From an uncultured Akkermansia sp. (GTDB lineage: Bacteria > Verrucomicrobiota > Verrucomicrobiia > Verrucomicrobiales > Akkermansiaceae), in the NCBI GenBank assembly GCA_947588645.1, contig CANPYO010000002.1, positions 11,864 through 75,863 on the forward strand: a DNA stretch of 64,000 nucleotides, read 5' to 3'. The notes below the pieces were generated by a model, which saw nothing but the letters and a program-made list of their open reading frames with translations, was not told the DNA's origin and made no database searches. Of the stretch, positions 1 to 64,000 are shown piece after piece; position 1 is the first letter of the stretch, and the number at the start of each line of letters is the position of its first letter. Both the position numbers and the translations under genes were made by a program.

Positions 1-1
1 A

Positions 2-337
2 GGGGGCGGGGAGAGCATAGCAGAACCGCTTCGGCGGGCGCACTTTTACATCGGAAAGGCCGGAGCGGCGACCGTATTTGAGGCGTACGCCACGGAGACG
101 CCGGTGCTGGTGAATTATCCACTGCCGGGACAGGAAGAGGGCAACCAGCAGCTCTTGCTTACCGATGGAGCAGGGGTGCAAATAAACAGTACGAGCGAGT
201 TGTTGGAAACTATGGCGCGTTTGCTGGAACACGGAGCCCTCGGCTGGCAAAATATGGTGTATGCCATGCGCAGGAGTGCGCGCGGCAATGGAGCTGCGCG
301 CACCGTGGACGCCTTCCAGAAACGCTTTTTCTCATGA
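2..337 (+). CDS. Partial (5'-truncated) glycosyltransferase family 28 C-terminal domain, MGDG synthase/UgtP-like
   Basis: Frame open from position 2: HFYIGKAGAATVFEAYATETPVLVNYPLPGQEEGN matches the GT28 C-terminal KxGxxTxxEA...PGQExxN pattern. Confidence 0.7.
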   Translation, partial: GGGESIAEPLRRAHFYIGKAGAATVFEAYATETPVLVNYPLPGQEEGNQQLLLTDGAGVQINSTSELLETMARLLEHGALGWQNMVYAMRRSARGNGAARTVDAFQKRFFS

Positions 338-1104
338 AAGGTGACAAACCCATACTTTTGGTGGATAATTCCAACACGTTCACTAAATGCGCACTGGCGA
401 CGGCAGATGGGGAATTAAGCGGGCAGACGCGTTGTTTGCCCACTGCGCAGATAACTCCGGAGAGCGTGAATGAGGCTCTAGCGGAATGGAAGTTCGGGCA
501 AGTCGTGCTCTGTTCAGTTGTACCGGTTGCGGCGGCTGTGCTGAGCGATATTTTTGCAGACCATCCGATGCATCGTATTAGCCACACAGATTGTCCACAG
601 ATGCTCAGGCTTTACGAAAACCCCGCATGTGTAGGAGCTGATCGGCTGGCAAACGCCGCCGCTGTGGCCCTTCACTACACTCTGCCGGCTTTGGCTGTCG
701 ATTTGGGAACGGCGTGCACATTCGACGTCGTGGTGCAGCGAGACGGCCTGTGTACTTTGCTGGGTGGAGCTATAGCCCCGGGGTTGCGAGCCCTCGCCGA
801 TGCCCCATCGCGCAGCACGCAGCTTCTGCCGCAATTAACGGATGCAGAGTTGGCGGTGCGTTTTTCTTCCCCCTTGGCACGTGATACGCACGGGGCCCTT
901 CAGGCCGGGGTGCTGGCAGGCTATGAGGGAATGCTGCGCGGCATTGTACACCAGATGCGGATGGAGGAGGGGAAGGGCGCATGTTGTGTCTTGACCGGGG
1001 GGAACGCCTTATGGGGCGGAGCACCTCCGGAATGGGCTGATTATGTAGATCGCGAGCTGACCATGAAGGGAATGCTGGCTCTCTTTTTGGGGAAAGTACG
1101 CTGA
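334..1104 (+). CDS. coaX: Type III pantothenate kinase
   Basis: LLVDNSNTFTK, VGADRLANA, AVDLGTACTFD and GGAIAPG motifs; 256 aa. Confidence 0.9.
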   Translation: MKGDKPILLVDNSNTFTKCALATADGELSGQTRCLPTAQITPESVNEALAEWKFGQVVLCSVVPVAAAVLSDIFADHPMHRISHTDCPQMLRLYENPACVGADRLANAAAVALHYTLPALAVDLGTACTFDVVVQRDGLCTLLGGAIAPGLRALADAPSRSTQLLPQLTDAELAVRFSSPLARDTHGALQAGVLAGYEGMLRGIVHQMRMEEGKGACCVLTGGNALWGGAPPEWADYVDRELTMKGMLALFLGKVR

Positions 1105-1169
1105 TTTTTGCGTGAGCATGCACCTTTTCCCAAAAAAGCAGGGCAATTCCATTTTTTTGTAGAAAGTGC

Positions 1170-1197
1170 ATTTTATGGAACAAGTGGACATATTCAA
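1170..1197 (-). promoter_or_regulatory. Candidate sigma70 promoter pointing antisense into the coaX 3' end
   Basis: Minus strand TTGAAT-16 nt-TAAAAT; no convincing gene downstream on this strand. Confidence 0.35.
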
Positions 1198-1215
1198 GCA
1201 AGGCCCTCAGGCTCG

Positions 1216-1450
1216 CAGGGCAATCGCATTAGGAAATGCGTTTGCCTATGTACGAGGTACGATGTACGATTTGTTAATAATGTGCGCGTTGCGCAGATTT
1301 TTTCGAATCATTAATGCATGCTGAAATCCCTTTGGAGCCACCATCATGATGATCTCTTGTTGCCATGATTTTTGATGCGTATAAACAGTGATATCAGTCA
1401 ATAAAGGCATTTCCTCTGTCGATTGACTTCTCTCAAACGCGTTTGCCCTG
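1216..1450 (+). mobile_element. MITE, 235 bp, ISAs1-like ends (interior type X)
   Basis: Ends CAGGGCAATCGC and GCGTTTGCCCTG; flanked by direct repeat CTCAGGCTCG at 1206-1215 and 1451-1460. Confidence 0.8.
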
Positions 1451-1553
1451 CTCAGGCTCGCTATTGCTTTTTAATGACGTCCGGCGGTCGTTATCACGAT
1501 TCACTCTCCGCGTCAGCTTTGCCAAATTCGCGTCCTCGGCGATCACTATCTCC

Positions 1554-1613
1554 AAATCGTAAATCGTAAATGAATTGCATAGTTTTGGAGAAATTTTATG
1601 GGGACAAATGTGG
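1554..1613. repeat. AAATCGT heptamers plus P-family terminal motif (TATGGGGACAAATGTGG)
   Basis: Near-identical block at 11648-11700; related block at 8372-8414. Confidence 0.7.
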
Positions 1614-1632
1614 TGAGCACGCAAAATAAGAG

Positions 1633-1661
1633 TTGCTTTTGGTCCGGAGCTGAGATACAAT
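1633..1661 (+). promoter_or_regulatory. sigma70-type promoter of acpP
   Basis: TTGCTT-17 nt-TACAAT with TG extension. Confidence 0.6.
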
Positions 1662-1694
1662 GACCCCACTTCAATTCAGTCAAACATTATCTAT

Positions 1695-1937
1695 ATGTCC
1701 GACAATATCGAATCCCAAGTAATTGATGTCATCGTCGAGCAACTCGGCGTGGATCGTGAGAAAGTGACCCCTGATGCCAAGTTCATCGATGATCTCGGCG
1801 CAGATTCTCTTGACACCGTCGAACTCGTCATGAGTTTCGAGGAAAAGTTTTCCGTGGATGTGCCCGACGAAGAAGCTGAGAAGCTGAAGTCAGTGAGCGA
1901 TGTAGTCGCCTATATCAAGGAGCACAAACAGGGCTGA
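1695..1937 (+). CDS. acpP: Acyl carrier protein
   Basis: [21 protein letters not shown] phosphopantetheine motif; 80 aa, acidic. Confidence 0.97.
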
Positions 1938-1962
1938 TCTTCTGTCAATTCATCTGAAAAGC

Positions 1963-1999
1963 CGGGCGGTTTCCACCTTGTGGGCGGAGCCGCCCGTTT
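1963..1999 (+). terminator. Probable intrinsic terminator after acpP
   Basis: CGGGCGG...CCGCCCG hairpin followed by TTT. Confidence 0.5.
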
Positions 2000-2062
2000 C
2001 ATCTGCTGAGGAAGGGTGCATGATCCGGAGACATAGACGCACACCCAGCCACCCCACACTCC

Positions 2063-2587
2063 ATGGACTCTGATTACGTAGGTTACGCCATTCGGCACAC
2101 GCGCATTCTCTACGCTCCTTACAGGAGAATAGAATCCTTTGGGGAGACGCGTTTTAATTTCCTATTGGTCACTGAGCCGATGGACAGCATCGGGGAGAGT
2201 CGCGTGCGCAGTGGTTGGGTGGAGGCCGGAAAGCCCCGCATTCTCAAACCGCACAGGATGCGGGGTCCCGAGACAGAGGGGTTCAGCGCAGAGGCCGATC
2301 GATTTTTTGATTGGATGGCGGAGCATGGCATGCAGATGCAAGCGTTCATTCAGTACGGATTTCAATTCAGCCGCTCGGAGGTGCAGGAAGAGTATTTGCA
2401 CGAGGATCTTCGCGAGGTGAGAGAACGCGTGGTGCGCGAGGTTGAGAGCAGGGGGGATGCATTGACGGCGGTGATAGAAGGGGTGGATGATGCGTGGGAG
2501 ATATCGCTGCTGCGCTTCATGATTGAAATGATTCAGCAATCGCATGAAATTAACGTCTTCGATTTTAAGCGTCACGGCTTGCTGTAG
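2063..2587 (+). CDS. Hypothetical protein (174 aa)
   Basis: Protein-like ORF with normal codon usage between acpP and the LysM gene; no family recognised. Confidence 0.65.
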   Translation: MDSDYVGYAIRHTRILYAPYRRIESFGETRFNFLLVTEPMDSIGESRVRSGWVEAGKPRILKPHRMRGPETEGFSAEADRFFDWMAEHGMQMQAFIQYGFQFSRSEVQEEYLHEDLREVRERVVREVESRGDALTAVIEGVDDAWEISLLRFMIEMIQQSHEINVFDFKRHGLL

Positions 2588-3389
2588 CGTCATATGGGTG
2601 GCGCATGCGCAGGAGAATTACTCCCTCTGGCCGCGCAGACCGGTTGAGTTGGAGCAGGCGCGGCGGCTATATGTGCATGGAAAGGATGATGCACAGGCGC
2701 TCACCTTGCTTGGTCCCTTCATCAACAAGCGTGGATTGGCTGGGCGTGAAGCTCGGCGCTTGGTCGGCCTCATTCGCATTCGGCAATACCTGAGCACATC
2801 CAATCCTCACATGCTTTCCCACATCGTGAAGCGCGGGGAAAATCTGGAGCGAATTGCTACGACGTACAACAGCACGGCCGAACTTTTGGCTCTCATTAAC
2901 CTTATGACCAACCCATCCGATTTAAAGGCAGGGCAGCGGGTGAATGTGGCGCCGGCCGATCTGCGGCTTGAGCTTCATGTAGGGGAGCGAGAGCTCACGC
3001 TGTGGGATGGACGCACTCTGGTGGCGGCTTACGATGTGCAGCCATCGGTCGATTTGAAGGGTGAAGAGAACGAGGAAACGAAGCTCTCCGACCGCGATGG
3101 GGAAATTAACGGAGCGCATGTGCCACGCGCATCGGCTCTTTTTGCTTCTTCGGATCGTATGCTCACTTTCGCGAATGGGCTTGTCCTTATCAACGACACG
3201 CGTCGTGCGCCGAAGAAGGCATACGTGCAAATGCAGCGCAAGGATCTCAATGAATTATCCTTGCTGGTGCGTGGCGGAGCACGACTCTCCGTGGTGCGCA
3301 AGGAGGAAGGTTTTGACCCCTTCGCCACCGTGAATGCAAGAAAAGTCCCACCGAAGAGAAAGCGTGAAGGGAGTTCCCGTTCGCGCTGA
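2544..3389 (+). CDS. Secreted LysM peptidoglycan-binding protein, possibly with an L,D-transpeptidase-like C-terminal fold
   Basis: Signal peptide ending AHA-Q; LysM HIVKRGENLERIATTYN...LKAGQRVNV; start uncertain (44 bp overlap). Confidence 0.75.
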   Translation: MKLTSSILSVTACCSVIWVAHAQENYSLWPRRPVELEQARRLYVHGKDDAQALTLLGPFINKRGLAGREARRLVGLIRIRQYLSTSNPHMLSHIVKRGENLERIATTYNSTAELLALINLMTNPSDLKAGQRVNVAPADLRLELHVGERELTLWDGRTLVAAYDVQPSVDLKGEENEETKLSDRDGEINGAHVPRASALFASSDRMLTFANGLVLINDTRRAPKKAYVQMQRKDLNELSLLVRGGARLSVVRKEEGFDPFATVNARKVPPKRKREGSSRSR

Positions 3390-3395
3390 TGAAAT

Positions 3396-4229
3396 TTATT
3401 TTCTCTGTCGTCCGGATGGAGCAGGATACTTCTTGCGGGGGCGGATGCCGATGTAATTGCGTACGGACTTAAATCCCTGCCGGTAGGTGTTCGCTGCGGC
3501 ATCCCAGAATGTGCAGGAACTGCCTCCATCCATATTCAATGCCGCACAAACGCGAAATGAGCCCATGCTGTTCGGGCGGCAAAGAACATTTGCGAGCTCG
3601 TGCAGGGTGAGGGGGGAAGTGATGGCGAGGCACCAGACGCCGGCTCCGTTGGTGGCGATAAACGTTCGCATGGCCTTACGGGTACGTTCCAGTCCGTGGA
3701 CCGCCCGAAATCGCTCCACGAGAAACGGACCTCCCTGGATGGCTTCTCGCATGGTCTGAGGGGGCATGTGCAGTGCGGTACTCCGTTCCAGGAAGATGGT
3801 TCCTCCCGTGTCGTACAACGTACCCGCCACAGTGAATGAACCGGTGGAGAGCGGGGCGATGCTGCGTGAGGCGTGGCGCAGCAGGCCGAGAGGCGTGCGC
3901 TCAGGGTTGGCGGCAAAATAACCTCCGTTGACGCCGGCTACACAGGAATTACTGAGCATAGCCGCTTTCAGATTACCGTAAGCTGGTTTTCCGTCCCCTT
4001 CGTCCACAATGCACAGCTCGTGTGTGTCGGCGCGAAAAAAATGCGCTTCAATGCGATATCCCTTCACTTCACCATTCAGCAGGCTGATCCAGCTATCTCC
4101 CGTGGCATAGTCTTTGCTGCGGAATTCAGCGTACTGTGCACGACAACAGTCCACCGTGGTCAGCAACGCGCCCACAAAACAACTCACAAGCGTACAACCC
4201 AAGCGTGGGAGGAGAGAAAGACGGAGCAT
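3396..4229 (-). CDS. Phosphodiester glycosidase (NAGPA/DUF2233) family protein
   Basis: GVNGGYF, AIQGGPFLV and ALNMDGGSS motifs; N-terminal signal peptide. Confidence 0.85.
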   Translation of the reverse strand: MLRLSLLPRLGCTLVSCFVGALLTTVDCCRAQYAEFRSKDYATGDSWISLLNGEVKGYRIEAHFFRADTHELCIVDEGDGKPAYGNLKAAMLSNSCVAGVNGGYFAANPERTPLGLLRHASRSIAPLSTGSFTVAGTLYDTGGTIFLERSTALHMPPQTMREAIQGGPFLVERFRAVHGLERTRKAMRTFIATNGAGVWCLAITSPLTLHELANVLCRPNSMGSFRVCAALNMDGGSSCTFWDAAANTYRQGFKSVRNYIGIRPRKKYPAPSGRQRK

Positions 4230-4241
4230 GCGGTTCGGGGC

Positions 4242-5387
4242 TTATTCCACAGAGGTGTTACGCTCAGTTTTCTTGACTTCGCGGTCACGTATGCGGCGTT
4301 TTTTGTCATCCTCTTTTTCTTTGGCTCGCCGATCGCGACGCTCATCGGATGTTTCGTTGGCGCGTTCATTGCCCCAGAGTTGAGAGAGACGCGGCATAGC
4401 GCGGCCGTAGAAGCTGTTGGGGTCGATTTTCATACTGGCGGTAATCAAGTCCTTCATGCGCCTGCTGCCGCCCTCCTCACGGCGAGCCTGACCGATGAGC
4501 AGGCAGTAAGCAGCCTGTCGATCCTCCGCGCGCAGGGCTTTGTCGTTTATCACCTTCATACTCTCGCCCATGAGGTCGTGCAGGGTCGTGTGAAAATCAG
4601 TCTTGAGGAAACCGTCTTTTGTATCCATGAGCTTGTAGAGGAATTGGAGGGCGCTGTGTGTATTGCGTCGTACCAATCCGGTGCTGTCGTTAGGGTCAGC
4701 AGCCTTGAGCAAATCCAGGAAGTTATCCGGCTTTTCGATGGACAATTCACCGATTTCTCCGAGCACCTTTGCTCTTTCCATACCGTTCAGGGAGTCAGCT
4801 TTTTTCATGAGGTCGAGCAGTTTGCGGTGCTCGGCCAGCTTACTGGCTATGTTTTTGAAAGCGGATGAACCTTTTTCATTGCCTAAAAAATCCATGCCGG
4901 GCAGGTTGGCGTACATGGAGCCGTTTTTATCCACCATCATGATGGTAGGGCACACATTGAAGGGGATGGAGGGCATTCCGGCCGAGATGCGCTGGGATTC
5001 CTCCGCCTGCTTGTCGGTAGGGTATTCGTAGATGGGCACGGCTACCAGCAGGGCTTGTCCGGTCACCTTTTCCAGCTCCGCTTGCTTCCAGAATGACTCG
5101 AGCATGCGCACACTGCGCTGGTTCCAATCTGGACCGTAGCAGAAAACAATCACACCGTCATCACCCGCTGCATCCAGGGCATCCCGGAAGGTTTCCGGAC
5201 GACGCGGATTTTTCTGTTCGCTCGGTTTGTCGGCAGCTGATTGTTGCTGTCCGGCGGAAGCTGGGTCAACCTTAGCCGATTCCGCAGGAGGTGCCGGATC
5301 TTGGGCAGTGCAGAGCGCCGCCGTCGCCGCCAACACGGCGAACGGAGCGACGAACAGAGGGAACCTATTTGCCTTTCTTGTTATCAT
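4242..5387 (-). CDS. Exported hypothetical protein with a probable thioredoxin-like N-terminal fold
   Basis: Signal peptide; IVFCYGPDWNQRS and CPTIMMVDKNG resemble a Trx-like fold without CxxC; start taken at MITRK. Confidence 0.55.
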   Translation of the reverse strand: MITRKANRFPLFVAPFAVLAATAALCTAQDPAPPAESAKVDPASAGQQQSAADKPSEQKNPRRPETFRDALDAAGDDGVIVFCYGPDWNQRSVRMLESFWKQAELEKVTGQALLVAVPIYEYPTDKQAEESQRISAGMPSIPFNVCPTIMMVDKNGSMYANLPGMDFLGNEKGSSAFKNIASKLAEHRKLLDLMKKADSLNGMERAKVLGEIGELSIEKPDNFLDLLKAADPNDSTGLVRRNTHSALQFLYKLMDTKDGFLKTDFHTTLHDLMGESMKVINDKALRAEDRQAAYCLLIGQARREEGGSRRMKDLITASMKIDPNSFYGRAMPRLSQLWGNERANETSDERRDRRAKEKEDDKKRRIRDREVKKTERNTSVE

Positions 5388-8016
5388 AGACCAGAATCGC
5401 TTTGAAGTTGATGCCTTGCAGCTGCTCTGCGCCGGAGTCAATACGGATGTAGCGGGCTTGCGGGCTGCTTCTATCCACTGTGACGACGACGCAGGGTTTT
5501 TCGGAAGATTCGGGAAGATTGGCGAGCAGTTTCCACTCTTTACCGTCTATTGAGGTTTCGACGAACCACTCGCGGTAGGCGGTGCAGTTTTTGCCACTGG
5601 GCACAATGACGATGCCGCCGATGTTCGTGCGTTTGGTCAGTTCCACAATGACCTTGTGGTGCTTACCCTTTTCGGAGACAATGGCGCCTCCCTGGGGAGT
5701 GAGTGCGGCGGCATGGGTTACGATGCTGTCCTGCTTGGGGGCGTACATATCCAGCATCACCAATCCCCCCGGGGAGACCAGTCTGCCGGGCGGCGGGGTG
5801 AAGTCGGGCATATTATTTTCCTCGGGTTTCAGGAATTCCTTGCTGTACTTGTTAGCCAGCTCCAAGTAGTACTCTCTCTCTCGTCCACTGCTGGTGCGCG
5901 AGTTTTCAAGAGAGAGCGCCGTCATTTCCTCAGCTGCGCGGATAACGGAGGCCTTTAGCAAAATCTGTGTGCTTTCGTAATTCGGATCATCTTTGGGGAG
6001 TTCGTCGAGCAGCTTATCCACCATGGCGCGCACGCGCTCGCCAACGGTACGTTGCTCCAGGTAGCCGCGTCGCACTGCCCAGCTGAGAGCCGGGCCAAAG
6101 GAGGGACGTCGCCGTACGCTGTCCGCTATCAGTTGAAAGAAGGCGAGTTTCGGCGGTATGGCTTTCCCTAGGGAGTCGAACTGCATGTTGAGCATCTTCT
6201 CCATGTCCCATTCCGCCTTTTCATTTTCGTTGAGATTCTCAAAATAGCCCTTGAATGCAACCATCTTTTGCTTAGGCGTTTTGAGAGTTGTGAGCAGGGT
6301 GGGGTAGATGGTTTCCGTGAGGTAGCGGGCACACATTTCCGGGTGTTTGGGAGCTACGGAAGAGCAGATAAAGTCATTTACCCCCAGGTATTTCGAGGGA
6401 CGCTTGCTGAGATATTTGGCAGCAGTGTCCAGGTACATGGTCCACACAGGATTGTAGAGAGGCTGCATGGTGACAGCCATTTCGTACAGGTTGAGTGCCT
6501 TGATGGGGTTTTTATTTTGAGCGAGGAGACCCGCCAGTGAGCAAATCATCTGGGCATCGCGGGTTCGCTGGCCGTCTTTGTACATATCCGTCATCATTTG
6601 CAGAGCGCTCCACCTGTGCAGTCCCCAAGTAGGGTAGTGGGGCTGGCGTTTTTCGGAGATGGTGTTGGAGGGATGCCACTCACCGTCCACATATACGGCG
6701 TAGGCGCAGTGACCGGGTTCTCCCATCGTGAAAGCCGGAACACCGTTGGAACATGCGGAGGAGGCTCCGAAGTGGGATAATCCACCGCACACGGCGCCGA
6801 TATCACGCGTCTCCTTGGCGAACAGGCCGGGATAGAGGACATCGAAGGGCTGATAGTAGTACTTCGAGAAGATGATGTCTCCGTACTTGTTGAGGGGGAG
6901 ATAGGGAACCTGACTGCACATTCCCATATAGGCGCGAGCGGGGGCGGAGCAGTTATCCCGCTGCCAGCGCATGCTGCTGGCGGTGCCGAAGGGGCTGTCA
7001 CCCTTCCAACCGCAGGGAAAGTGCATGAGCCAGTCCGGAAGGTTGCCGAAGGAGGTGTTGAGCAGCCCCTGATCCCAGCTTTCGGCAAAAAAGAGGTAAC
7101 GCTCGCGAGCCAGGCGGAAATTATCCTTCACCGGCCCCTTCTTTTTACCCGAGTCGGAGCCGATATCAGGCAGAGGGATGCCCGTATCTTTGTAATATTT
7201 GATCTGCTCCTTGGTGAGGGGCACGCCGGCGCCGTACCAACCGTTTCGGGTGAACTCCACCGCAACAGCCGCCGCAATACGGCGTTTCACGCCAGGTTTG
7301 ATCTTCACGTTGTCCAAGAGCAGGTCGCGATCCATATCCTTGTCCGCTTTCCGGAATTGCTGCACCATGGCCAGGGCGATCTCGGGCTTTTCCATCTCCC
7401 CGTCGTACACAAAGGAGCTTATCCAAGGCAGGTTGTTAAGAAGGACAGCCAGCGAGTCGGCCGTCTCCGTGTCTTTCATCAGATCGACAAAGGCATCCAT
7501 GTTGGCTCGGTGCAGCAGCTCCCACTGCGTAATTTGGAGGCGGTTTTTCGGGTCGCGGATGAAAGCGAGGACGCGCTCTCGATCCGGCGTGCCGAGGCGC
7601 GAACGAATGTGGTTGGCAAGCTTGCGTTCAAGAATTCTTGGCTTACGCCACTCATTAGGACGGATAATGCCCTTCACATCCTCTTCTTGCACGGGGCGGC
7701 GTCCCCGATCTTCCCCGAGAGATCGATTGAGCTTGGTAATTTCAGCGTTGTCGGGATCCACTTCTTCATCGTCTTCTTTGATATCCTCTACATCAACGAC
7801 AGGCTCGGGCTCAGGTTCGGGCTCTGGCTCCGTGGTGTTTTGTACCACGGGTTCAGGTTCCTTTTTGTGGATATCGATTTCAAGGATGTTGTCGCTCGAT
7901 GGCTCGGGCTGATGAACCACCTGCTTATCGCCGCCCGGGAAGAGCATCGGATCCACTACGTAACCCACCATCAGAATCACCAGGACGAGTACGACATAGG
8001 ACAGTCTCCATTTCAT
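5365..8016 (-). CDS. Large exported protein with a transglutaminase-like Cys-His core and a C-terminal discoidin/galactose-binding-like domain
   Basis: N-terminal TM helix; GAVCGGLSHF...GVPA...PGHCAYAVYVDGEW; C-terminal VETSIDGKEW...ARYIRI. Confidence 0.6.
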   Translation of the reverse strand: MKWRLSYVVLVLVILMVGYVVDPMLFPGGDKQVVHQPEPSSDNILEIDIHKKEPEPVVQNTTEPEPEPEPEPVVDVEDIKEDDEEVDPDNAEITKLNRSLGEDRGRRPVQEEDVKGIIRPNEWRKPRILERKLANHIRSRLGTPDRERVLAFIRDPKNRLQITQWELLHRANMDAFVDLMKDTETADSLAVLLNNLPWISSFVYDGEMEKPEIALAMVQQFRKADKDMDRDLLLDNVKIKPGVKRRIAAAVAVEFTRNGWYGAGVPLTKEQIKYYKDTGIPLPDIGSDSGKKKGPVKDNFRLARERYLFFAESWDQGLLNTSFGNLPDWLMHFPCGWKGDSPFGTASSMRWQRDNCSAPARAYMGMCSQVPYLPLNKYGDIIFSKYYYQPFDVLYPGLFAKETRDIGAVCGGLSHFGASSACSNGVPAFTMGEPGHCAYAVYVDGEWHPSNTISEKRQPHYPTWGLHRWSALQMMTDMYKDGQRTRDAQMICSLAGLLAQNKNPIKALNLYEMAVTMQPLYNPVWTMYLDTAAKYLSKRPSKYLGVNDFICSSVAPKHPEMCARYLTETIYPTLLTTLKTPKQKMVAFKGYFENLNENEKAEWDMEKMLNMQFDSLGKAIPPKLAFFQLIADSVRRRPSFGPALSWAVRRGYLEQRTVGERVRAMVDKLLDELPKDDPNYESTQILLKASVIRAAEEMTALSLENSRTSSGREREYYLELANKYSKEFLKPEENNMPDFTPPPGRLVSPGGLVMLDMYAPKQDSIVTHAAALTPQGGAIVSEKGKHHKVIVELTKRTNIGGIVIVPSGKNCTAYREWFVETSIDGKEWKLLANLPESSEKPCVVVTVDRSSPQARYIRIDSGAEQLQGINFKAILVYDNKKGK

Positions 8017-8022
8017 GTAGCT

Positions 8023-8051
8023 TTGATAGCAAATTTTGTCAGTTTTGTCAA
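8023..8051 (-). promoter_or_regulatory. Promoter of the 883-aa gene, probably leaderless
   Basis: TTGACA (8051-8046)-17 nt-TATCAA with TGC extension; ATG 6 nt after the -10 box. Confidence 0.55.
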
Positions 8052-8069
8052 GTGTACAACAGGGTGATC

Positions 8070-8345
8070 CAGGGCAAACGCATTAGAAAATGCGTTTGCC
8101 CATTTACGATTTACGGTTTACGATGTACAATTTATTAATAATGTGAGCATTGCGCAGATATCTTCTGGACGGAAGATGTACTCAAAAATGAGAGAGGAAC
8201 AACTTCATCTGCATCGCGGGGCGGATTGCCATTGCTGGTTTCGCGTTCGGGAACAAACGAATCATTGAACATCGTACATAGGCGGCGTTTAGCCGCCATT
8301 GTCCGTACATGGCTTTTAAAATTCCTCTCTGCATTTGCTCCGAAA
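8070..8345 (+). mobile_element. Degenerate MITE copy (left end intact, interior type Z, right end eroded)
   Basis: Begins CAGGGCAAACGCATTAGAAAATGCGTTTGCC; alignable by eye to 56447-56691 for about 180 bp; no TSD visible; right boundary approximate. Confidence 0.65.
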
Positions 8346-8371
8346 AATCCGCGCGCGAGTGCGGGGTTTTC

Positions 8372-8414
8372 GAATCGTAAATCATAAATCGTAAACGTAT
8401 TGGGATAAATGTAG
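8372..8414. repeat. AAATCGT-type heptamers plus degenerate P-family end
   Basis: GAATCGTAAATCATAAATCGTAAACGTATTGGGATAAATGTAG. Confidence 0.55.
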
Positions 8415-8538
8415 AGTGCCCCCATTTTATAGGAGGGCGATCATCAGAAAGCATCATTTTTTTCACGGCATGGGGAAAAAAATCGAGTTTGTGCTTGCAA
8501 AGCGTGCGAAAATATGCTTTACTCCCCCCGCACACGCC

Positions 8539-8610
8539 GCCGCTGTAGCTCAGTGGTAGAGCAACGCATTCGTAATGCGTGGGTCGTCAGTTCGAATCTG
8601 ACCAGCGGCT
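8539..8610 (+). tRNA. tRNA-Thr(CGT)
   Basis: Acceptor stem GCCGCTG/CAGCGGC; anticodon arm ACGCA-TTCGTAA-TGCGT; T loop GTTCGAATC. Confidence 0.95.
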
Positions 8611-8638
8611 TGCTCTCAGGAGGGCGTGCAACTCGGAT

Positions 8639-8711
8639 GCCTCCGTAGCTCAGTTGGTAGAGCAGCTGACTCTTAATCAGTTTGTCCACGGTTCGAGCCC
8701 GTGCGGGGGTA
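8639..8711 (+). tRNA. tRNA-Lys(CTT), copy 1
   Basis: D arm GCTCAGTTGGTAGAGC; anticodon loop CTCTTAA; T loop GTTCGAGCC. Confidence 0.95.
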
Positions 8712-8751
8712 GTTGCAGCGTATCGCAAGAGCGGTGAACTGCAGGAAGAAG

Positions 8752-8824
8752 GCCTCCGTAGCTCAGTTGGTAGAGCAGCTGACTCTTAATCAGTTTGTCC
8801 ACGGTTCGAGCCCGTGCGGGGGTA
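8752..8824 (+). tRNA. tRNA-Lys(CTT), copy 2
   Basis: Identical to 8639-8711. Confidence 0.95.
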
Positions 8825-8893
8825 GGAGTAGAAGGGGGAGGAGCGGCCGACAACGAGCAGCAGCCCCGCCATTTCAGACAGACTAGCGCGCGC

Positions 8894-10699
8894 ATGCCAA
8901 CGGATATACGACTCAAGCGCAACTTTTCCATCATTGCGCACATCGACCACGGCAAGACGACACTTTCGGATCGCTTGCTGGAACGCACGCACACCATAGC
9001 TGAGCGCGATAAGCAGGATCAACTGCTGGACGCGATGGATCTGGAACGTGAAAAGGGCATTACGATCAAATCCCACCCGGTGACGATGCGCTACACGGCA
9101 CAGGATGGCGAGAGTTACGAACTCAATTTGCTGGACACGCCGGGGCACGTAGATTTTTCGTATGAGGTGTCACGCTCGTTGGCGGCGTGTGATGGGGCCT
9201 TGCTCATCGTAGATGCGGCTCAGGGGGTGGAGGCGCAGACGCTTGCCAACATGCACCTGGCCATGCAGCAAAAGCTCGAGATTGTGCCAGTCATCAACAA
9301 GATCGACCTCCCGGGCGCTGATTTGCCTAAGGTGTATCGCCAGCTTGAAGAGCTTATTTGCATCCCGCGCGAGGAGGCTATCCTTTGCTCGGCAAAGGCG
9401 GGAATCGGCATCGAAGATGTGCTCGAAGCCATCGTAAATCGCATTCCCGCACCGAAACAGGCGGAAGATGACAAACTCAGGGCGTTGGTGTTCGATTCTG
9501 TGTACGATGCGTATCGGGGCGTGGTATCGTACGTGCGGGTGGTGAGCGGGAGAGTGGCGCGGGGTATGAAGGTGAAGCTTTTTGCGACGCCGGACACCTT
9601 TGAGGTGAAGGAGGTGGGCATTTTCACACCCGGCATGCAGGCGGCGGGTGAGCTGAGCACCGGCGATGTAGGTTACATCATCGCCAACATGAAGAGCGCT
9701 GCCGATGTGAAAATAGGCGACACGTACACGGATCTGCAAAACCCCTGCATTGAGCCGTTGCCGGGCTTCAAAGAGATCCACCCCATGGTCTTCTCCGGCA
9801 TTTACCCGGTAGATTCTGCCGACTACGAGAACCTGAAGACGGCCATGGCGAAGCTGCAGATTAACGATGCGGCATTCACGTACATGGCAGAGAGTTCCGT
9901 GGCTCTGGGTTTTGGCTTCCGTTGCGGATTCCTAGGCTTGCTGCACATGGAGATTATCCAGGAGCGGTTGAGACGCGAGTTCAACATGGATGTCATCTCC
10001 ACCTACCCCTCCGTCATTTATGAAGTCACAAAAACGGACGGTAGTGAACTGACGGTGGATAACCCGGGGATGCTTCCCGAGACGCAGGAGATTCAGGAAA
10101 TACGCGAGCCCATGGTGAAAGTGTTTATCATGCTGCCCAGCGAGTACATCGGTGACATGATGCGGTTGGTCATGGAAAAGCGCGGAGAGGTGATTCATAC
10201 TGAGACGATCGACGACACGCGCGTCATGCTCACTTGCCGCATCCCCATGGCAGAGATTTTGGTGGACTTCAACGACAAGCTCAAGAGCATTACCCGAGGC
10301 TACGGAAGCATGGATTATGAGTTTGACGGATACAGCCCCGCTCAGCTCGTGAAAATGGATATGCTCATTGCCGGCGAGCCTGTGGATGCCTTCTCAATGA
10401 TCGTCCACCGCCAGCGTGCTGAAGCGCAGGGGCGCGAACTTGCGCTCAAGCTTAAAGAAGTTATCCCTCGGCAACTCTTCACCGTGGCGATTCAGGCCTG
10501 TATCGGTGGTAAAATCATCGCCCGTGAGAGTATTTCTCCCATGCGTAAAAATGTGACCGCAAAATGCTACGGTGGGGACGTGACACGTAAACGCAAACTT
10601 CTCGAAAAGCAGAAAGAGGGTAAGAAGCGCATGAAAGCCATCGGTCGTGTCAATATCCCGCAGGAGGCCTTCATTAATGTTCTCAAGAGCGGCAACTAG
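8894..10699 (+). CDS. lepA: Elongation factor 4 (LepA)
   Basis: RNFSIIAHIDHGKTTLSDRL, DTPGHVDF, GFRCGFLGLLHMEI and KCYGGDVTRKRKLLEKQKEGKKRMK. Confidence 0.98.
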   Translation: MPTDIRLKRNFSIIAHIDHGKTTLSDRLLERTHTIAERDKQDQLLDAMDLEREKGITIKSHPVTMRYTAQDGESYELNLLDTPGHVDFSYEVSRSLAACDGALLIVDAAQGVEAQTLANMHLAMQQKLEIVPVINKIDLPGADLPKVYRQLEELICIPREEAILCSAKAGIGIEDVLEAIVNRIPAPKQAEDDKLRALVFDSVYDAYRGVVSYVRVVSGRVARGMKVKLFATPDTFEVKEVGIFTPGMQAAGELSTGDVGYIIANMKSAADVKIGDTYTDLQNPCIEPLPGFKEIHPMVFSGIYPVDSADYENLKTAMAKLQINDAAFTYMAESSVALGFGFRCGFLGLLHMEIIQERLRREFNMDVISTYPSVIYEVTKTDGSELTVDNPGMLPETQEIQEIREPMVKVFIMLPSEYIGDMMRLVMEKRGEVIHTETIDDTRVMLTCRIPMAEILVDFNDKLKSITRGYGSMDYEFDGYSPAQLVKMDMLIAGEPVDAFSMIVHRQRAEAQGRELALKLKEVIPRQLFTVAIQACIGGKIIARESISPMRKNVTAKCYGGDVTRKRKLLEKQKEGKKRMKAIGRVNIPQEAFINVLKSGN

Positions 10700-10702
10700 A
10701 CC

Positions 10703-11524
10703 ATGGACATACTGCAAGCCATCGTATTGGGGGTTGTGGAGGGGCTCACAGAGTACCTGCCTGTTTCCTCTACGGGGCATTTGATTATCGCGCAATACCT
10801 GCTCGGCATGCGGGAGAGTTCGGCCTTGAGTGCATTTGAAGTTTGCATTCAGGGGGGGGCGATTCTGGCGGTGCTGGGGCTGTATTTTCCACGCGTGGCG
10901 CAAATGTGGCGCGGTCTGCTGGGAAAGGCCCCGGAGGGGCGACGGCTTGCCGTGAACTTGCTCATCGGCTTTTTCCCCGCCGCTGTGGTTGGGCTGATTG
11001 GTTCGCGTTTCATCAAGACTTACCTGTTTAATGCGCCTACGGTGATGGTGAGTTGGGCGCTCGGAGGGATTGTGATCCTGCTCTACGTGCGCGCCCGCCA
11101 ACGCGCCGGGAAGGCTGATGCAGGAATCCCGCTGGAACGACTTTCTGCGCGCGGTGCGCTCGGAATCGGTCTCATGCAGTGCATTGCCATGTGCCCGGGA
11201 GTAAGTCGGAGCCTCATGACCATGCTCGGAGGACTTTGTGCAGGGCTCAGTTTGGCCGCTGCGGTGGAGTTCAGTTTCCTGCTCGGTCTCATCACCCTGG
11301 GAGCGGCTACTTGCCACGATGCCGTGGCGCACGGCGCGGACATGCTGCAGCAAATCGGCTGGCAGGCCATGCTCATCGGCACCCTTGTCGCTTGGGTGAG
11401 TTCTATTGTAGCCGTCAAGTGGATGGTCGCGTTCCTCCAGCGCCACAGCCTGTCCATCTTCGGTTGGTATCGATTGGTTGCCGCCGCATTCATGCTTCTG
11501 CTTATAACGCAAGGTCTTCGCTGA
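10703..11524 (+). CDS. uppP: Undecaprenyl-diphosphate phosphatase (BacA)
   Basis: LGVVEGLTEYLPVSSTGHL and PGVSRS motifs; multiple TM helices. Confidence 0.95.
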   Translation: MDILQAIVLGVVEGLTEYLPVSSTGHLIIAQYLLGMRESSALSAFEVCIQGGAILAVLGLYFPRVAQMWRGLLGKAPEGRRLAVNLLIGFFPAAVVGLIGSRFIKTYLFNAPTVMVSWALGGIVILLYVRARQRAGKADAGIPLERLSARGALGIGLMQCIAMCPGVSRSLMTMLGGLCAGLSLAAAVEFSFLLGLITLGAATCHDAVAHGADMLQQIGWQAMLIGTLVAWVSSIVAVKWMVAFLQRHSLSIFGWYRLVAAAFMLLLITQGLR

Positions 11525-11647
11525 CGCGATCCGACGACCTCATATTGGCAGCGCCCCCGCGACTTTGTAACGACATCCTCGCGTAGTTCCACAATTCCGC
11601 GCCCGCATTTGCTCCGCTAAACTCGCGGCGTAGCCACCGAACTCCCT

Positions 11648-11700
11648 AAATCGTAAATGAATTGCATGATTTTAGGAAAATCTTATTGGGACAAATGTGG
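11648..11700. repeat. AAATCGT heptamer plus P-family terminal motif
   Basis: AAATCGTAAATGAATTGCAT...TATTGGGACAAATGTGG, matching 1554-1613. Confidence 0.7.
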
Positions 11701-11774
11701 CGGTTGCTATGCCTTTTTCTATTGCTGCTTGGAACGGGGTGTGTTAAACTTCTCGCAGAGTTATGCACGAGGAT

Positions 11775-11951
11775 ATGGGCAAAAGCGAGGACGTTCTCAC
11801 GAATGTTCAAACCAAGAAGGTAAGATATGTTGGGCGCAATGTGCAGCGCCGTGTTGTGAGCTCCTTTTGGGTAATTTTCTGGTGTGCGCTTGCTCTTCTC
11901 TCTATGTCTCTGTGGCTGCTGCGCCTCCTAGGGCTTGTCAGCTTCCTGTGA
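11775..11951 (+). CDS. Possible small membrane protein (58 aa)
   Basis: Basic N-terminus followed by a hydrophobic C-terminal helix (FWVIFWCALALLSMSLWLLRLLGLV); fills an otherwise empty gap. Confidence 0.35.
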   Translation: MGKSEDVLTNVQTKKVRYVGRNVQRRVVSSFWVIFWCALALLSMSLWLLRLLGLVSFL

Positions 11952-11971
11952 TTTTCAGCGCATGCCGTCTC

Positions 11972-12009
11972 AAAAAAAGCAGCGCGCCGATCCGTGATCG
12001 GCACGCCGC
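11972..12009 (-). terminator. Intrinsic terminator of the TRL-like gene (possibly bidirectional)
   Basis: GCCGATC-CGT-GATCGGC extended hairpin next to A7 (U7 on the minus strand). Confidence 0.7.
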
Positions 12010-12033
12010 TACAATAACCGTAATCAGCCTCTA

Positions 12034-12351
12034 TTAGTTGCCGCGTACCACGGTGGTGTAGGAGGTGATGATGCCCAAGATATTCTTGCGCTTCACATCC
12101 ACGCTGGATACTGTGCTGATGCCACCCGCGCGCTTTGCTGCGTCAATGGAGCTGTCGCCCAGTGCAACAACGCCCAAGTAAGAGGTGGAGGTGGCTTCGC
12201 CCACGCGGCTGCCGGCATTGCCGGAAACGGCCACGGGATCTGCAACGTCGGCATACACTGCTCCAACCGGGCGAGTGCTGAGCGCGCCGGCGCAGCTGGT
12301 GAAGATGAATCCAACGGCGGTAAGAGCAACAAGTGCTATGGTCTTTTTCAT
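12034..12351 (-). CDS. TRL-like family lipoprotein
   Basis: Lipobox FTSC; GEATSTSYLGVVALGDSSIDAAKRAGGISTVSSVD is typical of the TRL family; 105 aa. Confidence 0.8.
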   Translation of the reverse strand: MKKTIALVALTAVGFIFTSCAGALSTRPVGAVYADVADPVAVSGNAGSRVGEATSTSYLGVVALGDSSIDAAKRAGGISTVSSVDVKRKNILGIITSYTTVVRGN

Positions 12352-12492
12352 TGTAATAATGATCTGTTTGGTTATCTTGCGCCACGCATGCTTTCCTTCC
12401 ACTCTCAGCGGCGATCGCCCACGCGGCGACGCCACTATATTACACGACAACTGGTGTTGTCAACAAAAAACTGTTTCCGGCACTCATAAAAT

Positions 12493-12795
12493 CCACACGT
12501 GTCCCAATAAAGTCTCCTCCGGGCTCATTCAACCCGTTCCTCCTGCGTTTCCCATGGATGAAGAAGGTAAGCCAGCAAGAAGTTCAAACCATTGATGATT
12601 GGGCATAGCGTAGCAGCAGATGCTTTCCTCCTATCAATGCATCATCGTTTCAAGAGTTCCGCTACGCACCGGCTCGGCAATCTCGCGCGTAGTGCGTAGG
12701 CGTTCAAACTGTAAATCGCAAATAACCAACAACTTATGCTTCGTGATGCGCCGTTAACTGCCTATTGGGGGTGCTCTTTCTTGGGACGGATGTGG
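12493..12795 (+). repeat. P-family interspersed element (~300 bp) with imperfect terminal inverted repeats
   Basis: Starts CCACACGTGTCCCAATA, ends TCTTGGGACGGATGTGG; shares segments with 16295-16499, 39985-40200 and 63864-63940. Confidence 0.65.
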
Positions 12796-12824
12796 AGCAC
12801 GGCTTCGAGACATCCTTTTTTGCC

Positions 12825-12853
12825 TTGCAGAGCGGGGCAAGATATGGCATACT
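12825..12853 (+). promoter_or_regulatory. Promoter of the FHA gene
   Basis: TTGCAG-17 nt-CATACT with TGG extension. Confidence 0.55.
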
Positions 12854-12867
12854 AACCGCGTCAAGTT

Positions 12868-13494
12868 ATGCCTCGTATACTTATCAGGGAGCCAAATCAT
12901 TTCTACACCTACGAACTTCCGGTGGCTCCGGGAGGGGAGGTGGTGGTGGGCAGTGCGCCCACGTGTCAGCTTGCACTGCCCGGCGTTGGGGGACTCGCTC
13001 CGACCCACGCGCGCATCGTCTGCCAACCTCCGGGGTACGTCATCGAGGATTTGCAGAGCCAATTTGGCACCTTGCAAAATGGCCGCCGTGTGCAGGCGGA
13101 GTACATGACGCCCGGCGCTGAATATATGCTCGGGGCAGCCTGCATCGTTTTGGATCCGAGGAGTGTGCCTGCCCAGCCCCAGCCCCAACAGGCCCAGCCG
13201 CAGCCGGAGGCGCCAAAGGCACAGCCTGCGCCGGACAAAGGTGCGGCGCCGCATGCGATCAAAAAGCCGCACGTGATGAAGAAGGCGGCGGCTCATGGCG
13301 GAACCGGCGCTTCGTCCGTGGGCGGCGCCGATTTGGAAAAGCTCGTCAAAAAATATGACCGCGGCGGGGGATCTAAGCTCACGTTTGTGTACGTGCTGAT
13401 TCTGCTTCTCTTCGCTTTTTATGCGGGGCTAGCTTTGCGTCACTGGCAGCGTACAGGAAATTGCCTGCCCGGTATTGTGGCGGACGGGGACTAA
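12868..13494 (+). CDS. FHA-domain protein with Pro/Gln linker and C-terminal TM helix
   Basis: VVVGSAPTCQLAL...HARI...VIEDLQSQFGTLQNG fits the FHA fold; TM FVYVLILLLFAFYAGLAL. Confidence 0.75.
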   Translation: MPRILIREPNHFYTYELPVAPGGEVVVGSAPTCQLALPGVGGLAPTHARIVCQPPGYVIEDLQSQFGTLQNGRRVQAEYMTPGAEYMLGAACIVLDPRSVPAQPQPQQAQPQPEAPKAQPAPDKGAAPHAIKKPHVMKKAAAHGGTGASSVGGADLEKLVKKYDRGGGSKLTFVYVLILLLFAFYAGLALRHWQRTGNCLPGIVADGD

Positions 13495-13548
13495 ATCCCC
13501 GATTCCCAATGCCGGCGCGTACGTGCCCGGCGGTCAACGGAAGTAAGC

Positions 13549-14955
13549 ATGAGCAGGAGCAGACAGAAGGTAACGCAGATGCTGCTGGCGGCGGCAGTGG
13601 CGCTCGTTTTGCCGACAGGGTGCAAGGACGAAAAAGAAGCGCAACAGACCGCAACTACCGGGCAAGATGTGGGCATACCGCTCCAAGCGGCAGTACCGAC
13701 GGAACCGGAGATGCAGGATGTGCGGCTCAACCTGTTGCCGCTGTTGGCAGACTTCCCGATGGTGAAGTTGGGAGATGTGCAAATGACATGCACGCAGAAG
13801 GAAGATGGAAGAGTGATGGTCACAGCGCGAGCCATGCTCAGTGTGGAAGAAGATTTGTATGCTCCGGAGGATGCCCCGGCTATCTTCAATGCCGAGCGCA
13901 AAGAAATCAATGATGCCATGAATCGTGCCATGCTGCCGGAATCTGCCTATCTGCTGCAGGTGGGCGCTGATGCCGGCAGTATCACCGAAGAAGATCGCGC
14001 CGCCAAGCCCCTCCCGGAGAATCTGCAGAAACTTGCCGACGAAATCAAGCAGCTTGCAGAGCGCCCTGTGTACCGCCTGCATACCCCTGCTCAAACAACG
14101 GTGGAAATCCCTGCTTCCATGCTGGCTTCTCGGGTCGGTGACCATTGGTCGATGAGCGATATCAGTTTCGACACCCAGCCTTTGCGCAGCCTGCTGCCCC
14201 TCATTCCGGAGCGCTCCCTGCCACAGGATGCCACGGTTGTCACAGACGGTTTTGAGGTGAAGCAACGAGCCCTGCTGCGCGAAAAGATTGAGGCCTTCAA
14301 CACTGCGGCAAAGCCTTACATTGACGGTCGTGAGTCCGCCGCACGCACGCGCATGTTGCAGGCAAAAGCGCATCGCGAAGAAGCGGAACAGGCTGCCCGG
14401 CAGGAAGCTGCTGCACGCGAGGAAAGTCGAAAGAACTGGGAAGCTGTCTGCACAAAATTTTTCTACGATTCCGCGGCCTACGCGGGTGAGTGGAAGCGAG
14501 GGAATGCTTTCGGGAAGTTCACCCTACGCATTTCGCGCGCTGAAAAATTCCCTGATTCCCTGCAATTTGTCGGTACCCTCTCCGATACTGACCTCCCGCA
14601 AGCAGAGCTTCGTATTGTGGGACGATGCGAGGCTGCCCCGAAAAATGGCGCTCCCATTCCCTGTGTGGTTCACGTGTATAACGGACGCTATGACCCGGAT
14701 GTGGCTACAGCAGAAGTTTTTGATAAGAAAGACGGCATCTTGCTCCTTTCTCTTGCGGAGGATGGCTCGCTCACCGGCAAATTGACTTGCGAATCTTGGT
14801 CCGAGCAACCGGAAAAAGACTTTGAGGTGCGGTTGAACCACGTGGCTAAAAAAGCCGTTCGTCGCACGCCGAGGCGGCGTCCTGCCGAACCTGGGGCAGC
14901 AGCACCCCCCGCTCCTCCCGCCGCCGCTCCCGCTGCACCACAACCCGAACGCTGA
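13549..14955 (+). CDS. Hypothetical lipoprotein with Pro/Ala-rich tail
   Basis: Lipobox LPTGC; 468 aa; no family recognised. Confidence 0.65.
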   Translation: MSRSRQKVTQMLLAAAVALVLPTGCKDEKEAQQTATTGQDVGIPLQAAVPTEPEMQDVRLNLLPLLADFPMVKLGDVQMTCTQKEDGRVMVTARAMLSVEEDLYAPEDAPAIFNAERKEINDAMNRAMLPESAYLLQVGADAGSITEEDRAAKPLPENLQKLADEIKQLAERPVYRLHTPAQTTVEIPASMLASRVGDHWSMSDISFDTQPLRSLLPLIPERSLPQDATVVTDGFEVKQRALLREKIEAFNTAAKPYIDGRESAARTRMLQAKAHREEAEQAARQEAAAREESRKNWEAVCTKFFYDSAAYAGEWKRGNAFGKFTLRISRAEKFPDSLQFVGTLSDTDLPQAELRIVGRCEAAPKNGAPIPCVVHVYNGRYDPDVATAEVFDKKDGILLLSLAEDGSLTGKLTCESWSEQPEKDFEVRLNHVAKKAVRRTPRRRPAEPGAAAPPAPPAAAPAAPQPER

Positions 14956-14959
14956 GCTT

Positions 14960-15928
14960 TCAGATGAGCTTGAGTCGCACGAGATCCTGCGTGTCGATCA
15001 AGCCGACCGGGCGGTTCTCCCCATCCAGCACCACCAGATCGTCAATGCGGCGGTCACGCAGCGTCCTGACTGCCGCGATAGCTAACTGATCCGCCTGCAC
15101 AAACACCGGAGAAACCGTCATAAATTGCGCTACGGGCAAACTCCCGCAGTCCGGGTGCAATTGGAAAGTTCGCGCAAAGTCTCCGTGCGTGAAAATGCCG
15201 GCCAAAGATCCATCTTCCTTGGTGAGTACACAGGCGCCGCTGCGCGCTTTCGTCATGGCAACAAGGCAATCCATGATGGTCACCCCGCTCGGCAATATCG
15301 CCAAATCTTTGCGCATGATATCCGAGATGCGGGTGAGTAAGGCCCGCCCCAGCGATCCGCCGGGGTGGCTGCGAGCAAAGTCCTCCTTGGTGAAATGTCT
15401 CGCCTCCAACAACGCCATCGCCAACGCATCCCCCATCACCAGCATTGCCGTGGAGGACGAAGTGGGCGCCAGATTCAGCGGATCTGCCTCACGCTGTACG
15501 GACGTGTCCAACACAATGTCCGAGAGCTGGGCAAGGGTGGATCCCGGCTTGCCGGTCATGCCAATGATGGGCATCTCATAGCGTTTCAAAAAGGGAAGCA
15601 GCGCAAGAAGCTCCGAGGTCTCGCCCGAGAAAGACATGGCTATGCAGGTATCACCATCCTGCACGATGCCCAAGTCTCCGTGCATCGCATTCATAGAATC
15701 CAGCACCACAGATGGCGCACCGGTGGACGTCAGCGTCGCGGCGATTTTGTTGCCTACCAACCCGCTCTTCCCCACACCGACGACGATGATTTTATGCCCG
15801 CTCTCCACAGCGTTTTTCATGGCCTCCACGGCTCGGTTAAAGGTGTCGTCCAGTTGCTCCCCGATGACACGCAATGCCTCAATCTCATCCTCGAAAACCT
15901 TTTTCCCGCGTACTGTGTGTTCTGTCAT
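14960..15928 (-). CDS. kdsD: Arabinose-5-phosphate isomerase, KpsF/GutQ family (SIS + 2 CBS)
   Basis: VVGVGKSGLVGNKIAATLTSTG, AMHGDLG, LAPTSSS and HPGGSLG motifs. Confidence 0.92.
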   Translation of the reverse strand: MTEHTVRGKKVFEDEIEALRVIGEQLDDTFNRAVEAMKNAVESGHKIIVVGVGKSGLVGNKIAATLTSTGAPSVVLDSMNAMHGDLGIVQDGDTCIAMSFSGETSELLALLPFLKRYEMPIIGMTGKPGSTLAQLSDIVLDTSVQREADPLNLAPTSSSTAMLVMGDALAMALLEARHFTKEDFARSHPGGSLGRALLTRISDIMRKDLAILPSGVTIMDCLVAMTKARSGACVLTKEDGSLAGIFTHGDFARTFQLHPDCGSLPVAQFMTVSPVFVQADQLAIAAVRTLRDRRIDDLVVLDGENRPVGLIDTQDLVRLKLI

Positions 15929-15954
15929 TGTTCAGTCTGTAAGTTGTCGCCGAC

Positions 15955-15983
15955 ATGCTAACATACGCGCCATTGCGTGTCAA
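15955..15983 (-). promoter_or_regulatory. Promoter of kdsD
   Basis: TTGACA (15983-15978)-17 nt-TAGCAT with TGT extension. Confidence 0.7.
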
Positions 15984-16001
15984 GGTACATGCTTGCCATT
16001 T

Positions 16002-16253
16002 CACGGCAAACGCATTTGGATGAAATGGAAAAGCAGAGAAAACTCTCCAAACGTTTGATCACGTGTCTGTTTCCGAATACGAAAACCGCAATGGCAGCGC
16101 ACTCTGCGATGCATATGAAGTTGTTCCTTTCTCGTTTTTGAGTACATCTGCCGTCCAGAACATATCTGCGCAACGCGCACGTTATCAATAAATCGTACAT
16201 CGTACATCGTACCTCGTACATAGGCAAACGCATTTCCTAATGCGTTTGCCCCG
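16002..16253 (-). mobile_element. MITE, 252 bp, ISAs1-like ends (interior type Z)
   Basis: Ends CACGGCAAACGC and GCGTTTGCCCCG; direct repeat CTTGCCATTT at 15992-16001 and 16254-16263; nearly identical (reverse complement) to 56447-56691. Confidence 0.85.
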
Positions 16254-16294
16254 CTTGCCATTTCACGGTTTGTAATTTGAAAATATGGCGCACC

Positions 16295-16499
16295 CCACAC
16301 GTGTCCCAATACATTGACGATTCGACATAGCGTAACAACAGATGCTTTCCACCCATCAACGTATCATCATTTCAAGAGTTCCGTTACGCACCGGTTCGGC
16401 AATCTAATCTCGCGCCAGCATTCAAATCGTAAATCGTACATAGGTGCCGTCAGGCGCCAATGGCTGCCTGTTGGGATCGCTATTTTGGACGGATGTTGG
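16295..16499 (+). repeat. P-family element, internally deleted variant
   Basis: CCACACGTGTCCCAATA joined directly to the CATAGCGTA...GGCAATCT module seen at about 12604-12690; ends TTTTGGACGGATGTTGG. Confidence 0.65.
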
Positions 16500-16576
16500 C
16501 GCACGAAATCGTCGATTGAAAATCGCATACGCAGATTTTCATTGTCAATACAGACATGATAGGATAGATTGGCGGT

Positions 16577-17008
16577 ATGAAATGTCGGATGCTAGCGTGT
16601 GTGCTGGGGCTGATCTTGGCCTCCTGTGTGGGGACCAAAAAGCTCTCCATACGAACCGAACCGGCGGGGGCGACGGTATGTATCAACGGTGTGCCGCAGG
16701 GGAGCGTGACGCCGATGGAAGTGGAAGTGAATCAAAAGAAGGATTTGGGCATTGTGGTGAGCAAACCCGGGTATGAAAGCACAGCGTACACCGTGGCTAC
16801 ACGCACGAATTGGTGGCTTTCTTTACTCTGGACAAAGAGCGATCCGCGGGCGCGGTTTATCGAAGAAGATGAGGTGACAATACCCATGAAGCGCATACCG
16901 ACGCTGAGTAACTTCCGAGCTAGCAGCATGCCGCCTTACACCGGAGGACGCGAGGCAGCTCCTGCGCCGCCGCCCCTGCGTCCCATGCCCAAAGATTTGG
17001 AGTCATGA
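16577..17008 (+). CDS. PEGA-domain lipoprotein
   Basis: Lipobox LASC; LSIRTEPAGATVCING...TP...IVVSKPGY PEGA pattern. Confidence 0.8.
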   Translation: MKCRMLACVLGLILASCVGTKKLSIRTEPAGATVCINGVPQGSVTPMEVEVNQKKDLGIVVSKPGYESTAYTVATRTNWWLSLLWTKSDPRARFIEEDEVTIPMKRIPTLSNFRASSMPPYTGGREAAPAPPPLRPMPKDLES

Positions 17009-17017
17009 TCGAGACGC

Positions 17018-18493
17018 TCAGCGCATCGTAGCGGTGAGGCAGGGGAGCAAATCGCGGGCGCATACGCACAGGGGGAAGCCCTGTCTGGCTCGGGCAATGC
17101 CTGCAGCTCGTCCGCATAGAAAAGCGCCTAACGCAGCAGCGTGAAAAGGACTGAGACCTTGCGCGGCGAGACCTGCTACGGCTCCGGCCAGCACGTCGCC
17201 CTGACCACCATTAGCCATGAACGGGCCGCCTGTGGAATTGTAGAGGATGGAGGCGCCATCAGAGATGAGTGAGCGGGCTCCTTTGAGCAGAAGCGTGCAG
17301 GGGTGGCGCAGAAGGAATTGGGCTGCAGTTTCGGCACGTGCGAGATCAGCAGCTTGCGGGAAAAGAGCGAGCATTTCTCCGGGATGAGGGGTCAGAATGG
17401 CTTGCCGCGGCCAGGGCAAGTGACCTGCCGCGAGCAGGCGTAGAGCATCAGCATCCATCACCACCGGGCATTCGGCTCGCTCGAGCAGTGCGCTGAGTGC
17501 CGCCTGATTTTCGGCGGATGGTGACCCCAACCCAGGGCCGATGAGGAAAGCTTGCGCGCCTTCGGAGGGAACATCTGCAAAATGATTGACGCGGCGCACC
17601 ATAATCTCCGGAGCCACGCGTACAGCGAGCAGGTCGTAGTACTCCGGCAGGCAGAATAGCTCCACCAGCCCGGCGCCCGAGCGTAAGGCGGCTTCTGCGC
17701 ACATCTGGGCAGCGCCAAGAAAACCGACCGAGCCGGCGATGACACGCACGCGCCCCGCCTGATTTTTGTAGCAGCTGAAATGGCGCTGCGGGAGCAAAGA
17801 AAGCAAGCTGCTGTCAGCCACTTGTGCCGTGGAATGAGGTAGAGGCACGCAGGGCAGGGGCACACCGATCAGGCGTCCCACATAATTTTCTGCGCCATCC
17901 GCGAGCATGCCTTCCTTCACACAGCCGATGGCCAGCGTAACATCAGCGCGCACGGTGTCGGCATCTGCGGCGCCGGTGTCGGCATCCAATCCGGTGGGAA
18001 TATCCACGGAGAGAAGCGCGTTGCGAGGGTTGGTTCGGCGCAGCTCATTCATCTCATGCGCAAGCTGGGCGTATTTCGGGCGCAGCCCCCCGCGCGCGCC
18101 ACTGCCCAGCAGACCATCGATGAGGAGCGTGCCCTCCGATGCCGGAGAAAGGGGGGGCGTGGCGATTTGTACATCCGCCTCTGCTGCGGTGAGTCCCAGT
18201 TGCCTGCGCGTTTCCGGCGCCATTTGTTCGACAGGGGTTGCGCAGCGCAAGGTGATGCGGGTGTATCCCAGCGAGCGGGCAAGGCCAAGGGCGTCCCCGG
18301 CGTTTTTCCCTTTGCCCGCGTACACAATGACGCGCGGTTGGTTCCGTCGCACTTCGGCGTATTCGGCATCGTTCTGCAGTTCAGCCGTTGCAGAGCTGAT
18401 GGCCGCATCCATGAGCCCATCCGGCGTGATGGTACCGGCGTCCAAGACTGCTTGCTCGGCTCGGCGCATCTGCTGACAAGAGAGCACAAACAT
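17018..18493 (-). CDS. nnr: Bifunctional NAD(P)H-hydrate epimerase/dehydratase
   Basis: AGKGKNAGDA, IDGLLGSG, VDIPTG, IGPGLG, VVMDADAL, LTPHPGEM and GGQGDVLAG motifs. Confidence 0.9.
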   Translation of the reverse strand: MFVLSCQQMRRAEQAVLDAGTITPDGLMDAAISSATAELQNDAEYAEVRRNQPRVIVYAGKGKNAGDALGLARSLGYTRITLRCATPVEQMAPETRRQLGLTAAEADVQIATPPLSPASEGTLLIDGLLGSGARGGLRPKYAQLAHEMNELRRTNPRNALLSVDIPTGLDADTGAADADTVRADVTLAIGCVKEGMLADGAENYVGRLIGVPLPCVPLPHSTAQVADSSLLSLLPQRHFSCYKNQAGRVRVIAGSVGFLGAAQMCAEAALRSGAGLVELFCLPEYYDLLAVRVAPEIMVRRVNHFADVPSEGAQAFLIGPGLGSPSAENQAALSALLERAECPVVMDADALRLLAAGHLPWPRQAILTPHPGEMLALFPQAADLARAETAAQFLLRHPCTLLLKGARSLISDGASILYNSTGGPFMANGGQGDVLAGAVAGLAAQGLSPFHAAALGAFLCGRAAGIARARQGFPLCVCARDLLPCLTATMR

Positions 18494-18507
18494 GGCGGGG
18501 TCTTGTC

Positions 18508-19722
18508 TTATTCGGAAGGAAGATCCTTGCGGTGCAAGGTGGGCCACACATAGCGCATGAAGAGCACCTTCAGCGAGGCTGTGAGGGGTACAGCCAGCAG
18601 AGCGCCAACGATACCGCCGAGGATACTTCCCCAAAACAGAACGGAGAACATGATCGTGAGGTCGTGCATATGCAGACGTTTACCGAGGATTTTGGGTTGA
18701 AGAATCCAACCGTCCAGCTGGCTTACACTCAGGAAGATGATGAGTACCGTCACCACATGCCCCACATCGTGCCAGGTGACCCAGGCGAGCAGGAGAGCAG
18801 GGATGCTCGTGGTGATCATACCGATGTAGGGAATGATACCCAGCAGGGCAGCTGCCACACCGATTGTCACCGCATAAGGCAGCCCCATAATCATGAGGGC
18901 ACAGCCTAGTATAAAACCGTCAATGAGGCTCACCAGCATTTGCCCGCGCACGAAAGAGACAATGTAGTCGTTGATTTGGCTGAGCGTCTCCACCACTTCC
19001 TTTCGAAAGCTCGAAGCCCGGATCGGTAGCACGATGTCCCAGTTTTCGCGAATTGTTTCACTTTGCAGGAGAAAATAAAAGAGAAACACCGGAATGAGTA
19101 TCAGCCCAACCACCAGCCCCACTGAGCCGTATAGCGCGCGCGTTCCCGCCGTGAGCCATCCGATGGCGATGTTTGTCAAATCCTTCGAATGATAATTCAG
19201 CGTGAACAGCAGCTTATCCTTGTAGCTTGGGGCAGCCGGTACGGCTGTTGTCGCATTCGGGTGTTGGTTGATGCGCTCTGTCACACGCTCATAAAACGAA
19301 TCAACCGCAAATTGGGCAATGGAGTTCTTATTGAGAAAATCCTCCCCGGTGGCTACAGCCTTGGGCAGTATCGTGTCGCGGTCTACAATGAGCTGCCTGG
19401 TTTGGCTGACAAGCGGCGGCACGATGATCGCTCCACCGGCTCCGACCAATACGCTAACTCCGCACATCACCAGCAGCACGGCTACCACCCGGCGTCGGCG
19501 CAGATGCCGCTCCACCCAGTCCACACACGGGTTAAGCAGATATCCCAGCACCCCGGCAATAATGGCGGGCAGCAGCACGGGCTCCAGCGCGATGAAGGCT
19601 GTCACGAACCCATATAAAAGCCCACAGGCCAATGCTGTCAAAAAAGCGACACAGGCCCATGTGAGCGCATTCCAACACGCAGCCCGTTGAAAAGCTGTGG
19701 GGTAAGTTTTCTTGTGTGCCAT
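18508..19722 (-). CDS. AI-2E family transporter
   Basis: Multiple TMs; YIVSFVRGQMLVSLI, IPYIG and LQPKILGKRL...LLAVPL patterns. Confidence 0.9.
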   Translation of the reverse strand: MAHKKTYPTAFQRAACWNALTWACVAFLTALACGLLYGFVTAFIALEPVLLPAIIAGVLGYLLNPCVDWVERHLRRRRVVAVLLVMCGVSVLVGAGGAIIVPPLVSQTRQLIVDRDTILPKAVATGEDFLNKNSIAQFAVDSFYERVTERINQHPNATTAVPAAPSYKDKLLFTLNYHSKDLTNIAIGWLTAGTRALYGSVGLVVGLILIPVFLFYFLLQSETIRENWDIVLPIRASSFRKEVVETLSQINDYIVSFVRGQMLVSLIDGFILGCALMIMGLPYAVTIGVAAALLGIIPYIGMITTSIPALLLAWVTWHDVGHVVTVLIIFLSVSQLDGWILQPKILGKRLHMHDLTIMFSVLFWGSILGGIVGALLAVPLTASLKVLFMRYVWPTLHRKDLPSE

Positions 19723-19840
19723 ACTTGCCGGATTTTATGCAGCGATTGCTGTTATGTCAATCCAATAATGCGATTTTTATTGACGATTTGCGATTTACAA
19801 TTTGCAAAGCGAGCGCGGGAGGAAAAAATCAGCACGCCTC

Positions 19841-20098
19841 CTACGCATAATCACGCGGCGGCACAAAGCAGCAATGAAACACAACCTCTCCGTTCTGATA
19901 GAGCTGCACCACAATACGCCCGGGTTCGTGCAGCACAGTGTACGCGTCGTGATCTTCCGGGGGACGGGGGCTGAAACGCTCTGCTTTGCCAGGCGCAAGC
20001 ACTGCCGCCCTCAGCACACAGACCAACCGACGATTGCTCATCACAAGCATCTCTTCAAAGTTCGGCGTTGGCAGGGTAAGTGACGGAATGCGGGGCAT
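19841..20098 (-). CDS. Possible small hypothetical protein (85 aa)
   Basis: ORF directly behind a strong TTGACA-16-TATAGT promoter; globular-looking sequence. Confidence 0.45.
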   Translation of the reverse strand: MPRIPSLTLPTPNFEEMLVMSNRRLVCVLRAAVLAPGKAERFSPRPPEDHDAYTVLHEPGRIVVQLYQNGEVVFHCCFVPPRDYA

Positions 20099-20107
20099 CT
20101 GCGCTGC

Positions 20108-20135
20108 ACTATACACCAATTTCCCCTTTTGTCAA
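20108..20135 (-). promoter_or_regulatory. sigma70 promoter (leftward)
   Basis: TTGACA (20135-20130)-16 nt-TATAGT (20113-20108). Confidence 0.6.
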
Positions 20136-20161
20136 GTTTTTGCCGTGCGGATTTTTTTTCA

Positions 20162-20189
20162 TTGATTCGCCTATGGGATGTGGTATGAT
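20162..20189 (+). promoter_or_regulatory. sigma70 promoter (rightward) of the 1275-aa gene
   Basis: TTGATT-16 nt-TATGAT with TGG extension. Confidence 0.6.
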
Positions 20190-20239
20190 GAGGATGAAGA
20201 GAGGGTCGTTTCGATGGCCCGGAACAACTTGAATCGGAC

Positions 20240-23200
20240 ATGAAATACTCCAAAAATACGCTGAAAACAGGTGGCAGGGCGCGCGCGCACGGGCGCGGGT
20301 TCGCGCTGGTGGCGAGTCTCACGCTCATGATGTTGCTCGGGCTGATTGCGGTGGGCATTTTGGCGGTGGCCTCCTCGCAGAATCGCATTGCAGCGCAGAC
20401 GATTTTGCAGGAAGAGGCTCGCCAGCAGGCTCTTATCGGATTGGATGCCGCTATCGCCAGCATGCAGATGGAGTTGGGTCCGGATCAGCGCGTTACCGCA
20501 TCCTCAGGCATTCTCTCTGCAGAGGAGTCCTCCCCTCAGCACATCCTCGGCGTATGGGAAAGCTGGAAAGCGCCCCTTTACAGCAGCAGTGACGGCGCTA
20601 CCATTGCTTCGACGTACAATGAGGGGCGCTCATCCATGTTTCGTCGTTGGCTTATTTCCTGCCGCGACCTCTCCTCTCAGCGCCAGCCCAACTCCATTTC
20701 AGATTTGGGCCGTTCCAAGCCCGGACAACGCATCTGCATGATTGGCGAGGGAACCCTCGGCACCAAAGTGAACGAGCGGGAGTACGTGTATGCCGATCTC
20801 ATCACCATGCCATCCTCCGGTCGCAATGAAACCTGTTTTGCCTGGTGGGTGGGCGGCGAAAATCAAAAGGCCAATGTGGCTATTGCTGATCGCGAGCCCA
20901 CCAGTGATCCCGTGGAGATTTTGCACCGCACTTGGGATACTCCTGCCCCGGACTTTAGCGGCAGCTCCAATTTCTCTTTCCTGCCGGAAGATATTGAAGC
21001 CCCTGAGAAAATCCTCACCATGCGCACGCTCCCGCTCGTGGATCGCGGCTCCGCGCCTGTGGGAATGCCCTATTTCTTCGATGCCACCACCTTTTCCTAC
21101 TCTCTGCTCACCAATGTACGCGACGGCGGGCTGAAGCTTGACCTGAATACTCTGCTTAGCAAGCGCTCTTTGTCCGGCACGGGACTCCAGGAGCGCAACG
21201 ACCAGGATTGCCCGATTGCTGAAGGCGATGGTCTGCCCTCCGGTACCGAGTCCAAATTCCCCATCGGCTCCTGGCAAACCTTGCACGCCTTCTACAATTT
21301 GTGGCCCGACGGTTCCGGTCAGGATAGGGATTTTACCTCCTTCCGACTTATCGGCAATCTCTTCACGGCTCACACTCGCATGGGGGGGTATCTCCAATCG
21401 GCAACCACCGATAAGGGAGATTCGATCACCTATTACGATGAGCGCGCTTCCATCGATGGTCAAAATGCCTCCGGTTACGCGCGCACTCCCATCCTCCTCG
21501 CGTTTTACGGCGCCTACGGGTTGGCTCTCTCTGCTCCGAGGTCGGGAATGGGTGGTTACAGCCATGGCACAGCCTACGCCCCTTTCATGTTGTGGTGGAA
21601 TCCCTACAATGTTCAGATGCGCGTCGGTCCTAAAAAATTGTGGACTATGAGTTTGCCGTATCGAACAACCTCGATTGTGCGTCAAGATACGTACAGAAAT
21701 CGATGGGATCGCTACTCCATGCTTCCAGCCTTGACGCCCAGAACCAACCCTGAGTTTCCCGGTAGTGTCGCACAAGGAAATGTACTGGGGTGTGACTGGG
21801 GAAATTACTTCGTGGTTTCCCAAGATGACCAAAGTAGCGACATCATTTTTGAACCCGGTGAAATCCTGATGTTTTCTATGGCAGAGGGATGGAATAATTT
21901 GACCTATGCTAATGAGCATCCGGGAGCAGAAAGCACAATATGCTTCAGCCAACCCCAGGAAATCCCCTTCGTCCAAGGAGACCAAGTAGGTTTGCTCCAT
22001 AATTACTTTCAATCGTTCTACAGTTTCGGTACACGTTTTGAGTTTGTGCACAAGTATGCGCTTGAAACAAAGGAGGCATACAGCCAGATGGTTCTTCAAC
22101 TGATAGATGACGATGATGGAAAATGCAGCGATGGTGCCTATATGTACGACACTGTCGGTGAGGTTTTAGGACCTAAGATGAGAGAAGCCTTTGCAGTGCC
22201 CCACGGGTTCAATGGAATCGATTCATCTCAAGCCAAAGGATTGGATCCGGATGCAAGTCGTAAGACGGCCAAAGTGAATTCTTTTCCGGGAGCAGAGGGT
22301 TTATCTCCCTACGTGTTTAATTTAGGCTGGTATGATTACGATACGGTATCCGCTGATGACGTCACTTTCATTAAAGATGCCCAATGGGATGAAAGCATGT
22401 ACAACAACCCGTACTACTTTGCGGCAGTCGGGGTGGCGCCCAAGTCGTACAATGCCTCGCTCAGCGAAGCTCTGCCCATGTTTGTCGACAAAAACTACCG
22501 CACGCGCAATTGGCTGCACTCCAACCCGGCGATGGGCGGTGGGGCGCTCTACAAGCCGGACGAGCAGCAGCGGCAATACCACCCTTTCCAGCTTTCGGCC
22601 ATCAAGGTGGACGGGGAGCGCGTGCTGGATACGGTGAATACCAAGAACGGCATCTATGGCATAGCGAGTGTTGGCGTTGGCGGAGGGGAGGCGGTTTCGT
22701 TTATTTCAGTGCTGGAGCTGCCCGTTCATCCTCCTTTCTCTCTGGCGGGATTTGCCGGCATGCGGTTGAAGCCGGGGTGGTATAGCTCGCGGGGCAATGA
22801 TCAGGATGCTGTGATTGCCAATATGCGGCGTATGCAGTACCAGGCAGGAGTGCCCGGGGTGGGTATCGGCAATTCGTTTGCCGACCCGACCATACCGGCG
22901 GATGCGGTGTACGCCTTTCACCAGACGAATATTAACGCATCGACAGTGAGCAACAGGCAGCTCTTCTCCGATTTTTTTGATCACGGATTCATCATCAATG
23001 ATGCGCTGTGGGATCGCTGGTTTTGCTCATCGGTTTCGGATATGCCCACCCGGAATGGGCGCGTGCGGGCGCGCGCCACACTGGAATCATTTGTGAACGG
23101 GGAAGAGCCGCTGCCGGTGTCGCGCTATAAACTGGCTCGCACTAGCGCCGATCAGGACCAGATTATCGAGCGCATCATGGCTGATGATGGATGGAAACGG

Positions 23201-24067
23201 ATCGCGAGATACCTGATGGTGGAAGGAGGATTCAACGTGAACTCGGTGTCGGAAGATGCGTGGGCTGCCACACTGATGGGGCTTGCGAAGCGTGAGCTGG
23301 TGAGTAATACGCAGGGAACCCTGCATGCCGTGGAGCATTCGCCGAGAGAAAATGTGCTTTTTTCGCGTTTCGGGGTGTCCACAGCCGACCGGAGCATGGA
23401 TCTTCGCTCTGATTACAACGTGTTGTTGGGGGCGGCGTTCCTGCGCCCGAGTATGCAGATGGCCACGGCTTGGGGAGATGTGCGTTCGCTGACGCCGGAC
23501 TCCATTCGCGAGCTGGCGCGGGAGATTGTGAAGAAAGTGCGCGAGCGCGGTCCCTTCCTGAATATGGCGGAGTTCATCAACCGTCGTCTGGATGGCGGCT
23601 CGGATGCTTCGCTTTGTGGAGCCCTGCAAGCTGCCATAGATGCCACCCGCATCAACGATAGATTCAACCTCGATGATTTTCGAGTCAGACCGCTCTCCGG
23701 CGATTTCTACAAATTCCCCCGCGCTGAGGAGGGATCCATGTACACGGCGGCGCCGGGATACCTCATTCAGAGCGACGTGTTGGCATCGCTTGGAAATATC
23801 TTGACGGTGCGTGACGATACCTTCACGGTGCGAGCCTACGGTTGCGTGCGCAATGCTCGCCACGCCATTCTCGCCCAAGCTTGGTGCGAGGCCGTGGTGC
23901 AGAGAACCATCGACTTCGTGGATCCCTCCAATTCACCGGAAGAGGGAAGCTATGATCCCTCCAGCAGAACCTCTCGTCCCATCGATTCCCTCTCGGAGAT
24001 CAATCAATGCATGGGACGCAAACTGCGCATTGTCTCCTTCAAATGGCTCGACAGCTGGGACATATGA
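20240..24067 (+). CDS. Giant pilin/PilX-like protein resembling Verru_Chthon cassette protein A
   Basis: Class III signal-like RG|FALVASLTLMMLLGLIAV; C-terminal APGYLIQSDVLASLGNILTVRDDTFTVRAYG; 1275 aa. Confidence 0.7.
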   Translation: MKYSKNTLKTGGRARAHGRGFALVASLTLMMLLGLIAVGILAVASSQNRIAAQTILQEEARQQALIGLDAAIASMQMELGPDQRVTASSGILSAEESSPQHILGVWESWKAPLYSSSDGATIASTYNEGRSSMFRRWLISCRDLSSQRQPNSISDLGRSKPGQRICMIGEGTLGTKVNEREYVYADLITMPSSGRNETCFAWWVGGENQKANVAIADREPTSDPVEILHRTWDTPAPDFSGSSNFSFLPEDIEAPEKILTMRTLPLVDRGSAPVGMPYFFDATTFSYSLLTNVRDGGLKLDLNTLLSKRSLSGTGLQERNDQDCPIAEGDGLPSGTESKFPIGSWQTLHAFYNLWPDGSGQDRDFTSFRLIGNLFTAHTRMGGYLQSATTDKGDSITYYDERASIDGQNASGYARTPILLAFYGAYGLALSAPRSGMGGYSHGTAYAPFMLWWNPYNVQMRVGPKKLWTMSLPYRTTSIVRQDTYRNRWDRYSMLPALTPRTNPEFPGSVAQGNVLGCDWGNYFVVSQDDQSSDIIFEPGEILMFSMAEGWNNLTYANEHPGAESTICFSQPQEIPFVQGDQVGLLHNYFQSFYSFGTRFEFVHKYALETKEAYSQMVLQLIDDDDGKCSDGAYMYDTVGEVLGPKMREAFAVPHGFNGIDSSQAKGLDPDASRKTAKVNSFPGAEGLSPYVFNLGWYDYDTVSADDVTFIKDAQWDESMYNNPYYFAAVGVAPKSYNASLSEALPMFVDKNYRTRNWLHSNPAMGGGALYKPDEQQRQYHPFQLSAIKVDGERVLDTVNTKNGIYGIASVGVGGGEAVSFISVLELPVHPPFSLAGFAGMRLKPGWYSSRGNDQDAVIANMRRMQYQAGVPGVGIGNSFADPTIPADAVYAFHQTNINASTVSNRQLFSDFFDHGFIINDALWDRWFCSSVSDMPTRNGRVRARATLESFVNGEEPLPVSRYKLARTSADQDQIIERIMADDGWKRIARYLMVEGGFNVNSVSEDAWAATLMGLAKRELVSNTQGTLHAVEHSPRENVLFSRFGVSTADRSMDLRSDYNVLLGAAFLRPSMQMATAWGDVRSLTPDSIRELAREIVKKVRERGPFLNMAEFINRRLDGGSDASLCGALQAAIDATRINDRFNLDDFRVRPLSGDFYKFPRAEEGSMYTAAPGYLIQSDVLASLGNILTVRDDTFTVRAYGCVRNARHAILAQAWCEAVVQRTIDFVDPSNSPEEGSYDPSSRTSRPIDSLSEINQCMGRKLRIVSFKWLDSWDI

Positions 24068-24148
24068 TGTACGATGTACGATGTACGATGTACGATGTAC
24101 GATGTACGATGTACGATGTACGATGTACGATGTACGATGTACGATGTA
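24066..24148. repeat. Heptamer microsatellite (GATGTAC)x11 plus 6 nt
   Basis: Counted directly; begins inside the TGA stop of the 1275-aa gene. Confidence 0.97.
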
Positions 24149-24214
24149 GCAAAGCCGGGGACGCGGCTCCGCATAATTCGAAACCTTTCGAACCACCCCC
24201 AGGTTTGAATGCTC

Positions 24215-24243
24215 TTGCGTTTGGCAGAAATATGTGATAACAT
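24215..24243 (+). promoter_or_regulatory. Promoter of the outer-membrane barrel gene, probably leaderless
   Basis: TTGCGT-17 nt-TAACAT with TGA extension; ATG 6 nt after the -10 box. Confidence 0.55.
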
Positions 24244-24249
24244 CCTGCT

Positions 24250-25173
24250 ATGAAACGATGGCTGCTTATCCTCCTGTTGTCAAAGAAGATCCTGTTAGTT
24301 TTGTTGCTGCTTGCTAACACAGGAGAAGGACGAGAAGATTTGTGGACGCTGCGAATGCCCGAGACGGCCATACTTCCCAGTTACGCGAAGGTTTCCTACA
24401 TCAGCCGGATGGGCGAGCGACATGGGGGATCTCACTTAGGCATGCAGGATTATACCGTGAATGTGCCCTTTGCGGATGGAAGGCGTAGCCATGTAGGCAA
24501 GTGGTACTACAATGTGCAGGCGAATATCAGTGCGACGATCATGAATGTAGGTGGTGAGCTGGATCTGCGGCGTGATGAGCTGATGGTTTTTTCGCTCCCC
24601 ATCTCCCTGATACGTCCACTGGAGAACGGAAATCGGCTGATGGTAACGGCGATGCCTCGTTATGCCGGAGATGCCGTGAGTTCTGCTCGCGCGTGGGACT
24701 TGGCTTTGGCCGCTGAGTATTCAGTGAAGGTGAACGAGAAGCTTTCCTATTCCGTCGGGCTGGCGGCTTCCCCGCGCTTTGCGGACTACGTGGTGGTGCC
24801 CTACGTTGCATTCCGCTGGCAGCCTGCTCCGGATTGGACGGTGAGGATGCGTGGGTATCAGGTAGCGGCGCTTCGCAGAGTGAATGAGCGGTTGCAGGTC
24901 GGCCCGGCGATCAGCAATGAGGGAGGGGCGTGGATGGTGGCGACCCCGCAGGGGCAGCGTATTTTCCGCGTGCGCTCCCTCGCGTTAGCCGGGTTGATGG
25001 AGTACGATTTTTCCGCCCCCGGCAAGAGTAAACGCATGCTGAATCTGGCTGTCGGCGCTACGCTGGCGACCACGGCGGAGTATTGTCGCCGCAGCTTGGG
25101 GCGCGATGCATTGGAAACCCGCCATTATCATCCCGGTTTTTACTTGGCGGGCGAGGTTGATTTTCGTTTCTGA
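24250..25173 (+). CDS. Putative outer-membrane beta-barrel protein
   Basis: Signal peptide, alternating amphipathic strands, C-terminal VDFRF signature. Confidence 0.65.
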   Translation: MKRWLLILLLSKKILLVLLLLANTGEGREDLWTLRMPETAILPSYAKVSYISRMGERHGGSHLGMQDYTVNVPFADGRRSHVGKWYYNVQANISATIMNVGGELDLRRDELMVFSLPISLIRPLENGNRLMVTAMPRYAGDAVSSARAWDLALAAEYSVKVNEKLSYSVGLAASPRFADYVVVPYVAFRWQPAPDWTVRMRGYQVAALRRVNERLQVGPAISNEGGAWMVATPQGQRIFRVRSLALAGLMEYDFSAPGKSKRMLNLAVGATLATTAEYCRRSLGRDALETRHYHPGFYLAGEVDFRF

Positions 25174-25197
25174 TGTAACGAGCGATAAAATGCAAAC

Positions 25198-25292
25198 CAT
25201 TTACGATTTTCGATTCCACCCCAGCTAAAGCTCCGCTTTTCCCGCGCCACCGGCGCGCTAGAATTCAAATCGTAAATCGTAAATCGTAAATG
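25198..25292. repeat. Inverted pair of ACGATTT/AAATCGT heptamer arrays
   Basis: CATTTACGATTTTCGATT (25198-25215) versus AATCGTAAATCGTAAATG (25275-25292), 17/18 complementary. Confidence 0.7.
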
Positions 25293-25364
25293 AATTGCGG
25301 ATGTGATGCTGTTTAGAAAAATTCCCGTATTGCTAAAATGGGTGAATTTTGGTAGGATGCGCTC

Positions 25365-26909
25365 GTGCGGAGGGGAGTTTATCCAGGAATCGTAGGTTTG
25401 CTTCTGGCGTCTGCTGCAGTCGCCCAAGAAGAGGATACTACGATCGTGGAGCAGGGGGATCCGAACATGACTCCGGAAAAATTGGAGGAGCAGCCGGAGG
25501 TGGATGCCCTGCCGGATTGGCTGATCGATATACCGCCCGCCACGCAGCAAAGCGAGTCTGCGGCGCCGTCAGACGCGACTCCGGTTGAGTACGTGGAGGA
25601 GGATAAGCATGTGGTGTCTCAGTCGCGTATGTTTTCTGTGAGTGGAGGAGATATTTTGCGCATGGGCGCCATCGCGACGCACGCGGATGATGTGCGCAAG
25701 CATTTCAACCGCTTACTCGGTATGGATGATACGTGGAAATACGGCATTTCTATCCGCCTGTGGGGAAATACGGGGGATCTGGCTCGCCCCAACCCCGTGC
25801 GAACCCGTGTGCGCATCATCGGGAGTGAGCCTAATCTGCAAATCCGCATTTACGCGGGTGGGGGCATTGACATTGAGCGCATGGATGCGGCGATTGTGAG
25901 TATGCTCCTGTACGAATACGCCTTGCGCCATATGCAGGTCAATGCCCTGCCGGATCATGTCGAGATACCTCCCTGGTTGCTCACCGGTGTGCAGCAGGCT
26001 CTTTTGTGGCGTGCCGGACGCATCGACCGGCGCTTTTACCAAAAGTTATTCAACAGGGCAGAGATGATGACGCCGGAGGACATAGTGAACACCCAGAACC
26101 CGGAGATGCTGGATGTGGCCTCGCGGCAGGTGTACGAGGTATCCTGCGGCGTGCTGATCATGGGATTGCTGCACCAGGATGACGGAGCGGAACGCATGCG
26201 CGCGCTATTGGCCGATGCGCTGCTGCAGGAAGGAAGCTCCAAGGAGGTGATAGCGACCTACTTCCACGAGCTGAATCTGAACGATACAAACTTCAGCAAA
26301 TGGTGGGCGTTGGAGCTGGCTTCCTTGGCTCAGCCCGACGCCATGGATATGCTCACGCCCATCGAGACGGAGAAACGACTCTCCGAGGCATTGATGTTTA
26401 CCGGAATGGAGGAAGAAACGCGTCTTCCCTTTTCCAAAAGTTTGGGAGAGCTTCAGGAGGTGATGAAAATCCCGAACTGGCAACAGCAGTTGCGTCCCTG
26501 CATGGCGCGCCTCACGAAATTGAGCCTAAATGCGTTTCCTGGGTACCGTGTGATCATTTCTGAGTATCAAAGAGCTGTCACGGAGTTGATGAAGGGAAGC
26601 AACGAAGAGGAAGTCAGTAAAATTCTTGCTCCGCTTCAAGACTTGCGCCGTGCGTACATGGACGCCTCCGTTCGCGGTCGCGATTACTTGGACTGGTATG
26701 AAATCACGCATCTTGGGCGGGCGCAGACCACCAATTTTGACGATTACACCGAAACGATGCGCATCCTCCGCATGAAGAGTGCCGCCCCCTCCACTCCGAT
26801 CGACCGATATTTGGATGACATTGAGGCGCTGCACGGCCTGGAATCAGGCCAGGAACTTCCGGAGCGTCTGAAATCTGCCATCAGAAAGAAGGGAAAAAAA
26901 CAACGCTGA
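25365..26909 (+). CDS. Exported hypothetical protein (514 aa)
   Basis: GTG start, signal peptide ending AVA-Q; no family recognised. Confidence 0.65.
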   Translation: MRRGVYPGIVGLLLASAAVAQEEDTTIVEQGDPNMTPEKLEEQPEVDALPDWLIDIPPATQQSESAAPSDATPVEYVEEDKHVVSQSRMFSVSGGDILRMGAIATHADDVRKHFNRLLGMDDTWKYGISIRLWGNTGDLARPNPVRTRVRIIGSEPNLQIRIYAGGGIDIERMDAAIVSMLLYEYALRHMQVNALPDHVEIPPWLLTGVQQALLWRAGRIDRRFYQKLFNRAEMMTPEDIVNTQNPEMLDVASRQVYEVSCGVLIMGLLHQDDGAERMRALLADALLQEGSSKEVIATYFHELNLNDTNFSKWWALELASLAQPDAMDMLTPIETEKRLSEALMFTGMEEETRLPFSKSLGELQEVMKIPNWQQQLRPCMARLTKLSLNAFPGYRVIISEYQRAVTELMKGSNEEEVSKILAPLQDLRRAYMDASVRGRDYLDWYEITHLGRAQTTNFDDYTETMRILRMKSAAPSTPIDRYLDDIEALHGLESGQELPERLKSAIRKKGKKQR

Positions 26910-26923
26910 CTCACTCACCGACC

Positions 26924-27553
26924 ATGCCAACGCACCCGGATATGCAGCATGAAAAAGCCGCTTGGGCGGAAGGATACAGCCGCGTGTGCGGCATCGACGA
27001 GGCAGGTCGCGGTCCACTTGCCGGACCGGTGGTCGCCGCTGCAGTCATCCTGCCGCCGGATTTTGAATTACCGGGGCTCACCGACTCCAAGCAGCTCTCC
27101 GCTCGCAAGCGTGAGCTACTTTTCGAACAGCTCATGCTGCGGTCTGATGTGCTGAAGGGTATCGCCCAAGCCTCGGTAAAGGAAATTGACCGCTTGAATA
27201 TCCTGCGAGCCACTCATTTGGCTATGGCACGCGCAGCGAAGAGCATTTGCCCTTATCCGGATTTTTGTCTTATCGACGGACTGCCGGTGCCCGGTTTTCC
27301 CCTTGCCTCCCGCTCCATCGTGAAGGGAGACGCGCACTGTTTGAGCATCGCTGCTGCAAGTGTGCTGGCCAAGGTTACGCGCGATCGGATGATGCGTGAG
27401 TTGCATGAGCAATTTCCGCAGTACGGTTGGGATCGCAATGCCGGCTATGGTACCGCACAACATTTGAGAGCCATCGACGAATATGGAATTACGCCACACC
27501 ATCGCCTCTCGTTTGCACCTGTTGCACAGGCTACGCTGCCCTTGGAGTTCTGA
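26924..27553 (+). CDS. rnhB: Ribonuclease HII
   Basis: CGIDEAGRGPLAGPVVAAAV, LTDSK, KGDA...SIAAASVLAKVTRD and GYGT motifs. Confidence 0.96.
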   Translation: MPTHPDMQHEKAAWAEGYSRVCGIDEAGRGPLAGPVVAAAVILPPDFELPGLTDSKQLSARKRELLFEQLMLRSDVLKGIAQASVKEIDRLNILRATHLAMARAAKSICPYPDFCLIDGLPVPGFPLASRSIVKGDAHCLSIAAASVLAKVTRDRMMRELHEQFPQYGWDRNAGYGTAQHLRAIDEYGITPHHRLSFAPVAQATLPLEF

Positions 27554-27950
27554 GACCGTTCCGGATACTCGTTACCGCGGAGATTATGCAGAACTGGTGG
27601 CGGCGTCCTTCCTGCGCTCTCAGGGTCTGCGTATTTTGCGACGTAATTTTCGCTGGGGAAGGCGCGGCGAGCTTGACATAGTCGCGCGTCATGGGGATTG
27701 GCTGGTCTTTTGCGAAGTGAAGAGCACCATTGCTCCCGCTTCCGGCGATCCCGCTCGAGCCATCAATTTTGGTAAGCGACGCCTGCTGCGCATCGGCGCT
27801 GCCAACTGGTTCTACCTGCTTGGGCGCCGCGTGCCCGCGCGTTTTGATGTGGTTGAAGTTTTTCTCTCCGCCGGGCAAAAGCCGGTGCTGCGTTGGAGCC
27901 GCAACGTGTTCCCCATTTCGGAAGAGGAACAAGTCAACAGCGTTTTCTAA
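27483..27950 (+). CDS. YraN/UPF0102 family predicted endonuclease
   Basis: GDYAELVAASFL...NFR...GELDIVA...LVFCEVKS; start uncertain; usual neighbour of rnhB. Confidence 0.85.
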   Translation: MELRHTIASRLHLLHRLRCPWSSETVPDTRYRGDYAELVAASFLRSQGLRILRRNFRWGRRGELDIVARHGDWLVFCEVKSTIAPASGDPARAINFGKRRLLRIGAANWFYLLGRRVPARFDVVEVFLSAGQKPVLRWSRNVFPISEEEQVNSVF

Positions 27951-28001
27951 TGCGGTTGCTCTAGGCTGAGGAGTGAGATTCTTTTAATTGCTAACTATTA
28001 G

Positions 28002-30193
<2,192 letters not shown>

Positions 30194-30197
<4 letters not shown>

Positions 30198-30430
30198 GGA
30201 TTTACCTCCTCTGCCGTGTCATCATCGGGAAGTTTTATTTCTTGAGCCGGCGGCGCTGGAGCATTTTGGGGACGGCGAGGCCTGTAGGAGCGGCGGGTGT
30301 TGATGTATTCCTCGTGAGAGTCGCGTGGCTCAAAGCGGAGTTCGGCATTGACAGAGGTATGATACACCATCGTGATCACGATGGCGCTCCCTGTAATCAT
30401 CAGGAACAATGCTCCCAAAAATGACTTCAT
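30194..30430 (-). CDS. Small membrane protein translationally coupled to pdxA
   Basis: N-terminal TM helix; ATGA overlap with the pdxA start; TTGCCA-16-TATAAT promoter at 30467-30440. Confidence 0.55.
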
Positions 30431-30477
30431 CCCTCCACCATTATACACAGCGCCTGCTAATTGGCAAGCACGCAGAC

Positions 30478-30922
30478 CAAGGCAAACGCATTAGAAAATG
30501 CGTTTGCCTATGTACGATGTACGATTTTCGATGTACGATTTGGAAATAGCGCGCGCCTGCGGCGCGGGGATGCTGAGCAGAAGCAAACGGAAATTTGAAA
30601 GCCGTGTGCGGATGTGGTTAGAAAGTGATGGGAATTGCAAAGCGGGAGCAGTCGCGGTGGAAGGTGGAGGTTTCACTTCCATCTCCCATGAAACGCATTA
30701 GAAAATGCGTTTGCCTATGTACGATGTACGATTTTCGATGTACGATTTGGAAATAGCGCGCGCCCGCGGCGCGGGGATGCTGAGCAGAAGCAAACGGAAA
30801 TTTGAAAGCCGTGTGCGGATGTGGTTAGAAAGTGATGGGAATTGCAAAGCGGGAGCAGTCGCGGTGGAAGGTGGAGATTTCACTTCCATCTCCCATGAAA
30901 CGCATTAGAAAATGCGTTTGCT
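30478..30922 (+). repeat. Tandem duplication of a 207-bp MITE-related unit (2 units plus a third hairpin)
   Basis: AAACGCATTAGAAAATGCGTTTG at 30484, 30691 and 30898 (period 207); the two units differ at two positions that I could see. Confidence 0.93.
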
Positions 30923-31028
30923 ATTTATGATTTTGAAATTTTTGCCGCGAAAAAATTGGGAGTTTTTATGCTCCTTTTTTCTGTTTCATATTTCATTTTA
31001 ATTGATTAAGAAGATCTCTGGAGTGCTC

Positions 31029-31214
31029 ATCTCTTTTTGAAAGAGATGTCAAGTGAAAAGAAAAATGTTTTTTCACGGTACGTGAGTTACGAAGATTAGA
31101 AACGACTAAAATGCCACGCGTCAGGTGTGTTTTGCGTAAGTGTGTTTTATTGTATAGAGCTTAATACAAATAGTGTATGATCGCTGAAGGTGTATATCTC
31201 TTTCAAAAAGAGAT
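31029..31214. promoter_or_regulatory. Pair of 19-bp palindromic sites in inverted orientation flanking 148 bp of AT-rich leader
   Basis: ATCTCTTTTTGAAAGAGAT (31029-31047) and ATCTCTTTCAAAAAGAGAT (31196-31214) are exact reverse complements; candidate -10 TATGAT at 31176. Confidence 0.7.
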
Positions 31215-31265
31215 ATGCTGGCGCCTGATCAGGGGATCCCTGCTTCATGATTTTCTCTGTACAAC

Positions 31266-31547
31266 ATGCCTTCTCTCAAAGAAAAGATTCATTTGGAAGT
31301 GGTTATAGACGTCGCCATGGCGGTCGTACTAATCGCGTCGCTATGGGTAGGAGCAGGCTACTATCAACGTGCGGGTCGGTTGGAGAGACGGACGGATCAA
31401 ATATGCGCCCGTATCAAGAGCGTGGAACGCGAATCTGTCAGACTCGATAACAGACGATCCGGTACCAACGCGCAGGAACTGTCGCGTGAAATCGACATGT
31501 TGGAAGACAAAGTAACCGAGCTGAATGCTCTGCTCAGGGAGGAATAA
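31266..31547 (+). CDS. Cassette ORF1-A: N-anchored coiled-coil protein (93 aa)
   Basis: TM VVIDVAMAVVLIASLWVGAGYY followed by a heptad-rich tail. Confidence 0.65.
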   Translation: MPSLKEKIHLEVVIDVAMAVVLIASLWVGAGYYQRAGRLERRTDQICARIKSVERESVRLDNRRSGTNAQELSREIDMLEDKVTELNALLREE

Positions 31548-31551
31548 GCGC

Positions 31552-32295
31552 ATGAAAGAGACAATTCGAGTGGCGTTGAAAATAGCAACCGGCCTGGCCG
31601 CCGCCTGGGTTCTCTGCATGTTCGTGTTCTGCCTGTTTTCAGAGAGAACTCTGCACAGGGCAGAACTACAGCTGCAGGACGCCGCCGCACAGTTGGCCGA
31701 GGAAAAAGACGCACATGAGGAGGATAAAGCTATGGTCAAAGAGCTGCGCAAGATGAGGCTCGATCTCAAAAACGAACTGCGTGTGCTCAAAAAACAGCTT
31801 GCTCTGAAAAAGGGACTCTCGGAGGGGACAGAAATCTCCGCGGAGGAGCTTTCGGATGCCCTCTCAGAACGCGAACGTTCCGAAGCCAAGCATGACCTTT
31901 TGCACGAGAATAGGACGCTGCTGCGCAGAATTGCCGAGTCGCGTTACGCTCTCCGCTCATACAGGACTCCGCCTTGTTTGGAAACTCTCGATGATGAATA
32001 TCAGGAGAGACTGCGGAGCATTCACGGGAAATGGAGAGCGGCCGTGCAATCTCTGCTTAACGTTGCTACCCGAGGAGAGGCGGATAAGGTACTCCGCCTG
32101 CAGGAACAAGTGCGAGAACTCGCCGACTCTGCGGACGTTCTCACAGGGAACACGCAGCTCTATTTTAACCAGGCGGGACGGATAGCCGAAGTCGCCGACG
32201 AGCTTTTGAATGCCGCCACCGCTCGCCAACTTCTGCTTCGTCGATCCGAAGAGTTGGACATCCCCGTCAATCCCGAAATTTCCCCTAACCCCTGA
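31552..32295 (+). CDS. Cassette ORF2-A: N-anchored coiled-coil protein (247 aa)
   Basis: TM IATGLAAAWVLCMFVFCLF followed by long amphipathic helices. Confidence 0.7.
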   Translation: MKETIRVALKIATGLAAAWVLCMFVFCLFSERTLHRAELQLQDAAAQLAEEKDAHEEDKAMVKELRKMRLDLKNELRVLKKQLALKKGLSEGTEISAEELSDALSERERSEAKHDLLHENRTLLRRIAESRYALRSYRTPPCLETLDDEYQERLRSIHGKWRAAVQSLLNVATRGEADKVLRLQEQVRELADSADVLTGNTQLYFNQAGRIAEVADELLNAATARQLLLRRSEELDIPVNPEISPNP

Positions 32296-32301
32296 CTCCA
32301 T

Positions 32302-32556
32302 ATGGATAAATACATTAACATAGGCCTCGTCGTCATTATCATTGCTGCAATTTTAGTCGGCAGGCATTTCTATTCCCAAAAGTCAAACACGGAAATCTCC
32401 ATTGAGAACACGCAAAAGAAGATTGAAGGTATTCGAAGGGAAATCTCCTCGATCAAATCCAAGGTGAACTCCCTTGGCACCCGTCAACTTAATGCCGAGA
32501 AATCCCGCTTGGAAAGGCAACAGGAACAGCTGAAAACGGAACTCGAAAGAATCTGA
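32302..32556 (+). CDS. Cassette ORF3-A: N-anchored coiled-coil protein (84 aa)
   Basis: TM INIGLVVIIIAAILVG followed by a coiled coil. Confidence 0.7.
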   Translation: MDKYINIGLVVIIIAAILVGRHFYSQKSNTEISIENTQKKIEGIRREISSIKSKVNSLGTRQLNAEKSRLERQQEQLKTELERI

Positions 32557-32571
32557 TAACTCATAAAACAC

Positions 32572-33408
32572 ATGGACATTCTACTTAAAATTCTGGCAGT
32601 GCTGACCCTGATCTGGGGAGGCTGGATGTATTTCATAAGTTCCGATGATGAGGCAAAGCTGAGGGGAATTCGTAACGAACTCAAAGTAGCCAAGCAAGAA
32701 TTGGGCGATGCACGAGTTGCTTACGAGGAAGAGAGCAAAAAATGCGAGACTCTCGCAGGGGAGATAGATACCCTAAAGGAGAATGCTCAGGAATTGAGAA
32801 AAGAGATCACCACGAAGAGGGAGGAAAAGAAGAAACTAGCCGCTCAGGAACGTCAAGAACGACTGGAAGCAGAGAGAAAGGCGCGAGAAGAAGCCGCAGA
32901 GGCACGGAGAGAAAAATTAAGGATTCAAAAAGAAAAGGAGCAGGAGAGCAGAATGGCCTTATTGGAACGCGAAAAACAATTTGAAAAAGAGGAAGAAGAA
33001 AAAGAAAAAGCTGAGCAAGCTAAACAGGATGCCGAGTATGAGAAGGAAGAAAGGAAGGAAAGAATTCAACAATTAAAAAGAAGGATAGAAAGTTCGACTC
33101 GTGGACTGGAGAGCTATAGTTCCTGCTCGGCTTACGCTCCTCCGGGCAAAAAAGATTTCGGACAAGTTGAAAAGATGCGGCAGAATTGGACCTCATTTGT
33201 TCGAAGTTGTATTGAAGCAGTCGATAAAGGTGATTCAAAGAGGTTTGAAAGTACCGGAAAGAAACTTCTCAATACGGCGAAAGCTCTGGATAGAATTTGT
33301 GATGGTCGCTACGTAAGTGATGCTACAAATTTCGTTGCTGAAGGCAGAAAAATACTAGGGGCAAAGAAAGAGCTGCAGGAGCTGGAAAAATTGAATAAAA
33401 GCGAGTAA
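32572..33408 (+). CDS. Cassette ORF4-A: N-anchored protein with a charged E/K/R stalk and Cys-containing C-terminal domain (278 aa)
   Basis: TM ILAVLTLIWGGWMYF, TolA-like charged helix, C-terminal domain with three Cys. Confidence 0.75.
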   Translation: MDILLKILAVLTLIWGGWMYFISSDDEAKLRGIRNELKVAKQELGDARVAYEEESKKCETLAGEIDTLKENAQELRKEITTKREEKKKLAAQERQERLEAERKAREEAAEARREKLRIQKEKEQESRMALLEREKQFEKEEEEKEKAEQAKQDAEYEKEERKERIQQLKRRIESSTRGLESYSSCSAYAPPGKKDFGQVEKMRQNWTSFVRSCIEAVDKGDSKRFESTGKKLLNTAKALDRICDGRYVSDATNFVAEGRKILGAKKELQELEKLNKSE

Positions 33409-33409
33409 A

Positions 33410-33474
33410 CGGTGATATCAGTCAATAAGAGCATTTTCTCTGCTGATTGACTTCTCTCAAACGCTTTTGCCCTG
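33410..33474 (+). repeat. Right-hand fragment of the X-type MITE
   Basis: GGTGATATCAGTCAATAAG...CTCTCAAACGCTTTTGCCCTG matches about 1388-1450. Confidence 0.75.
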
Positions 33475-33475
33475 C

Positions 33476-33838
33476 CTAGGGCGCAGGGGAAAAAAATTGC
33501 CAAGCTTGGTAGGCGAGGGTAAGCCGCAGGATGAGGGCGAAAAACATGCCCCATGTGATGGCAAAGGTGGCTTTGCCTCGTGCAGTGAGACGTCGCGAGC
33601 GCACCACGCAGTAAAAAACGATGGCCTGGAGCAGCGCGGAGCAGCAGAGCGCTGCAATGGGAGAAAAATCGAGATGGATGAGGGGCAACGCCAGGGGCCA
33701 GAGAAAGGCGATGGCGCAATCCAAAATGCCATGAATGCCGCCGAGCCACGCGACAACAGCCGATGGCGCCATGACACAAAGAAAGAGCGTAATTCGCGCT
33801 ATTTTGCTGTATCTTACTTCCTGGGTGGGGATGTACAT
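33476..33838 (-). CDS. Small multi-TM hypothetical protein (~120 aa)
   Basis: Three to four hydrophobic segments; start chosen at MYIPT to avoid overlap with uvrB. Confidence 0.5.
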   Translation of the reverse strand: MYIPTQEVRYSKIARITLFLCVMAPSAVVAWLGGIHGILDCAIAFLWPLALPLIHLDFSPIAALCCSALLQAIVFYCVVRSRRLTARGKATFAITWGMFFALILRLTLAYQAWQFFSPAP

Positions 33839-33894
33839 GGGCGTGTTCGTACTATGCCTCAAAATCCCCGTGCTGTCAATGAAGGAATGAGCAG

Positions 33895-36057
33895 ATGTCA
33901 ATCTTCCGACTAGTGACGGATTACACGCCGTCCGGTGATCAGGAGCAGGCCATCGGCAAGCTCTTGAAATCGCTGCGCGCCGGGAATCGTCACCAGTGTT
34001 TGCTGGGGGTGACGGGCAGTGGCAAAACGTTCACGATGGCTAACATCATTGCCCAACAAGACAGGCCGGTGCTGGTGCTCTCGCACAACAAGACGCTCGC
34101 TGCTCAGCTCTACTCTGAATTGAAGGCTTTTTTCCCCCAGAATGCGGTAGAGTACTTTGTATCCTACTTTGATTATTACCAGCCGGAGGCCTACATTGCC
34201 AGCACCGATACGTACATCGAAAAGGACAGCGCCATCAACGAGGAAATTGACCGACTTTGCTTGAATGCGATGCGTTCTCTGCTGCTGAGGAAAGACGTCA
34301 TTGTGGTGGCGAGTGTTTCGTGCATCTACGGACTTGGTTCGCCGGAGGATTATCGCAACCTCACGCTTTCCATCGCTACCGGGCAGGAGATGAACCGGGA
34401 TGCCTTGCTGGTGTGCCTCACGGAGCTTCTTTACGAGCGCAGCGATTATGATTTTCGGCGGGGGACGTTTCGTGTCCGCGGGGATGTGGTGGAGATTTAC
34501 CCCGGTCAGAGTGATGGGGAAGCCATACGGGTGGAGTTTTTCGGAGATGAAATTGATCGTGTTTCACTCATTGATGCCGGCACGGGTCGCGTGCGCGAGA
34601 GGTTGTCGAATTATCTCTTTTTCCCGGTGAAGCAATATGTTTCGGCCCCGGAAAAGCGGGCATCGGCGATGCAGAGCATTCGCGCAGAATTAGCGGAGCG
34701 CGTGGCCTGGCTGGAATCGCAGAACAAGCTCATCGAGGCGCAGCGGCTCAAAATGCGTACGGACTATGATCTGGAGCTTATCAACGAAATCGGCTATTGC
34801 AAGGGCATCGAGAATTACTCGCGCCACCTTGCCGGGCGCGCCCCCGGCAGCACGCCTTCGACACTTCAAGACTACTTCCCGGCAGATCACCTGACGATCA
34901 TTGATGAGTCGCACGCCACAGTGCCGCAGATCGGCGGCATGTACGAGGGAGATCGCTCTCGCAAGCAGGTGCTCATCGATTACGGCTTCCGACTGCCTTC
35001 TGCACTGGACAATCGTCCTCTGCGCTTTGATGAGTTTATGGCCCGCCAAGCGCAGATCGTTTACATGAGTGCGACCCCCGGTCCTTTTGAGTATGTGAAC
35101 TGCGTGCCGGGCAATAAGAGCTTTATCCCGATTTTGAAAGCGAAGCGAGGCAACACGCATGCGCGCAGTGAGAAAGCCAGCCGAGCCATTACGCGTGCGC
35201 CGGACGATTTCCGCGGAGTCTTCTTCCACAATCTGGCAGAACTGCGCGTGCTGCCTCATCCTTCCGGCGCTTCGGTGGAGAGTTTTGATCCCACTCGCCT
35301 GGGGCAAGCCCTCATCGTGGAACAGCTGATTCGCCCCACCGGCTTGCCGGAACCCAAAATTACCATCCTTCCGCTGGAGGGACAAATCGACAAGACGATC
35401 GAGCTGTGCCACGAGCGTGTTCAGGTGCACGAACGCGTGCTGATCACCACCCTTACCAAACGCACGGCGGAGGATCTTACCGATTATTTACGGAAAGTGG
35501 ATTTGCGTGTGGAGTATATTCATGCGGATGTGGATGCCATCGAGCGTGTGGAGATTTTGCGCAAGCTGCGCAGTGGCAAGGTTGACATCCTTGTGGGCAT
35601 CAACCTGCTGCGTGAGGGACTGGATTTGCCGGAGGTTTCGCTTGTCTGCATTTTGGATGCCGATAAAGAGGGATTTCTGCGCAACGAGACCAGCCTGGTT
35701 CAGACTGCCGGCCGCGCTGCCCGCCATGTGCACGGGGAGTGCGTGCTTTTCTGCGATGTGGTTACGGACTCGATACGGGCTCTCGTGGAGGAAAGTGACC
35801 GTCGCCGTAAAATTCAGCTTGCTTACAACAAAGAGCACGGCATTGTGCCACACAGCGTGGCCCGAGCTGACCAGAGTGCATTGCGTCTCTACACTCCGGA
35901 TGAGGAGGAGGAAGTATTGGCAGCGGCAGAGGAGGATGAGACCCCCGAGGTCACCATTGCGCGCTTGGAGAAAGAAATGCGAGAGGCCGCGGCACGTCTG
36001 GATTTCGAGGTGGCTGCTGTCTTGCGCGACCGCATCAAGTCACTTCGAGGTGAGTAA
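33895..36057 (+). CDS. uvrB: Excinuclease ABC subunit B
   Basis: GVTGSGKTFTMAN, YFDYYQPEAY, IDESHATVPQ, SATPG, LREGLDLPEV and C-terminal UVR domain. Confidence 0.97.
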   Translation: MSIFRLVTDYTPSGDQEQAIGKLLKSLRAGNRHQCLLGVTGSGKTFTMANIIAQQDRPVLVLSHNKTLAAQLYSELKAFFPQNAVEYFVSYFDYYQPEAYIASTDTYIEKDSAINEEIDRLCLNAMRSLLLRKDVIVVASVSCIYGLGSPEDYRNLTLSIATGQEMNRDALLVCLTELLYERSDYDFRRGTFRVRGDVVEIYPGQSDGEAIRVEFFGDEIDRVSLIDAGTGRVRERLSNYLFFPVKQYVSAPEKRASAMQSIRAELAERVAWLESQNKLIEAQRLKMRTDYDLELINEIGYCKGIENYSRHLAGRAPGSTPSTLQDYFPADHLTIIDESHATVPQIGGMYEGDRSRKQVLIDYGFRLPSALDNRPLRFDEFMARQAQIVYMSATPGPFEYVNCVPGNKSFIPILKAKRGNTHARSEKASRAITRAPDDFRGVFFHNLAELRVLPHPSGASVESFDPTRLGQALIVEQLIRPTGLPEPKITILPLEGQIDKTIELCHERVQVHERVLITTLTKRTAEDLTDYLRKVDLRVEYIHADVDAIERVEILRKLRSGKVDILVGINLLREGLDLPEVSLVCILDADKEGFLRNETSLVQTAGRAARHVHGECVLFCDVVTDSIRALVEESDRRRKIQLAYNKEHGIVPHSVARADQSALRLYTPDEEEEVLAAAEEDETPEVTIARLEKEMREAAARLDFEVAAVLRDRIKSLRGE

Positions 36058-36230
36058 TGCAGTTGCCATGAGTCAGCAAGACGGCAAACAATTGATGATT
36101 GAGCAAGGTAGTGGAGCCGGCATGGCGTCACTCCGGAGACTTCCCCGCGCAGCGCGCGCGAATTCCTCAAATCGTACATCGTACACCGTACATCGTACAT
36201 AGGCAGACTCCGTCTGCCCCGTGCGGGGAA

Positions 36231-37289
36231 TCAGATGATGCAACGGCTGTTCGTTCGGAAATGGCGCTGACGATCCAGGCTGTACTGCAGAATCGCTTTC
36301 ATCAGTTCACCATGCGACATCCCCCACTTTTCCGCTCCCATGACGAAAGGACCGGACTTGCCGATGTAACAGCAAATGTTCATTTCGATGAGTCGTCGTG
36401 TGCCTGTCGAGGGGGCGATGCGGTAGTCCAGACGGAAATAGTCGACGGGGCCCAGTCCCCGCCATACGGTCATCACGTCCCCGCGTATCTGCTGCTGCAC
36501 CTGCTCGGGTAAATTCGCCCACTCGTAGCCCAAGTGGTCGTGCAGCTTCAAGTCACCGGTGAGGATGCCTTCTTTTTTGTCCGATCCCGGCTTCACAAAT
36601 CCCAGAATTGTCGGTTCCTCCGGACCTCCGACCACGGGCACCGTGTAGTCCGTCCCGGGACAGAATTCTTCGATGAGAGCATCGTGCCCCTGTGCATTGA
36701 GACTGCTCGCGCAGTCAACCGCCGCTTGCCAGCTGTCGGCTATGTTGGCCTCTGTGATGCAGTCAGACGCGGCGCCGAATCGTTTTTTCACGAAGAAACG
36801 TTTGACGTGGGCGAGTTGTTGCGGCGGAGCGGAGGGCGGTTCCGAAAGCTTGCTGAGCGTCACTCCCGGAGCCACGGGGAGATTCAGTCCTGTGAACGCC
36901 AGTTTCATGAGCCACTTATCCTCCGCCACGGCGCGAATATTCGGGGAAGCTCCCAAGTAGGGAATGCGCGCAAACTCACAATATGACGAGATAAAAATTT
37001 CCGGATTTTCAATGGGGATGCGATTGAGCAGTGAGAAGACGTAATCCACGTTGCCCTTTGCTTGCAGGATGGCGTATGGTTTCGAGCTGGAGTAAACTTC
37101 GCACCCGATGTCCTGAAGGAGTCGGAAAATGCTGTGGTGGTATTGCGGGTAGCCGCCATTGCCTTTGTAAGGCTTCACGCTGAAGTCAGGACCATCCGGC
37201 GCGTATGGCGCCATATACAGCACACGCAACGGCTCTCCGTGATCATTCACCAATTTCTCCGGAATTCGTGGAAATGTTTTCGGTATCAT
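36231..37289 (-). CDS. ATP-grasp ligase, D-Ala-D-Ala ligase-like but atypical
   Basis: IPYLGAS...AEDKWLMK, ALIEEFCPGTDYTV, RLDYRI and IEMN ATP-grasp elements; Ddl signature motifs are missing. Confidence 0.7.
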   Translation of the reverse strand: MIPKTFPRIPEKLVNDHGEPLRVLYMAPYAPDGPDFSVKPYKGNGGYPQYHHSIFRLLQDIGCEVYSSSKPYAILQAKGNVDYVFSLLNRIPIENPEIFISSYCEFARIPYLGASPNIRAVAEDKWLMKLAFTGLNLPVAPGVTLSKLSEPPSAPPQQLAHVKRFFVKKRFGAASDCITEANIADSWQAAVDCASSLNAQGHDALIEEFCPGTDYTVPVVGGPEEPTILGFVKPGSDKKEGILTGDLKLHDHLGYEWANLPEQVQQQIRGDVMTVWRGLGPVDYFRLDYRIAPSTGTRRLIEMNICCYIGKSGPFVMGAEKWGMSHGELMKAILQYSLDRQRHFRTNSRCII

Positions 37290-37415
37290 GGCACCTATTC
37301 TACCGACACGTCCTCCTTGGGGCAAGCCGTTAGATTTCCTTTTTGTGTCCGCAGCACACGCGCTGATTTATCCAAGGAATCGACTCGAAGTCGTTTTCCT
37401 TGCCAGCACGCTCGC

Positions 37416-38690
37416 TCAGTGAGGCACGGCGAGAGTCTGGGTGCGGTCGGGGCCAACGCCAACAGAGCCGACAGGGCAGCCGACGATTTCTCCGAACCGT
37501 TTGACATAGGATTGGCAGCTAGCCGGGAGCTGATCCCAAGATGTGCACTTCGTTGTATCTTGCATCCAGCCGGGCAGGGTTTCGTAGATGGGCACGCACT
37601 GCTCCCAATCATCGATAAGGGCAGGGGGGTATTCCAGCGTACGTTCACCCAATTTGTAGCCGGTGCAGATTTTGATTTCCCTGCAGGCATCCAGACCATC
37701 GAGGTTGGTCATGGCCATCTCATTAAAGCCGTTGAACATGGCGGAAAAGCGTAGCACCACACCATCTGCCCAACCGCAGCGACGCGGTCGGCCGGTGGTG
37801 GCGCCGAATTCGCGACCCAGCCCATGCAAGTAATCGGCAAGCTGCGCATCTTCGGAGACGAAGGGACCGGCGCCTACACGAGTGGTGTAGGCTTTGCACA
37901 CACCGATAATTTTGTGGATGCCCGTGGGCGGTACACCGGAGCCGGTACAGCAACCGCCGGCGCTGGTGTTGGAAGAGGTGACATAGGGGTAGGTGCCGAA
38001 ATCCACATCCAGCATGGCTCCTTGCGCTCCCTCAAAAAGGATGCTCTTACCGGCTCCTGCCGCGCGATTCAGGACGGGAATCGTGTCTGTGACATGCGCG
38101 CGCAGCTCGTCCGCAGCTTGCATGACGGCACGCAGGTTTTCTTGCGGATCAGAGGCGGGGTAGCCGAGACGCACCAGCTCCTCGTTGGCGGTCGCAATTC
38201 GGTCGGTGAGAACAGATTTCAAATGATCCGGGTTGACGAGATCAGCCATGCGGATACCGACGCGGCGCACCTTGTCTGCGTAAGTGGGGCCGATGCCCTG
38301 TTTTGTGGTGCCAATTTTGTGCTCGCCAAGAGCTTCCTCCTGCGCGGCATCAATTTCTTTGTGGATGGGCAGAACGACGTGGGCGCGGTCGGAGAGCATC
38401 AGATTCTGAGGAGTGATTTCCACGCCGAGACCGCGCAAATAGACCATTTCCTCTACGAGGGAAGTCGGGTTGATGACGACGCCGTTACCGATGATATTTA
38501 ACTTGCCGGGCCAGAGGATGCCGGAAGGCACGAGATGCAGCACGTATTTCTTACCGTGGGCGATGACGGTGTGACCGGCGTTGCTGCCTCCTTGGCTGCG
38601 CACCACAATATCTGCATCTTCGGTGAGAAAATCAATCACCTTGCCTTTGCCTTCATCTCCCCACTGGGAGCCAATCACGAGTGTGTTCAT
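37416..38690 (-). CDS. purA: Adenylosuccinate synthetase
   Basis: QWGDEGKGKVID, GGSNAGHT, GIGPTYADK, FEGAQG and GATTGRPRRCGW motifs. Confidence 0.98.
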   Translation of the reverse strand: MNTLVIGSQWGDEGKGKVIDFLTEDADIVVRSQGGSNAGHTVIAHGKKYVLHLVPSGILWPGKLNIIGNGVVINPTSLVEEMVYLRGLGVEITPQNLMLSDRAHVVLPIHKEIDAAQEEALGEHKIGTTKQGIGPTYADKVRRVGIRMADLVNPDHLKSVLTDRIATANEELVRLGYPASDPQENLRAVMQAADELRAHVTDTIPVLNRAAGAGKSILFEGAQGAMLDVDFGTYPYVTSSNTSAGGCCTGSGVPPTGIHKIIGVCKAYTTRVGAGPFVSEDAQLADYLHGLGREFGATTGRPRRCGWADGVVLRFSAMFNGFNEMAMTNLDGLDACREIKICTGYKLGERTLEYPPALIDDWEQCVPIYETLPGWMQDTTKCTSWDQLPASCQSYVKRFGEIVGCPVGSVGVGPDRTQTLAVPH

Positions 38691-38695
38691 AATGT

Positions 38696-39853
38696 TTAAG
38701 CTTGATATTTGCCGGCCTTGAAGTCTTCAATCAGCCCGATGAATTCGCCAAAGAAATAGGTGGCATCTTTGGGACCGGGAGCGGCTTCGGGGTGATATTG
38801 CACGCAGAAAATAGGAAGCGTTTTGTGGCGTAGTCCTTCCACTGTACCGTCGTTGAGGTTGATGTGGGTGACTTCTGCTTCCGGCGGCAGGGACTCCGGA
38901 TCCACGGCAAAACCGTGATTTTGGGATGTAATGGCTACTTTACCGGTACGCAGATCTTTGACGGGTTGATTGCCGCCGCGATGACCGAATTTCAGCTTGA
39001 AGGTACGTCCGCCAAAGGCCAGACCGAGCAGCTGGTGCCCCAGGCAGATGCCAAAAATGGGCAGCTTCCCGATGAGTTTCTGAATTTCTGCGTAAATGTC
39101 CGGCAGAGCTGAGGGGTCGCCCGGCCCATTGGAAAGGAAGACGCCGTCCGGCTGCAGGGAGAGAACTTCTTCCGCCTTGGTGTGGGCAGGCACCACTGTC
39201 ACATCAAAACCATCGCGCCGCAGGCACCGCAAGATGTTACGCTTGATCCCGAAATCGAATGCCACGATGCGGTAGCGGATGGGTGGAAGCTCAGCGTAGT
39301 TGGAGAGGTCGCCGGTGGTTTTGTTCGGTAGTTTCCAGTCGCGGGACTCATCCTCCCAGTGGTACGCCTCCGGGGTGGATACCTCGGACACGAAGTCACT
39401 TCCTGCCATGGGGGGAGAGGCTTGAGCAGCGGCCACGGCCTGCTCAGCGGTCAGTTCCGTGGTGAGACATGCCCGCTGGGCGCCTTTTGTGCGCAACAGC
39501 TTCGTGAGCTTCCGCGTGTCAATTCCTTCGATGCCCGGGATGCCGTGGCGTGCCATCCAGTCAGGCAGGGATTCGCGGCAGCGCCAGTTAGAATGCAACT
39601 GCGCCACCTCCGCAACGGCAAAGCCTCGTACTTGGGGGGCTGCCGACTCGTTGTCCTCCTCACACACACCGTAGTTGCCGATAAGCGGGTAGGTCATTGT
39701 GACGATTTGTCCGCGGTAAGAGGGGTCTGTAAGTACCTCCTGGTAACCGGTCATCGAGGTGTTGAAGCAAGCCTCACCGGTCACGGTACCGGCAGCTCCG
39801 AAGGACTTCCCCTCGAATATCGTACCGTCTTCTAGCGCAAGTATAGCTTTCAT
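38696..39853 (-). CDS. carA: Carbamoyl-phosphate synthase small subunit
   Basis: [31 protein letters not shown] and [10 protein letters not shown] motifs. Confidence 0.98.
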
Positions 39854-39984
39854 CCCATTACGTGTAGCCGAGGGACTTTAGCAAATCGGGCGGTGAAAAG
39901 CAAGACAAATCCGCACATCGGCAAGCAATCTTATTTGAAGCGTGCGCCGACGACGATCTTGAGGATTGAATGCCACTGTTTTAC

Positions 39985-40200
39985 CACTCATGTCCCCATA
40001 AAATCATAACTGGGCTCATTCAACCCATTCCTCTTGCGTTTCCAACAGACAAAGGAAGTAAGCCCGGCAAGAATCATGATGCCCGCTTGTTGCCGTGATT
40101 TTTGATACGTACAAGCGGTGATATCAATCAATGAGAGTCTTTTCTCTGCTGATGGACTTCCCTCAAATGCGTCTGTCCCGGAGGTCTGCCTGTTGGGAAA
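39985..40200 (+). repeat. Composite P-family/X-module repeat
   Basis: First ~90 bp match 12493-12580, then module X (as in 1344-1450) with a degenerate right TIR ending at 40180, then CTGCCTGTTGGGA as in the other P elements. Confidence 0.7.
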
Positions 40201-40323
40201 ATATTCGTCATCTTTCGGAGTTAGCTTGCAAATGGGAGCGGATCGTGTATATAATGGTCGGGAGAACGTAGGGGAAGCGCTCACTTGGAATGCGACCCCG
40301 CATGGCGTCAACCCAATATCACC

Positions 40324-40662
40324 ATGAGTAACGAAGAAAAAGATCCGAATGTTGTGCCGGCTCCCGCGCCGGAGCCTGCTCCGTCCAGTGACACTCAAAA
40401 GCGTTTGAGCACGGCTCGCGAGTTTGCAAGCGAGCAGTACGAAAAGCTTCGCCGTGCAACGGCTGACCAAATGGAAAATGTGCGCCGTTACACACGAGAT
40501 GCGCGGCGTCAACTTCACGAAGGTTGGGATGCCACGCGCAATAAGGCGAAGGACCTGCACCACGCGGGAGAGGAGTACGTGAAGGCAAACCCGACCACGA
40601 GCGTGCTCGGTGCGCTGGGGGTTGGAATTGTGCTGGGGTTGCTTTTGGGCAGCCGCCGTTGA
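40324..40662 (+). CDS. DUF883/ElaB/YqjD family tail-anchored protein
   Basis: YVKANPTTSVLGALGVGIVLGLLLGSRR C-terminal anchor; promoter TTGCAA...TATAAT near 40226-40255. Confidence 0.85.
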   Translation: MSNEEKDPNVVPAPAPEPAPSSDTQKRLSTAREFASEQYEKLRRATADQMENVRRYTRDARRQLHEGWDATRNKAKDLHHAGEEYVKANPTTSVLGALGVGIVLGLLLGSRR

Positions 40663-40681
40663 TTTTTACACCGCGCATCCC

Positions 40682-41116
40682 ATGGTTGAGAGCCAACACG
40701 CTGAGAAGACGGTCACCCTGCGCGAGCAGGGGGGCGCCGTGCTGGGCGGTGTGCGCGAGAGTGTCCTGCACGCCACCCGGCATGTGGAAGCTTTGGCTGA
40801 GTTGCTGCAGGTTGAGCTCAACGAGTATGGAAGAAGACAAGCCAGGCGGCTTACTGCGGCCTTGGTGGGGGTAGCGTTACTGTTATGTGCCTACCTCATG
40901 CTATGCGTATTTGCCGTGCTGGTGCTTATGCCCGTTCTGAAGCCGATATGGGCGCCCGTACTGGCTGTGGTGATTTTTAATGCCCTGGTCGGTATGGTAG
41001 CGCTGCTGGTGAGCAAATGTGGAAAGCCCGGCGGTGTTGCTCCGGAGACTGTCAAAGAACTTAAAAACGACCTCGAATGCGTCAAACTCTACCTGAAAGG
41101 AAAAGAGAACTCCTGA
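40682..41116 (+). CDS. YqjE-like (holin superfamily III) membrane protein
   Basis: ELLQVELNE motif, two TMs, PETVKELKND; typical position after a DUF883 gene. Confidence 0.75.
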   Translation: MVESQHAEKTVTLREQGGAVLGGVRESVLHATRHVEALAELLQVELNEYGRRQARRLTAALVGVALLLCAYLMLCVFAVLVLMPVLKPIWAPVLAVVIFNALVGMVALLVSKCGKPGGVAPETVKELKNDLECVKLYLKGKENS

Positions 41117-41487
41117 TGCGCGCAGCCGAATCGCGCGTGGCGGTGGTGGAGAGCATAGAATCCACTGCCGGCACGGTTCGCAGTGTGTACGGGCGGTTCA
41201 GTGTGCCGAGCTCTTATGTGAAAATGGGGCTTGGCGTAGGTGCAGGTTTGGTGGGAGCGTGGCTGATGAGACGCGTGTTTTCCGCAGGGTCGCGTCGTGT
41301 GTCAGCTGCGTTGAATACCCCGACGCATAGCACGAGCGGGGCGCTTGTGTTGTTGCTCGTGCAGGTGGCATCGGCTCTGCTGCTTCCGTGGGTGCGCGAG
41401 CGGGTACACGGTTCAGATTGGGGAAATGTGGTCAAGCGCATGCACCCTTCTCACATATTCTTCCGTTGGTTAGGGTTGGAGAAATAG
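41116..41487 (+). CDS. YqjK-like hypothetical membrane protein
   Basis: TGATG coupling; completes a yqjD-E-K-like trio. Confidence 0.5.
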   Translation: MRAAESRVAVVESIESTAGTVRSVYGRFSVPSSYVKMGLGVGAGLVGAWLMRRVFSAGSRRVSAALNTPTHSTSGALVLLLVQVASALLLPWVRERVHGSDWGNVVKRMHPSHIFFRWLGLEK

Positions 41488-41490
41488 ACC

Positions 41491-41859
41491 ATGACTCCCA
41501 AAACGTACAAAATCGGCGATGCTGACATACGCCCGTGGGGGCGTTGGGTTGTGCTGGATTTGACTCCTCAGCTCGTCGTAAAAAAACTTTTTATCGCGCC
41601 GGGAAAACGCATTTCTTTGCAACTTCACAGATTTCGCTCGGAGCGTTGGATTATGATGCAGGGCGAGGCTGTGGTTCAGAAAAATGACGAGAAAATCGTT
41701 CTTAAACCAGGCGATGGCGTGCTCATCCCTCAAAATACCTTGCATCGCCTCTCCAACGAGAGCGAACAGGAAGTCCTTCTACTCGAGGTTCAGTTTGGCG
41801 ACTTGCTCAGCGAGGATGATATAGAACGCCTTGAGGACGATTACGGAAGAAACGACTAG
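41491..41859 (+). CDS. Cupin, mannose-6-phosphate isomerase type II C-terminal-like
   Basis: RPWG, ISLQLHRFRSERW, HRLSN and EVQFGDLLSEDDIERLEDDYGR. Confidence 0.9.
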   Translation: MTPKTYKIGDADIRPWGRWVVLDLTPQLVVKKLFIAPGKRISLQLHRFRSERWIMMQGEAVVQKNDEKIVLKPGDGVLIPQNTLHRLSNESEQEVLLLEVQFGDLLSEDDIERLEDDYGRND

Positions 41860-41891
41860 AGTTGAAAACTCCGCAGGAATTTAAAGAAATT

Positions 41892-42817
41892 ATGTTATTT
41901 ACCCCCCCCTAGTATCTGTTATTCAAGTTTGTCAAGATCTGATTGACGGCGTCGTTTGCGTTAATCGGGATTCAGATACCCAGCGGTGGGAAAAATACTG
42001 TTTGCGGGCGAAGGGAATCATCGAACCGGAGAAGTTATACCGGCTGAGCGCCGTAGAGGGAGTGCAGTTGCCGGGTTATGGGGAAAGGCCGTGGTTTACA
42101 GAACGCACCGGCGCGCGAAGAGAACATTGGGCTCATGGGGGCGGGTGTTTGCTGTCGCACCGCAATGCGATACGTCTTGCGCAGGAGAAGGAATGGCGCA
42201 ACGTACTCATCATGGAAGATGATGCTGTGCCGGAGGTAGAAGAAGGAGCTATGCGAGCGTTGGCGCGAGCCTTGAGAGAATTGCGGGGCAAATGGGTGCT
42301 CTATCTCGGGTATTCTGAGCGCCCCCGTCCTTGTGGGCGCGCACTGTGGCAGCAAGGAGGGTATTCTCTATGGCAGATCAGCGGGGCTATTGCTCTGCAC
42401 GCTTACATCGTGCCCCGGAGCATGTATGCGGCAATTCTGGCGCATCTTCCTCAGGAGGATTCTCAGGTGTGGTCTTGGATGGCTCGGCACAGAGCCATTG
42501 ACAACTGGTACAGGAATGAGGTTTCCGAGTGGCCGGGGGTGCGTGTACATACAATACTGCCGCATCTGTATTACCAGGAGGCTTTTTATGATGCGAGTGG
42601 AGTGGCAGGATCTGCCAATGAGCTGGGAAAGAGTGTCAAACTCAGTTCGCGTACGGTATATCCACGGGCGTGCTGGGGGCTATTTACGCTTGGACACTTT
42701 CTCTTTGCGCCGTTCAGAAGATTTGCCGTACGCATGAATACTCTGCGCACATATTACCTCTGCCGTTGCTTTGGCTTTCGAGGGCAGAAAAAAAGGAAAC
42801 GTGCGAAATTGCAATAA
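41892..42817 (+). CDS. Glycosyltransferase family 25, currently frameshifted at a C8 tract (phase-variable candidate)
   Basis: GCLLSHRNAI...VLIMEDDA GT25 motifs; the N-terminal motif VVCVNRDSDTQRW lies upstream of the first in-frame TTG; ATG 41892 joins the frame only with C9. Confidence 0.75.
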
Positions 42818-42880
42818 AGGACACTAATTAGACTTGAAATCCGTTCACTTTCATGTCATATTAGCGCGACCGCACAGAGC

Positions 42881-44803
42881 ATGTCAGATCATAAAGAACG
42901 CAAAACACTTGAAGAACGCAACCAGGCAAGTGAGCTGGAGAGGCTTCGTCACTCCTGCGCGCACGTCTGCGCCACGGCGATTTGTCGCATATGGCCTCAG
43001 GCGCAACTGGCGGCTGGCCCGGCTGTTGAGAACGGCTTTTATTACGATATTGAACTCGACCACAACATCTCATCGGATGAGTTTGCCCTCATCGAGGAAG
43101 AAATGAAAAAAGTGGTAAAGGAGAATGCGCCGTTTGAGAAGACCGTAGTGAGTCGCTCTGAGGCTCTGCACATGGCAGAGACCGGCGAATTAGGCAGCAT
43201 TGGGCCGCGCGGCGTGCCTTCTAAGTTCAAATTGGATCTGCTTTCCCGCATCCCGGAAGATGAGCCCATTTCCATCTATCGCAATGGTGACTTTACCGAC
43301 TTGTGCGCCGGTCCGCACGTGGCTCGTACAGGAAATTGCAAGGCTTTTAAGATTATGAGCGTGGCCTCTTCCTATTACCAAGGGGATGCCAACGGACCAC
43401 GGCTGCAGCGCGTGTACGGCACGTGCTTTCCGAACCGCACTCAGCTGGATGAGCACCTGGCTCGACTGGAGGAGGCAAAAAGGCGTGACCACCGCAAGCT
43501 CGGTCGAGAACTCGGACTCTTTGCTATTGATGAGATGGTGGGGCAGGGCTTGGTTCTCTGGAAACCAAAGGGCGCCATTATCCGCCGGGAGCTGCAGAAA
43601 TTCATCACCGAGGAGTTGGATCGCATCGGCTATTCACAGGTGTTTACCCCCCACCTTGGGAAGCTGGATTTGTACATGACCAGCGGTCACTGGGAACATT
43701 ACAAAGAAAGCCAATTCCCTCCCATTCCGGATCCGGATGACTTCAAGAAACTGCGTGACGAGCACGCCACTTGTGCCGATCTTTTCAACGCGCTTGATAC
43801 CCGCACGATCACGGGTTTCATGCTCAAACCCATGAATTGCCCGCACCACATCCGTATCTACGCAAACGAGCCGCACTCTTATCGCGACTTGCCCGTGCGT
43901 CTCGCTGAGTTCGGCACGGTGTACCGTTGGGAACAGAGCGGTGAGCTGGGTGGCATGACTCGCGTGCGCGGCTTCACCCAAGATGATGCCCATATCTTCT
44001 GCCGTCCGGATCAGATTAAGCAGGAGGTTCAGCAGTGCATCGGCATCGTCAAGCTTATTCTTGGAACCTTGCAAATGACCGATTTTCGCGTGCGTCTCTC
44101 TCTGCGCGACAGAGATTACTCCGATCCCAAGTACGTCGGGAGTCACGAAAATTGGGAGCTTGCGGAGAATGCCCTGCGCGGGGTCCTGCAGGAGGAAGGT
44201 TTTGACTTTGTGGAGGCTGAAAATGAAGCCGCTTTCTACGGACCGAAAATCGATTTCATTGTGCGCGATGTCATTGGTCGCGATTGGCAGCTTGGCACCG
44301 TCCAAGTGGATTACAACCTGCCGGAACGCTTCGAGCTCACATACACCGGTGCGGACAATAAACCTCACCGTCCCGTTATGATACATCGCGCTCCGTTTGG
44401 CTCCATGGAGCGGTTCACGGGTTTGCTCATCGAGCATTTTGCCGGCAAATTCCCCACGTGGCTTGCACCGGAGCAGGTGCGTGTGCTCCCCATTTCTGAG
44501 AAGGTACTCGACTTTGCGCACGAGGTGCGCGCTCAACTGGCCGATGCCGGCGTGCGCGTACGCATGGACGATGCTCCGGACAAGATTGGCGCTAAAATTT
44601 GCAATGCGCGCATGGATCGCGTGCCTTACATGCTCGTTGTCGGGCAGCGCGAGGCGGAACAGGGACTCGTCTCTGTGCGCCACAGGGATTTGGATGTCAT
44701 CGGAACTATGAAACTGGCTGACTTCTGCAGCGCTCTGCAGCGCGAGACAGAGCAGCGCCTTATTGCTCCCGAGCTTCAACCTTCCGCGCCACATGCGGAG
44801 TAA
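42881..44803 (+). CDS. thrS: Threonine--tRNA ligase
   Basis: LRHSCAH, DLCAGPHV, RDHRKLG, KPMNCPHH, RVRGFTQDDAH and MIHRAPFGSMERF motifs. Confidence 0.98.
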   Translation: MSDHKERKTLEERNQASELERLRHSCAHVCATAICRIWPQAQLAAGPAVENGFYYDIELDHNISSDEFALIEEEMKKVVKENAPFEKTVVSRSEALHMAETGELGSIGPRGVPSKFKLDLLSRIPEDEPISIYRNGDFTDLCAGPHVARTGNCKAFKIMSVASSYYQGDANGPRLQRVYGTCFPNRTQLDEHLARLEEAKRRDHRKLGRELGLFAIDEMVGQGLVLWKPKGAIIRRELQKFITEELDRIGYSQVFTPHLGKLDLYMTSGHWEHYKESQFPPIPDPDDFKKLRDEHATCADLFNALDTRTITGFMLKPMNCPHHIRIYANEPHSYRDLPVRLAEFGTVYRWEQSGELGGMTRVRGFTQDDAHIFCRPDQIKQEVQQCIGIVKLILGTLQMTDFRVRLSLRDRDYSDPKYVGSHENWELAENALRGVLQEEGFDFVEAENEAAFYGPKIDFIVRDVIGRDWQLGTVQVDYNLPERFELTYTGADNKPHRPVMIHRAPFGSMERFTGLLIEHFAGKFPTWLAPEQVRVLPISEKVLDFAHEVRAQLADAGVRVRMDDAPDKIGAKICNARMDRVPYMLVVGQREAEQGLVSVRHRDLDVIGTMKLADFCSALQRETEQRLIAPELQPSAPHAE

Positions 44804-44844
44804 GATCTCCTTCTATCTGTCAAAACCAACACACCACACTACAC

Positions 44845-45498
44845 GTGCCACTCCCACCAAAGAAAGCGAACAGTCCCGCGCGTAACAACCGTCGCGATCA
44901 ATCCAACAAAGTCTCCCAGACCCGAGTCAACGAACGCATCCGCGCTCCACGTGTCCGAGTTGTTACGGCAGAGGGCGTCCAGCTGGGCATAGTAGCCACG
45001 CGAGATGCCTTGGTCAAAGCGAAGGAATTGGGGCTGGATCTTGTGGAAGTGGCGCCGAACGCCGATCCTCCTGTCTGCCGCATTATCGATTATGGCAAGT
45101 ACAAATACATGCAGGCCAAGCAGCAGAAAAACAGCAAGTCGAAGGTCGTTCGCATGAAGGAGGTGAAACTCCGCATTGGTACGGATGTCAATGATTACAA
45201 CGTGAAAATGGGGCGTACCGAGCAGTTTCTTGATCATGGGCACAAAGTGCGGTTCCAACTGCGCTTCAAAGGCCGCGAAAATGCTCACCAGCAAATGGGG
45301 CTTGATGTGATGGCCAAAGTTGCGGAGGATATGAAGACTATGGCGCGTGTGGATCAACCGGCCAAGCTTGTTGGCAACACGGTGAGCATGGTTCTCTCTC
45401 CTCTCCCCAATGGACAGCGCGTCAAGAAATTCAAAAAGTACGAGGAAGACGATTTCGATACAGAATCTGCCGAGTTTGACGCCAAAGAAGAAGGCTGA
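44845..45498 (+). CDS. infC: Translation initiation factor IF-3
   Basis: VNERIRAPRVRVV, LDLVEVAP...PPVCRIIDYGKYKY and FKGRE; follows thrS. Confidence 0.95.
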   Translation: MPLPPKKANSPARNNRRDQSNKVSQTRVNERIRAPRVRVVTAEGVQLGIVATRDALVKAKELGLDLVEVAPNADPPVCRIIDYGKYKYMQAKQQKNSKSKVVRMKEVKLRIGTDVNDYNVKMGRTEQFLDHGHKVRFQLRFKGRENAHQQMGLDVMAKVAEDMKTMARVDQPAKLVGNTVSMVLSPLPNGQRVKKFKKYEEDDFDTESAEFDAKEEG

Positions 45499-45534
45499 GA
45501 GGCCAAAATCGACAACGTTTTCTCATTGTAATTC

Positions 45535-45600
45535 GTGGCGCCGTCAGGCGCCACCCTCGTACATTGTAAATGGCAAACGCATTTCCTAATGCGGCCTTTG
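45535..45600 (-). repeat. Degenerate MITE left-end fragment
   Basis: GGCAAACGCATTTCCTAATGCG hairpin plus heptamer remnants and the GCGCCGTCAGGCGCCA module also seen near 16444. Confidence 0.55.
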
Positions 45601-45694
45601 TCCGCAGAATCTGAAGAAGCACGCACGCAGCGGCGCATCAAACTCGTCTGATTCGTGCCCTCCACATCGCCACAGATTGGCAGGGTCGCTTTGT

Positions 45695-46534
45695 CTAAGA
45701 CTCGCTTTTATTCAATTTCTCCAGCTCCTGCAGCTCTTTCCATACCCCTAGTATTTTTCTGCCATCAGCAACGAAATTTGTAGCATCACTTACGTGGTGA
45801 CCATCACATATTCTATCCAGTGCTCTCGCTGTATTGAGAAGTTTCTTCCCGGTCTTTTCAAACGTATTTGAATCACCTTTATCGACTGCTTCAATACAAC
45901 TTCGAACAAATGAGGTCCAATTTTGCCGCATCTTTTCAACTTGTCCGAAATCTTTTTTGCCCGGAGGAGCGGAGGCCGAGCAGAAACTATAGTCCTCCAG
46001 TCTACGAGTCCAACTTTCTATCCTTCTTTTTAATTGTTGAATTCTTTCCTTCCTTTCTTCCTTCTCATACTCAGCAGCCTGTTCTTTTTCTTTTTGTTCT
46101 TCCTCTTTTTCAAATTGTTTTTCGCGTTCCAATAAGGCCATTCTGTTCTCCTGCTCCTGCTCCTGCTCCTTTTCTTTTTGAATCCTTAATTTTTCCCTCC
46201 GTGCCTCTGCGGCTTCTTCTCGCGCCTTTCTCTCTGCTTCTAATTGTTCTTGACGTTCCTGAGCGGCTAGTTTCTTCTTTTCCTCTCTCTTCGCGGTGAT
46301 CCCTTTTCTCAATTCCTGAGCATTCTCCTTTAGGGTATCTATCTCCCCTGCGAGAGTCTCGCATTTTTTGCTCTCTTCCTCGTAAGCAGCTCGAGCATCG
46401 CCCAATTCTTGCTTGGCTACCTTGAGCTCGTTACGAATTCCCCTCAGCTTTGCCTCATCATCGGAGCTTTTGAAGTACATCCAGCCCCCCCAGATCAGGG
46501 TCAGCATCGCCAGCATTTTAAGTAGAATGTCCAT
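45695..46534 (-). CDS. Cassette ORF4-B (279 aa), diverged paralogue of ORF4-A
   Basis: Same architecture; many substitutions and indels relative to 32572-33408. Confidence 0.75.
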   Translation of the reverse strand: MDILLKMLAMLTLIWGGWMYFKSSDDEAKLRGIRNELKVAKQELGDARAAYEEESKKCETLAGEIDTLKENAQELRKGITAKREEKKKLAAQERQEQLEAERKAREEAAEARREKLRIQKEKEQEQEQENRMALLEREKQFEKEEEQKEKEQAAEYEKEERKERIQQLKRRIESWTRRLEDYSFCSASAPPGKKDFGQVEKMRQNWTSFVRSCIEAVDKGDSNTFEKTGKKLLNTARALDRICDGHHVSDATNFVADGRKILGVWKELQELEKLNKSES

Positions 46535-46549
46535 GGCTTTTATGAGTTA

Positions 46550-46804
46550 TCAGATTCTTTCGAGTTCCGTTTTCAGTTGTTCCTGCTGCTTTTCCAAGCG
46601 GGTTTTTTCGGCATTAAGTTGACGGATGCCAAGGGAGTTCACTTTGGATTTGATCGAGGAGATTTCCCTTCGAATTCCTTCAATCTTCTTTTGCGTATTT
46701 TCAATGGAGATTTCCGTGTTTGACTTTTGGGAATAGAAATGTCTGCCGACTAAAATTGCGGCAATGATAATGACGACGAGACCGATGTTAATGTATTTAT
46801 CCAT
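46550..46804 (-). CDS. Cassette ORF3-B (84 aa)
   Basis: Three amino-acid differences from ORF3-A. Confidence 0.7.
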   Translation of the reverse strand: MDKYINIGLVVIIIAAILVGRHFYSQKSNTEISIENTQKKIEGIRREISSIKSKVNSLGIRQLNAEKTRLEKQQEQLKTELERI

Positions 46805-46817
46805 ATGGGGTCAGGGG

Positions 46818-47561
46818 TTAGGGGGTAGGTGAAGTTTCGGGATTGACGGGGATGTCCAACTCTTCGGATCGACGAAGCAGAAGTTGGCGAGCGGTAGCGG
46901 CATTCAAAAGCTCGTCGGCGACTTCGGCTATCCGCCCCGCCTGGTTAAAATAGAGCTGCGTGTTCCCTGTGAGAACGTCCGCCGAGTCGGCGAGTTCTCG
47001 CACTTGTTCCTGCAGGCGAAGTACCTTATCCGCTTCTCCTCGGGTAGCAACGTTAAGCAGAGATTGCACGGCCGCTCTCCATTTCCCGTGAATGCTCCGC
47101 AGTCTCTCCTGATATTCATCATCGAGAGTTTCCAAACAAGGCGGAGTCCTGTATGAGCGGAGAGCGTAACGCGACTCGGCAATTCTGCGCAGCAGCGTCC
47201 TATTCTCGTGCAAAAGGTCATGCTTGGCTTCGGAACGTTCGCGTTCTGAGAGGGCATCCGAAAGCTCCTCCGCGGAGATTTCTGTCCCCTCCGAGAGTCC
47301 CTTTTTCAGAGCAAGCTGTTTTTTGAGCACACGCAGTTCGTTTTTGAGATCGAGCCTCATCTTGCGCAGCTCTTTGACCATAGCTTTATCCTCCTCATGT
47401 GCGTCTTTTTCCTCGGCCAACTGTGCGGCGGCGTCCTGCAGCTGTAGTTCTGCCCTGTGCAGAGTTCTCTCTGAAAACAGGCAGAACACGAACATGCAGA
47501 GAACCCAGGCGGCGGCCAGGCCGGTTGCTATTTTCAACGCCACTCGAATTGTCTCTTTCAT
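46818..47561 (-). CDS. Cassette ORF2-B (247 aa)
   Basis: Identical to ORF2-A except two residues at the C-terminus. Confidence 0.7.
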   Translation of the reverse strand: MKETIRVALKIATGLAAAWVLCMFVFCLFSERTLHRAELQLQDAAAQLAEEKDAHEEDKAMVKELRKMRLDLKNELRVLKKQLALKKGLSEGTEISAEELSDALSERERSEAKHDLLHENRTLLRRIAESRYALRSYRTPPCLETLDDEYQERLRSIHGKWRAAVQSLLNVATRGEADKVLRLQEQVRELADSADVLTGNTQLYFNQAGRIAEVADELLNAATARQLLLRRSEELDIPVNPETSPTP

Positions 47562-47565
47562 GCGC

Positions 47566-47847
47566 TTATTCCTCCCTGAGCAGAGCATTCAGCTCGGTTA
47601 CTTTGTCTTCCAACATGTCGATTTCACGCGACAGTTCCTGCGCGTTGGTACCGGATCGTCTGTTATCGAGTCTGACAGATTCGCGTTCCACGCTCTTGAT
47701 ACGGGCGCATATTTGATCCGTCCGTCTCTCCAACCGACCCGCACGTTGATAGTAGCCTGCTCCTACCCATAGCGACGCGATTAGTACGACCGCCATGGCG
47801 ACGTCTATAACCACTTCCAAATGAATCTTTTCTTTGAGAGAAGGCAT
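47566..47847 (-). CDS. Cassette ORF1-B (93 aa)
   Basis: Protein identical to ORF1-A. Confidence 0.65.
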   Translation of the reverse strand: MPSLKEKIHLEVVIDVAMAVVLIASLWVGAGYYQRAGRLERRTDQICARIKSVERESVRLDNRRSGTNAQELSREIDMLEDKVTELNALLREE

Positions 47848-48264
47848 GTTGTACAGAGAAAATCATGAAGCAGGGATCCCCTGATCAGGCGCCAGCATAT
47901 CTCTTTTTGAAAGAGATATACACCTTCAGCGATCATACACTATTTGTATTAAGCTCTATACAATAAAACACACTTACGCAAAACACACCTGACGCGTGGC
48001 ATTTTAGTCGTTTCTAATCTTCGTAACTCACGTACCGTGAAAAAACATTTTTCTTTTCACTTGACATCTCTTTCAAAAAGAGATGAGCACTCCAGAGATC
48101 TTCTTAATCAATTAAAATGAAATATGAAACAGAAAAAAGGAGCATAAAAACTCCCAATTTTTTCGCGGCAAAAATTTCAAAATCATAAATAGCAAACGCA
48201 TTTTCTGATGCGTTTCATGGGAGATGGAAGTGAAACCTCCATCTTCCACCGCAGGCGAGCATAC

Positions 48265-48293
48265 AAAAAAAGGCGGGAACCGAAGTTCCCGCC
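48265..48293 (-). terminator. Intrinsic terminator of pgk
   Basis: GGCGGGAAC-CGAA-GTTCCCGCC hairpin with A7 (U7 on the minus strand). Confidence 0.85.
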
Positions 48294-48315
48294 GTGATAA
48301 GAAGAAGAGCAGAAA

Positions 48316-49515
48316 TTATTTTTCAGAAAGAGAGCCGATGCCCGGGAGAACCTTGCCCTCGAGCAGTTCGAGAGAAGCTCCGCCCCCGGTAGAACAGAAG
48401 GAGAGCTTGTCGGCTACCTTGAATTTCTTAGCAGCGGTCACCGAATCGCCACCTCCGACAATGGAAATGCAATCGGAAGAGGCGAGGCACTCGGCAATGG
48501 CTTTCGTGCCGGTGGAGAAGGAATCGATTTCAAAGACGCCGAGCGGCCCGTTCCAAAGAACCGTCTTGGCTCCTTTGAGAATAGAGCAGAACTCTTCAAT
48601 GGCTTTGTCGCCAATGTCAATGCCCATCCCCCCCTCCGGAACCACTCCTCCTTCAGCAAAGGGTTTGGAGACGTGAGTCTCGGCTCCCTCTTCAAATTTG
48701 AAGGTGTAGCGCACATCTGCCGGGAGAACGAAGCGAACACCCTTGGCAGCGGCATCCGCAAGGATCTGGCGAGCAAGATCGAGCTTGTCCTCTTCAATTT
48801 TTGAGTTGCCGATGTTGTGTCCCTGCGCAGCAAGGAAAGTGTTGGCCATGGCGCCACCGATGAGGAAGGTCTGACTCTTCTCCATGAGCTTGGAGAGAAC
48901 CTGAATTTTGTCGGAGACCTTGGCGCCGCCCATGATGACGACAAAGGGCTGAACCGGATTTTCGAGCTTTCCTTCCAAGTATTCCAACTCACGCTTGATG
49001 AGGAAGCCCATGGCTGATTTCTCAGCAAAGTGCGTGACGCCCTCGGTGGAGGCGTGAGCACGGTGAGCGGAGCCGAAGGCATCGTTTACGTAGAGCTTGG
49101 CCTCGCCGAGCAGGGCTTTCGCGAACTCCGGATCATTTTTCTTCTCTTTCTTGTCGAAGCGCACGTTGTCCAACAGAAGCACCTCGCCGTCTTTCAGCGC
49201 TGCGCGGGCAGCAGAGGCGGCGTCGCCGATGGTTTCCGGTACGAAAGCAACAGGTTTGCCGAGGTGTTTGGACAGGCACTCAGCGGCGGCTTTCAACGAG
49301 AACTCAGCTTGGTACCCCGTGCCCTCCGGACGTCCGAGGTGGGAGCAGAGCACCAGTCGAGCGCCGTGCTCGAGCAAGTAGTTAATGGTCGGCAGAGCCG
49401 CCACGATTCGTGCATCATTTGTGATGATGCCATCTTTCATCGGCACATTGAAGTCCACACGCATGAGAACTTCTTTGCCGGCAACGTTGAGGTCTTCTAC
49501 AGTGAGTTTTGCCAT
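48316..49515 (-). CDS. pgk: Phosphoglycerate kinase
   Basis: RVDFNVP, SHLGRP, NDAFGSAHRAHAS, GGAKVSDKI, WNGPLGVFE and STGGGASLELLEG motifs. Confidence 0.98.
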   Translation of the reverse strand: MAKLTVEDLNVAGKEVLMRVDFNVPMKDGIITNDARIVAALPTINYLLEHGARLVLCSHLGRPEGTGYQAEFSLKAAAECLSKHLGKPVAFVPETIGDAASAARAALKDGEVLLLDNVRFDKKEKKNDPEFAKALLGEAKLYVNDAFGSAHRAHASTEGVTHFAEKSAMGFLIKRELEYLEGKLENPVQPFVVIMGGAKVSDKIQVLSKLMEKSQTFLIGGAMANTFLAAQGHNIGNSKIEEDKLDLARQILADAAAKGVRFVLPADVRYTFKFEEGAETHVSKPFAEGGVVPEGGMGIDIGDKAIEEFCSILKGAKTVLWNGPLGVFEIDSFSTGTKAIAECLASSDCISIVGGGDSVTAAKKFKVADKLSFCSTGGGASLELLEGKVLPGIGSLSEK

Positions 49516-49898
49516 AGTAGTGGTTGAGTTTGTTTGAGAAAAATTTCCCTCTTGCGCGCATTATAGGCAATTTGAAGGAAAAGTCAAGGAGACCCGCGCA
49601 CGGCCTTTAAGATTCCCGCTCGTTCCTGCTTTGCACCCCGCGCCGCATGTGCGCAAACTTTGCAAATCGTAAATCGCGAGCCGTAAATAACAACCATATT
49701 TTCTAATGCGGTTAAAAAGGCGCTTGACAAGAGGTGCCGAGGTGATAGTTTGTTGGTGTCGGTTCATGTCAGAATTAGCGTGCAACTTTCCGGTCATTCT
49801 CACACCTAACCTCTCCGAATGCATCCGACCTTCTTTCATTTTCACAGAACAAATGTAAATAAGAAACCACTTTCAGAAATCCGCACATACCGTCGATC

Positions 49899-52800
49899 AT
49901 GTCTTACGAACCTGAATTAACCTTTCTTGGCTGGGATGCCCCGGCTGTTCAATTGGTAGGAGACCGTTTACTTAAGCTCAACAGGGAAAATCCTGATGCG
50001 TTTCGGCGCGCCACCGTTGTGACCCTCACGGCTCCGAGCGCCAGACGTTTACGAGAATATGTGGCAGAGCAGGTGGCAGAGCCTGTTTTAATGCCGCGCA
50101 TCGTGCAGCCCGGGCGCTTGCTTCCGGAGGAAAAAAATACGGAGGAGGAAGAGCTCATCGCGTGGGTAAAGACGTTGCAAAATTTGTCCCCTCAGGCGTA
50201 CGCAACCCTGCTTGGCGAGCGGGAAGGGACTCTGAGTGACCGCCGCGCTCTCGGTACTGCCCGCCAACTGCTTCAGTTGCGCTCCCTTCTGGAACAGGAA
50301 ATTCAAACACCGGAAGAAATCTACCGAAAGCTCGAGCCGGATTCCGGCGACACCTCCTCAGATCAGTCGCTCTTCATGGGAGAAGAAAGTGAGCGCTGGA
50401 AGGAATTCGGTGAACTCTGTGCGGAAGTGGATCGGTTGTTGCCGCCGAGCGAAACCGTACCCCGGCAGCCGCGTCCGAAAGAGGAGAGCATGATTATCCT
50501 TGCAGCCTTGCCGGAACTGTCTGCTCGTTTGCGCAAGACGCTGGAGGACGTGCTGGCGGAGCGTCCCGGGCATGTGAAGGTTTGGGTGAACGCACCGGAG
50601 GAAGAACGAGTCCATTTCGACGTCTGGGGCATGCCTGTCACCGAACACTGGTCGGAGCGTCCCATCGACATCCCGGATGAGAGCATCCTCAAGCCTGCGG
50701 ACGACGCGCAGGATTTTGGTACTCGGGCAGTCCGAGAAGCCGGAGGCTGTCCCTCGGATGAAGTGGTGCTCGGTTTGTGCGATCCCTCGTTTTCTTCCGC
50801 CCTCTGCACGGCATTCGCACACGCGAAGGGAAACCGCTGGCGATTGCAACTCAGCGCCGGGCGCAAACTTACCACGATGGATGCTGCGCAGCTTCCGGCG
50901 CGTCTGCTCCACTACGTTGAAACAGCCAAGCAACTTCCCCTCTCCAAGGAGAGTTCGAGTCCGCTGGACATCGCCGACTCGGAGTATGTTTTTGCCTTCA
51001 TCGATCTCCTGCGCACGGGTGTCCTTCTCCGCAACACCCCCGCCGAGGGAGCGATGGACGCCACGCTCGATGAAGTGATTTCGAAGAATCTCCCGGGATC
51101 GGTCCAACGATTCCTCGACCTCCTGCGCAAGAAAAATGTGGACTGCTTCCGTCGCGCCCGGCAGTTGTACGATCTTGCGCAAAAGTGTCTCGCCCCCTCC
51201 ACGCTCCCCGAAGCCTTGACTGAGTTTGCTGACATCATCGAGGGATCCTGCCCCGAGCCCTCTCCCGACACGCTTCTCATCTCGACCGCCCTGCGCGAAG
51301 CCGTGCAGGTGTGCGCCGCACCCGACATCACCCCCGAACTCACGCTCCTGATGCTCCAGCAGCGCTTCGAAAACGCCACTTGTCGTCCCGGTCAACTGGA
51401 CGAAAATGAAGAACCGACCGTGGAGACCGTTGACTGGATCGAGCTGCCGTACACGCGCGGAAAGCGACTTCTCCTGCTGGGACTGCACGAAGGCTGCGTG
51501 CCGGAGGCGGGCGGCAATGTGGGCTTCCTCACGGAAAAGCTCAAGGAGCTCGCGGGTCTGCCCTCGCAAAATTCCCGCAGCGCGCGGGACGCCTTTCTGC
51601 TCACCGCCCTTCTGAGGAGTCGAGGAGCGGTGGAAAATGTGCGCATTCTCACAGCCCGTCAGGGAACGGATGAGACACCCATTGCGCCCTCGCCCCTTCT
51701 CCTTCGCTTCCCTGAAGACCGTGCCGATGACCTCGTTAAGCGCGTGCAAAAGCTCTTCAGCGATCCCGGGGAAGCTAAGGAACCGGAAGTCTATGAGCAA
51801 TTCCGATTGCTTCGGCAAACGGCTTCCTCCCCCGTCCCGGTGCAGACGACAGAAGGGAATGAGGAAGAGTACCCCATGGAAAGCATTGAGCTGATTGCCC
51901 AAGGTAAGCCGAATCCGTTTTCGCTCGACACCCCTTTCTCCCCCACGCTCATCAAGGATTTCCTGACCTGTCCTCTGCGCTTCTGGCTGAATAAACTCCA
52001 CGGCATCTCTCCCTCCGACGCCTACAAGGACAGCACACGTGAACTCCAGGCGAACACTTACGGTACCATTCTGCACCGTATCCTCAGGCAACTGGTCGAG
52101 CGTTACCCGAAGCTCCCGCCGGGGGGCGAAACTGACAGCCTGAACCGTGAAATTAACGAGTATGCGCGGGAACTCCTGCAGCAGGAATTCAGCGCCTACG
52201 CTGCCGATCGAAGGGACTCGCTGCCCGTTTTCCTGCAGAATCAGCGCGAAACCATGGGCGAGAGCCTCAAGCTCTATGTTGACCGCCACGTGAAAGATCT
52301 GTGCGAGGGCTGGCGCTGTGAGCATCTGGAATGGACGGTGAACCCCGATCTCGATCTACCGGACGGATCGCTCGCTCACCTCAAAATGACCATCGACCGC
52401 GTGGATTACAATCCCGATAAAAACACCTACCGCATCATTGATTACAAGACAAGTGGCTCGCCGCCAAAGGATAAGCATTTGGTCTCCACTCAAGAAGATC
52501 TATTCAAAGAAAGGATGAAAAATTTCCCTCTGTATCTCGGAGGGGAAGGCGCAGTAAAACGTTGGGGAGAAGTGCAACTCCCGCTGTATGCACACGCGCT
52601 CAGGCAGCTTAAGAAGCTCGGTACCACCTTGCCGGAACTTGCTTATTATAACCTTCCGCGCGGCAAAAATGTCGAGTATAATACCTTCAAATTTACAAAG
52701 AAAGAAATACCGGAAAATGTCATTGAAGATGGAATAGAAACCGCTAGGCAGGCGATCGACCTTATTCGTCGCGGACTCTGCCTGTACTCCCGTGAAGACT

Positions 52801-52901
52801 TCGGCGAAACACCCTATGATTCAACCAGAGATTTCCTTTCCTTCGGCACTCCCGCTATCGACGATCATCTGCGCGACGTTTGCGGTCTTTCTTCCAAATA
52901 A
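49899..52901 (+). CDS. addB: AddB-like subunit with a C-terminal PD-(D/E)XK nuclease
   Basis: SPTLIKDFLTCPLRF, YGTILH, IDRVD, IIDYKT and VQLPLY; inactive helicase-like body; directly upstream of addA. Confidence 0.75.
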   Translation: MSYEPELTFLGWDAPAVQLVGDRLLKLNRENPDAFRRATVVTLTAPSARRLREYVAEQVAEPVLMPRIVQPGRLLPEEKNTEEEELIAWVKTLQNLSPQAYATLLGEREGTLSDRRALGTARQLLQLRSLLEQEIQTPEEIYRKLEPDSGDTSSDQSLFMGEESERWKEFGELCAEVDRLLPPSETVPRQPRPKEESMIILAALPELSARLRKTLEDVLAERPGHVKVWVNAPEEERVHFDVWGMPVTEHWSERPIDIPDESILKPADDAQDFGTRAVREAGGCPSDEVVLGLCDPSFSSALCTAFAHAKGNRWRLQLSAGRKLTTMDAAQLPARLLHYVETAKQLPLSKESSSPLDIADSEYVFAFIDLLRTGVLLRNTPAEGAMDATLDEVISKNLPGSVQRFLDLLRKKNVDCFRRARQLYDLAQKCLAPSTLPEALTEFADIIEGSCPEPSPDTLLISTALREAVQVCAAPDITPELTLLMLQQRFENATCRPGQLDENEEPTVETVDWIELPYTRGKRLLLLGLHEGCVPEAGGNVGFLTEKLKELAGLPSQNSRSARDAFLLTALLRSRGAVENVRILTARQGTDETPIAPSPLLLRFPEDRADDLVKRVQKLFSDPGEAKEPEVYEQFRLLRQTASSPVPVQTTEGNEEEYPMESIELIAQGKPNPFSLDTPFSPTLIKDFLTCPLRFWLNKLHGISPSDAYKDSTRELQANTYGTILHRILRQLVERYPKLPPGGETDSLNREINEYARELLQQEFSAYAADRRDSLPVFLQNQRETMGESLKLYVDRHVKDLCEGWRCEHLEWTVNPDLDLPDGSLAHLKMTIDRVDYNPDKNTYRIIDYKTSGSPPKDKHLVSTQEDLFKERMKNFPLYLGGEGAVKRWGEVQLPLYAHALRQLKKLGTTLPELAYYNLPRGKNVEYNTFKFTKKEIPENVIEDGIETARQAIDLIRRGLCLYSREDFGETPYDSTRDFLSFGTPAIDDHLRDVCGLSSK

Positions 52902-52919
52902 CCCTTCAAATTTTCAACT

Positions 52920-55900
52920 ATGTCTGCACTTGTTACAGGATGTTCCATTGCCGCCTCTGCCGGCACCGGTAAGACTTACCAGCTCACCTCGCGCTACCTC
53001 GCCCTGCTCACGCTCGGGGCGCCTATCTCCTCACTCGTTGCCCTCACCTTCACCCGAAAAGCGGCCGGAGAATTCCGTCGGCGCATTTTTCAAGCCTTGG
53101 CGGAGGGCGCCGAAGATAAACGGGAGGGAGGACGCAATGTCCTCACCGCCCGCATTTGGGCTACCTGGACGGATGAGGAAGCCCCCCTCTACCCAGCGGC
53201 TATTCCTTACGTCCTGAGGGCGGAAAAGGAAAACTGCTTCCCGGAGGAGCTCCCCGACTTGCCCGAAATTCTGCACCTGAATCAGGAAAAGTACCGAAGC
53301 CTCCTGCGGGAACTCGTTACCGCCGGTTCCAAGCTCCGACTTTCCACCCTCGATAGTTTCTTCAACACCCTGCTGCGTACGCAAGCCTTGTCACTTGGCG
53401 TTGCTGGAATGACGACCATTTCGGACGAGGATCTCAAGCAGGCGCAAGAGAGAGCGCTCCTCGCCACCATTTCCCGACTCGACAGCGAAACCGTCGTCAA
53501 ATTCCTCCGAAGCTTCCGATGCAAAGGTAAAGACATCCTGCAGACTCTTGATGACTTGATCTATAAATACGGGGATAAGCTGCGTGAACGTCATGCCGAC
53601 GGCAGCACCTACGCAGCTCCTTTTAATCTGGAGGATTTGTCAGAGGAATCTGAGCTGGATCCCGTGGAGTTTAGGCGTGAGATTCAAGAAATGCGGGATT
53701 TGTTCCAAGCCCTTACCGGTGGTGATAATAAGCCTTTCATCAATGGGAGTTGTAAAATCAAGGCGGCTCTTGCCAACTTGGAGAAAGGCAAACATCACGA
53801 TCTTATGGACAAGGGGGAGCTATGGAAAGACAGCCCCGAAGCGCAGGCATACCGCGCCAAATTCATGGAATTGGTAAGAAAATGGAAAACGGAGATCCTG
53901 CGTGACGTCCAGGTCAAAACGCGCGACTTCATCATTTTCCTGCACTTGTACCTTGAAAACTACCAGAAAATCATCTCCGAGTCCGGACAGTTCAGTTTTG
54001 CGGATATCACGCATCTTGCGATGCAAATCCTGGGAGATGAAAAAACGCCTAGTCGTCTGGCGTACCTGCTGGATGGTCGGGTCGACCACTGGTTGCTGGA
54101 CGAATTCCAGGACACCTCCCCCATCCAGTGGAAAACGCTCTTCCCCCTGCTTAACGAGATAGCCTGCGACCACGAAGAGTTCGAGGACACGCAGCGGGAC
54201 ACCCCTCGTATGTTGCCCATCTCAGAGCGCAGCCTTTTCGTTGTGGGTGATGAAAAGCAGAGCATCTACGGTTTCCGAGGCACGACGCCCGAATTCTTCC
54301 GGGAAATCCGCAACGAAACACCGTGGAAGGAATCGATGCTCCCTCGCCGACTCACACAAAGCCGCAGGTCCGCTCCCTGCATCATGGATTTTGTCAACGA
54401 ACTCTTTGCTGCCATACCCCCCTTGTCCGAGGAAGAAAAGGAGCAATACGGGGGCCACAGCAGCGCCCCCAACCTGAGGGAGAAAAAAGGCTACGTGAAG
54501 ATTTCCCATTTTTCCGAAGGAGTTAACGCCATGGTGCACGAGCACATCGTCCCTATCCTCAATAAGCTCACTGTCAATGGTGCTCCTCTTCCGGGAAGAA
54601 GCATCGCCATTATCACACGGGATAATAAAAGCTGCGTGCAAATTGCCACGGCCTTGGAGGAACTCCATTTCCGCTTGCAGGTCATGTCGGATACCAGTCT
54701 CGCCGTTACTTCGACGTTTGGGCAATTGCTTCTTGCCTTTTTCCGCTGGATGCTTCATCCCGGCAGCGAACACGAGAAGTCCATGCTGAAGGTTTCCCCT
54801 CTGCACATGCTCCTCGAGGAATCCCCCTTCCCCGACAGTGCCCCATCAGCGGAAGGAACTTTCCTGGCATGGCGACGGCTGATTGACGAGGAAGGCTATG
54901 CCGCCGCCATTCGAGCGATCCTCCGACTGGTCGGTACGATAGCGGAAATGGAGAAGATGCAGGATTCCCAGATAATTCGGGAGTGGGAGACTTTGGCTCT
55001 CGAGTTCGACAAGCGAGGGGGTAGTCTCAAAGACTGGATTTCTTTCGTCAGCAATTTTAAGCCGAGCTCCTCCGATGTCCCGAGTTCCATCCAGCTCCTC
55101 ACCATACACAAGAGCAAGGGCATGGAGTTTGATGCCGTTATCTTACCCTTTGCCGGATCAAAGAAGATAGATGATACAAGCCACATGGATCACTTCGCCA
55201 CGGAGGATTCCAAGGGCTTTCTCTTCTCGGTGAGCAACGGGGAAAAACGAAAAGCCTGGCCCACCATCGAGAGACTGACGAAGGATTGGCAAGACAAGCA
55301 AATCAGCGAATCAATGCGGTTGCTCTACGTGGCTATCACACGTGCTCGCTTCGCCGTGTACCTCTTGCTGAATGGGGACGCCGCTTCCAATTCATTCTCA
55401 GAAATCATTGATGCTGCTAAACCGTACAATGAGATCGGCGATCCCGAGTGGTACCTTCAGCCCACCAAGGACAGCAGCGGTGGCGCCGGCAACAAGGCGT
55501 CCCAAGAAGCGGATGACAAATCTCCCAAACCGCTGGAGAAGCCCACGGCTCGTCGGCGCGTCATACGTCCCTCGCAGCTGGAACCGCAGGGACAGGTCGC
55601 CGCAGACGCCCAAGCAACTGTCGGCGATGCCTCCTCCACCGTGCGCATGATACAGAGCGGAAGAGAAGCCGCCGCCTACGGTACGGCCGTCCATGCCCTG
55701 TGGGAGCAAATCGGTTGGACCTCCTCCCCGCAGGATTTCCCCGCATGGGTTCATTCTCCGCAGGGGGAGGAGCAGCAGGTCGTTGCCCGCGCCTTGCAGC
55801 GGGATGATATTCGCGCCATCCTCAGCTGTCCCGACGGAGAGCGCTGGCAGCTCTACCGCGAGCAATCCTTTGTTTTTGCGGTGCAAGGTAAGGCGGAGCT

Positions 55901-56183
55901 GGTCTCCGGCACATTCGACCGCGTGCATGTGCGGACCGATGACGCCGGGAAGCCGCAGGAAGCCCTCATTATCGACTACAAGACTGACCGCGTCACCGCC
56001 GGCGACGATGCAGAATACGCCGCCCTGCGCGCGCGCCATGCTCCGCAGATGCGCGCCTACCGTCGCTATCTTGCGGAATCATTGCATCTGGATGAGGCCG
56101 CCGTGCGTGTGGCGCTGATCTCAGTGCCGCGTGGCGGAGGTGAGGCAAGCGTGCAGCTCTACTCCGCAACGGAGTTAAAATGA
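52920..56183 (+). CDS. addA: AddA-like UvrD helicase with a C-terminal nuclease
   Basis: ASAGTGKT, LTFTRKAAGE, LDEFQDT, VGDEKQSIYGFRG, TIHKSKGMEF, YVAITRA, FDRV and IIDYKT. Confidence 0.85.
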   Translation: MSALVTGCSIAASAGTGKTYQLTSRYLALLTLGAPISSLVALTFTRKAAGEFRRRIFQALAEGAEDKREGGRNVLTARIWATWTDEEAPLYPAAIPYVLRAEKENCFPEELPDLPEILHLNQEKYRSLLRELVTAGSKLRLSTLDSFFNTLLRTQALSLGVAGMTTISDEDLKQAQERALLATISRLDSETVVKFLRSFRCKGKDILQTLDDLIYKYGDKLRERHADGSTYAAPFNLEDLSEESELDPVEFRREIQEMRDLFQALTGGDNKPFINGSCKIKAALANLEKGKHHDLMDKGELWKDSPEAQAYRAKFMELVRKWKTEILRDVQVKTRDFIIFLHLYLENYQKIISESGQFSFADITHLAMQILGDEKTPSRLAYLLDGRVDHWLLDEFQDTSPIQWKTLFPLLNEIACDHEEFEDTQRDTPRMLPISERSLFVVGDEKQSIYGFRGTTPEFFREIRNETPWKESMLPRRLTQSRRSAPCIMDFVNELFAAIPPLSEEEKEQYGGHSSAPNLREKKGYVKISHFSEGVNAMVHEHIVPILNKLTVNGAPLPGRSIAIITRDNKSCVQIATALEELHFRLQVMSDTSLAVTSTFGQLLLAFFRWMLHPGSEHEKSMLKVSPLHMLLEESPFPDSAPSAEGTFLAWRRLIDEEGYAAAIRAILRLVGTIAEMEKMQDSQIIREWETLALEFDKRGGSLKDWISFVSNFKPSSSDVPSSIQLLTIHKSKGMEFDAVILPFAGSKKIDDTSHMDHFATEDSKGFLFSVSNGEKRKAWPTIERLTKDWQDKQISESMRLLYVAITRARFAVYLLLNGDAASNSFSEIIDAAKPYNEIGDPEWYLQPTKDSSGGAGNKASQEADDKSPKPLEKPTARRRVIRPSQLEPQGQVAADAQATVGDASSTVRMIQSGREAAAYGTAVHALWEQIGWTSSPQDFPAWVHSPQGEEQQVVARALQRDDIRAILSCPDGERWQLYREQSFVFAVQGKAELVSGTFDRVHVRTDDAGKPQEALIIDYKTDRVTAGDDAEYAALRARHAPQMRAYRRYLAESLHLDEAAVRVALISVPRGGGEASVQLYSATELK

Positions 56184-56446
56184 GGACGATTTCGCTTCAT
56201 TTCCTCGGGAGCTGAGTTCAGTTTACCCCTTGGGCAAACTGCATGCGAATGAAGTGGGGAAGAAAACTCTCCAGGCAGTTGATTTCGTCTATTTCTGGAC
56301 ACGAATTTTCAAAATCGTAAGTGGGTGCCGACAGGCGTTACCGCCGCTTTGTAAATATGTCCGATGGTCGCGTTCTCGATTCAGTTTCCGCGTCTGCTTT
56401 GCGAAATTCGCGCGCAAGCGCGGGAGCTTCCCAAATCATAAATGGG

Positions 56447-56691
56447 CAGGGCAAACGCATTAGAAAATGCGTTTGCCTATGTACGATTTACGATGTACGA
56501 TTTATTGATAACGTGCGCGTTGCGCAGATATGTTCTGGACGGCAGATGTACTCAAAAACAAGAAAGGAACAACTTCATTTGCATCGCAGAGTGCGCTGCC
56601 ATTGCGGTTTTCGTATTCGAAAACAGACACGTGATCAAACGTTTGGAGAGTTTTCTCTGCTTTTCCATTTCATACAAATGCGTTTGCCCCG
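56447..56691 (+). mobile_element. MITE, 245 bp, ISAs1-like ends (interior type Z)
   Basis: Ends CAGGGCAAACGCATT and AATGCGTTTGCCCCG; direct repeat CATAAATGGG at 56437-56446 and 56692-56701. Confidence 0.88.
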
Positions 56692-56709
56692 CATAAATGG
56701 GCAATCTCC

Positions 56710-56738
56710 TTGACAAGGAAGAGGGGGAATGGTAGGCT
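56710..56738 (+). promoter_or_regulatory. Promoter of the aas-like gene, probably leaderless
   Basis: TTGACA-17 nt-TAGGCT with TGG extension; ATG 6 nt after the -10 box. Confidence 0.7.
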
Positions 56739-56744
56739 TGCAGC

Positions 56745-58925
56745 ATGTCACAGGTTCGCGTGTATGGCAGAGAAAATCTGCCGAGGCAAGCTTCGCTTTT
56801 TTTGCCCAATCGGATTGATGAGGCGACGCGCGAGGCGTTGGAGGCGGAGCTGGGCGGGGCGGCAAAGGTGATGTATGTTGTGGAGGAAGAATTGCAGCCG
56901 GATCCGGGCATCATGGAGAAGGTGGGTGCGGAGCGAATCGTGAAATTCCGCTTTAGGACGAGTAAAAGCCGCGAATTGCGCGAGCTGTTGATGGAACATT
57001 TGGCTGCCGGACGACATATCGTGTTTATGCCGGGGAGACCTGCGCAGGTCATGGGGTGTCTGTCGGATGTTCCCAAGCCATTTTTGATGCAACTGGGAGC
57101 GCTGCATATTTCACCGGTGCCGGTATTTACGGGATTTTACCGCAAGAGCATATGGTCGGCCTGCACCACAGATCCTCTTCACGATTGGGGAGTCCTGCAC
57201 ATCATGCCAAAATTGACTCCTGGACCGCAGAGTGGGGAACGCACGCTGGAGGCGTGGTTAAAGGCATCGGCAGAGGCGTTTGAACGGCACCCCATGCTGG
57301 AGGTCTCTCTTGGTCGTTTACTGGTTGAGGGATTTAAGCGCAACTCGCATTCTGAACTCATAGATGGAATGGATGGATCGAAGCTTGGGTACGTGAAGTT
57401 GCTTGGGGTTGCTTTGGCGTTGGCCAAAGAGCTGAAGAGGCGAGTGAAGGAACCCCGTCTCGGTATCATTTTGCCGCCGGGCAAGGGGGGAATGATTGCT
57501 AACTTTGCCTGTATTTTTGCCGGTATTGTTCCGGTGAATATCAACTACACGTCGTCGGAGTCAGCTATGCACAGCATTGTGCAACAGAGCGGGATACAAC
57601 ATTTTATCACCGCGCGCGCTTTCATCAACAAACTGCCGCACTTTCCCTGGCCGGCGGAGGAGACACTGCTGCATCTTGATGCATTGCTCAAGGGAATCGG
57701 GCTCACACGCATAGCGGCATGGGTAGCTTTTGCGAGGGTGACCCCGGCATCGCTTATCGTGCGCGCCTTCAAGTTGGATGCGCGCCATGGCGATGATGAG
57801 GCCGCACTCATTTTCACGTCCGGATCCTCTGGTGAACCGAAAGGCGTACCCTTTACGCACCGCATGATCATCGCTAACATGTGTCAGCTGCTCAGCAAGG
57901 TGTACCTGCCGCCGGGCAGTCGTTTTTTGTGCAGCTTGCCCATCTTCCACAGCTTCGGACTCACAGTGTGCACCATGTTGCCTGCGGTGTACGGCTTCAG
58001 TATGGTGACATATCCCTCGCCGCTGGAAGCGAAGACGCTCAACGAGCTCATCGAAAACTACAAATGCGTACTTGTGCTGACCACTCCCACTTTTGCGAGA
58101 GCCATGCTGCGCCGCGCCAATCCAGACTGTTACCGCAGCGTACGCTATTTTATCGTGGGGGCAGAAAAGTTGCCGCGGGATTTAGCGGGAGAATTCGAAG
58201 CTCGCTGCAGGGTGCACTTGTTGGAGGGGTATGGGCTGACTGAGACCGCGCCGGTATGCTGCGTGAATTTGCCGGATGCGCCTCCATCTCCTACCAGTCC
58301 TTATTACGTGCCGGCGGATTGCGAAGGCTCCGTGGGGCAGGTGCTGCCGGGACTCGCCGTACGCATCACGGATCCTGATGACGACAGCCGCGTGCTCCCG
58401 CTTACCGAACAGGGGATGATCTGGCTGAAGGGGGCGAATGTCTTTCAGGGCTACATTGGTTCCGAAAAGCTTAACGAGGGGCTTTTCCGCGATGGATGGT
58501 TCAAGACGGGTGACTTGGGCAGTGTGGATCTTAACGCCTTCTTGAGCTTGGGTGGACGTCGCTCGAGGTTTTCCAAAATCGGAGGTGAAATGGTGCCGCA
58601 CGAATTGGTGGAGGCCGCTATTGAACAATTTGTGCAGCGTCCGGGCGACTTTCCTCAGGATGAACGGATTGTGTGCATTGTTGGTGTACCGGATGCCCAG
58701 AAGGGGGAGGCCTTGGTTTTGCTTTCCTGCATACATGGTGGAAATTTGGTGCAAGCGCTGGATGCCATCCGCACGCACCTCGTCTCGGCGGGGATACCTC
58801 GGCTATGGTGCCCTCGCGAAATTATTCCGGTTGAGGTTATCCCGATGCTCCCCACCGGAAAGTTGGATTTACGCGGGTGTAATATGCTGGCGCAGGAAGC
58901 TCTGGGCATGACAAGCCCCGGTTAA
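56745..58925 (+). CDS. Aas-like protein: degenerate acyltransferase domain plus acyl-ACP synthetase (AMP-binding)
   Basis: IFTSGSSGEPKG, EGYGLTE, WFKTGDLG and RFSKIGGEMV motifs. Confidence 0.85.
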   Translation: MSQVRVYGRENLPRQASLFLPNRIDEATREALEAELGGAAKVMYVVEEELQPDPGIMEKVGAERIVKFRFRTSKSRELRELLMEHLAAGRHIVFMPGRPAQVMGCLSDVPKPFLMQLGALHISPVPVFTGFYRKSIWSACTTDPLHDWGVLHIMPKLTPGPQSGERTLEAWLKASAEAFERHPMLEVSLGRLLVEGFKRNSHSELIDGMDGSKLGYVKLLGVALALAKELKRRVKEPRLGIILPPGKGGMIANFACIFAGIVPVNINYTSSESAMHSIVQQSGIQHFITARAFINKLPHFPWPAEETLLHLDALLKGIGLTRIAAWVAFARVTPASLIVRAFKLDARHGDDEAALIFTSGSSGEPKGVPFTHRMIIANMCQLLSKVYLPPGSRFLCSLPIFHSFGLTVCTMLPAVYGFSMVTYPSPLEAKTLNELIENYKCVLVLTTPTFARAMLRRANPDCYRSVRYFIVGAEKLPRDLAGEFEARCRVHLLEGYGLTETAPVCCVNLPDAPPSPTSPYYVPADCEGSVGQVLPGLAVRITDPDDDSRVLPLTEQGMIWLKGANVFQGYIGSEKLNEGLFRDGWFKTGDLGSVDLNAFLSLGGRRSRFSKIGGEMVPHELVEAAIEQFVQRPGDFPQDERIVCIVGVPDAQKGEALVLLSCIHGGNLVQALDAIRTHLVSAGIPRLWCPREIIPVEVIPMLPTGKLDLRGCNMLAQEALGMTSPG

Positions 58926-58939
58926 GCTCGTGCGCAAGC

Positions 58940-60313
58940 TCAAAGCTGCATTTTCCCCGGGTTAAGGATATTTTGGGGGTCAAGGGCATGCTTGAGAGCA
59001 TGGTGAAGTTCCATGGCGACGGAACCGATGGCGCTGGGGAACCAGGTCGCCTTTGCCAGACCAATACCGTGCTCACCCGTGATGCTGCCACCATGGGAAA
59101 GAACCCAGGCGAAGAGCAGATGCAACAAGGCGTCTGCTTGGGAACGCATTTCCTCCCCCTGTGCGTCACGTGGCACCATGATGTTGGTATGAATGTTGCC
59201 ATCTCCTGCGTGGCCAAAGCAGGCAATAGGGATGGAATTTTCCTGTTGCAAGTCGGAGCAGTACTGCACAAAGTCCGCAAGTTGAGAACGAGGGATGACG
59301 ACATCCTCGTTTAGTTTGGTAAGTCCGGTTGCTTTCAGACTCTCCGAGAAACCGCGGCGCAGCTGCCAGAGAGCCTCTACATCATCCTTGTTGAGCGCTG
59401 CTTGCGTATGAGTGGCCCCTAAATCGGACAGCAACAGGGAGAGCTGCTTCACTTCCGCAACGACTGCGTCAGCGGAGCCATCTACCTCCAGTAGCATGTG
59501 CCCGCGAGCATCTGACGGGATGGCATCGCCCATGTGTTTTCGCGCCGCCTGCAGAGTGAAAGCGTCGGCAATTTCAAGTGCGCACGGGAGATGTCCCGCC
59601 TGTAACACGGCCTGCACCGCTTCAGCTGCCGCAGAAAATTCCGGGAAGGTAGCCTGCAACGCCGCCCGCGCAGGGGGATCGGGAATAATACGTAAAATCG
59701 CCTGTGTGATCACGCCGAGCATACCCTCGCTTCCGCAGAAGAGTCCGACGAGGTCGAACCCCTGCTTATTTTTATGGGTGCGTCCGCCGCAGGTGAGAAC
59801 CCGTCCGTCCGGCAGGACGACCGTGAGCCCCAGCACATAGGCGCGTGTGACGCCGTATTTCAGGCAGCGCGGACCTCCTGCATTCGTAGAGATATTGCCG
59901 CCGATGGTGGAGTCCTTGCGCGAAGCAGGATCCGGCGGGTAGAACCAACCGAGTCGGGCACAGGCATCTTGCAACTCCGCGGTGTGCACCCCAGGCTGTA
60001 CAACGGCCACTCCATCCTGCGGGTTCACTTCAAGGATCCGATTCATGCGATCGGTAGAGATGACGATACCTCCGCGGACAGGTACACAGCCCCCCACATA
60101 GCCCACACCTCCGCCTCGGGCGGTGACAGGTATGGCGTGCTGCGAGGCAAACCGCATGATACGTGCCACCTCTTCCGTACTCGTTGGAAAGGCCACGGCA
60201 TCCGGTGTGGCGCTGGCGAACCATTTGTCGCCGGAATTGGCACGGCGAGTGGTTTCATCTGTGCAGATCAATTGACCGAGTACGTTCTGAATATCGGGAG
60301 GTAAATTGCTCAT
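58940..60313 (-). CDS. FAD-linked oxidase, GlcD/D-lactate dehydrogenase family
   Basis: ARGGGVGYVGG, YPPDPAS...TIGGNISTNAGG, GSEGMLGVIT, GHAGDGNIH and GEHGIG motifs. Confidence 0.9.
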   Translation of the reverse strand: MSNLPPDIQNVLGQLICTDETTRRANSGDKWFASATPDAVAFPTSTEEVARIMRFASQHAIPVTARGGGVGYVGGCVPVRGGIVISTDRMNRILEVNPQDGVAVVQPGVHTAELQDACARLGWFYPPDPASRKDSTIGGNISTNAGGPRCLKYGVTRAYVLGLTVVLPDGRVLTCGGRTHKNKQGFDLVGLFCGSEGMLGVITQAILRIIPDPPARAALQATFPEFSAAAEAVQAVLQAGHLPCALEIADAFTLQAARKHMGDAIPSDARGHMLLEVDGSADAVVAEVKQLSLLLSDLGATHTQAALNKDDVEALWQLRRGFSESLKATGLTKLNEDVVIPRSQLADFVQYCSDLQQENSIPIACFGHAGDGNIHTNIMVPRDAQGEEMRSQADALLHLLFAWVLSHGGSITGEHGIGLAKATWFPSAIGSVAMELHHALKHALDPQNILNPGKMQL

Positions 60314-60333
60314 CGTGTAAAGTAGACTGTTGT

Positions 60334-61134
60334 TTAGTCTTTTGCCGTGCCCCAGCGGCGGTGTAACCACATTTCTGCCGGGGAGAAAATAAGTTTATCC
60401 GCGAGCAGACCGACCAGAATGATGATGAACATGACACCTACAACCTGGTGCATGCGTTGCAGTTCACGTCCGTAGTGCAGGTATTGCCCGATGCCGAAAC
60501 CGGAGATGACCGACACGTAGATTTCTGCCGCCATGAGCGAACGCCATGCGAAGGCCCAGCCCTGTTTCATGCCACTCACCACAAAAGGAGCAGATGCCGG
60601 CAGTGTGACAAAAAGCAGGGTATGCAGCGGAGAAGAGCCCATCGTGCTTGCGGCCCGAGCGTAGATGGGCGGCACATTGCGAATGCCGTTTTCGGTGGAG
60701 AGCAGCACACTCCACAGCGTTCCCATGATCACAACAAAGAGGAGCGCGGATTCCGTCTGTCCAAACCAGATACAGGCCAGAGGCACCCAGCACACGCTCG
60801 GCAGACCTTGAAAACCGAGGCCGAGTACGCCCACGGTATTGCGCATCATTCGAAACCGCGCCGCAAGCATGCCGAGAGGCACCCCAATGAGCAGACCGAT
60901 GGCGTAGCCAATGAGGAGACGCCGCAGCGTGATAAGCATGGAGAGCGGCAGTTTGCCATTCATGGTGTTGTCCCATAGATACTGAGCCACCAAACTGGGA
61001 GAGGGCAACACGTAGGGCGACCACAATGTGCAGTGGATGCCCAGAAAATCGAGATCCCCCGTGATTCCTGCCCAGATGAGAACGAGCAGGAGGAAGAAGA
61101 TGAGCGTTTGTACGATGTTTTTCATTTGTACCAT
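60334..61134 (-). CDS. ABC transporter permease, nitrate/sulfonate (SsuC/TauC) family
   Basis: LPSP, YARAASTMGSS EAA-like loop and WRSLMAAE. Confidence 0.9.
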   Translation of the reverse strand: MVQMKNIVQTLIFFLLLVLIWAGITGDLDFLGIHCTLWSPYVLPSPSLVAQYLWDNTMNGKLPLSMLITLRRLLIGYAIGLLIGVPLGMLAARFRMMRNTVGVLGLGFQGLPSVCWVPLACIWFGQTESALLFVVIMGTLWSVLLSTENGIRNVPPIYARAASTMGSSPLHTLLFVTLPASAPFVVSGMKQGWAFAWRSLMAAEIYVSVISGFGIGQYLHYGRELQRMHQVVGVMFIIILVGLLADKLIFSPAEMWLHRRWGTAKD

Positions 61135-61137
61135 GGG

Positions 61138-61950
61138 TTAGTCACATTCGCCGGCTTCGTTGTACCCCTTCAGAGCCGCAGTGATGCGCTGCGAGAGGTC
61201 AGCCAGGTCGTGATCGTTGATGTTGCGTAAGCGGGGTAGGGATACTTTAAACTCCTCGCGAATGCGTCCCGGATGGGGAGTGAAGAGGAGCACACGATCA
61301 CCGAGACACACGGCTTCGCGCACGTTATGCGTCACAAAAATGATAGTTTTTTTGCGTTTCTGCCAAATATCCTGAATATCGCCGTAGAGTTGCTCACGGG
61401 TCATAGCATCAAAGGCGGAAAACGGTTCGTCCATCAGTAAAATTTTTGGATTGGGAGCGAGAGACCGAGCTAAGGCCACACGTTGCTTCATGCCGCCGGA
61501 CAGTTCGTGAATGTTAGCATGTGCAAAATTGTCCATCTTGACGAGATAGAGGTAGTATTTAGCTACTTCGAGCCTCTCGTGATTGTTCAGATTCGGCTTT
61601 TGCTTGAGTCCGAACATCACGTTGCCGATGACATCCAGCCACGGGAAGAGGGCATGTTCTTGGAACATGACGAGCCTGTCGCGTCCCGGCGCAGTGATCG
61701 GAGCCCCGTTGATGAGAGCTTTTCCTCTGTCGGGTTTCTCGAGTCCGGCGATGATATTCAGCAAAGTAGATTTTCCGCAGCCACTTGGTCCCACAAAGCA
61801 GACGAACTCGCCCTCGCGGATGCTGATGGAGACATCCTGCAGTGCGACAACCGAGCCGCTCTGTGTTTCGAAGGTTTTGGTGACATTTTCTACGCTGAGT
61901 CGAGCGGTGGGGTAGTCGTGCAGCTCGGGGTGTGTGGCGTTATCAGTCAT
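61138..61950 (-). CDS. ABC transporter ATPase, nitrate/sulfonate (SsuB/TauB) family
   Basis: GPSGCGKST, LSGGMKQR, LLMDEPF and FVTH motifs. Confidence 0.93.
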   Translation of the reverse strand: MTDNATHPELHDYPTARLSVENVTKTFETQSGSVVALQDVSISIREGEFVCFVGPSGCGKSTLLNIIAGLEKPDRGKALINGAPITAPGRDRLVMFQEHALFPWLDVIGNVMFGLKQKPNLNNHERLEVAKYYLYLVKMDNFAHANIHELSGGMKQRVALARSLAPNPKILLMDEPFSAFDAMTREQLYGDIQDIWQKRKKTIIFVTHNVREAVCLGDRVLLFTPHPGRIREEFKVSLPRLRNINDHDLADLSQRITAALKGYNEAGECD

Positions 61951-62926
61951 GGCTTTTCAAGGGGGAGTATAGTATGCCTTCCAGAGGGGGCACGCGATCC
62001 AGCAAATCCGCAGCTTGTGCGTCTTTGACAAATTGACGCAATCCTGCCAGATCAATTTCATTAGTGAGGGTGAGCCGTTGCCAAGCAGTGCGTACCAGCT
62101 CGAAATCCACGGGAGACTGGGTAAGTTCGCTGAGCTCCGTCGCCACACGCTGTTGGGCTTCCTGGGGGTGGGCAAGAATCCATTTTGTGAGGTCGGTGTG
62201 CGCACGAATGACGGCGGCAGCTTCTTTCTGGTGCGCTTGCAGCCAGGCCAAACGTCCGGCCAGAACGGTAGTCACAACGTTCGGCTCTTGAACCAGCAGA
62301 TGGGCTCCGGCAAGCTCTTCCATGAGCGATACCCATGGTTCTACTGTCCACGAGGCATCTAACTTGCCCTGCTTCATGAGTTGGAGTTGGAGCGAGGATG
62401 TGGTGGGGCTCACGCGTACGTCTCCGCCACCCTCCAGCGTGCAGGTGAGTCCGTTTTTTGCAAGCCAAGCGCGGCAGGATACATCCTGCGTGTTGCCGAG
62501 CTGGGGGGTGGCGATACTTTTTCCACGAAAGTCCGAGGGTCGAAGGATGCCGCTATCGGGGGCAACCAGCAACGCTGCTCCGCCATTCACAGCTCCTGTG
62601 AGCAGCCGCATTTCACGTCCGGATGATACGGCGTAGGCGTTGATAGCCGGACTCGGACCAATGTAGGTAAGATCCGCCGTGCGTCCAAAGATCGCCTCTG
62701 CCGCAGAGGGGCCGGCATTGTAAGTCTGCCACTGCACGGTGTAACCCGGCAGGTAACGCTCAAACCAGCCATTGCCTTCGCGACTCATATTCCGAGCCAC
62801 AAGAGCTTGCACATGCGTGATGTTCGGGAAAGAGCCGATGCGAATGACCTTCTCTGTGGCATCCTCACGCTGGCATGCAGGAAGCCCCAGCAGCATTGCG
62901 CCGAGTGCAATCACCCATATTCTCAT
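61943..62926 (-). CDS. ABC substrate-binding lipoprotein, SsuA/aliphatic sulfonate-like
   Basis: Lipobox LPAC; YNAGPSAAEAI, YIGPSPAINA and IATPQLGNTQD. Confidence 0.88.
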   Translation of the reverse strand: MRIWVIALGAMLLGLPACQREDATEKVIRIGSFPNITHVQALVARNMSREGNGWFERYLPGYTVQWQTYNAGPSAAEAIFGRTADLTYIGPSPAINAYAVSSGREMRLLTGAVNGGAALLVAPDSGILRPSDFRGKSIATPQLGNTQDVSCRAWLAKNGLTCTLEGGGDVRVSPTTSSLQLQLMKQGKLDASWTVEPWVSLMEELAGAHLLVQEPNVVTTVLAGRLAWLQAHQKEAAAVIRAHTDLTKWILAHPQEAQQRVATELSELTQSPVDFELVRTAWQRLTLTNEIDLAGLRQFVKDAQAADLLDRVPPLEGILYSPLKSHD

Positions 62927-63001
62927 CCTTTTCACCCTCGCAAGCATAGCAAAATTTGCACCTCGCGTCTAGTTCAGATTGTGACAAAATCTCTCCGCTC
63001 T

Positions 63002-63811
63002 TCATAAGGTGAGAGCCATGATGAACATGCCCACTGCCACACCGCAGATGGAGAGATGATGGTGTCCCCAGCGCTCAGCCATGGGCAACAATTCATCGAA
63101 AGATATGTAGACCATGATACCGGACACGACGCAGAACAGGCACGCCAGCAGCAGCCCGTTCATGTAGGGCAGCAAAATGAGCATGCAGATGACAGCTCCC
63201 AAGGGTTCGGCCATGCCGGTGAGTGTGGCTAGGCGAAATGCTTTGCCGGGCTTGCCCGTGGCGTACATGAGCGGGAGCGCAACCGCGATGCCCTCCGGTA
63301 TGTTGTGAATAGCCACTGCAAGTGCTACGGAAAAGGCTGTGTCTGTATTGTCGAAAGCAGCTGCTACGGTGGCCATACCCTCCGGAAAATTGTGGAGAGC
63401 CATGGCGAGTGCAAAGAGCAGGGCCCCGCGGCGCACATCTTCTCGCCCTGAAAATTGCCCGGTCGTGCGTACGCGTTCAAGTTCGGCAGCGTCATGAACC
63501 TCGTGGGGGTTTTCGTCCTCCGGGATCATAAAATCGATGAGCCAGGCCAGTCCCATCCCTCCGAAAAATGCTGCCATCGCAATCCACTTTTCCCCCGCCA
63601 GACCGGTAAGATTTTTCAGAGCTGTGGGCATCAGTTCCATGAATGAAATATACACCATCACCCCCGCACTTGCTCCTAGGGCAAAGGTAAGGACACGCGT
63701 GTTCGTGCGTTTCATAAAGAGGGCAACCGCTGCACCTATGCCTGTGCACAGGCCGGCCAGTAGCGATAAAATGCCACCAAGCATCAAAGGATGTAGAACA
63801 CTTGTCTCCAT
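63002..63811 (-). CDS. zupT: ZIP family zinc transporter
   Basis: SAGVMVYISF, ALHNFPEG, IHNIPEGIAVA, GMAEPLGA and GIMVYISFDELLP. Confidence 0.92.
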   Translation of the reverse strand: METSVLHPLMLGGILSLLAGLCTGIGAAVALFMKRTNTRVLTFALGASAGVMVYISFMELMPTALKNLTGLAGEKWIAMAAFFGGMGLAWLIDFMIPEDENPHEVHDAAELERVRTTGQFSGREDVRRGALLFALAMALHNFPEGMATVAAAFDNTDTAFSVALAVAIHNIPEGIAVALPLMYATGKPGKAFRLATLTGMAEPLGAVICMLILLPYMNGLLLACLFCVVSGIMVYISFDELLPMAERWGHHHLSICGVAVGMFIMALTL

Positions 63812-63863
63812 ACCAGACACCATCTTTATATCACGCAGTTAATCATCTGTCAATGTGTCGTTA

Positions 63864-64000
63864 GCACACGTGCCCCAATATAATTTTCTCCGGACCCATT
63901 CAACCCATTTCCCATGCGTTTCCTGCGGACGAAAGAAGTAGGCTTTGCAGTCGTACATCCGACATCGTACATCGTTAATGGCAACCGCATTTTTCAATTT
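63864..64000. repeat. P-family element start followed by an inverted MITE left-end remnant (runs off the window)
   Basis: GCACACGTGCCCCAATA...CATTCAACCC...GCGTTTCC...GAAGTA matches 12493 and 39985; then GTACATC heptamers and GGCAACCGCATT. Confidence 0.6.

Follow-up and report, generated by a model that had tools for sequence, protein, structure and literature searches.

MITEs with ISAs1-family ends lie at a fixed distance from predicted promoters in rabbit-gut Akkermansia

Short repeats scattered through the genome of a rabbit-gut Akkermansia are very probably transposase-less MITEs with ISAs1-family termini, mobilised in trans and directed to promoters when they insert. Alignment of their ends and flanks shows the choice of target to be non-random, MITEs and ISAs1-family insertion sequences alike landing 18 bp upstream of a predicted sigma-70-type -35 box. 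The direction of ISAs1-type insertion to promoters is new here and was absent from the earlier reading of these elements from sequence.

Akkermansia is among the most studied gut symbionts. The window analysed here is a stretch of 64,000 nt, contig C2:11864-75863 of the metagenome-assembled genome (MAG) G000, which comprises 2.49 Mb in 158 contigs at 54.9% G+C, has no contig shorter than 2.5 kb and is estimated to be 96% complete. Other rabbit ('Lapin') gut Akkermansia MAGs also carry the hairpin described below, and insertion polymorphism was assessed on assembled conspecific contigs from other rabbit samples.

Three complete elements, E1, E2 and E3, lie in the window. The earlier note had described them as bearing terminal inverted repeats and perfect 10-bp flanking repeats, with an inverted copy of the terminal repeat that forms a hairpin at the left end and is followed by heptamers; all of this was found in each of the three, at the following positions:

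1216..1450, + strand: E1, complete MITE of the E1-type subfamily, 235 bp, hairpin end left
1206-1215 and 1451-1460: E1 duplication, perfect 10 bp, CTCAGGCTCG
1219-1246: hairpin of E1
16002..16253, - strand: E2, complete MITE of the E3-type subfamily, 252 bp, inverted, hairpin end right, four heptamers
15992-16001 and 16254-16263: E2 duplication, perfect 10 bp, CTTGCCATTT
16223-16250: hairpin of E2
56447..56691, + strand: E3, complete MITE of the E3-type subfamily, 245 bp
56437-56446 and 56692-56701: E3 duplication, perfect 10 bp, CATAAATGGG
56450..56477, + strand: left-end hairpin of E3, terminal repeat plus inner inverted copy without the CAG tip
56481..56501, + strand: E3 heptamers GTACGAT TTACGAT GTACGAT, adjoining the hairpin

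Each element is bounded by C(A/G)GGGCAAACGCATT and its reverse complement; the ends can be written as C(A/G)GGGCAAACGC, extending to the 15 bp CAGGGCAAACGCATT. The left-end hairpin, GGCAAACGCATT-AGAA/AGGA-AATGCGTTTGCC, has a 13-bp stem and folds at -23 kcal/mol as RNA (z = -5.2), and next to it stand 3-4 GTACGAT-type heptamers. About 105 bp at the hairpin end are common to the three elements, while the interior of E1 differs from that of E2 and E3; the nearest relative of E3 in G000 (C15:27989-28233) is 98% identical. Two other roles were considered and ruled out: the hairpin is no canonical intrinsic terminator, since a T-run follows it in neither direction, and the 38-54-codon frames inside the elements do not code for protein, being frame-shifted and truncated in many copies.

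Partial copies and isolated ends, not listed in the earlier note, occur elsewhere in the window:

8070..8258, + strand: truncated E3-type copy, hairpin end intact, right end replaced by a different heptamer-plus-hairpin module
30478..30933, + strand: tandem array of two 207-213-bp units (hairpin, heptamers and a third interior type) plus a third hairpin
45557..45593, strand not given: short remnant of an element end
48180-48215 and 63951-63993: similar short end remnants

The tandem array at 30478-30933 has a mutated CAA tip, and its unit boundaries fall inside the hairpin, which points to tandem duplication rather than to separate insertions.

Some further occurrences of these repeat modules are peculiar: (i) At 24066-24149 of the window GATGTAC, the heptamer unit of the MITEs, is repeated 12 times in a pure array with no adjoining hairpin. 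The array begins within the stop codon of a 1275-aa gene, and its length varies by ~22 bp (three units) between conspecific assemblies. (ii) Other hairpins, namely GCAACCGCATT-GGAA-AATGCGGTTGC, GGCGGCGTTTAGCCGCC and GGTGCCGTCAGGCGCC, are joined to MITE-type heptamers (window 8260-8300, 16420-16450 and 56395-56420; also L124 and L125), which suggests sister families with diverged ends; new insertions are often found inside these hairpins. (iii) In three conspecific assemblies (L148, L152 and L153) what adjoins the PEGA-domain gene (16577) is the GrpE/DnaJ region of C14 and not the SIS-domain gene that we take to be kdsD. The junction corresponds to about 16254-16431 of the window and to C14:27207, with the breakpoint at the heptamer-bearing repeat just past E2; thus, the repeat modules mark strain-level rearrangements.

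Allowing up to 2 mismatches, the window has 30 occurrences of the 12-mer core of the ends where 8.6 are expected, and 0 of 100 shuffles reach that count; the whole genome, at up to 1 mismatch, has 642 against an expectation of about 11. G000 holds 237 hairpin modules and, as near-full-length copies, 53 of E1-type and 10 of E3-type. BLAST masking with complete copies covers 84.6 kb in 724 blocks (146 of them at least 200 bp long), i.e. 3.4% of the genome. Typical copies are 220-252 bp long and carry from 0 to 8 heptamers; the tip is CAG in 102 cases, CGG in 31 and CAA in 46. For the 197 inverted end pairs of G000, mismatches between the two flanking 10-mers are bimodally distributed, with 0-1 in 32 pairs (21 of these perfect) and a peak at 7-8 in the rest. 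Since the 10-mers either agree at this level or look random, the duplications are real. Other rabbit Akkermansia MAGs contribute 21 more duplicated elements, giving 53 in all with 0-1 mismatch, at exactly 10 bp; L042 is an element of 34 bp, two ends and a loop only, yet it has a perfect 10-bp duplication. The hairpin is present in 11 of the 121 Akkermansia species sampled, at 2 to 188 copies each, and absent from the other 110; a reversed control pattern gave zero matches in the same survey. With lengths under ~600 bp, inverted ends, a target duplication, no transposase, many copies and internal frames that are not conserved, the repeats are genuine gene-less MITEs of rabbit-gut Akkermansia.

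Three loci met in this census deserve separate mention: (i) A segment of 1474 bp, C69:5949-7422, has a MITE hairpin end on one side and a MITE right end on the other, lies between perfect 10-bp flanking repeats (GCAGGCAGTC) and encloses the genome's sole RNase III gene. It came up as a candidate full-length element when ends were paired up to 5 kb apart, and was rejected as such because it holds the RNase III gene and no transposase; a composite transposon was likewise rejected, as the gene and its left neighbour stand in the same order in four sister species. (ii) Within MITE heptamer tracts at C69:5995-6065 and C8:32310-32440 sits a different small GC-rich palindromic element (...CTTCGCCCTTCGGGCAAAAGCTGCGCTTTTGTCC...). 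(iii) The 221 bp at G145:C38:138-358 are 100% identical to C28 of G000, while the true orthologue in G145 is 78% identical, so C38 of G145 is probably a mis-binned contig.

The ISAs1 family includes ISAs1 itself, IS1358 and the H-repeat elements of E. coli. Transposases of the NF033564 profile occur in 33 of the 121 sampled Akkermansia species, those of full-length elements scoring 335-363 bits against a cut-off of 70. The full-length elements (L099-L107 and L186 among them) measure 1312-1331 bp and encode transposases of 374-383 aa with DDE_Tnp_1_assoc (PF13808) and DDE_Tnp_1 (PF01609) domains, two having been checked against Pfam. Intact copies are present in 3 of the 10 MITE-bearing rabbit species (G137, G144 and G146), and degraded ones in three more. 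Their termini and those of the MITEs are identical over 15-22 bp: CAGGGCAAACGCATT stands at both ends of L101:237-1551, L102:1-1312 and L103:1285-2596, and the ends of L095, L098, L099 and L100 are one or two changes away from it. The left end of L100 and L101, CAGGGCAAACGCATTAGAAAAT, agrees with the start of E3 at 22 of 22 positions, and their other end (...ATTTGA) resembles the other end of the MITE. Perfect 10-bp duplications flank two full-length copies, L103 (GTGACTGTAT) and L105 (AACCAAGGGG). Past the terminal 15-22 bp no similarity was found between the MITE interior and the insertion sequences, and none of the full-length insertion sequences has the hairpin; the MITEs did not arise by simple deletion from the insertion-sequence copies found. 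Published descriptions of the ISAs1 family give a 14-22-bp inverted repeat that starts with CAGGG and a 10-bp direct repeat (PMC11946415, PMC6305408). Members described include ISArsp11 of Arthrobacter, of 1306 bp and with the end CAGGGCTGATGCAAAGTCG (PMC6305408), and the Francci3_2330/2941 element of Frankia (PMC11946415).

Ends, duplication and partner transposase together support placing the MITEs in the ISAs1 family as its non-autonomous members, judged on sequence; the target layout described below is also common to the MITEs and the insertion sequences. The earlier proposal of an ISAs1-like, non-autonomous family is borne out by the existence, in sister species, of ISAs1 elements with matching ends and 10-bp duplications. 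The transposase that the earlier note had suggested looking for, one with the same ends, is found in other Akkermansia species and not in G000. Its observation that the window has no transposase extends to the whole assembly: searches with the PF01609, PF13808 and NF033564 profiles, and by tblastn with eight Akkermansia ISAs1 transposases, gave neither a gene nor a remnant. A cluster of related transposases has 46 members, mostly on contigs of 1.0-2.5 kb; L186, the one contig of this cluster that was fetched, has 40x coverage and belongs to another Akkermansia species. Because such copies lie mostly on contigs below the 2.5-kb floor of the MAG, absence of the transposase from the species is not proven. 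From the lack of coding capacity in the MITEs and of a transposase in the genome we infer mobilisation in trans, which in the window's species would be the work of an ISAs1 transposase.

MITEs and insertion sequences also meet physically. In L108 (G140:C119; 1074-1340) and L186 (1578-1600) the distance between a MITE and the tip of an ISAs1 copy is exactly 10 bp, and in L108 the duplicated 10-mer, CAGGGCAAAC, is the insertion sequence's own tip sequence.

Read outward from the element, the target layout is: element tip, 10-bp duplication, 8 nt, TTGACA, 17 nt, TAnnnT. With 10 bp of duplication and a further 8 nt between the tip and the -35 box downstream of it (18 bp in all), the duplication spans about -53 to -44, counted from the transcription start. 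An alignment of 51 reconstructed empty sites, oriented so that the hairpin end is to the left, has TTG at positions 19-21 from the start of the duplication and the mirror image TG.CAA on the opposite side. At 21 of 50 sites the duplication is followed after exactly 8 nt by TTGACA (up to 1 mismatch), 8 times on the hairpin side, 13 times on the other and never on both, against a background of ~0.2 per offset. Genome-wide, 69 of 436 outer ends have TTGACA at offset 18 from the tip, where ~1.5 are expected (binomial P ~1e-89); offsets 17 and 19 have 12 and 7 ends, and other offsets ~1.5. Either end may face the promoter (37 of 189 hairpin ends, 32 of 247 other ends). At the 69 ends a -10 consensus, G.TA..aT, appears at 17-nt spacing, with T in 46, A in 54 and the final T in 48, and G two positions upstream of the -10 box in 42.

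An ORF of at least 80 aa starts within 200 nt at 61 of the 67 ends with enough flank. The median start lies 10 nt past the predicted -10 box, from which it follows that, with the promoters as predicted, many of these genes would have leaderless or nearly leaderless mRNAs. Other species' loci have 22 of 224 ends at the 18-bp offset, where the other offsets average 1.4, and full-length insertion sequences have the same layout in L103, L105, L107 (both ends), L098, L100, L110 and L186. The -35 box is already present at the empty sites and so is not brought by the element. A near-consensus -35 at the exact offset is found at only ~40-45% of duplicated sites; the remainder include nested insertions into other elements and weaker hexamers. 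At several sites the tip of a second element directly abuts the 10-mer, as expected when one promoter is hit twice.

In the window the layout holds for E3, E2 and the copy at 8070-8258, and weakly for E1:

56710..56738, + strand: predicted promoter by E3, TTGACA 56710-56715, 17 nt, TAGGCT 56733-56738
56745: start codon of the gene for a 726-aa AMP-binding-domain protein (presumably aas), beside the E3 promoter
15955..15983, - strand: predicted promoter by E2, TTGACA 15978-15983, 17 nt, TAGCAT 15955-15960, for the 322-aa SIS-domain gene (the presumed kdsD)
8046-8051, - strand: TTGACA of the predicted promoter by the 8070-8258 copy, 18 nt from the tip, followed by 17 nt and TATCAA
8016: start codon of an 883-aa gene after TATCAA
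1170..1197, - strand: weak promoter-like site by E1, TTGAAT 1192-1197, 16 nt, TAAAAT 1170-1175

The -35 box on the E2 side is also found at the orthologous spot in four sister species. At the E1 site the 10 + 8 nt layout is kept, the -35 box has two mismatches and there is no obvious gene downstream.

For seven insertions a sister species has the 10-mer in single copy between collinear flanks. C38:9556-9797 is filled in G000 with an empty counterpart in L031, and an E1-type copy upstream of kdsD, nested inside the hairpin of a variant element, is filled in G140 and empty in G137; further empty sites in sister species correspond to C28:12872, C71:6367, C1:15215, C28:7536 and C101:6500 of G000. 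Some insertions are common to G000, G137 and G140, yet empty in G144 or G145. Others are found only in G000, and the site of C71:6367 is empty in 9 of 9 matching relatives. Within the species, the E1-type copy C8:24893-25120 is present in six other conspecific assemblies and absent from four (~99.2% identity to G000), which have exactly one GTAAATGGTC. The search for empty sites with a single copy of the duplication, proposed in the earlier note, thus yielded seven in sister species and one in conspecific strains.

The pairwise identity of E1-type copies has a median of 88%, with 99.1% for the closest pair; orthologous copies diverge by 9-11% between species. The earlier suggestion of recent activity stands for the family, given the one intraspecific polymorphism and the closest pair, and fails for E1, E2 and E3 themselves, which are fixed: every conspecific contig recovered has them at identical spacing, with 99.5-100% identity. 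Empty sites for these three are not definable in the sister species, where the corresponding promoter-proximal spots are taken by other elements of that superfamily; upstream of kdsD, four species have different ISAs1-type inserts and a fifth has none. On these comparisons the family is taken to have been active before and after the split from the sister species, and at least once within the species.

One further length difference is of another kind. Five conspecific assemblies lack a 342-bp E1-type segment of G000 (C8:32135-32476), their junction showing an overlap of 38 bp. The difference looks like the product of recombination between two heptamer-hairpin repeats, not of transposition.

The position of the copies might reflect retention instead of targeting, with random intergenic insertion and survival only just upstream of promoters, where a copy is harmless or useful. 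We consider this quite improbable. It would fit the intergenic location of every surviving copy seen, the many copies that are old and fixed and have given selection time to act, and the roughly half of duplicated sites without a near-consensus -35 at the offset. But retention cannot give phasing to the single base (69 ends at 18 against 12 at 17 and 7 at 19), and the copy at C8:24893, which is polymorphic and hence young, already has the same layout, as do full-length copies in distant Akkermansia species. The stacking of elements at exactly one duplication's distance is, moreover, what repeated targeting of one promoter predicts. We give almost no credence to the idea that the repeats are REP/BIME-like palindromes spread by a Y1 transposase (RAYT or IS200/IS605-type) and not by a DDE enzyme. 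The 237 hairpins are abundant, stable, intergenic, often solitary and placed beside short tandem repeats, which would fit; the complete elements, however, have inverted termini identical to those of ISAs1 elements, 10-bp duplications and single-copy empty sites, and a perfect 10-bp duplication flanks even the 34-bp L042, which is ends and loop. Y1 transposition makes no such target duplications.

It is harder to set aside, though still doubtful, that the MITEs are immobile relics whose autonomous element has been lost, the sole intraspecific difference then being a precise loss and not a gain. A MAG estimated to be 96% complete contains no transposase or remnant of one, E1, E2 and E3 are fixed, E1-type copies agree pairwise at a median identity of only 88%, and 46 hairpins have the mutated CAA tip. 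Against this, the closest pair is 99.1% identical where orthologues differ by 9-11% between species, and C8:24893-25120 is present or absent among strains that are ~99.2% identical, with an exact empty form; DDE elements are rarely lost precisely. The MAG, moreover, is without contigs below 2.5 kb, and the related transposases are mostly on contigs of 1.0-2.5 kb, L186 being at high coverage.

Under the reading that we prefer, of MITEs mobilised in trans and directed to promoters, an ISAs1-family DDE transposase would bind the MITE ends in trans and cut the target with a 10-bp stagger, giving rise to the 10-bp duplication. It would read the promoter through bound RNA polymerase, through an upstream DNA bend near -50, or from TTGACA directly, and repeated hits on one promoter would stack elements in tandem. 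The inner end copy of the hairpin, which is without the CAG cleavage tip, may serve as an extra transposase-binding site that helps the MITEs compete, the most likely though speculative role for it. We lean slightly towards a more specific proposal, in which the ISAs1 transposase would recognise working promoters and integrate 18 bp upstream of the -35 box, the MITEs having replaced the DNA upstream of -54 at at least 60 promoters; recognition would then probably be by way of bound RNA polymerase or a DNA bend around -50.

Comparison with known systems helps to place the family. With ISAs1 elements the MITEs share the CAGGG start of a 14-22-bp inverted repeat and the 10-bp duplication, but whereas the autonomous Akkermansia elements are 1.3 kb long with one DDE transposase (PF13808 + PF01609, NF033564), the MITEs are non-coding, 220-250 bp long, and have the added inner end copy (hairpin) and the heptamers. 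Like classical MITEs (Correia of Neisseria, MITEAba12, RUP, Nezha) they are short, non-coding, numerous and intergenic, with inverted repeats and duplications, and would likewise be mobilised in trans by a resident insertion sequence. They differ from these in their ISAs1 parent, 10-bp duplication and -35-phased insertion, and in interiors that are modular, one left module joining three different interiors. Abundant intergenic hairpins are also typical of REP/BIME with RAYT, but REPs have neither inverted termini nor target duplication, and the Akkermansia elements have both.

TnGBS, ISLre2 and ISKra4 have Mutator-like transposases and insert 15-17 bp upstream of the -35 of sigma-A promoters, and those with near-symmetrical ends have promoters on either side (PMC3942029). 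The Akkermansia elements resemble them in the fixed short distance upstream of the -35, which here is 18 bp from either end, and differ in the transposase, Mutator-like (p-MULT) there and of the IS4-like DDE_Tnp_1 fold in ISAs1; the partner transposase matches DDE_Tnp_1_assoc and DDE_Tnp_1 only, which places it outside p-MULT. The likeness is thus in behaviour only, and probably convergent. Our literature search found no paper describing MITEs or promoter-directed insertion for the ISAs1 family, and none linking Akkermansia to MITEs, ISAs1 elements or promoter targeting; the published promoter-targeting cases that it found were only the TnGBS/ISLre2/ISKra4 transposases, which are unrelated to ISAs1.

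In the rabbit-associated clade the family accounts for 3.4% of the genome, breaks assemblies, adjoins dozens of promoters and marks the sites of strain-level rearrangement. Hundreds of copies in a 2.5-Mb genome can be understood from a landing site that is nearly always tolerated. If the proposed recognition of promoters is true, the kind of promoter homing seen in TnGBS/ISLre2 would have arisen a second time, independently, and such a case in ISAs1 would make the finding of promoters by transposases testable by comparison. It would also supply a small, naturally occurring means of placing DNA at a set distance upstream of promoters while leaving genes intact. For Akkermansia it would mean that each such promoter adjoins the same putative transposase-binding hairpin, a possible shared regulatory site.

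Follow-up and report, generated by a model that had tools for sequence, protein, structure and literature searches.

Inverted copies of a lineage-specific operon around core genes appear to recombine in a rabbit-gut Akkermansia species

Two inverted operon copies enclose a block of core genes

The window, the 64,000-nt stretch of DNA analysed here, comes from a short-read metagenome-assembled genome (MAG) of an uncultured Akkermansia in 158 contigs. Two sequences in it, arm A (30861-33406, forward strand) and arm B (45700-48252, reverse strand), are reverse-complement copies of 2546 and 2553 nt according to a repeat finder, which reported them as four contiguous inverted pairs (I1 to I4) whose breaks are three indels only (7, 12 and 12 nt). 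BLAST against the whole 2.49-Mb assembly gave 95.98% identity between the arms over 2565 aligned columns, and exactly two copies of the arm sequence. These searches bear out the first-pass annotation, which had described non-identical inverted copies around core genes. The arms are separated by 12,293 nt. Their differences are unevenly placed: three are found at the outer end, about 100 differing columns occur from position 32079 inward, and the 1172 nt in between have none. This core (30907-32078, forward strand, in arm A and 47035-48206, reverse strand, in arm B) comprises the leader, ORF1 and most of ORF2; its 100% identity is an upper bound, as a repeat edge used twice by an assembler is written identically at both sites.

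The enclosed block (33407-45699) contains uvrB (33895-36057), an ATP-grasp, Ddl-like gene (36231-37325), purA (37416-38690) and carA (38696-39853), all from Pfam matches, followed by four small genes (DUF883 and holin_3_6-like small membrane proteins and a cupin, also from Pfam, and a 136-aa ORF), a variable 271-aa ORF, thrS (42881-44803) and infC (44845-45498). The last two were annotated from precomputed Pfam matches of the matching 640-aa and 217-aa genes in related contigs, where the infC product is the exact protein of the window. The gene content proposed earlier thus holds for uvrB, purA, carA, thrS and infC, but is only weakly supported for the presumed GT25 gene at 42002-42817 (PF01755, E=0.055, 13.8 bits against a cut-off of 24).

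Arm A lies between pdxA (29310-30197, reverse strand) and uvrB, and its outer edge is formed by two tandem 207-nt MITE-derived units (30484-30897, forward strand). Arm B lies between infC and the terminator of pgk, and keeps only the last ~37 nt of the 207-nt unit together with a hairpin. The pgk gene and its strong terminator hairpin occupy 48272-49515 on the reverse strand (pgk 48316-49515, hairpin 48272-48293), the hairpin stopping 20 nt from the outer end of the arm. Adjoining pgk is an AddB-like PD-(D/E)XK protein, and in related contigs a UvrD-type helicase gene.

The operon encodes four N-anchored coiled-coil proteins

Each arm is a complete operon with a leader and four genes for N-anchored coiled-coil proteins of 93, 247, 84 and 278/279 aa. 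ORF1 (31266-31547, forward strand, in arm A; 47566-47847, reverse strand, in arm B) encodes an N-terminal TM helix and a coiled coil, and its 93-aa product is identical in the two arms. ORF2-A (31552-32295, forward strand) encodes 247 aa, or 256 aa from an upstream ATG at 31525, with a TM helix, a coiled coil and a conserved C-terminal helical domain; ORF2-B (46818-47561, reverse strand) differs from it by 2 aa. ORF3-A (32302-32556, forward strand, 84 aa) is a paralogue of ORF1, the two being alignable end to end, and ORF3-B (46550-46804, reverse strand) has 3 aa differences. The variable gene is ORF4, a paralogue of ORF2 (hhalign probability 95.7%, E 9e-9): ORF4-A (32572-33408, forward strand, 278 aa) and ORF4-B (45695-46534, reverse strand, 279 aa) are 85-88% identical, and the ORF4-B site carries 281- and 287-aa alleles in other strains, the 281-aa allele being 56% identical to ORF4-A. 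The dN/dS ratios are 0.10 for ORF2, 0.07 for ORF3 (dS 0.23) and 0.35 for ORF4. These alignments show the operon to be a tandem duplicate of a two-gene module consisting of a small and a large N-anchored coiled-coil protein.

Searches of the four proteins against Pfam, NCBIfam, PHROGs and PADLOC returned no significant family and no transposase or recombinase domain was found in the four ORFs. The only matches were weak ones of coiled-coil or Rz-like-spanin type (E >= 1e-5 to 1e-2), which we treated as compositional. A confident AlphaFold2 model of ORF4 (pLDDT 87.5) has a TM helix (2-17), a single helix (26-182) and a three-helix bundle (196-277), and Foldseek found no match to it below E 0.4 in PDB. 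Among 1.84 billion representative proteins, a profile search with the cassette proteins yielded 5 matches, namely one full-length family member (P0020), three short fragments and one distant 260-aa relative, and none was found in JGI metagenomes. The operon appears to be of an uncharacterised, fast-evolving, envelope type.

We found the operon in 9 of 154 Akkermansia species, and in the other eight carriers it is present as a single copy. At six of the relatives' loci, whose records are SPAdes-style NODE contigs, it occupies a site flanked by murA and hppA; in the window species that site is empty. The operon is clade-specific, with two copies in one rabbit-gut Akkermansia species.

The arms show concerted evolution of the 5' part and mosaic 3' genes

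Comparison of strains strongly supports recombination between the arms. In the strain type of the window the two cores differ at 0 of 1172 sites, and in a second strain type, with the A copy in L079 and the B copy in L021, at 4 of 1147. The samples of these two contigs share the strain, as shown by 100% identity over 7,939 and 4,650 nt of flank. Compared with the window core, each core of the second strain type has 23-30 differing sites (~2-2.5%). Because the cores are near-identical within a strain yet ~2-2.5% apart between strains, the 5' ~1.1-1.2 kb of the arms is under concerted evolution, alike within a strain and diverged between strains. The ORF3/ORF4 alleles differ between the arms, and their strings of diagnostic sites are mosaic across strains, with recombinant ORF4 proteins (P0002 and P0005). 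Among 8 sequences, 1522 of 7260 site pairs failed the four-gamete test and the minimum number of recombination events (Rm) was 18.

The earlier proposal that the repeats recombine, and do so through RecA, agrees with the homogenised 5' part and the mosaic alleles, and the genome encodes RecA (C54:4885-5673, 432 bits). RecA-dependent gene conversion would start in the identical core, the putative conversion tract, and halt at the onset of divergence close to the 3' end of ORF2. Arm B may have been copied from an A-like locus in the rearrangement that joined infC to pgk, and reciprocal crossovers flipping the 12.3 kb would be possible, rare by-products.

Informative contigs show one orientation of the 12.3-kb block

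Any long inverted repeat can flip by homologous recombination. The first-pass annotation had proposed that the 12.3-kb segment does so, and swaps the ORF3/ORF4 alleles between two upstream contexts. At the level of contig consensus, inversion of the block is not supported. All seven contigs that link an outer to an inner flank (the window contig, L006, L010, L079, L080, L084 and L021; 7 samples, two strain types) have the orientation of the window, an outcome that the annotation itself had named as telling against flipping. L006, L079 and L080 run from pdxA via arm A to the uvrB side, L010 and L084 from the left 207-nt repeat via arm A to the uvrB side, and L021 from pgk via arm B to infC and purA. 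The relative G151 carries pdxA, a 7.4-kb glycan island and uvrB-ddl-purA-carA, collinear with the window and in the same orientation.

A truly invertible block, with both orientations coexisting, would have the means to flip: the arms offer ~1.1-1.2 kb of identical inverted homology to RecA and recombine frequently, and four 19-bp sites of recombination type in the leaders, of which 31029 is inverted relative to 48066 and 31196 relative to 47899, could serve a leader-element recombinase acting across opposite arms. In Salmonella, inversion occurred in 8% of recombinants between inverted cassettes and in up to a quarter of tuf events (PMC8262849). Most assemblies also break at the core, many of them exactly there (L007, L008, L009, L011 and L076), although such breaks fit a fixed or a mixed orientation alike. 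At 1172 nt, the core probably exceeds a typical short-read insert, whose size is assumed here, and some assembly joins could be guesses.

Two contigs, L082 (3.5x coverage) and L083, connect the pgk flank with A-like ORF3/ORF4 sites; in L082, 36 of 36 sites between 32279 and 32717 are A-like. Either an inverted molecule or conversion could produce such joins. Both contigs break off within ORF4 or ORF3 and reach no inner flank; given how common mosaic tails are, conversion accounts for the joins. No recombinase gene adjoins or lies inside the block within 17 kb: no PF00239 (serine recombinase) match was found in the genome, and the nearest tyrosine recombinase match (PF00589) is at C2:76853-77299, ~17 kb from arm B. 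The GC skew of the block has the same sign as that of the left flank, which is weak evidence, and its use as an orientation clock was abandoned as the signal is noisy. Given the single orientation, coexistence of both orientations is unlikely.

The consequences proposed for a flip did not hold up either. The two upstream contexts are effectively the same, because the promoter region, the leader and two terminator-like hairpins all fall in the identical part of the arms. A crossover in the identical leader, hairpins or ORF1-2 would recreate the same junctions, so that inversion would change no promoter-gene or gene-gene junction. Each arm has terminator-like hairpins at its outer end, and arm B is preceded by the pgk terminator. 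As each arm has its own hairpins and leader, a 12.3-kb flip would probably leave expression of the cassette unchanged. Overall, the locus is likely to be a recombining inverted operon pair that is homogenised by gene conversion, without regulatory switching by the 12.3-kb flip.

A 148-bp leader segment is the likelier candidate for a switch

Each leader contains a candidate invertible promoter, ~50 nt upstream of ORF1, in which 19-bp inverted repeats (ATCTCTTT(TTG/CAA)AAAGAGAT) surround 148 bp. The repeats are at 31029-31047 and 31196-31214 in arm A (element 31029-31214, forward strand) and at 47899-47917 and 48066-48084 in arm B (element 47899-48084, reverse strand). The pair is conserved in 7 of the 8 relatives' loci examined, and the short leader of L013 has the ORF1-proximal repeat only. 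Between L014 and L020, both of one relative MAG, the segment is reversed and the flanks are unchanged; in the window species it is forward in 12 of 12 contigs. Because both orientations occur in a relative, the small 148-bp segment is a likelier switch than the 12.3-kb block. On/off control of each operon copy, if any, would most likely come from the 148-bp element in its own leader.

The leader motif recurs with the same spacing at 20 or more loci, several of them upstream of giant putatively exported proteins (N-termini), and the leader elements appear to be part of a genome-wide candidate set of invertible promoters. A more elaborate reading combines these features into a two-allele system. 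The arms would be switched independently by their leader invertons, the homogenised leader-ORF1-ORF2 would act as a handle by which ORF3/ORF4 are shuffled between loci and strains, and recombination between the arms, whether through RecA or through the inverton recombinase at the four 19-bp sites, would flip the 12.3-kb block in a minority of cells. We consider this combination quite improbable.

Both arms are genuine and the block is unlikely to be mobile

Both arms exist as genuine copies: each one turns up again, joined to its own inner flank, in independent metagenome assemblies. Repeat collapse, strain mixing or a chimeric join by a short-read assembler is very unlikely as the source of one of the arms, of the orientation or of the core's perfect identity, although the fragmented MAG, the NODE-type records of the relatives, the possible double use of a repeat edge and a core probably exceeding the insert size speak for it. 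Each arm with its own flank and allele recurs in many independent samples, two contigs from two samples (L007 and L076) each measure exactly 14,666 nt and extend from core edge to core edge (tail A, block, tail B), and the A and B copies of the second strain type, although taken from different samples, still share their core.

Gene order in relatives bears on the origin of the locus. The window region 33486-45498 is syntenic in species G058, with different neighbours and without arms, and partial synteny of the block without arms is seen in G151 and G047. The G151 comparison indicates that the pdxA-uvrB adjacency is older than the cassette. The idea that arms and block form a composite-transposon-like mobile unit with core genes as cargo draws on the differing neighbours of the block among G000, G058 and G047 and on the MITE-derived sequence in which the arms end outward, but was rejected as extremely unlikely, since the arms carry no transposase or recombinase, G058 has a syntenic block that lacks arms, and pdxA-uvrB is older than the cassette.

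Two further scenarios were discarded. An ancestral pdxA-pgk neighbourhood into which the unit inserted is contradicted by the distance of 71-85 kb between these genes in complete relatives, and elsewhere by their location on different contigs. Formation of the junction at an inverton repeat near pgk (C97 invertons) does not fit the homology of arm B, which reaches 168 nt past the outer 19-bp repeat to the pgk terminator.

Comparison with known invertible and recombining repeats

The closest parallel is with tufA/tufB of Salmonella and E. coli, inverted copies kept near-identical by intrachromosomal recombination with inversion of the interval as a possible by-product; in repeats of this type gene conversion drives co-evolution, and a fraction of the events yield inversions (PMC8262849). 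Unlike tufA/tufB, the arms are 12.3 kb rather than hundreds of kb apart, only their 5' half is homogenised while the 3' genes stay different and mosaic, the genes are lineage-specific and without known family, and inversion was not observed among the 7 informative contigs. As in inversions mediated by rrn operons or IS, long inverted homology around core genes provides a substrate for homologous recombination, but the arms are neither rRNA operons nor IS, and no strain of alternative orientation occurs among the 7 contigs.

Shufflons, Hin/Gin/Cin and the large inversions of Bacteroides fragilis share with this locus a segment bounded by inverted repeats. Here, in contrast, an adjacent invertase is absent, the arms are 2.5-kb gene copies instead of short crossover sites, and a flip alters no coding or promoter fusion. 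It is the 148-bp leader segment and not the 12.3-kb block that resembles the invertons of gut bacteria, among them the cps1 inverton of human Akkermansia (PMC13343947): in each leader, ~150 bp are framed by a short pair of inverted repeats. The repeat motif (ATCTCTTT..AAAGAGAT) differs from the CGGATT..AATCCG reported for human Akkermansia (PMC13343947), and all 12 contigs of the window species are in one state.

Meaning of the locus

The locus is an ordinary pair of recombining repeats rather than a demonstrated switch. It offers a natural, clean case of partial concerted evolution in an uncultured gut Akkermansia lineage, with a homogenised 5' module and a diverse 3' module. The borders of the uvrB-to-infC block carry MITE-like (miniature transposon-like) sequence, and the locus marks a rearrangement breakpoint, which is useful in assembly and comparative work. 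Its further value lies in the repeated unit itself, an uncharacterised operon that apparently belongs to a genome-wide set of candidate invertible promoters.

Structure of the inverted duplication

The two arms, 30861-33406 (arm A, + strand, next to pdxA) and 45700-48252 (arm B, - strand, next to pgk), are reverse-complement copies separated by 12,293 nt. Repeat finder, BLAST and base-by-base comparison all confirmed these coordinates, as first-pass annotation had placed them. Each arm was assembled from four adjoining inverted pairs returned by the repeat finder. The arms are 95.98% identical over 2565 columns (BLAST), and arm A has exactly two copies in the genome (BLAST against the whole assembly, 2.49 Mb in 158 contigs; the window is C2:11864-75863). 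Base by base, the outer ends differ at three positions (30871, 30877 and 30906), followed by an identical core without a single difference (30907-32078, 1172 nt); inward of 32079 there are about 100 differing columns, including indels of 7, 12 and 12 nt. The inner ends of both arms are the stop codons of ORF4.

The enclosed block encodes uvrB, an ATP-grasp (Ddl-like) protein, purA, carA, three small membrane proteins, a cupin, a 271-aa ORF, thrS and infC, the last two named from precomputed Pfam matches on the corresponding genes of related contigs. The GT25 label previously given to the 271-aa ORF (42002-42817) corresponds to a sub-threshold match only (E 0.055). This ORF is strongly strain-variable, being called at 271, 249, 308 or just 49 aa in other samples. 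We also detected a hairpin-forming direct repeat of 66 nt, 83% identical, immediately past arm A (33407-33472) and in the gap between carA and the DUF883 gene (40113-40178), that is present in the relatives' loci too. Just outside arm B, pgk adjoins a 1000-aa PD-(D/E)XK protein (49899-52901), followed in related contigs by a ~1089-aa UvrD-type helicase, forming an AddB/AddA-like pair.

Recombination between the arms

The arms recombine with each other, as had been proposed; the support comes from mosaic alleles and from concerted evolution across strains. Same-species contigs from other metagenomes were retrieved by exact-protein look-ups. In many assemblies the assembly breaks exactly at the identical core, and two contigs (L007 and L076) are each exactly 14,666 nt long, corresponding to window 32224-46889 (from tail A through the block to tail B), which is what a genuine two-copy repeat yields. 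Scoring at 103 columns diagnostic for arm A or B identified mosaic alleles at both loci. Sites 32079-32217 are swapped relative to the window in L010 and L012, and A-like and B-like tracts alternate across ORF3 and ORF4 in L079, L080, L081 and L084. Among eight full-length cassettes (one operon copy with its leader each), 1522 of 7260 informative site pairs failed the four-gamete test, with a minimum of 18 recombination events. Two ORF4 proteins, P0002 and P0005, are recognisable as recombinants of A and B.

A second strain type was found in assemblies ERZ27249368 and ERZ27249370, between which the block and pgk flanks match at 100% identity over 7,939 and 4,650 nt. Its cores on the pdxA side (L079) and the pgk side (L021) differ from each other at 4 of 1147 sites and from the window core at 23-30 sites each, against 0 between the window's own two cores. 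The core copies thus co-vary between strains, which indicates concerted evolution; L079 and L021 come from different assemblies, so this result is independent of an assembler duplicating one repeat edge. The homogenised tract ends at the same place in both strain types (31963-32094), near the 3' end of ORF2, and past this boundary the arms remain different in both. Overall, the two copies of the second strain type differ at 273 aligned sites, and its pgk-side ORF4 is 56% identical to the arm A ORF4 of the window. Among known structures of this kind, tufA/tufB comes closest: the locus is an inverted duplication whose arms actively recombine and evolve in concert over part of their length.

Orientation of the enclosed block

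Since both tails stay on their own ends of the block after a crossover in the core, only contigs that span a whole arm from outer to inner flank are informative on orientation. Seven such contigs, from seven samples, were identified: six run from the pdxA side or left repeat into the uvrB side (the window's contig, L006, L010, L079, L080 and L084), and one from pgk into infC and on to purA (L021). The inversion put forward in the first-pass annotation was seen in none; all seven have the orientation of the window, with which the related species G151 agrees. Had the assemblers guessed, the chance of six additional contigs matching the window would be 1/64. In two further contigs, L082 (coverage 3.5x) and L083, the pgk flank continues into A-like sequence; across 32279-32717, L082 is A-like at 36 of 36 sites. 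Both stop within ORF4 or ORF3, in a stretch common to both arms. Conversion, in line with the mosaicism of the alleles, or an arbitrary join accounts for them no less well than an inverted molecule would.

The genome encodes RecA and no serine recombinase, and the nearest tyrosine recombinase lies ~17 kb beyond arm B. In Salmonella, inversion was found in 8% of recombinants between inverted cassettes and in up to a quarter of tuf events (PMC8262849). By analogy, the block should also flip on occasion, at a low rate; no strain seen has the flip fixed. An inversion of the core genes between the arms is possible, with none observed among the seven informative contigs. The original observation of the repeats therefore stands, and of its interpretation the recombination between arms, not the flip of the block.

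The outer ~400 nt of each arm comprises two terminator-like hairpins and the entire leader, and a strong pgk terminator additionally precedes arm B. A flip had been expected to swap alleles between two upstream contexts; the hairpins and leader are identical in both arms, so that the junctions would come out unchanged after a crossover in the core. Judged from the sequence, a flip is probably without effect on the cassette, and all that it would change is the direction in which the core genes run. The 12.3-kb block inversion is not a regulatory device.

Synteny and origin of the two copies

By uvrB the closest species is G058 (94%). It carries the uvrB-to-infC block (window 33486-45498) as well, but lacks the arms, and the block's neighbours differ from those of the window on both sides. 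In G151, pdxA is followed by a 7.4-kb glycosyltransferase island and uvrB-ddl-purA-carA, collinear with the window, which indicates that the pdxA-to-uvrB orientation of the window is ancestral and that the gap between these genes is a variable site. On the other side, five relatives have the ortholog of C97:2134 onward in the window's genome as the 3' neighbour of pgk, and homology with the window ends at 48264-48266, twelve bases from the end of arm B; the infC-arm B-pgk junction is thus derived. Ancestral adjacency of pdxA and pgk was rejected, as they are not adjacent in any relative.

The operon was detected in 9 of 154 Akkermansia species representatives, in single copy in all except the window's genome. 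In six relatives' loci it occupies the ortholog of C10:29302-29685, between genes that we take, by eye from N-terminal sequences, to be murA and a H+-pyrophosphatase gene. This is the ancestral cassette site; in the window's genome it lacks the operon, and all it holds is a fragment of the MITE-like repeat that is dispersed through this genome. A Lapin-032__bin68 genome (L014 and L020) has an additional, partly deleted cassette copy in direct orientation at the ancestral site.

The outer ends of both arms are MITE-derived. Two full tandem units of 207 nt precede arm A, and arm B keeps the last ~37 nt of the unit and the hairpin, followed by the pgk terminator. The truncated unit of arm B, against two full ones at arm A, suggests that arm B was copied from an A-like locus. 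The MITE-like element consists of a hairpin AAACGCATTAGAAAATGCGTTTGCC and then GTACGAT heptamers, and is widespread in the genome (up to ~380 BLAST matches over a given position of the 207-nt unit; end motif 416 times). The two tandem units beside arm A are exact copies (30484-30897), and the element is also present at rearrangement breakpoints on C97, C13 and C10.

The cassette operon and its proteins

The operon is complete in each arm: a leader of ~400 nt is followed by four closely spaced ORFs of 93, 247 (or 256), 84 and 278/279 aa, every one with a single N-terminal hydrophobic helix and then a coiled coil. Against curated families they gave weak compositional coiled-coil or spanin-like matches and none beyond. 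ORF2 and ORF4 are paralogs over their full length (hhalign 95.7%, E 9e-9) and ORF1 and ORF3 align end to end, so the operon amounts to a two-gene module, one small and one large gene, duplicated in tandem. A lone module of this type, distantly paralogous, is encoded at C82:5725-6911 (141 and 245 aa; 31% identity to ORF4), and a six-gene version with an extra ORF3-ORF4 module was found in Lapin-004__bin12 (L019). The predicted ORF4 model is confident (pLDDT 87.5), with a TM helix, a single helix of 157 residues and a three-helix bundle at the C-terminus, and no significant structural neighbour was obtained for it.

The family is very narrow, with 19 ORF4 clusters among 5.8 billion proteins, 5 ORF2 matches among 1.84 billion representatives and no match in JGI metagenomes; all named relatives are "uncultured Akkermansia sp. 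Lapin-..." MAGs. The dN/dS between arms A and B (ORF2 0.10, ORF3 0.07, ORF4 0.35) shows that ORF2-ORF4 are genes under selection.

The leader element and a candidate inverton family

In each leader a 148-bp segment is bounded by the 19-bp repeat ATCTCTTTTTGAAAGAGAT and its reverse complement (31029-31214 in arm A, 47899-48084 in arm B). The pair and its spacing are kept in seven of eight relatives' loci, even where the remaining leader is unalignable; the short leader of L013 has only the ORF1-proximal repeat. Between the two cassette copies of Lapin-032__bin68 the 148-bp middle is reverse-complemented (L014:1360-1545 versus L020:7925-8110), with unchanged orientation outside the repeats. This is direct evidence, at the sequence level, that the segment can invert in that genome, where it behaves as a candidate invertible promoter. 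In the window's species a single state was found in 12 of 12 contigs.

The motif of these leader repeats, TCTCTTT-N3/4-AAAGAGA, recurs in the window's genome at 20 or more loci, spaced 157-169 nt from start to start, among them C3, C8, C9, C11 (three), C12, C19, C20, C42, C49, C52, C55, C71, C97 (two) and C130. Several lie upstream of giant proteins (1074 to >6600 aa) starting "MKLHLP...", putatively exported judging by their N-termini, and one adjoins an ORF that we read by eye as a putative family-2 glycosyltransferase. The motif loci are a candidate genome-wide inverton family. Invertons are known from human Akkermansia, with a different motif, CGGATT..AATCCG (PMC13343947).

A tyrosine recombinase of a multi-copy ~340-aa family (C10:32195-33202) is encoded 2.5 kb from the empty ancestral cassette site and is a candidate inverton recombinase. 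The corresponding position in the relatives' loci L018 and L020 holds sequence of the same family.

A programmed switch at this locus, if there is one, is the 148-bp leader element rather than the 12.3-kb block. As leads, the uncharacterised operon and the candidate inverton family hold more promise than the block inversion as originally posed.

Follow-up and report, generated by a model that had tools for sequence, protein, structure and literature searches.

A family of invertible segments in rabbit-gut Akkermansia and a probable split promoter upstream of a duplicated membrane-protein cassette

Here we asked what is done by two 19-bp palindromes in the leader of a small gene cassette from an uncultured Akkermansia sp. 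(assembly GCA_947588645.1, contig CANPYO010000002.1). The window, that is, the whole 64,000-nt stretch that was analysed (positions 11,864 to 75,863 of the contig), holds two copies of this arrangement. An earlier note had read the palindromes either as the ends of an ON/OFF promoter inverton or as two operators for a dimeric regulator. At issue are whether the enclosed DNA inverts, and where a promoter for the cassette would lie.

The repeat pair and its duplicated cassette

In copy A the two repeats are, as the earlier note had them, exact reverse complements with 148 bp between. The distal inverted repeat (IR), ATCTCTTT-TTG-AAAGAGAT, spans 31029-31047, with arms at 31029-31036 and 31040-31047 around an asymmetric TTG core (31037-31039). 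The proximal IR, ATCTCTTT-CAA-AAAGAGAT, spans 31196-31214 and has its CAA core at 31204-31206. The two enclose the interior at 31048-31195, and the whole element of 186 bp sits 52 bp upstream of ORF1. This IR pair pattern was absent from all 100 dinucleotide-preserving shuffles of the window (mean 0.00). Each site is really an imperfect palindrome of about 27 bp, GYAY-ATCTCTTT-NNN-AAAGAGAT-RTRC. An Rfam scan of the leader returned nothing meaningful. Two terminator-like hairpins on the + strand, just upstream of the distal IR within 30898-30983, would insulate the switch from transcription arriving from upstream; the first is at 30898-30919, and the second, at 30958-30975, runs into a T tract. 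A weak terminator-like hairpin within the interior (31115-31129, + strand) faces ORF1 in the present orientation only.

The controlled cassette of copy A (31266-33408, + strand) has four ORFs, 93, 256, 84, and 278 aa in length. All begin with an N-terminal hydrophobic segment and continue into a long charged, heptad-like region, and none of the four matched a Pfam family. The cassette is a four-gene operon of predicted membrane-anchored coiled-coil proteins. Copy B (45695-47847, - strand) is its reverse complement, 93-99% identical, the two being parts of a 2.55-kb inverted duplication in the window (30861-33406 on the + strand against 48252-45700 on the - strand, 96% identity). Here the proximal IR is at 47899-47917, and the distal IR at 48066-48084 leads into TGAGCA (48084-48089). 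The interior (47918-48065) matches that of copy A at every position (100% identity), and the two stand in the same state with respect to their cassettes. The pair had been described as repeated in copy B in the same relative orientation. It does recur, as the reverse complement of A rather than as a second direct copy, and the like orientation is automatic and uninformative, since mutually reverse-complementary palindromes read alike on both strands.

A switch family with flipped members

A genome scan for the palindrome, which the earlier note had proposed, revealed a genome-wide family. We designated as class I the 8-3-8 palindromes with ATCTCTTT/AAAGAGAT arms, and this genome (G000) contains 45 such sites, including 20 clean pairs. 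Their cores differ among loci (TTG, TCA, ATG, TCG, and TTA) and are reverse-complementary within every pair (20/20). A 3-nt core cannot be palindromic because its length is odd, and this covariation bears out the idea of an asymmetric core that fixes directionality. Rabbit Akkermansia MAGs, about a dozen of them, yielded 57 further class-I loci. Of 81 genus representatives, only 5 have exact class-I pairs, and these 5 all belong to the rabbit clade. DNA homology between the invertons of this genome and the 57 loci of other species is nearly absent, and interiors are unrelated in sequence between loci, with length and polarity alone conserved. IR spacing in 79 invertons has two modes, 154-158 and 165-171 bp, which differ by one helical turn; these 79 loci, used in the later analyses, were chosen by core reverse-complementarity and are thus no independent test of core pairing. 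Class-I elements always lie 10-130 bp upstream of a gene start. Their targets include autotransporter beta-domain proteins, GT2 and DXD glycosyltransferases, a Sel1 protein, a DUF805 protein, and small membrane proteins.

Flips were sought among homologous pairs across the whole locus set, and the interior was flipped between conserved flanks in 12 of 34 pairs. In one of these (L020:6055 and L055:58), both the flank (500 bp) and the flipped interior (149 bp) are 100% identical; C42 and C55 of G000 form a flipped pair too. For the cassette studied here, the sister-species orthologue in G057 has an interior that aligns to that of G056 only if flipped (z 6.1 versus 0.5). Inversion at this cassette's own switch is thus seen, by alignment, between assemblies of orthologues. 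G057 is the only flipped orthologue; its outer IR arms are degenerate, and the G057 switch may be locked. The G031 and G056 orthologues share the state of both window copies. Contig ends fall within 200 bp of 5 of the 45 sites (p = 0.005), the inner edge of an IR is the exact end of two contigs, and in G042 a contig begins within the proximal IR that precedes the orthologous cassette. The position of the switch is kept at orthologous cassettes in five species. With a genome-wide IR family, cores that covary within pairs, and flipped alleles both in the family and at the orthologous switch, we are highly confident that segment 31029-31214 and its twin at 47899-48084 are invertons, that is, phase-variation switches.

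Two readings that involve no programmed inversion were weighed against this. Were the sites paired operators, a dimeric or tetrameric regulator would loop the 148-bp leader, and the near-perfect palindromes are indeed of a size suited to dimeric regulators, with a centre-to-centre spacing of 167 bp that is close to 16 helical turns. Beyond this fit nothing spoke for the operator or looping alternative. It leaves unexplained why cores are complementary within pairs while differing between loci, as well as the 12 flipped interiors, the flipped orthologue, and the contig breaks at sites, and a like design in A. muciniphila inverts experimentally (PMC13343947). We regard it as very improbable. The short, IR-bounded, multi-copy unit could also be taken for a MITE, with 19-bp terminal inverted repeats and a 148-bp body spread by a transposase. 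Such elements would not be expected to show what is seen here, namely bodies conserved between loci in nothing other than length and polarity, IRs with no target-site duplication (gtgctc versus atgctg), constant placement upstream of gene starts with orthologous positions kept across the five species, and an interior that flips as both flanks stay put. A MITE is even less credible than looping operators.

The earlier note had remarked that there was no recombinase and no flipped copy, and this is correct for the window only. Beyond it there are flipped copies in related assemblies and a family of recombinases in the genome. We found no serine recombinase in this genome; tyrosine recombinases gave twelve matches in eleven genes. 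Seven of these, on contigs C7, C4, C81, C29, C98, C10, and C26, are paralogous, Xer-like, and retain the catalytic residues, and five of the seven adjoin class II/III-like switches of their own. By comparison, a gene of this family is nearby at only 1 of the 57 class-I loci, which indicates an invertase acting in trans. The class-I invertase is likely a trans-acting member of this seven-paralog family, judging from gene content and placement. Neither gene neighbourhood nor co-occurrence linked one paralog to class I; close orthologues of C7 are present in G057, where exact class-I pairs are lacking, and absent from G056, which has class I. Our literature search on Akkermansia tyrosine recombinases returned no relevant paper.

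Promoter architecture and orientation

The interior of copy A carries an outward-facing -35 hexamer, TTGACA, at its distal edge (31047-31052, - strand), the last A of which is the first IR base on that strand. Directly upstream of it is an A/T-rich, UP-element-like tract (31053-31075, - strand), corresponding to the conserved 'AAAA' block that position-wise information shows at the A end of family interiors. As assembled, this hexamer points away from the cassette into the distal ('D') fixed flank, where TGAGCA (31024-31029, - strand, reading outward from the IR) provides no usable -10; the same TGAGCA recurs at the gene-distal flank of many members. At the other end, TATGCT (31214-31219, + strand) is formed by the last T of the proximal IR and 5 nt of the cassette-side ('P') flank. 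Copy B repeats this layout, with TATGCT at 47894-47899 (- strand) and TTGACA at 48061-48066 (+ strand), pointing away from its cassette. We infer that the promoter is probably split, with the -35 and A/T tract on the invertible segment, the -10 in the fixed flank, and the IR as the 17-nt spacer between them after inversion. Since the -35 is at the far end and points away, both window copies are, judged by these motifs, probably OFF or low as assembled.

The promoter grammar of this genome agrees with such a junction. The pattern TTGACA-N-TAnnnT has a sharp peak at N=17 (97 occurrences, against about 10 at off-spacings and about 6 in the reversed control), and TATGCT ties for commonest -10 among the TTGACA-17 promoters. 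A TAnnnT at the exact IR-edge register is present in 50 of 158 flanks, compared with 0-9 at any other register. All five orthologous cassettes keep a -10 hexamer at that register, the cassette-side flanks of the five species reading TATGCT, TATACT, TATACT, TAAACT, and TAGACT; the distal flank is not conserved. In the window, the flipped junction scores 11.5 and the best assembled promoter 9.5. A. muciniphila-type and class II/III invertons likewise have TTGAC at an equal distance from the site centre, and their opposite fixed flank reads TATAAT, TATACT, TACACT, or TAGTTT. Because this TTGAC placement is common to IR classes with unrelated arms, it points to a factor common to all of them, RNA polymerase, rather than to a class-specific recombinase.

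Other measures were less clear. Tests of the gene side, run on crude ORF calls, gave weak and noisy results (p = 0.016 and p = 0.10), and ORF1 of the window, at 93 aa, is below their length cut-off. When assembled and flipped states were compared by simple sigma-70 scoring, the junction-spanning promoter was chosen in only 22 of 50 loci. Pseudo-promoters are frequent in the A/T-rich interiors, which makes such scoring indecisive for the family as a whole. A literature search for split- or hybrid-promoter inversion switches found no relevant paper.

The main competing explanation is a classical inverton, in which a complete promoter lies inside the segment near its cassette-proximal ('B') end. 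The assembled state would then be ON, as would most members of the family, and the TTGACA-like hexamer and TAnnCT flank would be asymmetric portions of sites bound by the recombinase or an accessory protein, with no promoter role. To our knowledge, all well-studied invertons (fimS, hin, and the B. fragilis PS loci) have the whole promoter inside, which we counted in favour of this explanation. The B end is A/T-rich, and strings of the form TAATAAAT...TAYNAT recur loosely there, 14-40 nt from the IR. Part of the sequence bordering the IR extends the palindrome of the recombinase site, and this alone favours A at flank +1. Many family members have TGGACA or TGTACA in place of TTGACA, and neither hexamer gives an N=17 peak elsewhere in the genome, making both poor -35s by the genome's own statistics. 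On the other side, the B end is low in position-wise information and has no fixed-register hexamer, where the A end has both such a hexamer and its A tract. The TATGAT that the earlier note had taken as a candidate -10 is present (31176-31181, + strand), but it is unlikely to be the main promoter: its best -35 partner at 17 nt is TATAGA, which is not acceptable, and a consensus scanner found no + strand promoter toward ORF1 in the assembled state. An internal promoter also does not account for the constant TTGAC distance across unrelated arms, or for an exact-register -10 that is kept on the cassette side in five species and not in the distal flank. Finally, the promoter motif published for the interior of Akkermansia invertons did not pass the directional test in PMC11892184. 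We consider the internal promoter unlikely, and hold with moderate confidence to the complete reading of an inverton with a split promoter that is OFF as assembled.

In the proposed mechanism, a tyrosine recombinase encoded elsewhere would bind both 19-bp (really about 27-bp) sites, and strand exchange in or around the asymmetric 3-nt core would invert the 148-bp interior. Inversion would bring TTGACA-17-TATGCT together some 45 nt ahead of ORF1, and the promoter so formed would switch on the operon and its four membrane-anchored coiled-coil proteins. A wider model, which we advance only tentatively and would not quite bet on, extends this to all Akkermansia inverton classes (ATCTCTTT, CGGATT, and ACGTATT arms). 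Each would carry its -35 and UP element on the segment and its -10 on the gene-side flank, with the IR as 17-nt spacer, so that inversion assembles or disassembles a sigma-70 promoter instead of reversing a complete one. The rabbit clade would have re-tooled the arms and enlarged the Akkermansia-type Xer-like family, in which Asp replaces the first His of HxxR, to 6-12 paralogs in place of 1-4, with several beside class-specific switches. This would suggest that one 2.5-Mb genome houses a number of invertase-switch sets, orthogonal or hierarchical to one another.

Relation to other switches and significance

By sequence comparison, the locus is an inverton of the type known from A. muciniphila, with new repeat arms (ATCTCTTT, not CGGATT). 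Akkermansia invertons are credited by PMC13343947 to Jiang et al. (2019, Science 363:181), PMC11892184 lists an Akkermansia 'inverton group 138', and the A. muciniphila design was experimentally shown to invert, with a cps1 capsule inverton among the examples (PMC13343947). The two sets, from one genus, are alike in forming genome-wide families of tens of switches, in their short palindromic IRs (17-19 bp) with a 3-nt asymmetric core varying by locus, and in interiors of about 150-160 bp with TTGAC and an A/T tract at one interior edge. Both target autotransporter or PEP-CTERM-type surface proteins and glycan genes, and most switches in both have no adjoining invertase gene. They differ in their unrelated arms (ATCTCTTT/AAAGAGAT versus CGGATT/AATCCG) and in that the switch here precedes an unannotated four-gene coiled-coil membrane cassette and is seen to invert only by comparison of assemblies. 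We found the CGGATT-NNN-AATCCG pattern in complete A. muciniphila genomes; the longer ACGGATT-NNN-AATCCGT had no match in 81 genomes. In the genome studied here, CGGATT..AATCCG occurs as isolated sites only, one pair of which adjoins the recombinase gene C26.

The Mpi promoters of Bacteroides fragilis also share one IR consensus among many dispersed surface-structure switches served by a trans-acting invertase (Krinos 2001; Coyne 2003, to the extent that PMC11892184 cites them). However, Mpi is a serine recombinase, of which this genome has none, and Bacteroides promoters are contained entirely within the invertible segment, with IRs that are not 8-3-8 palindromes. E. coli fimS (FimB/FimE) resembles the switch here in its tyrosine-recombinase-type inversion of a short promoter segment. 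In both, asymmetry comes from IR-adjacent sequences that are not identical, and so small a loop probably depends on helical phasing and bending of the DNA. The fimS element measures 314 bp, has 9-bp IRs and a promoter complete within it, and lies beside its recombinase genes, in contrast to a 148-bp interior, 19-bp IRs, a recombinase in trans, and a promoter that is probably split. In the hybrid or junction promoters of insertion sequences (IS), an outward -35 in an IS end pairs with a -10 in the flank or in the other IS end. As in the proposed switch, a mobile -35 becomes active only when a resident -10 is correctly spaced from it. Those promoters are products of transposition or circle formation, not programmed switches that can be reversed, whereas here conservative inversion would make and unmake the junction, and the recombination site would itself be the spacer.

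The literature that we examined contained no description of the enzymes or promoter logic of Akkermansia invertons. Since the rabbit clade uses a different recognition sequence, searches with CGGATT..AATCCG miss about 20 switches per genome. The seven recombinase genes, together with a clean 186-bp substrate, form a short list for identifying the invertase, and a 19-bp site doubling as promoter spacer would offer a compact element for building synthetic switches. Should the promoter be split, the ON orientation of Akkermansia invertons may need reassigning, with most switches OFF in consensus assemblies, and the split may also explain why the published in-inverton motif failed directionally. 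Akkermansia, in which phase variation of the surface is known, is in development as a probiotic. In the window itself, both cassette copies would be phase-variable envelope genes.

Palindrome pairs and the duplicated cassette

Copy A of the switch (31029-31214) is followed by a cassette at 31266-33408 on the + strand, and copy B (47899-48084) by a cassette at 45695-47847 on the - strand. The palindromes of copy A are where an earlier note on this DNA had placed them, ATCTCTTT-TTG-AAAGAGAT at 31029-31047 and ATCTCTTT-CAA-AAAGAGAT at 31196-31214, 19 bp each, with 148 bp between them. This pattern had 0 occurrences in 100 dinucleotide-preserving shuffles of the window. The pair in copy B is also present (47899-47917 and 48066-48084), but the note's remark that it keeps the same relative orientation is uninformative: the two palindromes of a pair are mutually reverse-complementary and both strands read alike, so a shared orientation is automatic. 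Copy B is not a second direct copy but copy A in reverse complement, and together they form a 2.55-kb inverted duplication (30861-33406, + strand; 48252-45700, - strand) with 96% identity. Each arm carries the leader and four ORFs (93, 256, 84, and 278 aa), whose products have hydrophobic N-terminal segments followed by long, charged, coiled-coil-like regions. None of the four products matched a Pfam family, and an Rfam scan of the leader matched no family. The genes around the cassettes are housekeeping genes (enolase, pdxA, uvrB, purA, and carA).

Two tandem 207-bp repeats, 99% identical, occupy 30484-30897, each consisting of the hairpin GGCAAACGCATTAGAAAATGCGTTTGCC and then TACGAT-type short repeats. 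This hairpin resembles a REP-type terminator element and has dozens of copies dispersed over the genome. Two terminator-like hairpins lie immediately upstream of the distal inverted repeat (IR) of copy A, on the side away from the cassette, and a weak one inside the interior faces ORF1 in the present orientation only.

The four window sites (31029, 31196, 47899, and 48066) have identical arms and share the TTG/CAA core, and recombination between non-partners is conceivable in principle for the invertase. Exchange of 31029 with 48066, or of 31196 with 47899, would invert about 17 kb including uvrB, purA, carA, thrS, and infC; sites 31029 and 47899 are in direct orientation, and their exchange would delete that block of genes. 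Other paralogous switches have unlike cores (for example, TCG on contig C42 and TTA on C55), which might restrict cross-talk.

The class-I family and evidence for inversion

The assembly holding the window (G000) comprises 2.49 Mb in 158 contigs with a G+C content of 54.9%. A genome scan for the palindrome, which the earlier note had suggested, found 45 sites that fit the 8-3-8 pattern when up to one mismatch is allowed. They comprise 20 clean pairs spaced 157-169 bp, one pair spaced 224 bp, two three-site loci, and singles at contig ends. The full site is a longer, imperfect palindrome, GYAY-ATCTCTTT-NNN-AAAGAGAT-RTRC. The core trinucleotide varies by locus (TTG, TCA, ATG, TCG, and TTA) and is reverse-complementary in every G000 pair. 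Such covariation is what would be expected of recombination sites with an asymmetric crossover core that sets orientation, and would be unexpected of operators. The three-site switches (C3:39888-40201 and C20:12248-12562) each combine a single TCA-core site with two TGA-core sites, at distances of 157 and 295 bp; they precede genes encoding proteins larger than 6,000 aa, and two alternative nested inversions are possible at each.

When one genome per prokaryotic species was scanned for the exact pattern, 57 further class-I loci were found, nearly all in metagenome-assembled genomes labeled “uncultured Akkermansia sp.” from rabbit (“Lapin”) gut. Three are on contigs binned as Lachnospiraceae or Acetatifactor (L011, CANQDA010000076; L050, CANPWA010000030; L055, CANQDA010000094). 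Since the L055 flanks are 100% identical to an Akkermansia contig, these look like binning errors rather than transfer. Within the genus, exact class-I pairs occur in only five of 81 species representatives. Interiors are conserved between loci in length and polarity, but not in sequence. Among 79 invertons, IR spacing is bimodal, with 25 loci at 154-158 bp and 54 at 165-171 bp. The modes differ by one helical turn, which suggests that synapsis in such a small loop is constrained by phasing.

For class-I pairs that matched over at least 90 bp of interior and at least 80 bp of flank, we compared interior strand with flank geometry. Interiors were flipped in 12 of 34 homologous locus pairs and co-linear in the other 22. 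For example, loci L020:6055 and L055:58, from two different rabbit samples, differ only by inversion of the interior, with 500 bp of flank and the 149-bp interior both 100% identical. Within G000, the paralogous loci C42:9917 and C55:3895 are mutually flipped, and three other paralogous pairs, including window copies A and B, are co-linear. Cassette orthologues with 65-70% DNA identity occur in four other species, and all four carry an inverton of class I or a class-I-like type at that position. Interiors from G000, G031, and G056 share one orientation in alignments (z 4.6, 3.2, and 2.6), that of G057 can be aligned to G056 only as its reverse complement (z 6.1 vs 0.5), and the G042 contig starts within the proximal IR of its cassette. 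The sites in G000 are also enriched for contig ends: 5/45 have one within 200 bp (p = 0.005), and the inner edge of an IR is the exact end of two contigs. Because a 19-bp repeat alone should not break an assembly, mixed orientations in the sample are a plausible cause.

The flips between homologous and orthologous loci, together with the core covariation, indicate that class-I pairs are invertons and that the window's switch has undergone at least one flip since these species separated. The earlier note had left open an invertible promoter or operators for a looping regulator; its palindromes are confirmed and the sequence comparisons support the former. We rejected the operators, as a looping regulator leaves core covariation, flips, and contig breaks all unexplained. 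A miniature transposable element (MITE) was also excluded, given unrelated interiors, no target duplications, a constant position upstream of genes, and conserved orthologous sites.

About 30 invertons with CGGATT..AATCCG as their IR motif are reported for A. muciniphila, one of them with 17-bp IRs about 157 bp apart (PMC13343947, PMC11892184), and its cps1 inverton was found in ON and OFF forms by PCR-digest and qPCR (PMC13343947). In four large Akkermansia genomes from the genus set, two of them complete, we found 10-15 exact CGGATT-NNN-AATCCG pairs per genome, 155-179 bp apart, with a 3-nt core that varies by locus and is reverse-complementary within the pair. The design is the same as in class I and the arms alone differ, so we classify the window's switch as a new sequence class of a known Akkermansia inverton kind.

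The functional targets also match. A. muciniphila invertons are found near PEP-CTERM/autotransporter genes (PMC11892184), and one adjoins the cps1 capsule locus (PMC13343947). Typically in G000, a long ORF begins 10-130 bp beyond one IR and is directed away from it. Among the products are proteins that range from 1,000 to over 6,000 aa and bear an MKLHLP-type signal, the one tested having an autotransporter beta-domain, as well as two family-2 glycosyltransferases, a DXD-motif glycosyltransferase, a Sel1-repeat protein, a DUF805 membrane protein, and a Y-family DNA polymerase. The latter (499 aa, impB/mucB/samB) lies downstream of two tandem class-I invertons (C97:3151-3872), which are separated by 534 bp and enclose an 89-aa ORF. 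The implied phase variation of an error-prone polymerase would be unusual.

Candidate invertases

No serine recombinase (PF00239) was found in G000. PF00589 gave twelve matches in eleven genes: a XerC/XerD-like pair, two 424-aa phage-type integrases, and seven paralogs of 301-346 aa with 33-91% mutual identity. The catalytic residues Arg, Lys, Arg-His, His, and Tyr are retained in all seven, with Asp at the first His of the XerC/D HxxR motif (DVLRH). Five of the seven genes have an IR-bounded segment of their own, or a single contig-end site, immediately upstream, and these belong to other classes: TACGTATT-TSA-AATACGTA (ACGTATT-type) at C98:7805-7978 and C10:33230-33424, CGGATT-type at C26:19410-19596 and upstream of C29:24096, and ATGATT-TGA-AATCAT (ATGATT-type) at C81:1-18. 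In the recombinase-linked class II/III elements, TTGACA abuts one IR and the opposite fixed flank is TATAAT, TATACT, or TACACT. The TTGACA end of these switches now faces the recombinase gene, with a good -10 on the far flank.

Each of the eleven Akkermansia genomes tested has the paralog family. Copy number is 1-4 in the four large CGGATT-type genomes and 6-12 in the remaining seven, among them all five genomes with exact class-I pairs. Only one of the 57 class-I loci has a family gene within a few kb, which indicates that class-I inversion acts in trans; the absence of a recombinase from the window, as the earlier note had observed, is then expected. The paralogs on C7 and C4 have no switch of their own and are the first candidates for the class-I invertase, but close C7 orthologues are distributed in imperfect agreement with class I. 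One 424-aa integrase gene (C2:76163-77437) lies about 300 bp past the window's right end; it has an 83% identical paralog on C93 and is unrelated to the seven-member family.

Predicted promoter geometry at the switch

Iterative PWM refinement was used to orient all 79 interiors. Conservation is high at the A end, which reads inward as GT[CA]CAG and then an A tract; read outward, this is an A/T tract followed by TTGACA, TGGACA, or TGTACA, with the final A as IR base 1. The B end has low position-specific information. The fixed flanks are of two kinds, one reading TAnnCT from the IR's last T outward (TATGCT, TATACT, TACACT, TAAACT, or TAGTCT) and the other typically TGAGCA, and the gene is on the TAnnCT side wherever this can be determined in G000. 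TAnnnT occurs at the exact IR-edge register in 50/158 flanks and at every other register in 0-9. A -35 whose last base is IR position 1 is separated by 17 nt from a -10 that begins at position 19. Genome-wide, TTGACA-N-TAnnnT has a sharp peak at N=17 (97 occurrences, with TATGCT the joint commonest -10), compared with about 10 at other spacings and about 6 in a flat reversed control, so the 17-nt spacing is native promoter grammar.

We favor, with some reserve, a split promoter at class-I switches, in which the invertible segment would bring the -35 and A/T tract, the fixed cassette flank the -10, and the IR the 17-nt spacer. In copy A, TTGACA (31052-31047, minus strand) is at the cassette-distal edge and directed away from the cassette, and TATGCT (31214-31219) is on the cassette side of the proximal IR. 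Inversion would create, about 45 nt before the start codon of ORF1, the sequence ...CATTTTTCTTTTCAC-TTGACA-TCTCTTTCAAAAAGAGA-TATGCT-GGCGCC.... Under the split-promoter model both window copies would be OFF, as would 26 of 33 clearly scorable class-I loci in the consensus assemblies, with the other 7 ON. The cassette-side hexamer is -10-like in 5/5 orthologues (TATGCT, TATACT, TATACT, TAAACT, and TAGACT) in otherwise diverged flanks, and the distal flank is not conserved. In the flipped G057 orthologue (L117, G057:C33:12364-12550), the -35-like end (…GGTATTTTGAACTGTAC, then A) abuts the cassette-side IR, the ON state that the model predicts. Its outer IR arms are both degenerate (TTGTCTTT.., ..AAGGATAT) and its inner arms intact, so this switch may have decayed and be locked ON.

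The alternative is a classical inverton with a complete promoter inside the segment and an assembled state that is ON, as the earlier note implied with its -10, TATGAT at 31176. That hexamer is the best ORF1-facing candidate in the assembled state, but its -35 is poor (TATAGA), and a consensus promoter scanner found no + strand promoter toward ORF1 in this state. The proposed -10 and ON state are probably wrong, and we consider the classical arrangement unlikely. Several observations nonetheless weigh against a split promoter. Many loci have TGGACA or TGTACA, neither of which has an N=17 peak elsewhere in the genome; the bases bordering the IR belong in part to a palindromic extension of the recombinase site; association with crude ORF calls was weak; and simple promoter scoring chose the junction-spanning promoter at only 22/50 loci. 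On the other side, CGGATT-type invertons have …GTCAA(T/C) and an A/T tract at one interior edge, which reads outward as TTGAC and lies 9 nt from the site center, the same as in class I. At their predicted -10 register, TAnnnT occurs in 4/10 opposite flanks vs 0/10 adjacent flanks. The class II/III elements of G000 described above have this geometry too. Its retention at sites whose arms are unrelated points to a factor that all classes share, namely RNA polymerase, rather than a class-specific recombinase.

We found no paper on natural invertons that describes a split-promoter design. A “promoter motif” within Akkermansia invertons failed a directional test (PMC11892184), and a split promoter may explain that failure. 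The probable split-promoter mechanism merits experimental test.

Follow-up and report, generated by a model that had tools for sequence, protein, structure and literature searches.

The window analysed here, a 64,000-nucleotide stretch from an uncultured rabbit-gut Akkermansia, contains a four-gene operon in duplicate, copy A at 31266-33408 and copy B, inverted, at 45695-47847. The original prediction of four tightly spaced ORFs (93, 247, 84 and 278 aa) at 31266-33408 and of a second copy was confirmed, the second copy lying in the opposite orientation. The genes, termed S for small and L for large proteins, are the following.

31266-31547, plus strand: copy A ORF1 (S1), 93 aa; N-terminal membrane helix with an invariant Asp15, then a coil of ~57 residues
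31552-32295, plus strand: copy A ORF2 (L1), 247 aa; membrane helix, coil of ~58 residues, variable linker, second helix and a three-helix-bundle head bearing motifs strongly conserved in the alignment
32302-32556, plus strand: copy A ORF3 (S2), 84 aa; membrane helix and coil of ~60 residues, paralogue of ORF1
32572-33408, plus strand: copy A ORF4 (L2), 278 aa; membrane helix LIWGGWMY and heptad coil, then an ER/K-rich charged helix whose length differs among homologues, and a three-helix-bundle head
45695-46534, minus strand: copy B ORF4
46550-46804, minus strand: copy B ORF3
46818-47561, minus strand: copy B ORF2
47566-47847, minus strand: copy B ORF1

The intergenic gaps from ORF1 to ORF4 measure 4, 6 and 15 nt. 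An alternative ATG of ORF2 at 31525 would give 256 aa; the start at 31552 is preferred because of the gene calls of relatives and a GGAGG located 9 nt upstream. All four genes are real and evolve under purifying selection, with dN/dS values of 0.1-0.25 for the cassette genes in comparison to the cassettes of five relatives (0.18-0.23 for ORF1), and the four-gene order is retained in relatives at 40-70% identity. The A-rich composition and AT-rich leader noted earlier are reflected in an AT skew of up to +0.52 on the A-rich strand and a leader GC content of 0.375-0.425 versus ~0.56. An Rfam search of leader and cassette gave no match.

In line with the original prediction, each ORF encodes one N-terminal TM helix followed by a coil, visible as a hydrophobic stretch and subsequent charged helical sequence. 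Two paralogous pairs of one small and one large protein, S1+L1 and S2+L2, make up the cassette in tandem, as hhalign relates ORF2 to ORF4 (97.6%, E 4.8e-12) and ORF1 to ORF3 (93.9%, E 1.5e-7). A third small and large pair is found separately on another contig, and thus the pair is the basic unit. The two-pair paralogous make-up had escaped the first reading of this DNA. AlphaFold2 models comprise helices 2-88 and 97-136 and a bundle at 148-235 for ORF2 (pLDDT 82), and a single helix 3-182 with a three-helix bundle at 196-277 for ORF4 (pLDDT 88). The long charged stalk proposed for ORF4 was borne out, residues 91-180 being 57-63% charged and 17-30% hydrophobic; this composition agrees with a candidate ER/K single alpha-helix (SAH) domain, and the AlphaFold2 model shows the stretch as one continuous helix. 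The ORF4 head does contain Cys as described, but without conservation across homologues, and since the cysteines vary in this way a conserved disulfide head was rejected.

No family had been recognised for these proteins, and sequence, profile and Foldseek searches likewise gave no match outside the family itself. Pfam, NCBIfam, PADLOC and PHROGs searched with the single proteins, and Pfam searched with all alignment members, returned coiled-coil noise only. Sequence profiles found no PDB match below E 0.1, and Foldseek, run with the ORF2 and ORF4 AlphaFold2 models against PDB and with ORF2 against BFVD, found none below E 0.05, the matches being generic helical bundles. When 1.84 billion proteins were searched exhaustively by HMMER with the ORF2 profile, nothing outside the family was retrieved; the five matches were all family members or fragments, plus one distant large-type protein.

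The large proteins nevertheless resemble TolA of the Tol-Pal system in architecture, with a single N-terminal anchor, a long charged alpha-helical domain that spans the periplasm in TolA, and a small C-terminal domain. Together with the highly conserved membrane helices, including the invariant Asp15 of S1, this would fit TolA/TonB-like transducers with the small proteins as TolR/ExbD-like partners, which use the TolQ/ExbB stators of the cell to act on an outer-membrane target. We consider such a role quite improbable, since the proteins resemble TolA, TonB, TolR and ExbD neither in sequence nor in fold (TolA profile E 0.4 at best, nothing by Foldseek), the SHLS-type motif is absent, and no tolQR or exbBD stator genes are present in the cassette or its surroundings. 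Unlike TolA, the proteins described here also have an all-helical three-helix head and a putative small coiled-coil partner, and their cassette is probably phase-variable and is clade-specific. The anchor and coiled-coil layout of S1 and S2 is also shared with Rz i-spanins, and both proteins weakly match several Rz-like i-spanin PHROGs and the NCBIfam LysB (best E ~3e-3), which might point to the domesticated remains of a lysis or spanin module from a phage. This origin is extremely unlikely: the matches are sub-threshold and reflect a common anchor-plus-coil architecture, an o-spanin partner (lipobox ORF for an outer-membrane lipoprotein), holin, endolysin and other phage genes are all absent nearby, and purifying selection acts on the genes, which lie in the chromosome and have no family members on viral contigs.

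In the alignments of all four proteins, conservation is highest in the membrane helices, and the coil of each small protein (~57-63 residues) equals in length the membrane-proximal coil of its large partner. These two features, together with the tight spacing or coupling of the genes, make the hetero-oligomer of the original prediction plausible. In L1 the membrane helix is preceded by 3-4 Lys/Arg, while in L2 it is followed by a net acidic stretch. This charge distribution favours an N-in/C-out orientation of both large proteins, which would place stalk and head in the periplasm. The charges flanking the helix of S1 (acidic before, Arg-rich after) fit N-out/C-in, and the S1 coil would then lie opposite to the L1 coil, which would break the pairing model. 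Since homologues differ in the length of their ORF4 stalks, a strict periplasmic ruler is also disfavoured. The suggested surface exposure was judged unlikely, because the proteins are anchored in the inner membrane of a diderm.

The Arg-rich segment past the S1 helix would suit coils and heads that face the cytoplasm, so that the cassette might encode a membrane-associated scaffold, for example a regulator of division or morphology like FtsB/FtsL, EzrA or PspB/PspC. Consistent with this, FtsB, FtsL and DivIC are likewise small bitopic, probably heteromeric proteins with a membrane helix and a ~60-residue coil, weak sub-threshold matches to DivIC, FtsL and PspB were obtained, and the cassette at locus L018 adjoins ftsA-ftsZ. 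On balance we regard a cytoplasmic scaffold as improbable. The basic N-terminus of L1 and the acidic post-helix segment of L2 fit C-out, and every profile match is far under the curated cut-offs (DivIC 15.3 bits versus 28.9, FtsL 11.6-12.1 bits versus 42-50). Moreover, a cassette that is absent from 144 of 154 species, duplicated and behind a switch differs from core division proteins, and the ftsZ vicinity concerns one site, as ftsA-ftsZ lie upstream in L018 only, with the cassette divergently oriented. In a side observation, locus L020 of another MAG has only the downstream genes in common with L018.

Upstream of the cassette lies a pair of inverted repeats with promoter-like elements, which the first reading of the DNA had not noticed.

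31029-31047, no strand: left 19-bp inverted repeat, ATCTCTTTTTGAAAGAGAT, exact reverse complement of 31196-31214
31047-31052, minus strand: -35-like TTGACA at the left end of the segment, facing away from the operon as assembled
31048-31195, no strand: invertible segment of 148 bp between the 19-bp repeats
31196-31214, plus strand: right 19-bp inverted repeat, 52 nt before ORF1
31214-31219, plus strand: fixed -10-like TATGCT, abutting the gene-proximal repeat
47899-48084, minus strand: copy B switch with repeats 47899-47917 and 48066-48084, putatively OFF like that of copy A

The -35 and -10 elements were assigned by consensus alone; a flipped segment would give TTGACA-17 nt-TATGCT, 46 nt upstream of ORF1. 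This repeat pair, with a start-to-start spacing of 167-168 bp, precedes ORF1, and TAnnCT abuts the gene-proximal repeat, in 13 of the 13 cassette loci that have upstream DNA. Both orientations of the segment exist among copies: it is reverse-complemented between L015 and L023, two loci of one MAG with collinear flanks, and in L007 and L008 relative to the window. With the segment the -35-like end changes side, while the TAnnCT -10-like hexamer remains on the gene side. This evidence compares copies and species rather than cells of one population. Runs X1, X2, X5 and X6 contained only the assembled orientation across the middle of the segment, as seen in assembled contigs, which drop rare variants. 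Both window copies are assembled in the putative OFF state. An RNA run (X18) yielded exact contigs for ORF2 and ORF4 at a low depth that equals that of neighbouring genes, and nothing for eno, thrS or infC in the stretch examined (28000-47990, with pgk outside), which resembles DNA carry-over.

The switch belongs to a genome-wide family. The genome holds ~20 pairs of the same repeat, ATCTCTTTNNNAAAGAGAT, at a spacing of 157-169 bp (one at 224 bp), most of the other switches likewise have a TAnnnn hexamer directly next to the gene-proximal repeat, and metagenome contigs contain many further loci with the same pair. About 5-6 of the switches adjoin giant exported proteins and glycosyltransferases, the neighbours including 'MKLHLP' proteins of ~1100 aa, GT2 genes and a Sel1 protein. 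Eleven tyrosine-recombinase genes were detected in the genome (12 matches, of which two represent the halves of a single frame), whereas serine recombinases are absent. The operon most likely sits behind an invertible promoter of this family. A switch-controlled membrane protein on contig C55 of the same genome was considered as a relative and rejected, its sequence being unrelated.

Jiang et al. in 2019 reportedly described an inverton motif of A. muciniphila. This species has ~32 invertons with 17-bp repeats ~157 bp apart, located near autotransporter/PEP-CTERM proteins and the cps1 capsule locus (PMC11892184, PMC13343947); they are termed 'group 138' in PMC11892184, and the cps1 capsule switch is reported in PMC13343947. 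The switches described here share with them short inverted repeats (17-19 bp) around an intergenic stretch of ~150 bp, one repeat motif common to dozens of copies in a genome, the proximity to giant exported, autotransporter or PEP-CTERM-type proteins and glycan genes, and the occurrence of both orientations. In agreement with inverton behaviour, the repeat-pair geometry, both orientations with collinear flanks and many loci near envelope genes were all found. Unlike in A. muciniphila, the motif is ATCTCTTT-NNN-AAAGAGAT and not CGGATT..AATCCG (published motif, quoted in PMC13343947), the cargo proteins belong to a family that A. muciniphila lacks, and flipping at this locus is deduced by comparing copies, not from reads.

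The family is restricted to one rabbit-gut clade as a lineage-specific operon, being present in 10 of the 154 species of the genus at 1-5 copies per genome. The same gene order recurs in ~9 further uncultured Akkermansia species of the rabbit gut, where it occupies at least four chromosomal contexts, so the proposal that the four genes co-occur and travel as a unit was upheld. L022 and L024 contain additional S2-L2 pairs, and L021 has a second, extra ORF4 copy. ORF4 is the most divergent gene of the cassette; in L011 it has been swapped for another allele in a near-identical cassette (dS 1.24 versus 0.05 for ORF1-ORF2). By analogy, such duplication, relocation and allele swapping of modules is typical of variable envelope or surface-variation genes.

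Exclusion proteins that are small and anchored in the membrane are a known type, and a phase-variable, multi-copy, clade-restricted and relocating cassette with its distal gene replaced by divergent alleles might also be an anti-phage or superinfection-exclusion module. Its stalks would stop phage genome entry or mask a receptor, and switching and ORF4 swaps would reflect an arms race. We rate this function, one of the options put forward in the original prediction, as rather unlikely. PADLOC yielded only coiled-coil matches to segments of JetC, LmuB and ZorA (E at least 5e-4, partial coverage), the neighbours are housekeeping genes rather than a defence island, and IMG/VR viral contigs lack the family apart from one 48-residue coil match. 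The dN/dS values of 0.1-0.55 throughout give no sign of positive selection, and none was seen on the ORF4 head (pN/pS 0.47).

Instead, we tentatively favour, with somewhat less than even confidence, a phase-variable envelope stalk complex built from two paralogous small and large inner-membrane pairs and flip-switched in an all-or-none manner, in which S-L pairing, topology, ON/OFF assignment and envelope role are what we infer. S1, S2, L1 and L2 would all be single-pass inner-membrane proteins, and each small protein would bind its large partner along the membrane-proximal coil of the latter, via the conserved membrane helices and the ~60-residue coil. The large proteins would extend rigid helical stalks of ~15 nm (L1) and ~20-24 nm (L2, partly an ER/K-type single helix), with a three-helix-bundle head at the tip that is most likely periplasmic. 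Expression would be all-or-none and most likely reversible, with the -35 in the 148-bp segment and the -10 in the fixed flank, and a tyrosine recombinase presumably inverts the segment, as at the ~20 sister switches. The complex may thereby alter the architecture of the periplasm or outer envelope, and the changed envelope would then modify how the cell interacts with phages, host factors or its neighbours. A more specific version, which we consider unlikely, is an undescribed phase-variable periplasm-spanning machine, whose rigid stalks would bring the heads to peptidoglycan or the outer membrane and act there like TolA, as tether or transducer, or else hinder phage entry, with interchangeable S2-L2 modules that would provide strain specificities.

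In Akkermansia, a gut symbiont that has received much study, the phase-variable surface, including capsule and autotransporter-like proteins, affects mucus colonisation. Our results indicate that animal-associated Akkermansia clades possess an equivalent regulon of switches built on another repeat motif, and that this regulon extends to a protein family without detectable relatives among 1.84 billion representative proteins. The cassette looks like a new part of the variable cell envelope. If the stalk complex does alter envelope architecture or phage sensitivity, it would represent a new class of phase-variable envelope components and, with four small genes and one switch, a compact model for them.

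The cassette had also been described as bordered by MITE pieces. These were recognised by blastn to a complete MITE at 1216-1450.

30477-30897, no strand: MITE left end and two tandem 207-nt units upstream of copy A (repeat families D2, D3)
33401-33474, no strand: MITE right end adjoining copy A ORF4 (repeat family D5)

Copy A has such borders on both sides, and its ORF4 stop codon TAA lies in MITE-derived sequence, but copy B has only small MITE pieces. A 10-bp target duplication around the whole copy A unit is absent. Since the 10-bp sequences just beyond the two MITE ends do not agree and the intergenic DNA here often contains MITE pieces, a composite MITE transposon was rejected as an established fact. 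The two copies form inverted repeat arms (30861-33406 and 45700-48252) that are 93-99% identical, with dS between copies of 0 for ORF1, 0.034 for ORF2, 0.233 for ORF3 and 0.124 for ORF4. At 33240-33310, 11 of 11 alternative letters from rabbit-gut runs X1, X5 and X6 (the source sample of the MAG itself may be among these runs) were those of copy B, amounting to ~40% of the depth in X1 and X5 and constituting the sole letters in X6 (14.1/14.1).

The cassette finding is real. The evidence best supports a phase-variable operon that encodes a hetero-oligomeric helical stalk complex, anchored in the inner membrane and part of a switchable envelope repertoire. The complex would be located in the periplasm, where a role in defence, tethering or as a transducer is conceivable. 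As originally predicted, four tightly spaced ORFs are present in two copies:

31266-31547, + strand: ORF1 (small, S1), first of four co-directional ORFs in copy A
31552-32295, + strand: ORF2 (large, L1), 4 nt after ORF1
32302-32556, + strand: ORF3 (small, S2), 6 nt after ORF2
32572-33408, + strand: ORF4 (large, L2), 15 nt after ORF3
45695-47847, - strand: copy B, the second cassette, inverted relative to copy A

Each ORF encodes one N-terminal hydrophobic segment and then charged helical sequence. The A-rich composition and AT-rich leader were likewise found (AT skew of the coding strand up to +0.52; leader GC 0.375-0.425 vs ∼0.56). Since dN/dS against the cassettes of five relatives is 0.10-0.25 for all four, ORF1-ORF4 are real genes. 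The repeat arms 30861-33406 and 45700-48252 share 93-99% identity, and both copies are present in runs from rabbit gut, possibly including the source sample of the MAG. At 33240-33310, all 11 alternative letters in runs X1, X5 and X6 are those of copy B, accounting for ∼40% of the depth in X1 and X5 and being the sole letters in X6. Between the 2.5-kb inverted cassette repeats lie 12.3 kb of core genes (33409-45694; uvrB, purA, carA, GT25, thrS, infC), a segment that could be inverted by homologous recombination between the copies.

The cassette family is a true orphan, restricted to a rabbit-gut Akkermansia clade. In agreement with the original prediction of no recognised family, searches of Pfam, NCBIfam, PADLOC and PHROGs, PDB sequence profiles, Foldseek against PDB and BFVD, exhaustive HMMER against 1.84 billion representative proteins, and IMG/VR scans gave nothing beyond the family and coiled-coil noise. 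Weak matches to Rz-like spanin, DivIC/FtsL, PspB and TolA arise from the anchor-plus-coil layout common to all of them; none came near a curated threshold and the defining partners are absent. ORF4 forms just 19 clusters among 5.8 billion proteins. All named genomic matches are uncultured Akkermansia MAGs from rabbit ('Lapin') gut, and most of the sequencing runs with a cassette locus are metagenomes of rabbit gut. The family is present in 10 of the 154 species of the genus, and each of these has 1-5 copies. The four genes also co-occur elsewhere, as expected of a unit, and the original refuting condition (no co-occurrence in other genomes) does not hold: ORF1-ORF2-ORF3-ORF4 follow one another in this order in about nine other species at 40-70% identity and in at least four chromosomal settings, namely between H+-PPase and murA (the commonest), next to ftsA-ftsZ, between pgk and infC (copy B and L011, the cassette of a close relative), and between pdxA and uvrB (copy A). 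On the pgk side, the gene order of L011 is identical to that of the window.

Profile-profile comparisons identify ORF2 and ORF4 as paralogues along their entire length (97.6%, E 4.8e-12), and ORF1 and ORF3 as paralogues too (93.9%, E 1.5e-7); the operon is therefore a tandem of two "small + large" (S+L) pairs. A third, diverged pair (∼115 aa + 245 aa; L006, 5375-7117) stands alone on a separate contig of the same genome, C82, and relatives hold extra S2-L2 pairs (L022, L024) or an extra ORF4 copy (L021), which confirms the S+L pair as the unit. The C82 pair has a MITE copy on each side, with Sel1-repeat protein genes to one side and an MFS transporter gene to the other, and showed no switch repeat pair upstream. 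AlphaFold2 models built with family alignments predict for ORF4 one helix (3-182) and then a three-helix bundle (196-277; pLDDT 88), and for ORF2 helices 2-88 and 97-136 and then a bundle (148-235; pLDDT 82). The charged stalk predicted for ORF4 was recovered, residues 91-180 being 57-63% charged with few hydrophobic positions, an ER/K single-helix composition; the length of this segment differs among homologues. The cysteines of the ORF4 head are not conserved across homologues. The best-conserved parts of the proteins are the membrane helices (LIWGGWMY in ORF4, invariant Asp15 in ORF1, an INI...GGRYYY motif in ORF3), which argues for specific helix-helix packing and not mere anchoring. Since the extramembrane coil of the small proteins (∼57-63 residues) equals in length the membrane-adjacent heptad segment of the large partner, we infer S-L pairing. 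Charge distribution favours N-in/C-out for ORF2 and ORF4, and the opposite orientation for S1.

Upstream of ORF1 lies a putative invertible promoter segment:

31029-31047: left 19-bp inverted repeat, ATCTCTTTTTGAAAGAGAT, with its exact complement at 31196-31214
31196-31214: right 19-bp inverted repeat, 148 bp between the repeats

The repeat pair precedes ORF1 in 13 of 13 cassette loci with upstream sequence, at a constant start-to-start distance of 167-168 bp. Between L015 and L023, two cassette copies of one MAG, the segment is reverse-complemented while the flanks are collinear, and it is reverse-complemented relative to the window in L007/L008. One segment end carries a -35-like hexamer (TTGACA, TGGACA or TGTACA), and the gene-proximal flank always begins with a -10-like TAnnCT. 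With the -35 end toward the operon, L015 reads TTGACA-17-TAGACT and L007 TTGACG-17-TATACT; the window would read TTGACA-17-TATGCT after inversion. As assembled, the -35 end points away from the operon in copies A and B, a putative OFF state for both, and assembled metagenome contigs show only this orientation at the window switch. In L007 (6360-6550) and L008, which come from other species and where the segment is in putative ON orientation, the inner half of the gene-proximal repeat is degenerate (4 mismatches), and the switch may be locked ON.

The same genome contains ∼20 repeat pairs of this type, ATCTCTTT-NNN-AAAGAGAT, mostly 165-169 bp apart (e.g. C3:39888, C11:468, C12:22334, C19:12776, C49:18216, C71:8707), in each of which a -35-like hexamer sits at one of the inner ends and a -10-like hexamer in one of the outer flanks. 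They adjoin five giant exported 'MKLHLP...' proteins (∼1100 aa each), GT2 glycosyltransferases, a Sel1 protein, a Y-family polymerase gene and others; orientations are mixed, the majority being assembled in the putative OFF state. Further loci with this repeat pair around unrelated inner sequence are numerous in metagenome contigs. This layout matches the inverton regulon of A. muciniphila, where ∼32 switches occur close to autotransporter/PEP-CTERM proteins and the cps1 capsule locus, their 17-bp repeats spaced ∼157 bp apart (PMC11892184, PMC13343947), but the repeat motif differs. No serine recombinase (PF00239) was found in the whole genome; among its eleven tyrosine-recombinase genes, about seven paralogues of 333-357 aa are candidate invertases. 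A 435-aa tyrosine-recombinase gene lies ∼1 kb past the right end of the window.

Copies A and B differ by dS of 0 (ORF1), 0.034 (ORF2), 0.233 (ORF3) and 0.124 (ORF4), and pN/pS in ORF4 is 0.55 for the stalk, 0.47 for the head and 0.20 for the N-terminal part, none above 1. Since L011 and the window show a dS of ∼0.05 in ORF1-ORF2 but 1.24 in ORF4 (56% identity), the distal module must have been exchanged by recombination. The allele-replacement breakpoint lies around ORF3 (L011:7732-8846 vs window 32302-33408). In L015, the second and probably tandem cassette of its MAG, ORF2 is cut to 32 aa (1884-1982) and the other three ORFs are intact. In one RNA-seq run (X18) there are contigs that match parts of ORF2 and ORF4 exactly, at the depth of neighbouring genes, and none for eno, thrS and infC within the stretch compared (pgk is outside it); the ORF2/ORF4 contigs may be DNA carry-over.

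The predicted MITE borders hold for copy A, with pieces on both sides. Homology between the copies ceases exactly at the final codons of ORF4, where the MITE right end gives copy A its TAA stop codon (within 33401-33408); ORF4 of copy B and relatives ends one residue later (…KSES). No target-site duplication was found around the whole copy A unit, and MITE-mediated transposition of the cassette is only a possibility. Upstream of copy A, a 207-nt MITE-derived unit is perfectly duplicated in tandem at 30484-30897. Metagenome depth reaches the thousands at the MITE ends, so the MITE is very abundant in rabbit-gut samples.
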